Positions 1-23,256 of a DNA stretch of 23,256 nt are shown piece after piece. The notes under the pieces were generated by a model. The model was not told the DNA's origin and did no database searches. It worked only from the letters and a program-made list of their open reading frames with translations. How positions within the stretch are numbered: position 1 is the first letter of the stretch; the number at the start of each line of letters is the position of its first letter. The position numbers and the translations under genes are program-made. Source of the stretch: Candidatus Bathyarchaeota archaeon (GTDB lineage Archaea; Thermoproteota; Bathyarchaeia; Bathyarchaeales; Bathycorpusculaceae); assembly GCA_963811105.1 (NCBI GenBank), contig CAWEPZ010000005.1, forward strand, positions 1 through 23,256, in the 5' to 3' direction.

Positions 1-120
1 GGTAACTTTTTGGTTGTCTTTTTTGTTTTTTCTTCTGCGTATAGCCAACAGCAGGAATGCTGCGAGGAGCACTATCAAGATGACTATTGCTGATTCTGCG
101 ACAGTAAACAGGGTTGTGAC
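1..120 (-). pseudogene. Out-of-frame C-terminal transmembrane anchor and basic tail of the preceding surface protein; runs off the window edge
   Basis: Manual translation of the minus strand from 120 gives [40 protein letters not shown], in a frame shifted by one base relative to the 84..1508 ORF. Confidence 0.75.
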
Positions 121-1508
121 TTGTTCCAGTTTGCGGTCTCAGTAAGTGGGTTGTTCATGGTTACAGTTTGACTGTTTTCGGTCCCGCTGTATGAACCACT
201 GCCAATTCCGACCCAATTCGTAAATACATATTGCGTGCCAGTGTTATCCGTGCCTTGTGAACCTACGCTAAAGCTTACGGTTGAACCCGCAACATACCAG
301 CCATCGCCCGTAGGATTGCCATAGGGCGAGTTGATTGTCAAACGGTACTGAGTTAAGTACACGATATTTTGGGAAGTAACAGTTGGAACATGGACCGTCA
401 TTGAGTCGACGCCCTTTATTGCGTACCTGGTTGTTGAGTCTCGGCTTATTGTACTAATTGTCGTCCAGGAGAAATCTCCAGCTTTAATACCGCTAAAGGT
501 AATCGTTGAAGTTGTCGAGGTTTTGGTTTGTCCGTTGAAAGTTATACTCCATGTTTTTCCTGGTGGTAAGCCTTGTTCTTTGAAGGTGACGATGTAGGTT
601 GTCGTCGGGTTAGATGTGTAGGTTATCGTCGTTGAAGTTTGGGTTGGACTTGGGGTTGGGGTCGCTGTTGGTGAGGGGATTTGGGTTTCGGTTGGTGATG
701 GAGTTGGGGTGGGAATTGGAGAATCGGTTGTTGAGGTTGTTGGGGTTGGGCTTGGTGTTGGCGTAGTTGTTGGGGTTGAAGGATCGTTTGGTGTTGATGT
801 TGATGTTGGTGACGGTGTTGGCGTTGAGGTGGGTGTTGGTGCTTGGGTGGGGTTTGTTGTAGGTTGGGAAGTTGTGGATGGGGTAGGTGTTGGAGTTGGA
901 TCTGGAGTTTGAATCGGAGTAGGCATTGGTGAAGGAGTTGGTGTTGGGTCTGGAGTTTGGATTGGAGTAGGAGTTGGGGAAGGAGTTGTTGTTGGAGCTG
1001 AAGTTATGAGTTGGTTAAAGAGAATAGAGTATTTTTGGCATCCATGGAAAGTGTTTTGGTAAGCAGATGTAATCCATTGGTATTGGCCTGCGGTGGTGGG
1101 GTTAGTGGCTGTAAAGGTAATTGAGACCATTTGATTTGTGCTCAGCCCGCCTGCAGTTCCATGTAAAGTTATCGTGCCGTTGCTTGTTAGGGTGGGTTGA
1201 GAGATCAGGGTAGGCGTCCATGTTTGTCCTAATGGGGAATTCGTAACTTTTAGTGAAGTAGAAACTATACTGGAATATCCCTTAGGAATTGTTACATTAA
1301 TAGAGCTCATCTGTGATGAGCCGGTGTTGGTTATTGTTACTGTGTAACGGGCTGTTTGGCTTACACTTGCATTGTCAGTGGCTAGGGTTGCAGCGCATGT
1401 GAAACTTGTTGGTGCTGAAACGCAAGATTGAGCAGGGGTCGCCATTGAGAATAACAATACAGCTGTTAGGATGATCAGTAGTATTGATCTTTTCTTATTC
1501 AATATCAT
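84..1508 (-). CDS. Secreted/cell-surface protein with an Ig-like N-domain, a long Pro/Thr linker and thermopsin-associated-type beta repeats; the C-terminal anchor is out of frame
   Basis: ORF track 84..1547. ATG at 1508 gives a Sec-type signal peptide ([28 protein letters not shown]). It has a ~125-aa PT-rich linker and the modules [22 protein letters not shown] and [19 protein letters not shown], typical of archaeal surface proteins. Confidence 0.85.
895..971. repeat. Coding tandem repeat with a 48-bp/16-aa period ([13 protein letters not shown] x2) within the Pro/Thr linker
   Basis: gttggatctggagtttgaatcggagtagg (895-923) matches gttgggtctggagtttggattggagtagg (943-971). Confidence 0.8.
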
Positions 1509-1562
1509 GTCACGTTTCTTCCTATTCGAAATTTTGTTATAAATCAACTTCCACTGAGACGG

Positions 1563-1570
1563 CTTATAAC
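1563..1570 (-). promoter_or_regulatory. Putative TATA box for the leftward surface-protein gene
   Basis: GTTATAAG on the minus strand, about 55-60 nt upstream of ATG 1508. Confidence 0.4.
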
Positions 1571-1643
1571 CATAATTGAGATTTTCGTTACATGTCGAGT
1601 TTCGCAGTATTAGTGTTCGACAGTTGACATCTATATTAAGTGT

Positions 1644-1660
1644 TAATACTGCTTATATAT
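1644..1660 (+). promoter_or_regulatory. Putative TATA box (TTATATAT) with an upstream AATAC element for the 1768 gene
   Basis: TAATACTGCTTATATAT lies in the divergent intergenic region. Confidence 0.4.
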
Positions 1661-1767
1661 CACGATATACAATGTGAAATCCTGAACACAAAAGAGCTCA
1701 ACCATCAAAATAACTCCACCTAAGTGGCAAGTAACGAAATTGTTAAAAAAAAATAACGGTAGGAAAA

Positions 1768-2292
1768 ATGAAAACATCATACCTCACTGAAGAAGACATC
1801 GAAGAAACAGAAGAATACTTTCAACAAGCAGTAGTCATAACCAGCAAACAAAACGAAAGCTTCGAAAAAACAAAAACCCCAAAAATCAACAGCACCGTTT
1901 CCAACATTAGCACATTCCCAAAAGCTAATGATTCAGATAAGAAATTTAATCAATACCTATTAGAAGCCATAGATGAAACCTTATCATCATTGGGCGAAGT
2001 CGTAAAAAACGCCGTCATAGAACATTTAAAAAACGAATTTCAAATAAACAAAAATGATATTCCACAAAAGATATGTGATTTCTCAAAGATAGTTCACAAA
2101 GTCTTCGGTTTAGGTGCGGATAGACTGGAACTTAAAATTGTAAAAAACTTAAGTTCCAAACTTCAAGTTGACGTCAATTTAACTGAGTATGAATGGCCCC
2201 TCTCAAAGTGGATAATTAACGACGTTTCGTTTACTGAGTATGTCGCAAACTTGCGAATCAGTTACGCAAAGACAGTTGAAAAGAAGGCTTAA
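1768..2292 (+). CDS. Small helical protein, NitrOD5/DUF3227-like stand-alone output domain
   Basis: The motif FNQYLLEAIDETLSSLGE...DIPQKI.DFS.I.HKVFGLGA.RLE resembles the archaeal family found with two-component systems. It is a paralogue of 5043..5471. Confidence 0.7.
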   Translation: MKTSYLTEEDIEETEEYFQQAVVITSKQNESFEKTKTPKINSTVSNISTFPKANDSDKKFNQYLLEAIDETLSSLGEVVKNAVIEHLKNEFQINKNDIPQKICDFSKIVHKVFGLGADRLELKIVKNLSSKLQVDVNLTEYEWPLSKWIINDVSFTEYVANLRISYAKTVEKKA

Positions 2293-2418
2293 GTTTTAAC
2301 TTATTTTTTGATTAAAAAGTTAACGATTGATTCTTTTGTTTACAGAATTCGAATATATATTTAGAATTCATAACGCTTATGTTTCATTTCGCGGCTACCA
2401 CTTAACATTCGAGAGTTG

Positions 2419-4371
2419 ATGAATATCAAGCAAAAGGATAGCTCACTCATTAGCCTAAGCATCTCAGAAACTGCAAAAGAAGAAGAGAATTTCCAAGTCA
2501 TAGCTAACTCGATTAGAGACGCAGTAGTCATAGTTGACGAAAAAGGCAAAATCAGCTGTTGGAATTCAGCTTCAGAGAAACTTTTTGGATACTCAAGCAG
2601 TGAAGCCCTTGGCAAAAACATACATCAACTTGTCATCCCTAAAACAACTGGTCCTGAAGCTAAAAACCAAATAAGAACTAGCATGGAAATCTTTGCCGAC
2701 ACAGGTATGGGCTACTTCACTGTTGGAAATGTAGAGTTGGTGGGTTGCCGAAAGGATGGCTCTGAAATTTCCGTTGAGCTAACCCTTTCGCCTATAAAAA
2801 TAGCAGGCAAATGGAGCGCCATTGGAGTAATCAAAGACATTACACGCAGAAGAAAAGCTGAAGACAAATTACGAGAGGCAGAACAACGTTACCATGCATT
2901 GTTCAATCAAGCACCCGTGGGTGTTTTAGTTGTTGACCCCAAGACCACCGGGTTTGTCGAATTTAACGATCTCGCGCACAGCCAACTTGGTTACACTAGG
3001 GAAGAATTCGAAAAACTTTCTCTGGTAGAAATAGAAGTCAATAAACCGGGAAAGATTAAGAAAAACGTTGCCGAGTTGTTAAAAGCTGGAGATGGAGAGT
3101 TCGAAACAGAACATCAAACCAAGACCGGCGAAACAAAAAATGTCCTAGTAACCACAAAGACCCTCAAGCTCAAGGACACAAAGTATCTCCAATGCATCTT
3201 CCGCGACATTACAGAAATCAGGCGCGTCCAAAAATGTCTAGGCGAGAGCGAAGCAAAATATCGACAACTAGTTGAGCTTGCTCAAGAAGGCGTCTGGGTC
3301 CTCTCAAAAGACTACGAAACTGTCTTTGTCAACCCTAGGATGACCGAAATGTTGGGTTACAGCAGAAGCGAAATGGTTGGAAAAACCCTTTTTGACTTCA
3401 TGGATAACAGGGAAGTTCCATTGGCGAAGGAGTTCTTGGGAAAATATACTTGTGGAGTTAGCGGAAATTTAGAGTATGAATTTACAAGAAAAGATGGCGC
3501 CCACATCTACACCAGTATTGCGGCATCCCAAATTACTGACGATAAAGGAGATTATTTAGGTACACTTGCTCTTGTAGCCGATATAACTTTACGCAAAGAT
3601 ATGGAAACTAAGTTGGAGAAGTACTCCAAAAGTCTCGAAGAGATCGTGGACCATAAAACCAAAGAATTAGAGATGGCCCAGGTTCAATTAATCAAGTCTG
3701 AGAGGCTAGCAGCGATAGGCGAACTGTCCGGCATGATTGGTCATGACTTACGCAACCCCTTAACCGGTATAAAAAACGCAGCATATTTCCTAAAAAGAAA
3801 GAACGTTTGCACGTCTCCACAAGAAAAAGAAATGATCGAAATAATTGAACGATGCGTCGAATATTCCAACAAGATAATTAATGACCTACTTGATTTCTCA
3901 AGAGAAATTCACTTAGACCTCAAGGAAACCTCCTTACAAAATATGATAACCGAAAGCTTGGCGATGGTCAACATCCCAAGCGCAATTAAGGTTGTAAAAG
4001 ATCAAAACATCTCCGTCATCTTCTTGGCTGATGTCAACAAATTAACGCGTATTTTTGTTAATTTAGTCAAAAACGCAGTTGATGCAATGCCCAACGGAGG
4101 AACCTTAAGCATTACAAACAAACAAGAAGAAGGAAAGTTAAGAATTAACTTCGCCGATACGGGCATGGGAATTTCAGACGATGTGCTACCCAAGTTGTTT
4201 GCCCCATTATTTACTACAAAAGCCCAAGGTATGGGTTTTGGGTTGGCAATTTGCAAACGCATCGTTGAAGCCCATGGAGGAACGATAACGGTTAAGACCG
4301 CGCTAGAAAAAGGAACAACCTTCACCGTTACTCTTCCAATTGAACCAAAACTTCAATGCGGAGGTGAATAG
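2419..4371 (+). CDS. Cytoplasmic sensor histidine kinase with three PAS domains
   Basis: Three PAS/PAC repeats (WNSASEKLFGYS, FNDLAHSQLGYT, VNPRMTEMLGYS). H-box GHDLRNPL, N-box NLVKNAVDAM, G1 DTGMGI, F-box LFTTK, G2 GMGFGLAIC. No transmembrane helix. ATG at 2419, with TTG 2416 as an alternative start. Confidence 0.95.
   Translation: MNIKQKDSSLISLSISETAKEEENFQVIANSIRDAVVIVDEKGKISCWNSASEKLFGYSSSEALGKNIHQLVIPKTTGPEAKNQIRTSMEIFADTGMGYFTVGNVELVGCRKDGSEISVELTLSPIKIAGKWSAIGVIKDITRRRKAEDKLREAEQRYHALFNQAPVGVLVVDPKTTGFVEFNDLAHSQLGYTREEFEKLSLVEIEVNKPGKIKKNVAELLKAGDGEFETEHQTKTGETKNVLVTTKTLKLKDTKYLQCIFRDITEIRRVQKCLGESEAKYRQLVELAQEGVWVLSKDYETVFVNPRMTEMLGYSRSEMVGKTLFDFMDNREVPLAKEFLGKYTCGVSGNLEYEFTRKDGAHIYTSIAASQITDDKGDYLGTLALVADITLRKDMETKLEKYSKSLEEIVDHKTKELEMAQVQLIKSERLAAIGELSGMIGHDLRNPLTGIKNAAYFLKRKNVCTSPQEKEMIEIIERCVEYSNKIINDLLDFSREIHLDLKETSLQNMITESLAMVNIPSAIKVVKDQNISVIFLADVNKLTRIFVNLVKNAVDAMPNGGTLSITNKQEEGKLRINFADTGMGISDDVLPKLFAPLFTTKAQGMGFGLAICKRIVEAHGGTITVKTALEKGTTFTVTLPIEPKLQCGGE
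4360..4367 (+). promoter_or_regulatory. Shine-Dalgarno sequence for the receiver gene
   Basis: GGAGGTGA lies 5 nt upstream of TTG 4373, inside the 3' end of the kinase gene. Confidence 0.75.
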
Positions 4372-4372
4372 T

Positions 4373-4825
4373 TTGGACCAAAAATACAAAATATTACTCG
4401 TTGACGACGATGAAACCATCAGAACTACGATGATAGCAATACTCGAAGATGAAGGATACAGCGTTGACAGTGCACCCAACGGAAAAGAAGCAATTAAGAA
4501 GACCCAAGAACAAACCTACAACTTAGCGTTACTTGACATACGATTACCCGACATGGAAGGCGTAGAACTACTCGGACTAATGAAGGACAGCATTCCTCGC
4601 ATGAGGAAAATAATGGTGACAGGATTCCCATCTCTGCAGAACGCAGTTGAAGCAGTCAATAAAAGTGCAGATGCATACTTGATAAAGCCAGTTGACGTCG
4701 ATAAATTGCTCGCTACAGTCAAAGAACAGCTACAAAAGCAAGAAGAAGACAAAAAATTCAGTGAACAGAAAGTCGCTGATTTCATCGAAAGTCGAGTTAA
4801 AGAAATCTCTGTAAACCAAATTTAA
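4373..4825 (+). CDS. Stand-alone response regulator (receiver domain with a short helical C-terminal tail)
   Basis: ILLVDDD acid pocket, LLDIRLPDMEG phosphoacceptor, VTG and IKP motifs are all intact. The start was moved from 4340 to TTG 4373 based on the SD and its position just after the kinase stop. Confidence 0.93.
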   Translation: MDQKYKILLVDDDETIRTTMIAILEDEGYSVDSAPNGKEAIKKTQEQTYNLALLDIRLPDMEGVELLGLMKDSIPRMRKIMVTGFPSLQNAVEAVNKSADAYLIKPVDVDKLLATVKEQLQKQEEDKKFSEQKVADFIESRVKEISVNQI

Positions 4826-5042
4826 AAAACCTCCAAATCTTTTAACATTTTTTCAATTTTTTAAGAACCACAAAATAACTAATTGATCAACGAATTCATC
4901 AAATGCAGAAGTTTTTCTGGTAAACATAAATTGATAATAAATATTTCAAGTATTTCAGATTTAAATATCAATTTAACTGTTTGTTCATTAACGGCTGTTA
5001 GGGAAAAATAATCACCGAGAAGACTTACACGAAGGAAAATGT

Positions 5043-5471
5043 ATGAGTTTAACGACTCAAGAAGATTCCTTAATTGAATTAAAGAACGACGAAGTGACGG
5101 TTAAACATTTGAAGGAAACGCCCTCAGAAAAATTCGACAACCTTTTGATTGAGTCAATCGACGAAACGCTCACCTTGTTAGGGGAACCAGTTAAAAATGA
5201 GTTTTACCAACAGCTAAATGTTAAATTCAACATAGAAAAAACCGACATCCCACAAAGGCTGGAAGATTTCTCACATATTCTACACAAAGTTTTTGGTTTG
5301 GGCGCAAGTCGGCTTGAAGTAAAATTTTTAAGAAACCTTGATTCGAAAATTCCGGTTGGTTCCAAATGTTTTAATGTGGATTGGTCAGTTTCGACTTGGA
5401 TCGAAAAAGAAATGTCCTTTTTAAAAACCATAAAAGACAAACAAAAAGAGTTTCTAATAAATATCATGTAG
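5043..5471 (+). CDS. Small helical protein, NitrOD5/DUF3227-like; paralogue of 1768..2292
   Basis: KFDNLLIESIDETLTLLGEPVKN...DIPQRLEDFSHILHKVFGLGASRLE aligns without gaps to the 1768 protein. Confidence 0.7.
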   Translation: MSLTTQEDSLIELKNDEVTVKHLKETPSEKFDNLLIESIDETLTLLGEPVKNEFYQQLNVKFNIEKTDIPQRLEDFSHILHKVFGLGASRLEVKFLRNLDSKIPVGSKCFNVDWSVSTWIEKEMSFLKTIKDKQKEFLINIM

Positions 5472-5745
5472 CAACTTCATCCGCCACGTTCTTTTAACTT
5501 GCGACCTCTTCTATGAATAAATTTCTTTTAATTCATTTTAGAAAATGTTAAGACTTCAAAACTTCACAGCTTCTAGATCAATTCTTGAATTGAACATAAA
5601 GAGTCTTTAGCATTACAAAAAATTGTAGTACCTACCCCAAGATCCCTGCTATTGTAGAAATTACAAAAAGCAAAATAACACCAATGACGACGATTTTTTT
5701 AGTTGAGGTCTTCATTTTACTCAGTGCCTTTTAGGATTTTTGAGG

Positions 5746-6942
5746 TTATTTTTTCTTTCCCATAAACTTGTCCATAAATGATTTCTTTTGCAGCTTAGAT
5801 TCTCCAGGTTGATTGCTTAATAAATTATCTTGTGATTTGGTTTCAAGGCTTTTTTCGATTTCATTCTTTATTTTTGCCATTACTTCTTTTTCATCCGCTG
5901 AACCCTCGATGAGGAGAATGTTGTGTCCTTGAGCAATTTTTCGGGCAGTTTCGTTAAGTTGAGGAATAGCCATGAAAATAGGCACGTCCACCTTCACTTC
6001 CGAAGTTTTGTATATATAAAGAATGAGGGGTGAGGTAGTAACTTCAGATTCGCTTACAGCATGGTCAAGGGCTATAACCTTTTCTTGGCCATCAACTATT
6101 TTTCTGGCGATTAAACTAAAGTGATGTTGCATTTCACTTTTTTGCCCCATCACCAAGCCTGGAATTTCAACGGAAAATCCCAAGTTTACGAGGAGCTCTT
6201 GGATGTTTTCTAAGCTTGCGACGTTTTGCCTAATTTCTTTTTTCCTCGTCAAGTTCAATGAATACTTTGGAACATCGATGACTTTCGCTTCTTTTATGGT
6301 AAAGATCTTTGAACAACTCCGACAGACTATGTCTGATTCTGTGTTTTCGAATCTTTCTCCGCAGGATTGGCAAACATACCAACGGCCCATATTTCGGTAT
6401 TGACTTTCAACTAAGAGTTCACCGCATTTCGGGCATCGATCGTTTATGTATTTGTCTCTTTGATCAATGTGTCCACAGGGAACATGTTCAGTTAAACTTG
6501 TTTTTTGTACATTATGACTTTTGCATTTGGGACAACGATCGTGGAGAGTGAGTGTTGTTGAACCACAATTTGGACATACCGAGACTGAGTCATAAAAGGC
6601 TTTTTTAAGAATATCTAAATGTGCGAGGTTTTCCAATAGATCTTTGTTAATGACCTTTTCTTTAGCGCCTTCAAAAACATTATCGGGGCTTTGATATACG
6701 AAGCCTGCACCTTGGACAAACTTTGGAATTATTTCTTCTTTGTCGCTACATTCAAGAATTGTCCTAAGAAGGTCGCGTGAGTTAGGTTCAATGTAGGCTT
6801 CTCGCCTTTCTAGCTCTATTTGATCCTCCACATCAAATGTTTTTGTTGACTCCTGTTTCTTGTTTGGAAAAATCTTATTTAACAGTTGTTTTTGTTCTTC
6901 CGTTGACTGTGGAGTACTTGTAACTTGCGAGTTTTTTTTCAT
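5746..6942 (-). CDS. TackOD1-like multi-zinc-ribbon protein fused to a degenerate restriction-endonuclease-like domain
   Basis: CPNC, CPKC, HVPC, CPKC, CQSC and CRSC occur in TackOD1-like spacing. The C-domain LGFSVE...GQKSEMQHHFSLIA...VIALD resembles an Mrr-type PD-(D/E)xK fold. It lies 49 bp downstream of the platform gene on the same strand. Confidence 0.75.
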   Translation of the reverse strand: MKKNSQVTSTPQSTEEQKQLLNKIFPNKKQESTKTFDVEDQIELERREAYIEPNSRDLLRTILECSDKEEIIPKFVQGAGFVYQSPDNVFEGAKEKVINKDLLENLAHLDILKKAFYDSVSVCPNCGSTTLTLHDRCPKCKSHNVQKTSLTEHVPCGHIDQRDKYINDRCPKCGELLVESQYRNMGRWYVCQSCGERFENTESDIVCRSCSKIFTIKEAKVIDVPKYSLNLTRKKEIRQNVASLENIQELLVNLGFSVEIPGLVMGQKSEMQHHFSLIARKIVDGQEKVIALDHAVSESEVTTSPLILYIYKTSEVKVDVPIFMAIPQLNETARKIAQGHNILLIEGSADEKEVMAKIKNEIEKSLETKSQDNLLSNQPGESKLQKKSFMDKFMGKKK

Positions 6943-6991
6943 TTGAATGGCCTTCTTTTTTTCCGTTATTATCTTTATCCTAATTTTTCAT

Positions 6992-7819
6992 TTAATGGAG
7001 GAATAGATAGAATGCTAAACCTGAAATTACACTTAAGAGAGTAACGTGTTTTAATCCCGCCGCAAAGCTTTCCTCGTTGATTTTTCCTGCTATGAGTCCT
7101 CCGAATATGGATTCTATTAATGACGCGTGTAGAAATAGACGACTTGATTGTGCCTGGGAAAGGATTGGTTTAATGAAAGATACGCTGCTAGCTGTGGTTT
7201 GGCTTAAGGGAGCGAACATCATGTTTGAAATTACAATGATTATGAATAGAAACATGAATACGGAGAAGTAGAAAATTGCAACGTAAGGAAGGGTTTGCTG
7301 TCTTCTCTTTGTAGTCCATTCGTTTATGTTTTCAAGGTATTTGGCGGTTGAGTCAAAGATGTTGGATAAGTCGCCACCGTGTTTTCCTGCTTCATTTATC
7401 AAAACAGTTGCTTTTCTGATTAAAGGTAGATCTATTCTATCGCTAAATTCCTCAAGAGCTTCATTAAAGTTCATGCCCCAGCTCATGTGTGCCACTAACA
7501 TTTTTAGCTCAATCGTTAGCGGACCGTACATTCGGTGTGAAGCATGTTCTAAGGCAACTTGAAGGGGGATACCTGTCTTTGAGGCTGTGGCTAAGTCTCG
7601 TAGGAATTCGGGAGTTGCTTTTTCAATTTTGAGTTTCCATCTATTGTGTATGATGCTTGCTACACTTGGCGGTGCAATCCCTATTGTTAGAGCTATAATT
7701 ATCATGTAGTCTAAGGTTGGTGAAAAAAGATAGTAGAATGCGGCAACAATGAAGAAGATTAGACCTGCAATACCTGAAAGAACCGTAATGCGTTTTGTTA
7801 TTTTTTTTGTTACTCTCAT
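6992..7819 (-). CDS. Type IV pilus membrane platform protein (T2SS-F / TadC / PilC-like)
   Basis: IEKATPEFLRDLA...TGIPL..AL, YGPLT.EL, SWGMNF.EAL, GGDL and ESIFGGLIAGKI motifs, with several transmembrane segments. Confidence 0.92.
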   Translation of the reverse strand: MRVTKKITKRITVLSGIAGLIFFIVAAFYYLFSPTLDYMIIIALTIGIAPPSVASIIHNRWKLKIEKATPEFLRDLATASKTGIPLQVALEHASHRMYGPLTIELKMLVAHMSWGMNFNEALEEFSDRIDLPLIRKATVLINEAGKHGGDLSNIFDSTAKYLENINEWTTKRRQQTLPYVAIFYFSVFMFLFIIIVISNMMFAPLSQTTASSVSFIKPILSQAQSSRLFLHASLIESIFGGLIAGKINEESFAAGLKHVTLLSVISGLAFYLFLH

Positions 7820-7826
7820 TTAGATC

Positions 7827-8708
7827 TCACTTCTCGAAGGTTGACATAATCACAATCATTATTGCGCCCATTATTGGAATTCCGAGATAAGTTAGCAGGT
7901 ATAGGATTGTCGCCATACTCATGCCCGCAATTGTACCGCTTCCTATCATACCTAATGTAACAAAGAGGACTACGAAAAGGAGTGGAGCTGCAACGAGCAT
8001 CATTATATAGATTTCAGCTGTGGCTGCAAGTGACTCTAGCATCAAATCTAGTTTGCCTATTCGGTCTTTCGTTACCTTTTCTGTAGTAATTTTGAGGTAT
8101 TCTGTTGGGTTTCCTCCAGTTCTTACGGTCGCCACGTAACCTTGGAGGATTTCTCCGAGTTGATCGTTTGGTGTTAATTTGGCGTTAGCAAGGATCGAGC
8201 TCATAAGATCGCTGCCAAAAACCTCTATGTCTCTTATTACGTTACTAAATTCTAATTTAACCTCTTTTAAAGTTTCAATCTTTGCCATCGATTCAAAAAT
8301 TACGCTTGGAGGAACATTTGAGCTTGAGAGAAGAGTTAAAAAGTTGGCGATGTATGGCAAGTTCTTGTCAATTGGACCTTTTCTGTTACTTGCTTTCATT
8401 CCCGGGTAAATGTACATAACCATCAGAGTTATCAACGCGACTGAAACAGCAATTACTAATGTGAATAGGAGATTCATTATAGAAAGCATTGGAATTCCAC
8501 TTAAGAGTGGAAAGACAATAAAAGAAACTGGAATTGCAACCCCGAAAGCGATGATTGAAGTCAAAACCATAAAGGCAACATATGCCTTGAAAGCAATTAG
8601 GACACCACCCTTCTTTAGTTGAACATGAATCTCCGAAAAATGAGGGTAGAATCTCTGTAATCTTCTGTTAAGTAATTCATACGCAATGGCCCAGGGTTGA
8701 AATTTCAT
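7827..8708 (-). CDS. Second type IV pilus membrane platform protein (T2SS-F / TadC-like)
   Basis: YIYP...RKGPIDKNLPY, RDIEVFGSDL, TP, TVRTGGN and LAATAEIY motifs. Gaps to the neighbouring genes are 6-7 bp. Confidence 0.92.
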   Translation of the reverse strand: MKFQPWAIAYELLNRRLQRFYPHFSEIHVQLKKGGVLIAFKAYVAFMVLTSIIAFGVAIPVSFIVFPLLSGIPMLSIMNLLFTLVIAVSVALITLMVMYIYPGMKASNRKGPIDKNLPYIANFLTLLSSSNVPPSVIFESMAKIETLKEVKLEFSNVIRDIEVFGSDLMSSILANAKLTPNDQLGEILQGYVATVRTGGNPTEYLKITTEKVTKDRIGKLDLMLESLAATAEIYIMMLVAAPLLFVVLFVTLGMIGSGTIAGMSMATILYLLTYLGIPIMGAIMIVIMSTFEK

Positions 8709-8714
8709 TTTGTT

Positions 8715-10346
8715 TTAGCTCACTTTTGCTTTTCGGTAGATTTGTTGCGGGTCAGAGAAGTAGTCTAAGACAAGTTTTGAGACTTGTTCGTATGAACGCA
8801 AGTGTTTTCTTACCATGTACTCTAAAATTGTCTGTCTCATTTCTAATTCTTGGTCAATTTCTTCTGTGGAGTATCCCCATTGAGAAGCGATTCTATCTAG
8901 CAGGGGACTTCTTGCAACTTTTTCATAGGTATCTTTTTCGGTGTTCCAAGTGAATATGTCTTGAATCTTGAAGTCATTTTTCTCTTTGTCCCAACCGACC
9001 ATTTCTGAAACGCTAATTGTTCTTCTCAGAGAGACGTTGTTTACCACTAGTCGTCGGACGATGGAGATAGCGTTCAAGTTTTCGACTTGCGTTTGAGGGA
9101 TGTTCATAGGTTTAGTTGTAAGTCTGTGAAGAACACCCTGTACGTGTTCTGCGTGTATTGTTGTTAGGCCTAAGTGTCCTGTTGCCATGGCCTGGAATAG
9201 TGCATAGGCTTCCTCGCCTCTAATTTCGCCTACTATAATGAAGTCGGGTCTTTGTCTTAGAGCCGCTCTCAGCAAATCGAACATGCTAATGCTACCGATT
9301 CCAGCTTCACCTACGGCTCCTGCGCCGGTACCTAAGCCCTGCCTCGTCACCATCATTTCCCAGTTTTGATGAGGCAATCGAATTTCTTGAGTGTCTTCAA
9401 TGCTTACTATTTTCAGGGTTGGCCTAATGAATAGGCTGATGGCATTTAGCATGGAAGTTTTTCCGCCACCGATGTCGCCGCCGATCATTACTGAATGACG
9501 GTTCTCAATTAAGAACCAGTAATAAGCTGCGATTTCTGGTGACAGTGCTTTGTATATGATTAAATCGGCTATGGTAAGGGGGCTCTTCTTGAATTTTCTG
9601 ATCGTAAAAGTACTGCCTTTAGGTGTAACTTCCGTCCCATACGTTACTTGAGCCCGGCTGCCATCTGTTAATGTTCCATCTAAAATAGGTTGGGCGATTG
9701 AGATGTGTCTACCGCAAAGGTAAGCAAGTTTAAAGACAAAGTTTTCAAGTTCCTGATTAGTTTCGAATTTTATGTTAGATGGAATGGATTCGTATTTTCT
9801 ATGCCAAACGAAAATTGGCGAGTTTGTTCCATCGCAGGAGACGTCTTCAATGTTTTCGTCTCGCATGATGCCATCAATTTTTCCAAAACCCAAAAAATCT
9901 CTCGCAATAAAATACTGATATTTACCCAAAGTGTTTGCATCAACATTAATGCGATACTTTATGGCCGTATCCAAAATCTTGAATTTTAAGAACTCATCTG
10001 CTTCCTCTCCAGACTTAAAATTCTTCGTATTGATAGTAAGTTCATCCCAGAGGATACTTTTGAGTTCAGATAGCAATTGTTTGTCTATTTCAGTTAACGT
10101 GGGTTCTAAAAGAGAATATTTAACCTCGTTCTTTTCGTCTTCAACGATTGCTGCATAGGAAAAGGGAAGCAAAAGAGGATAATGTTCTTTGAATGTTTCA
10201 GGTACTTCGGAACCTACAGCCGCGTCTGTGTGACTTTCCACAGCAGGACCTGGTGTATCCGCATCTATGACTGAGGAATTTTCTAAAGGTGACTGTGATT
10301 GCACTGGTTTCTTTTCCCGTTTCCAAATCTTCAAGTTAGCGACCAC
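8715..10346 (-). CDS. Type II/IV secretion-family pilus assembly ATPase (PilB/VirB11/FlaI family)
   Basis: Walker A GDIGGGKTS, Asp box SIEDTQE, Walker B LRQRPDFIIVGEIRG, His box GH...TTIHA. Also IEDVSCDG and FTIRKF motifs. Confidence 0.96.
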   Translation of the reverse strand: MVANLKIWKREKKPVQSQSPLENSSVIDADTPGPAVESHTDAAVGSEVPETFKEHYPLLLPFSYAAIVEDEKNEVKYSLLEPTLTEIDKQLLSELKSILWDELTINTKNFKSGEEADEFLKFKILDTAIKYRINVDANTLGKYQYFIARDFLGFGKIDGIMRDENIEDVSCDGTNSPIFVWHRKYESIPSNIKFETNQELENFVFKLAYLCGRHISIAQPILDGTLTDGSRAQVTYGTEVTPKGSTFTIRKFKKSPLTIADLIIYKALSPEIAAYYWFLIENRHSVMIGGDIGGGKTSMLNAISLFIRPTLKIVSIEDTQEIRLPHQNWEMMVTRQGLGTGAGAVGEAGIGSISMFDLLRAALRQRPDFIIVGEIRGEEAYALFQAMATGHLGLTTIHAEHVQGVLHRLTTKPMNIPQTQVENLNAISIVRRLVVNNVSLRRTISVSEMVGWDKEKNDFKIQDIFTWNTEKDTYEKVARSPLLDRIASQWGYSTEEIDQELEMRQTILEYMVRKHLRSYEQVSKLVLDYFSDPQQIYRKAKVS

Positions 10347-10366
10347 TGAACTTCATTCCTTAAGAG

Positions 10367-10386
10367 TCCATATAAACCATGTAATT
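10367..10386 (-). promoter_or_regulatory. Putative promoter of the ATPase operon, probably giving a leaderless transcript
   Basis: AATTACATGGTTTATATGGA on the minus strand. The TATA box begins 30 nt before GTG 10346. Confidence 0.6.
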
Positions 10387-10626
10387 ATTTTTTTTATTAT
10401 TAGGAAAATGTTGCACTTGTCTTGAAGCCCTCTGGAAAGATAGCGAAAAAAAATGCTGTCCATGAGACAATTGAGTAATGACTTTTGTGTTTATTCGATT
10501 TTTAGCCTCCTTATTCTAATAGAAGGAAAAAAATTGGCCGTAAAGGAATTCTTATTGGATGAGTTACATCGAAGTCGGAGCGCCCGCAATATTCACGACC
10601 ATCAATTCTAAATAAAATTTTGGCGG

Positions 10627-13600
10627 TTAACCCGTTCTCGTTATACCGATTCCAACTATCCCTACGTAATCGTTTGAGACGCTGGAAGTAACAGTGGCTG
10701 TTTGGGTCGTTTGGTGTCCTATTGCACTAAAGTTGCTGCTGTCTTGAACATCTATAGTAGCTGTGGAGAGGGTTATGTGACCGTTCCCGACGGAACCGCC
10801 GAATATGTTGTAGTTGGCACCTGCAGGCAGCGTTAACGACGCCGATGATGTCGTTCCACTATTATGATTGTGAGTGACTGTATACGTACCAGGAGTGAAG
10901 ACGTAGACTGTAATCGAAATCCCGGTATTGGGGTGTCCTTGGCAAGTTATTGTGTATGTGCCGGAAGCCTGAGCTGGATTTACTGAGATGTAGGCTGAAT
11001 ACTGGTTACTGACAGTTTGCGACTCCTGAAGGGTAAAACCTGCCGGAGGGGTAACACTTGTTAGATCATAATAGCCACCCATTACGACAATTACTACGTA
11101 CGAGTTAGACTGCGCTACCGAATATTGAAGAGTGGTCGAACTGGCGACTGCATATTTGGTGGTTATTGTTGGCTGGATAAACAACGGAATGACATTAAAT
11201 GTGTTGCTTGCACCTGTGTGGCTACTGCCATCATTCGCCGTAATGGTGTAACCTGAACCAGTTGCGGCAGACACTGTAACAGTACTGGACGTCCAAACAC
11301 CAGCAGTCCAACCTGTAGTGCTCGCACTCGTTGGGTTAATGGTCGACCCTGTTCCAGAAACTGACAAACCTACAGAACTCGAGTAGCTCGTGACCGTATT
11401 GCCGTAAGCATCCTGAGCCGTCACCGTAAGAGTAAAGGCTGTACCCGCAGTTATAGAAGCAGGAGCATTCACGGCAAACTTACTCAGACCACCAGCAACA
11501 ATATTGAACGCGTTGCTTGTCCCAGACTTTCCTAGGCCAGTTGCAGTGATCGCGTCGTTTGTCCAAGTCTTCGTTAGGGTTACTGAGCCAGTCCATACAC
11601 CAGTTGTAAAAGCGCCAGTAGAGGTCGGACTGATCGCTCCTGAAAGGTCGCTAAGCGTTGCTGTACCTGCGTAACCGATGATTGTGTTACCACTTGCATC
11701 TTTAGCAGTAATAGATATGCTGAATGCTGAACCTGCTGTTTGAGTGCCAATGTTTCCCCCGCCTGAGGCAGTAACAATGAAGTGGTCAAGTTGAGTGAAA
11801 GCGACGGTTATTGTTCCCGCAGCATTGATATTGGCTGTTGTCGAAGCTGACGTGGGACTGGCAATGGTTATTCCAGATGTGGCGCTCCATGATGAGAAAT
11901 AGTAACCGCCATTTGCAGTCACAGATATTGGAAGCGATCCAGCATTTTCCCAGACATTGGTTCCAGAGGGACTCGTTGTTCCGCTCCCAGAGGGGCTAAC
12001 TGCAAACGTAACTCGATACTGAGTTGTATAAGTTGCGGAGAATGTTGCAGCAGCAGCTATTGGTGAGTTGCCTGAACCACCAGTCTTAACGAACTGTTCA
12101 CCATTAATGCCTGCAACTGGAGACGCCCAGCTAAACGAGGTTCCGGTATCAACCCAAACATTATTCGGTAAGGCGTTGTAGACATAAGGTAAACTGTTTA
12201 ATGTTAGTACCATGTTGCTGCCTGCATCGCTACTTACTCCAGTTTGAGTGAAAGTTACTTGGTACTGAGTTACAGAGGTTGCCGTTACAAATTCATGGTT
12301 TGCTATTGACCCAGAGAAAACTGTTACCGAGCCAGTTGTTGAAACCGGGTTGTTAATGCCACCATTCAGAACATATCCTGTTAGTCGAGTTCCTGTTCCG
12401 CTACCTTGTCCCCAGACGCCATTCAGAACCACGGTCACAGGGGTGTTACTATCATACCAGTAATTGTCAAAGCTAATTGTAGGGTTGGTTATTGAATTCA
12501 ATGCAGATGTTGAAGTTGCATCCAGAGTAACTTGATATTGGGTTGCCGTTGTGGTTGTGATAGTTTGGGGTGCTGAGATAGCGATTGCGTTTAGAATAGT
12601 GAAGGTTCCTGTTGTGCTCACTGGATTATTGGAACCCCCGTTAACTGAGTATCCAGTGATTCTTGTTCCTGAACCACCTGATCGGCCATAAACGCCATTA
12701 AGAATCAAAGTAATTGGTGTACCCGAGTCATACCAATAGTTGTCTCCAGAGATTTTCGGTGAAGTAATGCTACTCAAAGCTGATGTACCTCCAGAATCCA
12801 AAATTACCTGATACTGAGTGACAGTGTTGAAGTTGATAGCATGGTAAGTTGTCATAGAGATTGAGGATGTCGTGACAATGCTCGTGCTTGATAAAACGGT
12901 ATTGCTTCCACCATCAACGTTCCATGAAGCTACTCGCTGCCCAGAACCAGCTGAACGGCTCCAGACGCCATTACTACTGACTGTCGTTGAACCACCAGAA
13001 TCATACCAGGAATCTGATGTGGGCGATACCGTGCCATAAGTAATACCGTTTCCGCCAGACACTGTTAAGTAGTATTGGGTAACTGAGGAAAAGCTAACAG
13101 TGTGAGAAGTTGTCATTGAAACAGATGAAGTAGTTAAAGTCCCCGTGTTTAAGCGTGCAGGATTTCTGTTAGTACCATCGATTGCATAATTTACTATTGC
13201 TGTTCTTGACTGGCCAGAAACTGTATTCCAAACCCAGTTTGAAGAGATAGTTGTACTAGTTCCTGAGTCATACCACTGGTCACTGGTGGGCGAAGCAGTT
13301 CCAAATGTTAACGAGCTTCCTCCAGTAACTGTTAGATAGTACTGTGTGGTGGAAACAAAATTTACTGTGTGAGTGGCAGACATAGGAATCGAAGATGTTG
13401 TCAAAGTACCTGTATTCTGTCTTGGCGGATTTTGATTTGTGCCATCGAGCTGCCAATTAGATAATGATGTACGTGTTGAACCAGAAGTACCCCAGGCCCA
13501 ATTGGATGAAACTGTAGTAGACATACCGTTATCATACCAGTTATCACCAGTAGGACTAGCAGTCCCAAAAGTAACACCGTTACCACCATTAACCGTCAAC

Positions 13601-16600
13601 AAATACTGAGTTATTGAGGAGAAAGTTACTGAGTGAGCAGTAGACATAGATACACTAGAGGTACTTACAGAACCTGTAGCTGCAATATTACTAACTGTAC
13701 CAGAATCTATCTGCCAAGACGACACTCTCTGACCAGTGCCAGAAACCCTGTTGTAAATGCCGTTAGATGAAACTGTAGTAGACACACCGTTATCATACCA
13801 GTTATCACCAGTAGGACTAGCAGTCCCAAAAGTAACACCGTTACCACCATTAACCGTCAACAAATACTGATGATAATAGGTAAATGTTAGAAGCCCAGTT
13901 CCGGCTGTAGTAGGCGAAGAAACGGAGATTGTACCTGAAACGGTCTGTCTCGAAGCCCACCGTTCACTGGATCCAGAACCTCCAAGAGGATTCGTAGCAC
14001 TCCACGAATGTGCATTATCGAACCAGAAAGTAACCAAGCTATTGCCAAGCGTCGGGGTGTATACTGAATTAAATTGAGTTGTGGTCAATGTAGGCGCAGT
14101 CGGCGAACCGCTTCCTGACACTGCATAGTCAAGCTGGAAAGAGTACTGATTATAATATATCTGTGTGTAGGGGTTGTTGCCAGCAGTCAAAGCAGCGGTT
14201 GAGTAAGCTCCGTTTATTGCCCATCTTTGACTCGAACTACTCAAAGCTGTGTTTGCCGGGAAAGTAACGGCCGTGTTATAATCACTCCAAAGAGACAGGC
14301 TCCAACCATTAACGGAATTAAGGGTCCCAATAGTGTACGCGGCTGTACCCAGATATGTCCCTTTCAAAGTAAGAGAATCGCCACTTCCAGCATTACCACC
14401 ATTGTACGTGACACTGAAAGTATTCTGCACTTGCTCGAATCCAGCGACTGTAACAGGGGTAACTGAGGCTGTGTAAGAAATTGAACTCGCAGAGAAAGCG
14501 CTTGCCACAATAAAACCGTTTCGAACATTGCCACTGTTAGAGAAAGACAGATTGAACGGGGACCCTGCAAACATGATTATAGAATGTGAGACCCCATCAG
14601 CTCCGAAGGTATTTGGATTAGGATTGCCTCCATTCACTGTGACAGTTGCACTTGGAGCTGAATTGCTCATGGCAACGGTGACACTCTGTGTAACTGTATT
14701 TACTGTGTAGGTGTTGCTACCAAGGTTTGAGGCAGCATCGGAGATGGTAACCGTTTGAACACTTCCTATTGCCCAAGTTGACACCCAAGTTGGCACAGTG
14801 AAGGTCGCCCCAGTAAACGCGCCAGAAGAATTTGTACTTGTTGTGCCGCCAAGAGTGACTGTAGATCCCGCAAACTTTAATGCAATAGCTGAGTTGGCAG
14901 CAAATCCTGAACCTGATAGTGTAACAGTTGAACCTACATTACCGCTGGTGGGGTTTAGGGCGATCGAGGGGGTCACAGCAAATTGAGAAGTAGCAGAATT
15001 TGAATTAGCGTCGGTGACCACGACGTTTTTTGCTCCAGCTATTTGACCCGTGGGAATAGTGAAAATAGCACTGAAGAAGCCAAAGCCATCTGTGTTGATC
15101 GTGATGGGATTTGTGACAACTGTTGCACCAGCAAAAGTGATGATCAGGGATTGAGAAGCGGCAAAGCCGGTACCATAAACAGTAACAAGTGAGCCAATTG
15201 GACCACTTGTCGGGTTCAATGTTATTGAAGGTATTACATTGAAATTGGCAAAGGCAGAATTGATTCCATCACTCGCCATAACCGGGTTAATGCCCGCCGA
15301 ATCATTAAAATTAAAAATAAAAGTTGCTGAGAACGAGCCAGTCGAATCCGCTACTATCGGAGAAGGATTTGTTGCTGTAGGGTTTCCAGCGAAGTTGATG
15401 TTAATTGTTGAATTATCAATAAAGTTCGAACCAGTTACGGTTACAGTAGTTCCAACTTGGCCATTCGTCGGACTTATTGTTATGTTGGGAGTGGTAACGA
15501 GGAAAGTAGTATTTACGTAATTGAAATTCTTGTCGATGATGGTGACAGTTTTGTTGCTTGGGGTCACGCCCATAGGCACAGTGAATATGGCATTGGGTGG
15601 GATTGTGCCGTTCGAGTCAGTAGTAGCACTAAAAGGCACTTGTGAGCCGTCAAAAACAGCCAAAAGTGGAGAGTTGGCGGCTAAACCTTGACCAGAAACT
15701 GTAACTGGTTGACCAACAGGACCACTGGAAGGGGAAAGACTTACAGGAGTGGATGGAGTTACGACCACCAATTTCACAGCATCTACGATTATGGCCCAAT
15801 TCTTGGTGGAGGTAAAAGTGCAATTTACCGATAAGTTGGTTCGTGGATTCTGCATAATAGCCCATTCACTCCATACAGATCTGGGAAGAGCATCAGGTTC
15901 TCCTGTTGCCCCGTACGAACTTTGTACAGGCATAATTTCTGCGAAATCTGTTCCAGGAGTTATGTCGGGGTTTAGAGAGTCGATACATAAGGCACCAATT
16001 ATAAATTCGTTCGAGTTGTAAGTAGTGATTTTATCTTGCGGCATAGCAGATTTGCCTATGTCGGTTTGTGGTGCTCCTTTATCAAATGGAGAAGTTGTGT
16101 TAACATCACTAATTGCAAAGGCTAAAGCCGAACAATAGTAATCGCTTATTTCATCAGTAGTTGATTTAATGTAGATAGTTATCGGACCAGGTGAGGGTTT
16201 GATAGCATAATAAGTTCCCAGAGTACTATCACCGTTCATACCCCACTCAGAATCTGTATCTGATGAATTAATTCGATTAATCCAAGTTAGAACAGGATTT
16301 GAATTCAGGGGGGTTAGGTAATTCTCATCATCGTATGAAACTACAACATAGATTAGTTGATTAGGTTTTGTTGTTGTAAGAGATAGCTGCAAAGGAGTAC
16401 TAGTAGTTGCGTAAGTAGAGTTGACAGCATTTACTCCTGGGAAGTTCCCGTCTTGTACTAAACCATTAAATTGATTAGTTTCTGGAAAAGCTGAAATTGT
16501 GTTCCCCCTAGTTGATATGAACCAAAAAGCAAACTGATCAGAAGACGATGCGTTTACAACATAAGAAGAATTGAAATATTGAATATAAGTACCGGGTTGG

Positions 16601-16956
16601 ATAATAATTGACGGAGTTATTATCATATTGCCAACTGTGTCCTGCGTTATGTCTCTAATCCATAATCGCACCAATTGAGCGGGAAGCGTTCCATTGTTGG
16701 TAATGCTACAACTAATGTAGACATTTTGATTTAATACAGCTATTTCTGGGTTAGAAACTGATACAGTTGCAAGTTCAGTGTAACGATCCAAATCCAACTG
16801 TTTGGCTTGGACTGTAGTCTGTTCGAGACCAGTGTTTTGATTGAGAATAACTATGAAACTAGCAAAAACAACCATAACTATGAGTAAGAAAAATACCATG
16901 CCGAATACTGTGCCGATTCCTTTATTGTTTATTCGTAGTTTATGGTGTAAATTCAT
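10627..16956 (-). CDS. Giant (~2109 aa) pilin-like adhesin: class III signal peptide, pilin domain, 4 IPT/TIG-like repeats, QY..WYD beta repeats and Ig-like domains
   Basis: ATG 16956 gives MNLHHKLRINNKG|IGTVFGMVFFLLIVMVVFASFIVIL, followed by a minor-pilin-like ITNNG..LVRLWI..STRGN region. It has four (L/I)xPxxGxxGxxVTVxGxxF-type repeats and six WYD repeats. It is S/T/G-rich, lacks a C-terminal transmembrane helix, and overlaps the upstream pilin by 17 bp. Confidence 0.85.
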   Translation of the reverse strand: MNLHHKLRINNKGIGTVFGMVFFLLIVMVVFASFIVILNQNTGLEQTTVQAKQLDLDRYTELATVSVSNPEIAVLNQNVYISCSITNNGTLPAQLVRLWIRDITQDTVGNMIITPSIIIQPGTYIQYFNSSYVVNASSSDQFAFWFISTRGNTISAFPETNQFNGLVQDGNFPGVNAVNSTYATTSTPLQLSLTTTKPNQLIYVVVSYDDENYLTPLNSNPVLTWINRINSSDTDSEWGMNGDSTLGTYYAIKPSPGPITIYIKSTTDEISDYYCSALAFAISDVNTTSPFDKGAPQTDIGKSAMPQDKITTYNSNEFIIGALCIDSLNPDITPGTDFAEIMPVQSSYGATGEPDALPRSVWSEWAIMQNPRTNLSVNCTFTSTKNWAIIVDAVKLVVVTPSTPVSLSPSSGPVGQPVTVSGQGLAANSPLLAVFDGSQVPFSATTDSNGTIPPNAIFTVPMGVTPSNKTVTIIDKNFNYVNTTFLVTTPNITISPTNGQVGTTVTVTGSNFIDNSTININFAGNPTATNPSPIVADSTGSFSATFIFNFNDSAGINPVMASDGINSAFANFNVIPSITLNPTSGPIGSLVTVYGTGFAASQSLIITFAGATVVTNPITINTDGFGFFSAIFTIPTGQIAGAKNVVVTDANSNSATSQFAVTPSIALNPTSGNVGSTVTLSGSGFAANSAIALKFAGSTVTLGGTTSTNSSGAFTGATFTVPTWVSTWAIGSVQTVTISDAASNLGSNTYTVNTVTQSVTVAMSNSAPSATVTVNGGNPNPNTFGADGVSHSIIMFAGSPFNLSFSNSGNVRNGFIVASAFSASSISYTASVTPVTVAGFEQVQNTFSVTYNGGNAGSGDSLTLKGTYLGTAAYTIGTLNSVNGWSLSLWSDYNTAVTFPANTALSSSSQRWAINGAYSTAALTAGNNPYTQIYYNQYSFQLDYAVSGSGSPTAPTLTTTQFNSVYTPTLGNSLVTFWFDNAHSWSATNPLGGSGSSERWASRQTVSGTISVSSPTTAGTGLLTFTYYHQYLLTVNGGNGVTFGTASPTGDNWYDNGVSTTVSSNGIYNRVSGTGQRVSSWQIDSGTVSNIAATGSVSTSSVSMSTAHSVTFSSITQYLLTVNGGNGVTFGTASPTGDNWYDNGMSTTVSSNWAWGTSGSTRTSLSNWQLDGTNQNPPRQNTGTLTTSSIPMSATHTVNFVSTTQYYLTVTGGSSLTFGTASPTSDQWYDSGTSTTISSNWVWNTVSGQSRTAIVNYAIDGTNRNPARLNTGTLTTSSVSMTTSHTVSFSSVTQYYLTVSGGNGITYGTVSPTSDSWYDSGGSTTVSSNGVWSRSAGSGQRVASWNVDGGSNTVLSSTSIVTTSSISMTTYHAINFNTVTQYQVILDSGGTSALSSITSPKISGDNYWYDSGTPITLILNGVYGRSGGSGTRITGYSVNGGSNNPVSTTGTFTILNAIAISAPQTITTTTATQYQVTLDATSTSALNSITNPTISFDNYWYDSNTPVTVVLNGVWGQGSGTGTRLTGYVLNGGINNPVSTTGSVTVFSGSIANHEFVTATSVTQYQVTFTQTGVSSDAGSNMVLTLNSLPYVYNALPNNVWVDTGTSFSWASPVAGINGEQFVKTGGSGNSPIAAAATFSATYTTQYRVTFAVSPSGSGTTSPSGTNVWENAGSLPISVTANGGYYFSSWSATSGITIASPTSASTTANINAAGTITVAFTQLDHFIVTASGGGNIGTQTAGSAFSISITAKDASGNTIIGYAGTATLSDLSGAISPTSTGAFTTGVWTGSVTLTKTWTNDAITATGLGKSGTSNAFNIVAGGLSKFAVNAPASITAGTAFTLTVTAQDAYGNTVTSYSSSVGLSVSGTGSTINPTSASTTGWTAGVWTSSTVTVSAATGSGYTITANDGSSHTGASNTFNVIPLFIQPTITTKYAVASSTTLQYSVAQSNSYVVIVVMGGYYDLTSVTPPAGFTLQESQTVSNQYSAYISVNPAQASGTYTITCQGHPNTGISITVYVFTPGTYTVTHNHNSGTTSSASLTLPAGANYNIFGGSVGNGHITLSTATIDVQDSSNFSAIGHQTTQTATVTSSVSNDYVGIVGIGITRTG
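13505..13870. repeat. 105-bp near-identical direct repeat (13505-13609 and 13766-13870) inside the giant gene
   Basis: Manual alignment gives 104/105 identity with an offset of 261 bp (87 codons). The single mismatch is 13524 T vs 13785 C (Met/Val). Confidence 0.92.
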
Positions 16957-17485
16957 AGTCAAAAGCACTTCCACTTTGGGTTATTAGATGAATAGTGTAA
17001 ATTGAACCAATTTTAAGAGAAGGAACAATTACGCTTGGGTTAACAAAAAAGAGTGCTTCTTTTCCAATGTTAAGAGCATTTCCAGTAATCGATGTAGGAG
17101 AAGGTTTAACAGAAGTAATGGGGTACAAAGCTGAAATTTGACTACCTGAATAAACGCCCACGATAGCATGATTTGTGTCGTAGATGAACATGGAGTCTAT
17201 TTTTACGCTATTGGAACCTCCAGAATTAATAATGTAAACTGTCAAATTTGCTGGAGATGGCGAATAGACGACGTTTTCGAAACCGATCCGCTCTGCAATC
17301 GATTGCTGACTGTTGGATAAGGTACTAGCATAATTGTTGGTAGCAGTAGTAGTTGCATTGCTTGAATAATAATAAGCGACTGAACCAAAAAGAAGGATAA
17401 TCGCCGCTAACAAAACTGTTGCAAATATTGGACTCAGCGCACGTTTATCTTGTGACCAAACATTAGTTTTTCTCAAATACAACAC
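16940..17485 (-). CDS. Minor type IV pilin with a class III signal peptide
   Basis: DKRA|LSPIFATVLLAAIILLFGSVAYYY, followed by ERIGFE, VYIINSG and ITQSGS motifs typical of archaeal pilins. Confidence 0.88.
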   Translation of the reverse strand: MLYLRKTNVWSQDKRALSPIFATVLLAAIILLFGSVAYYYSSNATTTATNNYASTLSNSQQSIAERIGFENVVYSPSPANLTVYIINSGGSNSVKIDSMFIYDTNHAIVGVYSGSQISALYPITSVKPSPTSITGNALNIGKEALFFVNPSVIVPSLKIGSIYTIHLITQSGSAFDYEFTP

Positions 17486-17859
17486 CCAACATCAAACCTA
17501 ATACTATTCCTCTCTTTTTGCAACAATTCTAGCTGAAACTTCATTTTTCTACGTTTTCCAGCAGTTCATTAAAAGAGTTAACTAATAAACACCGTTTTTT
17601 CTAACGAAGAACAATTCAGTTAAGCAAAAATTCCGATTTCGTAAGTTGCAGGTCCTCAATAATATATTCCAAGTTTCTTTGAAGTATGCCTGTTGCCTTA
17701 GAAAGGTTGATTTGTATGTCTACTTTTGGGCTTTCAGAAAAAGGAAGATTACGATTTAGATTTTAAGACGAGACTTCTAGATTATCAAGAAAGTTATCAA
17801 ACAAACTATTAACCTGCGCTAAGAAATTTGTCGAACAACATAAAGCAAATAAAAACGCG

Positions 17860-18333
17860 TTAATTCGCTACGATTATGGATGAAGTGAAACTGCTACCTT
17901 TTGTACTTATAACAGTTAAAGAGTAAGCATTTCCTTTAGTTACGCCAGTTAAAGTAAGTTGTCCTGAACCGATTTGCACTAGGGCTCCTGATGAGGGGAG
18001 GGACTTAGAATACGGCGAAGTTGGTGATGGATTAATTGTTGTAACCACTTTTCCATTTGCATCTTTAATAATAACACTAGAGACCAAGACATTAACACCG
18101 CTTTTGCTCTCAGCATACACATTCACAGCGCTTGTTCCGGCTCCCTTAACAGTTATTGAAGCGACTAATACGGAAACTCTTTCTGTTCCTCCTGTTCCAC
18201 TGCCAGTAAGAGTTGAAAAAGTTCCACTAGTAAACATGTAAATAACTACGCTAGCAATAACTACAATTGCAATTAGAATGAGAGCTGCAAATATTGGTGA
18301 TATACCTTTTAGATTATGTCTAAAATTCTTCAA
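17860..18333 (-). CDS. Type IV pilin, paralogue of 18652..19107
   Basis: NLKG|ISPIFAALILIAIVVIASVVIYMF. The start is uncertain (track 18384); TTG 18333 gives a normal short basic leader and lies downstream of GGTGAGGAG. Confidence 0.88.
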   Translation of the reverse strand: MKNFRHNLKGISPIFAALILIAIVVIASVVIYMFTSGTFSTLTGSGTGGTERVSVLVASITVKGAGTSAVNVYAESKSGVNVLVSSVIIKDANGKVVTTINPSPTSPYSKSLPSSGALVQIGSGQLTLTGVTKGNAYSLTVISTKGSSFTSSIIVAN

Positions 18334-18613
18334 ATTTCCTATGCCGCTCCTCACCAAAGTTCTTTCGTAAAACTTTATTCCCAATTATTTGATTATAAAC
18401 TATATTTCCAATTAAGAAATATGTCCGCAGACAAAACAGAGCAAAGATAAAAACAAACAATAGTGAACCACATAGTAGGACAAATCGTCTAAAGGGCGGG
18501 ACTTATTGAAAATGAATTTAAAAAGCTGGAAAAACAAGAACAAAATGGTTCTATAAATTAAATTCCTCCCCGCTAACTCTCTTCTTGCCTTTATTAAAAA
18601 TCGTTTATTCACT

Positions 18614-18652
18614 AAAAAATAAAAAGAAAAATAAATTAGCGGAAAAACCGCT
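18614..18652 (-). terminator. Putative terminator after the first pilin gene
   Basis: A short hairpin AGCGG-TTTTT-CCGCT at the stop codon is followed by a long T-rich tract on the minus strand. Confidence 0.55.
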
Positions 18653-19107
18653 TATGTTGCTGTGAAACTTGAGCTAACGAAGTTACCGCCTTTTGCACTT
18701 ACTAAAGTGATTGTGTAGCTACTTCCTGTATTGAAACCACCGTATGCTCCGCTAATGTCTGTCAAGACGCTTGGATTTAATGCTGTTCCAGTTGTACCTC
18801 CAATTGTTACAGTTGTGAGTACATTCCCGTTGCCATCTTTGATTATAGCGCTTGTAATAGTTACTACGCTACTGCCTGTGTTTTGTGCCCATACATCAAA
18901 GCCTTTTGTAGAAGTAGAATTTCCGGCTGCAGCTTGGATTGAAACTTTTTCTTGTGCTGCTGTTCCGCCACCTGTCATAGTTGATAATGTTCCGCTTGTA
19001 AACATGTATACGACTACACCTGCGATAACTGCGATTGCAATGAGAATTAGAGTTGCGAAAATTGGTGAAATTCCTTTACGGTTCTTCATCAAACGTTTAT
19101 AATTCAT
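18652..19107 (-). CDS. Type IV pilin, probably the major pilin
   Basis: MNYKRLMKNRKG|ISPIFATLILIAIAVIAGVVVYMF. It has its own TATA box, a strong SD and a terminator, consistent with a highly expressed monocistronic gene. Confidence 0.92.
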   Translation of the reverse strand: MNYKRLMKNRKGISPIFATLILIAIAVIAGVVVYMFTSGTLSTMTGGGTAAQEKVSIQAAAGNSTSTKGFDVWAQNTGSSVVTITSAIIKDGNGNVLTTVTIGGTTGTALNPSVLTDISGAYGGFNTGSSYTITLVSAKGGNFVSSSFTAT

Positions 19108-19118
19108 TTTTTCCTTTG

Positions 19119-19180
19119 CACCTCCTTGCTTAATCGATTTAATATTTTATTCAGGTAGTTTCCTTATAAAGGACGTATTT
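19119..19180 (-). promoter_or_regulatory. Promoter (TTTATAAG) and SD (GGAGGTG) of the major pilin gene
   Basis: AAATACGTCCTTTATAAGGA at 19180-19161 and GGAGGTG at 19125-19119. Confidence 0.65.
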
Positions 19181-19542
19181 TCCAATTTGTAATTCCCAAG
19201 ATACGATTAGAGGAACCTAAAACAAGACCGTTGAAGCAAAGGCAAAATGTTGCTTTTATATTTAAAAGCGAATAACAGTGTTTCAAAATTATGTAAAGAC
19301 AAAACTGTAAAATCAAGAGTTTTAGCTATTTTAAAAAATGAGTAACTGAAAATTTTGAAAAATTATTTAATCCAATAAATACATTTGATTTATTTTGCAT
19401 TTTTATTAAAAAATTAGAATTTATTTTTTCAAAATATGAATTAGTGGTTCTCAAGTCTTATTAATCAGCCGAAGGCTTAGTAAGAAAACGCAAAAGGTAC
19501 ACTTAGCAACTCAAACTGAAAAAGGGAATAGGAGCAAAAAAT

Positions 19543-20319
19543 GTGAATTGCCCAAAATGTGATGGAGCAATCGTCTATCCTGAAGGATTAAATGGAGAAA
19601 AAATCTGCACTAAATGCGGATTAGTAATAGATGAAACTCCAATTCTCAAGAGTTTTACAAGGTGGTCACCTGAATGGCATTCGAATTGGAGTGAACAAGA
19701 TTCTGAAACACTCAAAGAATGGTTAACTACCCTTAGGGCTGTTTCATGCCAATTAAGCATTCCAAATTTTCCGTACCGGGAAGAAGCGGCTCGCACCATT
19801 CGAATACAAAATCGTCTGCTCTTCAAATCACAAAAACTCTCAAAAAGCAAAAGGGCTACAGTCGCGGCGTTAATGCATTTAATACTTAAGGAATACGACA
19901 AGATGAGATCTATCAAGGACATATCCCGAGATCTCAGTCTGGACACATCTTTAGTTATGAAACAAGCTTGGATACTCAATAAAACTTTGAAAACAGAAAA
20001 AGAACATTTGAAAATCCAGCGGAAAACAGCAATAGACTACTTACACGAAAACGCATCTAAGATAGCAGTCAATAAAGAATTATTTCACAACGCTGAAAGC
20101 ATTTTGCAAGAAATAAGGGGATCCGGTGGGAACCCAATAGGAGTGGCAGCGGGCACTTTTTACTACGTCTGCAAAAAGAAAACAAACATTTCTAAAGAAA
20201 AAATCGGAGAAACATTCGGCATTTCGGCGAGAACAGTCTATTCTAATGAGGTAAGAATAAGAAAACTATTAGCTACTAAAGAGAAAATAAAAGCTGCCCC
20301 ATTAATAATCTGCAAGTAA
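19543..20319 (+). CDS. Divergent transcription factor IIB (TFB) paralogue
   Basis: N-terminal Zn ribbon CPKC...GEKICTKCGLVID, a PEW B-reader remnant, two cyclin-like repeats (VAALMHLI and GGNPIGVAAGTFYYVC) and a C-terminal HTH (SKEKIGETFGISARTV). Confidence 0.85.
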   Translation: MNCPKCDGAIVYPEGLNGEKICTKCGLVIDETPILKSFTRWSPEWHSNWSEQDSETLKEWLTTLRAVSCQLSIPNFPYREEAARTIRIQNRLLFKSQKLSKSKRATVAALMHLILKEYDKMRSIKDISRDLSLDTSLVMKQAWILNKTLKTEKEHLKIQRKTAIDYLHENASKIAVNKELFHNAESILQEIRGSGGNPIGVAAGTFYYVCKKKTNISKEKIGETFGISARTVYSNEVRIRKLLATKEKIKAAPLIICK

Positions 20320-20467
20320 AAAACTTTACGAACTATTAAATGCAGAAAATTCCTTTACCGATTATTTTTTGCGAAAAGAACTGCAGGACTATAAAGTAAT
20401 GGTTCCGACACGCTAACTCAGTATATAAGAGAACTTGGGCAATTAACCCTTGGGTGTCAAATTCTCC

Positions 20468-20869
20468 ATGATTGCAGAAATCGAAGCGTTAAGAAAACGC
20501 ATTGATAAAATTGAAAAGCAGAAGAACGATGAAGTTTTCACATTAATAGAAATATTATCAAATGCTTCATTTTTCGGGAAAATAAAACAAGCCGGTTGCA
20601 AATACGCAAAAGAGGGCCAATGTAGCTTTTATATTCTATCAAGTGAAGCGCAAGGCAAGATTCCGATTGTTTCTACCTGCCACATTAAGCAATGTGAAGA
20701 ATCATCACTCCATTTTCACATTGAATTATCCCACATCACATGCGCCATGTGCGAAAAATCCAATCGACCAACTACACCAAAGTATGAGGCTCAAATTAAG
20801 CCAAAAAATATAAAGAAAAAAAATAAATCCCAAAAAAATAGCAAAAAAGAGAATCAAATGAGGAAATAG
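20468..20869 (+). CDS. Hypothetical Cys/His-rich protein with an N-terminal coiled coil and a Lys-rich tail
   Basis: ATG 20468. Contains EIEALRKRIDKIEK, CKY..QC, CHIKQC, HFH and CAMC. It ends 2 bp before the next gene. Confidence 0.7.
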   Translation: MIAEIEALRKRIDKIEKQKNDEVFTLIEILSNASFFGKIKQAGCKYAKEGQCSFYILSSEAQGKIPIVSTCHIKQCEESSLHFHIELSHITCAMCEKSNRPTTPKYEAQIKPKNIKKKNKSQKNSKKENQMRK

Positions 20870-20871
20870 AA

Positions 20872-23028
20872 ATGTATAAGAAAACAATAACCCTCGCAAT
20901 AACAGTTTTAATTTTAACTTCCGCATTTTTTGTATTTAACCAAAACAACACATCCTCTGCATTAAACAACCCTTCAAAACTCAACATTTACACCGGACCA
21001 ACTAGCGTGCTCGCAGACAACAATACATACAGCTGTATTTTTGTGCAGCTTCAAGATTCCTCAGGTCTACCATCCAGAGCCTTACAAGATACAACCATAA
21101 GTCTTTCATCCTCTCTGACCAACATAGGAACAGTAGATCCATTCATTACAATTCCCAAAGGAGCAACATATGCATTAGCGAACTTCAAAACCGCATTCAG
21201 CCCAGGAACAACGACAATATCGGCTTCAGCGACAGGTTTTGCAACAGTACAAGCAACTATGACGACAGTTGGTCCAATTCCGTCAGCCATAGCAGTCTAT
21301 GGTTTTCCATCAACTTTACCTGCAGATGGGAATTTACATCAAGCAATAATGCTACAATTACAGGATTCAAGTGGAAATCCTGCAAGAGCCCCTCAAGGAG
21401 GAGTACAAGTTGCCTTATCATGCTCAGACAACAGCATCGGCACAGTTTCTTCAGTCGCAACAATAAATGAAGGACAAACCTTCGCTATTGCCAATTTTAC
21501 AACAACAACAAAAGCCCAAACAGACGGAAGAGCAGAATCAGCAATAATCACAGCACTCGCTCAAGGATATACCCCCAACCAACTCACAATCACCACAACG
21601 CCCATCGCAACCAACCCCACTCAACTAAAAATCTTCACAGGTCCGCCAAAAGTTCCAGCTGATCAAAACTCATATGCAATAATCGCGGTTGAACTGCAAA
21701 ACTCAGGGGGTTTTGTGGCAGTAAATCAAACAGACATATTAGCAACTATTGCTTCAAACGATCAAAGCATATGCAAAATAGATTCAATAACGATTCCACA
21801 AACCCAAACTTATGCCTTAGCAACGCTCAACACCACCTACAAAGCAGGTTTTGCAACAATATCTGCTGTAGCCACAGACCTTCTATGGGACCATCAAACA
21901 GTAAACACCTTCGGATTTACTCCCTCCAAGATAGGCATATTCTGTGTTCCAGTAAACTTACCTGCCGATAACAAAACCTATCAAGCAATCCAAGTCCAAC
22001 TTCAAGATGCACAAGGTCGACCCGCAAAAGACCCCCAAGCCAACGTCAACGTAAACCTTTTCTCCTCTCAACCAACCGTTGGAGTAGTCAGCTCGACACT
22101 TACGATTCCATTTGGACAAACACAAGCCACAGGGTCATTGACTGTATCAAATGCGCCGGGCACAACAACGATAGCTGCCCAAGCCTCAGGCTACACAACT
22201 GGACAAGCACCGATTTCAACCACTCTCATCGATTACACACCCCTCCAAATAACCGTTACAACGAGTCCAAATAGCGTAGCCAATGGAGCCACAGCAGTGA
22301 TAACAGCCTACGTCACAGCTAATGGTGGCCCAGTGACCGGAGCTACAGTCACTTTTACGTCAGATAATGGTGGAACATTTGGATCGACTATTGAGCAGGG
22401 AAACGGTTACTACAATGCAGGCTTTACAGCCCCAAGTTTCTCTACAACAACGAGTTGCACTATTACTGCAAGCGGTTCAAAAATTGGTTATTTAAACGCA
22501 CAAGGAACCACTCAGATAACTGTCACTCCAGCACCAGCCCCAACCGCAACCCCAACACCAAACGTAACGGCAACGCCAACCCCAACACCTACAGTCAACA
22601 CTTCAACTTTAACCTTCAAAATAACAGATGCCCAAGGAAGAGCATTAAACGACACGCTTGTCATCTCAACCAATCAACCGTCGGGGAGTCAAACCCTAAC
22701 TGAAATCACAAACGCAACAGGTTACGTAACCTTCCAAAACGCCTTAGCGGGAACATACACCTTCAAAATTATTAAAGAAGGATACCCACAGACCAACAAA
22801 ACACTAGATTACAATGGTCAACCATTAACGCTTAACATACCTCTATCGGCCAACACTAACAGCGGATCAAACTCGAACAACAACTTGTTTGTCACAGTGG
22901 CGGTAATAGTGGTTGCTGCCGCTATAGGAGTAGTTGCTGTCTTGCTGTTTACAAAGCGAAGGAAGTCACCGAACATAAAGAATCTGCAGCAACTCAAAAA
23001 ACAAATGGAAAGCAAAAAGAAATTCTAA
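20872..23028 (+). CDS. Membrane-anchored surface protein with four invasin/Ig-like repeats, a further Ig-like domain, a PT linker and a C-terminal transmembrane helix
   Basis: Signal peptide; four P(S/T)xx...(P/L)AD...(Q/E)LQ(D/N)xxG repeats; PAPTATPTP linker; LFVTVAVIVVAAAIGVVAVLLF-TKRRK anchor. Confidence 0.88.
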   Translation: MYKKTITLAITVLILTSAFFVFNQNNTSSALNNPSKLNIYTGPTSVLADNNTYSCIFVQLQDSSGLPSRALQDTTISLSSSLTNIGTVDPFITIPKGATYALANFKTAFSPGTTTISASATGFATVQATMTTVGPIPSAIAVYGFPSTLPADGNLHQAIMLQLQDSSGNPARAPQGGVQVALSCSDNSIGTVSSVATINEGQTFAIANFTTTTKAQTDGRAESAIITALAQGYTPNQLTITTTPIATNPTQLKIFTGPPKVPADQNSYAIIAVELQNSGGFVAVNQTDILATIASNDQSICKIDSITIPQTQTYALATLNTTYKAGFATISAVATDLLWDHQTVNTFGFTPSKIGIFCVPVNLPADNKTYQAIQVQLQDAQGRPAKDPQANVNVNLFSSQPTVGVVSSTLTIPFGQTQATGSLTVSNAPGTTTIAAQASGYTTGQAPISTTLIDYTPLQITVTTSPNSVANGATAVITAYVTANGGPVTGATVTFTSDNGGTFGSTIEQGNGYYNAGFTAPSFSTTTSCTITASGSKIGYLNAQGTTQITVTPAPAPTATPTPNVTATPTPTPTVNTSTLTFKITDAQGRALNDTLVISTNQPSGSQTLTEITNATGYVTFQNALAGTYTFKIIKEGYPQTNKTLDYNGQPLTLNIPLSANTNSGSNSNNNLFVTVAVIVVAAAIGVVAVLLFTKRRKSPNIKNLQQLKKQMESKKKF

Positions 23029-23095
23029 TTTCTTTTTTCTTAATCTTTTAACAATAAGATTTCTGTTTTTAGAAAAACTTTTTTTTAAAAAAAAA
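23029..23095. terminator. T-tracts and a T8A9 run between convergent genes; putative bidirectional terminator
   Basis: TTTCTTTTTTC follows the stop at 23028. T8A9 at 23079-23095 supplies an oligo-U tract on either strand. Confidence 0.5.
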
Positions 23096-23143
23096 TAAGG
23101 GAAAATCATAGATTTTCTCACCATTCGAGTTTATGTCTACACA

Positions 23144-23254
23144 TTAGGCCGGGGAGGTTTGATTCGGTATTGTTTTTTTCATTTCGTGTCGTATCCACCA
23201 TATAACGCCTATTGCTATTGGTATTCCGAAGATGATTGCAACCCAGATCAGTAT
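23144..23254 (-). CDS. 3' end of a membrane protein gene, truncated by the window edge
   Basis: Manual translation gives ILIWVAIIFGIPIAIGVIWWIRHEMKKTIPNQTSPA*, a transmembrane helix followed by a charged tail. Confidence 0.65.
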   Translation of the reverse strand: MLIWVAIIFGIPIAIGVIWWIRHEMKKTIPNQTSPA

Positions 23255-23256
23255 TG

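Follow-up and report, generated by a model that had tools for sequence, protein, structure and literature searches.

The window analysed here, 23,256 nucleotides in length, is an entire contig (C5) of a soil Bathyarchaeia genome of 3.49 Mb in 15 contigs, labelled G000. The ORF list and searches of Pfam and NCBIfam revealed that the pilus genes of this 23-kb contig encode three pilins, a pilin-like adhesin of 2115 aa, the secretion ATPase, a platform split in two and a TackOD1 protein. The regulatory and surface set consists of a kinase with three PAS domains, a receiver-only regulator, two small paralogues, a TFB of atypical form, a protein rich in Cys and His and a surface protein with Ig repeats. 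All genes named in an earlier sequence-only reading of this DNA were found by these searches where it had placed them, its remark that no housekeeping gene interrupts them was borne out across the contig, and its guess of Bathyarchaeia proved correct. The features are listed below, with E-values unless bit scores are given.

1768..2292, plus strand: small helical protein sm174, NitrOD5-like with a disordered N-terminal tail, first gene of a small protein-kinase-receiver-small protein unit
2416..4371, plus strand: cytoplasmic sensor histidine kinase (PAS_9 1e-41 in three stretches; HisKA 6.6e-15; HATPase_c 1.7e-27)
4340..4825, plus strand: receiver-only response regulator (Response_reg 7.7e-28) with a conserved C-terminal helical extension
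5043..5471, plus strand: small helical protein sm142, the second NitrOD5-like paralogue
5746..6942, minus strand: TackOD1 protein (PF18551, 87.8 bits, cut-off 32), last gene of the ATPase operon
6992..7819, minus strand: platform protein, C-terminal half (one T2SSF, 1.6e-19; ArlJ/FlaJ positions 192-453 of 465)
7827..8708, minus strand: platform protein, N-terminal half (one T2SSF, 1.5e-9; ArlJ/FlaJ positions 11-236 of 555)
8715..10346, minus strand: type IV pilus assembly ATPase of the VirB11/FlaI family (T2SSE 1.7e-32; PilB3_C 1.2e-5, a PilB3-like C-terminus)
10627..16974, minus strand: giant pilin-like adhesin, 2115 aa (N-terminus ..NNKG/IGTVFGMVFFLLIVMVVF, read by eye)
16940..17485, minus strand: minor pilin p181 (TIGR02537 1.2e-4)
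17860..18384, minus strand: pilin 174 (TIGR02537 2.3e-8)
18613..18651, minus strand: terminator-like hairpin GCGG-TTTTT-CCGC with a T-run, read from the sequence, directly 3' of the major pilin gene
18652..19107, minus strand: candidate major pilin 151 (TIGR02537 6.1e-10; archaeal class III N-terminal domain)
19543..20319, plus strand: TFB paralogue with a putative zinc ribbon and, by alignment, both cyclin repeats and a C-terminal HTH
20450..20869, plus strand: small protein o139 with a coiled-coil N-terminus, eight invariant Cys/His and a basic tail
20872..23028, plus strand: Ig-repeat surface protein, Big (Invasin_D3 9.4e-16; CarboxypepD_reg 7.2e-9; Big_1)

At gene level, the components of an archaeal type IV pilus were all identified, namely the ATPase, the platform, class III pilins and an A24 prepilin peptidase, the last of these outside the window and with a sole match in the genome (C3:81431-81718, 50 bits, cut-off 26.5). 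Amongst solved chains, the ATPase was closest to A. fulgidus GspE 2oap (383 bits), with FlaI at 254 bits and CpaF at 148 bits. The ATPase phylogeny that the sequence-only reading had proposed, built here as a quick tree, returned a Bathyarchaeia clade of its own with 32 rows, a long stem and an SH-aLRT of 100. The platform was split between two genes in 33/33 related loci. Bacterial Tad/Flp pili likewise have a pair of platform genes, TadB/TadC, each with a single T2SSF domain, and their CpaF is related to the present ATPase; the pilins and the ATPase found here are of the archaeal FlaI/GspE2 type. Identity as an archaellum was rejected, the FlaI model scoring 402.8 bits against a cut-off of 550, and none of the archaellum accessory families (ArlC/D/E, F, G, H, X) was matched in Pfam or NCBIfam among the 17 proteins of the window. 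The Sulfolobales Ups pilus was likewise rejected on scores against cut-offs in bits for UpsA (37.8/130, the NCBIfam result for pilin 151), UpsB (21.1/70) and UpsF (51.4/400).

The three pilin genes scored 38.4, 33.4 and 21.5 bits against TIGR02537, where the cut-off is 20. The gene of the candidate major pilin 151 is probably monocistronic, and paralogues of this pilin are present on contigs C13 and C7 of the same genome. Pilin 174 probably has an internal true start, given the TATA-like ATAGTTTATAA found 27 nt ahead of the TTG that was listed. The p181 gene, present in 20 of the 21 loci with a full upstream flank, was always directly upstream of the giant adhesin gene and overlapping it. The giant adhesin combines a class-III-like N-terminus, a conserved N-domain of ~180 aa, at least three 'PSSGPVG' Ig-like repeats and seven 'TQY' repeats of ~90 aa. 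Its N-terminal ~180 aa are 34-49% identical across related loci and the remainder is variable in length; no Pfam family matched it, and a weak match to the NCBIfam PGS Ig-like domain was observed. The Big surface protein, with a signal-like segment at its N-terminal side and a membrane anchor at its C-terminal side, was found in 15/21 loci with a full 10-kb upstream flank.

The TackOD1 protein consists of a helical N-terminal part, a multi-zinc-ribbon TackOD1 domain and, newly recognised here from a predicted model (pLDDT 79.5), a putative PD-(D/E)xK-like fold at its C-terminal end, for which Foldseek returned AF1548 (1y88, E 6.8e-6), Cdn1/Can2 and EndoMS. By description, this C-terminal fold is an addition to TackOD1 proteins as they appear in print. 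A nuclease-fold TackOD1 handling nucleic acid at the base of the machine would fit an apparatus that is not primarily an adhesion pilus and serves instead in DNA exchange or uptake, or in surface-protein display, like Ups/Ced or the bindosome. This idea draws on the predicted fold with its invariant D293, K312 and E346 (the cysteines are also invariant), on the published comparison of the TackOD1 zinc-ribbon array with a PriA insert that positions a DNA-unwinding wedge (as outlined in PMC5847659), and on the account of a Sulfolobus TFB paralogue that activates pili along with a DNA importer (as presented in PMC6101591). However, the (D/E)xK motif lacks a conserved acidic residue, position 310 being Y or F; in Pfam and NCBIfam, no DNA translocase, Ced-like or binding protein was matched by the 17 proteins of the window; the BasE model reached 218.8 against a cut-off of 1000; and the two large Ig-repeat surface proteins suggest attachment. 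Altogether, we regard such a role as improbable.

In the TFB paralogue, the zinc ribbon scored just below the Pfam cut-off (PF08271, Zn_Ribbon_TF, 26.4 bits against 29, E 5e-6), and its four ribbon Cys align with those of canonical TFBs and of the TFIIB ribbon 1pft. Alignment of seven paralogues with the three canonical TFBs of this genome indicated that ~60 residues are missing from each of the seven, with only PEW..W and an LKEW remnant left of the reader/linker region. Residues 61-212 match NF001658 positions 128-274 (37 bits, cut-off 384), the copy on C13 matches positions 124-296, and the alignment of paralogue and canonical proteins spans both cyclin repeats. These comparisons, new to this analysis, point to a TFB that lacks the B-reader loop and B-linker and apparently keeps both cyclin repeats. 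The B-reader/B-linker region of TFB/TFIIB serves start-site selection and promoter opening.

The paralogue occurs in 8/201 genomes of the order, in 11/401 of the class and in 7/40 members of one genus plus the present genome. It lies at most 10 kb away in 16 of the 21 loci with a full upstream flank, in most loci divergent beside the major pilin promoter. It adjoins pilin genes in G027, G165, G087, G030 and G173 (two further contigs are not long enough to be informative), and among informative contigs it was never found away from them. One genome that is 98% complete, G120, carries the pilus subtype and has no TFB paralogue at E<=1e-15. The o139 gene, present in 13/21 loci with a full upstream flank, is always 3' of the TFB gene. 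Its product gave no Pfam match and no lead from the protein atlas, and a 14-row alignment identified C50, C58, C77, C82, H88, H90, C98 and C101 as invariant.

To our knowledge, Sulfolobus TFB3 is the sole case in which control of pili by a truncated TFB was shown experimentally. The tfb3 gene is not known to be encoded inside the ups operon. TFB3 resembles the present protein in being a shortened TFB paralogue without the B-finger, and as characterised in PMC6101591 it controls type IV pili. By the definition given in that source, identity as a TFB3-type factor was rejected, since the present protein appears to retain the whole C-terminal core, including the two cyclin repeats and the HTH region. 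TFIIB homologues are listed as the commonest regulator in archaeal type IV pilus loci (PMC4858521), among them arCOG01981, a zinc finger with two cyclin domains, and arCOG05559, a single-cyclin form of Pyrobaculum/Thermoproteus. As in the descriptions of these two families, a TFB-family gene predicted to regulate the pilus lies inside the pilus locus. By description, the missing B-reader loop and B-linker set the present protein apart from arCOG01981, in whose catalogue entry no deletion is noted, and the fixed triad with o139 and the adhesin distinguishes it from the TFIIB homologues of archaeal pilus loci as characterised there.

A promoter signature was identified upstream of the pilus genes, and a separate box upstream of the TFB gene, as follows.

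10371..10383, minus strand: pilus promoter signature TACATGGTTTATA, upstream of the ATPase gene (genome scan)
17583..17596, minus strand: pilus promoter signature AACGGTGTTTATTA, upstream of p181
19164..19177, minus strand: pilus promoter signature TACGTCCTTTATAA, upstream of the major pilin and followed by GGAGGTG before the start codon
19437..19461, plus strand: TFB promoter box TGAATT-N6-GTTCTCAAG-N3-TTAT, conserved in 12 aligned loci and different from the pilus signature

A signature new to this analysis, AC-N4-TTTATW, is common to the three pilus transcription units and absent from the regulator genes. Within 200 nt upstream it was detected for the pilin in 15/19 cases, for p181 in 17/22 and for the ATPase in 19/26, as compared with TFB 0/12, sm 0/26, receiver 1/19, TackOD1 0/20 and Big 0/14. 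In 27 aligned regions, a longer block, TTACA.GGTTTATA..TT.ACTCT, is conserved upstream of the ATPase gene. Within the genome, the signature is found at the pilus promoters of both C5 and C13 as well as at an orphan pilin of C7; some promoters in loci that carry the TFB paralogue lack it. Ahead of TATA-like boxes in this genome, A accounts for 40-46% at positions -4 to -2, a crude background given that the underlying 218 TATA-like matches upstream of ORFs surely include many that are no promoters. The TFB promoter box, as a strict pattern, has its sole match in the 3.49-Mb genome here; the C13 copy is preceded by a variant of it, and more distant copies lack the box. The description of the system as self-regulating was not supported, since none of the 12 TFB promoters carries the pilus motif.

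The loss of the region for start-site selection and promoter opening, and a conserved box at the TFB promoter that bears no relation to the pilus signature, could also be read as signs of a negative or competitive factor, one that holds TBP-promoter complexes unproductively or serves its own operon (o139, Big) only. The RNA-polymerase-recruiting zinc ribbon nevertheless appears intact, the paralogue is paired with a conserved, cofactor-like protein in o139, and its divergent position is, in most loci, beside the major pilin promoter; we consider this reading unlikely.

The kinase is the best of 16 HisKA matches in the genome, with HisKA and HATPase_c both above their cut-offs and an H-box, GHDLRNPL, read from the sequence. 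The kinase and receiver genes share 32 nt where the receiver gene begins, and in a 17-row alignment the receiver residues D66, T94 and K116 are invariant. Amongst the 25 related loci with a full downstream flank, a kinase homologue was present in 11, the receiver in 15 and a small protein of the sm174/sm142 (sm) family in 22. The kinase and the receiver are facultative, non-core members of the locus.

The two small proteins are paralogues (48% identical) that gave no Pfam family (for sm174, none at E<=0.01), and the 88 relatives of sm142 are all without names or Pfam domains. The AF2 model of sm142 is all-helical (mean pLDDT 80.7), with PH0832 (2p9x) as the best PDB fold match (probability 1.0, E 0.08). 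Comparison of the sm family profile with five NitrOD5 proteins gave an hhalign probability of 98.2% (E 3.2e-14), in agreement with the sequence-only reading, which had called these stand-alone proteins output-domain-like. Against PF11537 (NitrOD5) itself, 6/32 members were weak matches (best E 0.022), and the best member reached 13.3 bits where the cut-off is 27. The profile evidence suggests that the family is a superfamily-level relative of NitrOD5 and not a member of PF11537. Like NitrOD5 as portrayed in PMC5847659, these small helical domains occur in multiple copies, usually on their own and now and then joined to a signalling domain. The fusions differ, with the sm domain fused to the N-terminus of PAS histidine kinases (three other genomes) and to CBS pairs (two genomes) rather than to receivers, and one sm subfamily, unlike NitrOD5, resides in a conserved pilus neighbourhood. 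The identification of the small proteins as probable divergent NitrOD5 relatives, with a domain fused to histidine kinases elsewhere, is new. The family is multi-copy and occurs in 151/201 genomes of the order, many copies being far from the pilus locus, and is therefore not pilus-specific as a family.

Linkage was assessed in 33 close loci from 31 assemblies, of which 21 had a full 10-kb upstream flank and 25 a full downstream flank, and across the order, in 201 genomes for the TFB paralogue and in 18 loci for the TackOD1 neighbourhood. The sequence-only reading had named in advance, as the point on which it would fall, a lack of linkage of the kinase, TFB and TackOD1 genes to the pilus genes in related genomes. 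The linkage recurs: in addition to the TFB and kinase counts given above, TackOD1 was linked to the platform genes in 32/33 close loci and in 18/18 loci sampled across the order. For the co-expression check that the same reading had proposed, no RNA run was found to contain this sequence. The whole parts list is also present a second time in the genome, on C13, rearranged and at 50-90% protein identity, with the TFB block 19 kb from the pilins. Its repetition there and in 33 related loci means that the recurrence exceeds chance. These counts are not independent, as the close loci all fall in one ATPase clade (32 rows) and mostly in one genus; for this reason, the conserved order may owe much to shared descent.

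This raises the possibility that only the pilus operon and TackOD1 work together as a unit. The TFB-o139-Big block, like the kinase-receiver block with its flanking small proteins, would then be a neighbour kept by descent in a narrow clade and would regulate other things. The single ATPase clade with its narrow phyletic range, the incomplete presence of kinase and receiver, the widespread and often remote sm family and the pilus of G120 without a TFB paralogue are all consistent with this. The genome also holds 16 HisKA and 16 receiver matches, so that finding a single kinase within 23 kb is not in itself unusual. Against it, the linkage persists where proteins have diverged to 50-70% identity and the DNA between genes can no longer be aligned, and it outlasts intragenomic duplication and rearrangement, a recombination breakpoint detected inside the locus and inversion of the TFB-o139-Big block, which abuts the pilins in either orientation (L045, L058). 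The constant proximity of the TFB paralogue to pilin genes in informative contigs argues in the same direction, as does the density of signalling genes, with 2/16 HisKA and 3/16 receiver matches in two pilus loci that make up ~1.6% of the genome. We consider descent alone a rather unlikely explanation.

The sequence-only reading did not recognise this combination as a characterised system. Two of the associations were already in the literature, as TackOD1 (arCOG06883) and TFIIB homologues in archaeal pilus loci had been catalogued, the former in thaumarchaeal type IV pilus loci (Makarova, Koonin & Albers 2016, PMC4858521; Galperin et al. 2018, PMC5847659). As those thaumarchaeal loci are outlined there, they resemble the present one in grouping the genes of a VirB11-family ATPase, a platform protein and a TackOD1 protein rich in cysteine. 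Set against the same descriptions, the present locus differs in its two-gene platform, in an ATPase from a long-stemmed clade of its own and in the added TFB paralogue, Cys/His protein, adhesins and kinase/receiver/NitrOD5-like module.

The explanation that we favour, at a probability of roughly 0.55, is an accessory adhesion-pilus island with a private TFB module and a two-component/adaptor module. The island would be an accessory, patchily distributed type IV adhesion pilus of soil and peat Bathyarchaeia, inherited as three transcription blocks. By homology, the first block is the filament machine, made up of the pilins, the minor pilin with the giant adhesin, the ATPase, the split platform and a cytoplasmic TackOD1 protein, with prepilins presumably cut by the single A24 peptidase of the genome, encoded elsewhere. 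The second block, usually divergent from the pilin genes, holds the TFB paralogue, the Cys/His protein and the membrane-anchored Ig-repeat adhesin, and its linkage to the first was observed directly. Here the TFB paralogue, which appears to retain the zinc ribbon for recruiting RNA polymerase and the cyclin core for binding TBP/BRE, may act, possibly with help from the Cys/His protein, as a private initiation factor at the three pilus promoters, where WAC-N4-TTTATW takes the place of the A-rich stretch usual upstream of the TATA boxes of this genome.

The third block, equally linked, is convergent with the machine operon and contains the PAS kinase and the receiver flanked by NitrOD5-like proteins. 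Receiver-based control of type IV pili is known from Pil-Chp, with PilG/PilH. By analogy with that system, we propose that the pilus motor is a target of the stand-alone receiver, in this case with neither a CheA-type kinase nor a chemoreceptor. Once phosphorylated, it may contact adaptor proteins at the motor, or the TFB module, without binding DNA. Action through adaptor contacts is suggested because NitrOD5 and TackOD1 fuse to receivers in Thaumarchaeota (the REC-TackOD1 and REC-NitrOD5 architectures reported in PMC5847659) and the sm domain to kinases in other Bathyarchaeia. The proposal that these genes form one sensing-transcription-assembly unit is, altogether, partly supported.

A more specific version is tentative, and we consider it rather unlikely. 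The set-up would be sigma-factor-like, in that the B-reader-less TFB and a metal-binding cofactor would read WAC-N4-TTTATW and define a pilus regulon over three loci, while the kinase and receiver would steer the motor via NitrOD5-like and TackOD1 adaptors. If true, this would provide the first defined non-chemotaxis target for the abundant 'output-less' archaeal two-component systems. The locus is a good candidate for learning what an archaeal two-component system controls.

The locus fills a complete 23,256-bp contig (C5) of a 3.49-Mb genome that comprises 15 contigs, is 96.7% complete and has its closest relatives among Bathyarchaeia of soil, peat and permafrost metagenomes. An ORF listing, combined with Pfam and NCBIfam scans, recovered all the genes that the sequence-only reading had claimed. 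Their arrangement is listed here.

Gene content and order of the pilus locus
1768-2292 (+): sm174, small protein, first gene of the left-end block
(+), after sm174: histidine kinase, 3xPAS-HisKA-HATPase
(+), overlapping the kinase gene: REC, receiver-only regulator
5043-5471 (+): sm142, paralogue of sm174 and last gene of the left-end block, which is convergent with the pilus operon
19107 down to 5746 (-): run of pilins, giant, ATPase, platform pair and TackOD1, as in the next seven lines
(-), first of the run: candidate major pilin, 151 aa
(-), after the major pilin: second pilin, 174 aa
(-), overlapping the start of the giant gene: minor pilin p181, 181 aa
(-): giant pilin-like adhesin, 2115 aa, with a pilin-like N-terminus and approximately 10 Ig-like or ~90-aa repeats
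(-), downstream of the giant: FlaI/GspE-type ATPase
(-): platform genes a and b, each with a single T2SSF domain, matching the N- and C-halves of ArlJ
(-), last of the run, ending at 5746: TackOD1 protein, 398 aa
19543-20319 (+): TFB-like protein, 258 aa, first gene of the right-end block, which is divergent from the major pilin
20450-20869 (+): o139, Cys/His-rich protein, 139 aa
20872-23028 (+), right end: Big/Invasin_D3 surface protein (Big), 718 aa, with a C-terminal anchor

Homology identifies the predicted machine as a type IV pilus that includes pilins, a giant pilin-like adhesin and a platform divided between two genes. The one A24 prepilin peptidase in the genome is encoded outside the window (C3:81431-81718). 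An additional reading frame between two pilin genes, orf66 (18412-18612, minus strand), has no relative beyond the window and is probably not a gene, given this lack of outside relatives and its location, with a terminator-like hairpin on one side and a TATA-like box on the other. A mobile-element origin of the locus was considered and rejected: integrases and transposases are absent among its 17 proteins, and its GC content is 0.405, against 0.41-0.44 in the other contigs. Just beyond the locus, at 84-1547 on the minus strand, lies the gene for a 487-aa surface protein, which contains a long linker rich in Pro/Thr/Ser and, at its C-terminus, a 'TQY..LT' repeat of the kind seen in the giant adhesin; the related locus L045 has this protein too.

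The proposal that the pilus genes form one system with a dedicated TFB and a two-component module was followed up by gene-neighbourhood analysis, in which the kinase, the TFB paralogue and TackOD1 were clearly linked to pilus genes in related genomes. TackOD1 relatives were present in 161 of the 201 genomes sampled from the same order, and in all 18 places fetched (17 genomes) they lay within ~3 kb of platform genes; the ATPase was also visible in 16 of these places, the remaining two reaching contig edges. The TFB paralogue was much rarer than TackOD1, being found in 8/201 order genomes and 11/401 class genomes, and seven of these 11 class genomes fall among 40 members of the same genus. Pilin genes adjoin it in G027, G165, G087, G030 and G173, that is, on every contig long enough, the TFB contigs of G198 and G190 being too short to show pilin neighbors.

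A scan for the ATPase, using one genome per species, yielded 63 loci, from which a close set of 33 loci in 31 assemblies was defined by ATPase identity of at least 60% over at least 200 residues (L079 falls below this filter, although its gene order is the same). Platform genes were present in 33/33 and TackOD1 in 32/33 of the close loci. Where the upstream flank was complete to 10 kb (21 loci), the pilin was found in 19, p181 in 20, a giant-like gene in 20, TFB in 16, o139 in 13 and Big in 15; where the downstream flank was complete (25 loci), the counts were 25 for TackOD1, 22 for sm proteins, 15 for REC and 11 for the kinase. These counts overstate independence because the loci are kin, their ATPases forming a single 32-row clade (SH-aLRT 100, long stem) in a quick maximum-likelihood tree. 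The usual order places Big, o139 and TFB divergent from the run of pilin, p181, giant, ATPase, platform a, platform b and TackOD1, with a block of sm, kinase, REC and sm convergent with the pilus operon at the other end; L045 and L058 have the TFB block in inverted orientation, still adjacent to the pilins. Altogether, TackOD1 is a core component co-inherited with the machine, the sm proteins and the TFB-o139-Big triad are frequent companions, and REC and the kinase are facultative.

The entire parts list is found again in the source genome, on contig C13 (~108-140 kb), with sm, REC, TackOD1, two platform genes, an ATPase of 90% identity, a fragmented giant and pilins; further along lie a kinase of REC-5xPAS architecture, an additional sm and, inverted and 19 kb away from the pilins, the Big-o139-TFB triad. 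The giant gene of this copy is spread across three or more frames (two ORFs, of 1212 and 106 aa, and further fragments), and it is either a pseudogene or the product of a frameshift error in the long reads. Also encoded in this locus (~108000-140400; L007, L008) are regulators of the TrmB-like and PadR types and a protein with PQQ repeats. In L015/L069, L049, L055 and L059 the matches to the ATPase, the platform or TackOD1 fall into several frames, probably through homopolymer errors of long-read MAGs and not through gene decay.

Comparison with L045 (CAWIFU010000001.1) revealed that the regulator and machine half of the window (2-10384) is 97.4% identical at the DNA level, with 94-99.6% per 500 bp. 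Identity drops to 87% over the last 380 bp and then vanishes at the ATPase promoter; beyond it the giant gene is unalignable, and the pilins and TFB block are just 74-85% identical. The pattern resembles a recombination breakpoint at which a pilin/adhesin cassette was swapped. In two genomes the TFB-linked locus has as its immediate neighbor a second pilus ATPase locus that is distant in sequence, at 38-44% identity (L029, in G165 C12, 8157-12346; L070, 19526-21600), and pilus loci seem to cluster.

The sm174/sm142 family comprises 88 proteins, none of them named or assigned a Pfam domain. Modelling from an alignment (pLDDT 80.7) showed an all-helical domain of ~100 residues after a disordered tail, with the uncharacterized PH0832 (2p9x) as its best PDB fold match (probability 1.0, E 0.08); a sequence search of the PDB with the family profile returned nothing meaningful. 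Pfam matches at E<=10 for the small proteins, o139 and orf66 were noise, with the exception of a faint NitrOD5 signal, which was seen in 6 of 32 sm members. Profile-profile comparison of sm with NitrOD5 gave 98.2% probability and E 3.2e-14 over 80 columns, the NitrOD5 profile being built from five order proteins that passed the NitrOD5 cut-off. Those PF11537 matches, in 5 of 81 order genomes, were barely above the cut-off and served only for this comparison profile, and a PF11537 search of the source genome revealed no true NitrOD5. The sm family is multi-copy and occurs in 151/201 order genomes, with copies often situated well away from the pilus locus. The sm domain is also found in fused form: three genomes encode PAS(-GAF) histidine kinases (886-1219 aa) that have it at the N-terminus, and two further genomes have it in front of a CBS pair. 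Because such sm-kinase fusions exist elsewhere, sm174 and the kinase in the window can be regarded as the split form.

Fusions of the sm domain in other Bathyarchaeia
L104: 3970-7629
L105: 1317-4445
L106: 3993-6653
L107: 1787-2764
L108: 1544-2515

The TackOD1 model (pLDDT 79.5) consists of a helical N-terminal part, a zinc-ribbon array and a C-terminal alpha/beta domain whose best fold matches are PD-(D/E)xK proteins, namely AF1548 (E 6.8e-6), Cdn1/Can2, EndoMS, MspJI and Bax1. Residues D293, K312 and E346 are kept; the acidic residue two positions ahead of the lysine is not conserved, and catalysis by this nuclease-like fold is therefore doubtful. Receiver domains were absent from the best 120 of the 342 TackOD1 relatives with a comparable length, so the argument from REC-TackOD1 fusions rests on the literature and not on this lineage. 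Prediction of a complex between the receiver and residues 36-372 of TackOD1 scored 0.00 in two runs (controls absent) and speaks neither for nor against an interaction.

Aligned with the three canonical TFBs of the genome, the TFB paralogue appears to retain the four-cysteine ribbon, the PEW motif, both cyclin repeats and the HTH region, and it lacks ~60 residues spanning the B-reader loop and B-linker. It thus differs from Sulfolobus TFB3, which, as the text of PMC6101591 describes it, additionally lacks the HTH and most of the core. The adjacent o139 has an N-terminal coiled coil, eight invariant Cys/His residues and a basic tail; a protein atlas search with it gave no lead (top score 0.76).

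Upstream alignments of related loci revealed a signature common to three transcription units, those of the pilin (..WAC-N4-TTTATAAG-N2-AAC), p181 (AATACCTAGTTTATTA) and the ATPase (TTACATGGTTTATA..TTGACTCT). The motif AC-N4-TTTAT[AT] was scored within 200 nt upstream of each gene, per locus.

Loci with the motif, by gene
Pilin: 15/19
p181: 17/22
ATPase: 19/26
TFB: 0/12
sm: 0/26
REC: 1/19
TackOD1: 0/20
Big: 0/14

A stricter pattern matched 67 times in the 3.49 Mb of the source genome, and four of these matches mark the promoters of the pilin and p181 genes on C5 and C13. A variant scan added the promoters of the two ATPase genes and, on C7, an orphan pilin paralogue. This paralogue (~2243-3130), which over 84 residues shares 69% identity with the 151-aa pilin, has the signature GAAACTCAGTTTATAAGCAAAC at its promoter, with another copy 560 bp off. 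In a crude genome background (218 TATA-like boxes upstream of long ORFs), positions -4 to -2 are A-rich and -1 is G in 15%, whereas at the pilus promoters the bases at -4 to -2 are variable and -1 is mostly G. The TFB promoter itself has a different conserved box of ~25 nt, unique in the genome under a strict pattern and missing from more distant copies. We infer from these patterns that the TFB of the locus may read the pilus signature. A comparison of loci with and without a TFB in range is indecisive because absence mostly means a position beyond the 10-kb flank; in the single case of G120 (L050), which has the pilus and no TFB, the motif is missing at the pilin and ATPase and kept at p181. 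Separately, three copies of a repeated gene in the source genome (C3:40071, C4:8745, C11:314755; ~307-318 aa, N-terminus ..SWSVEARVFHIIDDSEIELRPAEIARKLH..) share the identical upstream sequence CCCTAACGGAGTTTATATTTTTTGG and may represent a multi-copy element with a wHTH-like protein.

In the mechanism we propose, the TFB paralogue, perhaps with o139, would serve as a private initiation factor at the pilus promoters. The cytoplasmic PAS kinase would phosphorylate the receiver, which in turn would contact the NitrOD5-like and TackOD1 proteins, acting on the motor or the TFB module. The signalling step draws support from the REC-NitrOD5 and REC-TackOD1 fusions on record in Thaumarchaeota in the text of PMC5847659, together with the sm-kinase fusions described here. 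Among the sequencing runs listed as containing the sequence, 20 rows were DNA, with shares of at most 0.18, and none was RNA. The original view of a single self-regulating unit for sensing, transcription and assembly is partly supported: the linkage is real and conserved; self-regulation is unsupported, the pilus motif being present at 0/12 TFB genes.

Several of the parts have been catalogued before. Makarova et al. (2016, PMC4858521) already list arCOG06883 in thaumarchaeal type IV pilus loci, and in their catalogue the regulator most often predicted for archaeal loci of this kind is a TFIIB homologue; Galperin et al. (2018, PMC5847659) name TackOD1 and NitrOD5 and place receiver-only regulators mostly outside any conserved neighborhood. 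The combination sought was a TFB without B-reader together with o139 and an adhesin, a block of NitrOD5-like, kinase and receiver proteins, and a shared promoter signature. It was not found as a whole among the papers listed on TackOD1, Bathyarchaeia pili and TFB paralogues of Sulfolobus and others, the supplementary tables of PMC4858521 and PMC5847659 apart. Titles and abstract openings on Bathyarchaeia type IV pili did not treat it, and a search for literature joining Bathyarchaeota, pilin and response regulator found none.

To our knowledge, archaeal response regulators are mostly bare receivers whose targets are not known. Here, a receiver, a kinase and stand-alone relatives of two receiver-fused domains share a conserved neighborhood with a concrete machine, and the open question of receiver targets therefore becomes one of testable protein pairs. 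The locus also provides a natural test for private promoter specificity of archaeal TFB paralogues, as it combines a defined factor with a 13-nt signature shared by three units and with negative controls of its own. In soils and peat, Bathyarchaeia form an abundant, uncultured group, and an attachment organelle with swappable adhesin cassettes would bear on how they colonize particles or partners. The main interest of the locus is the tractable entry it offers to archaeal receiver-only signalling and to the promoter specificity of TFB paralogues.
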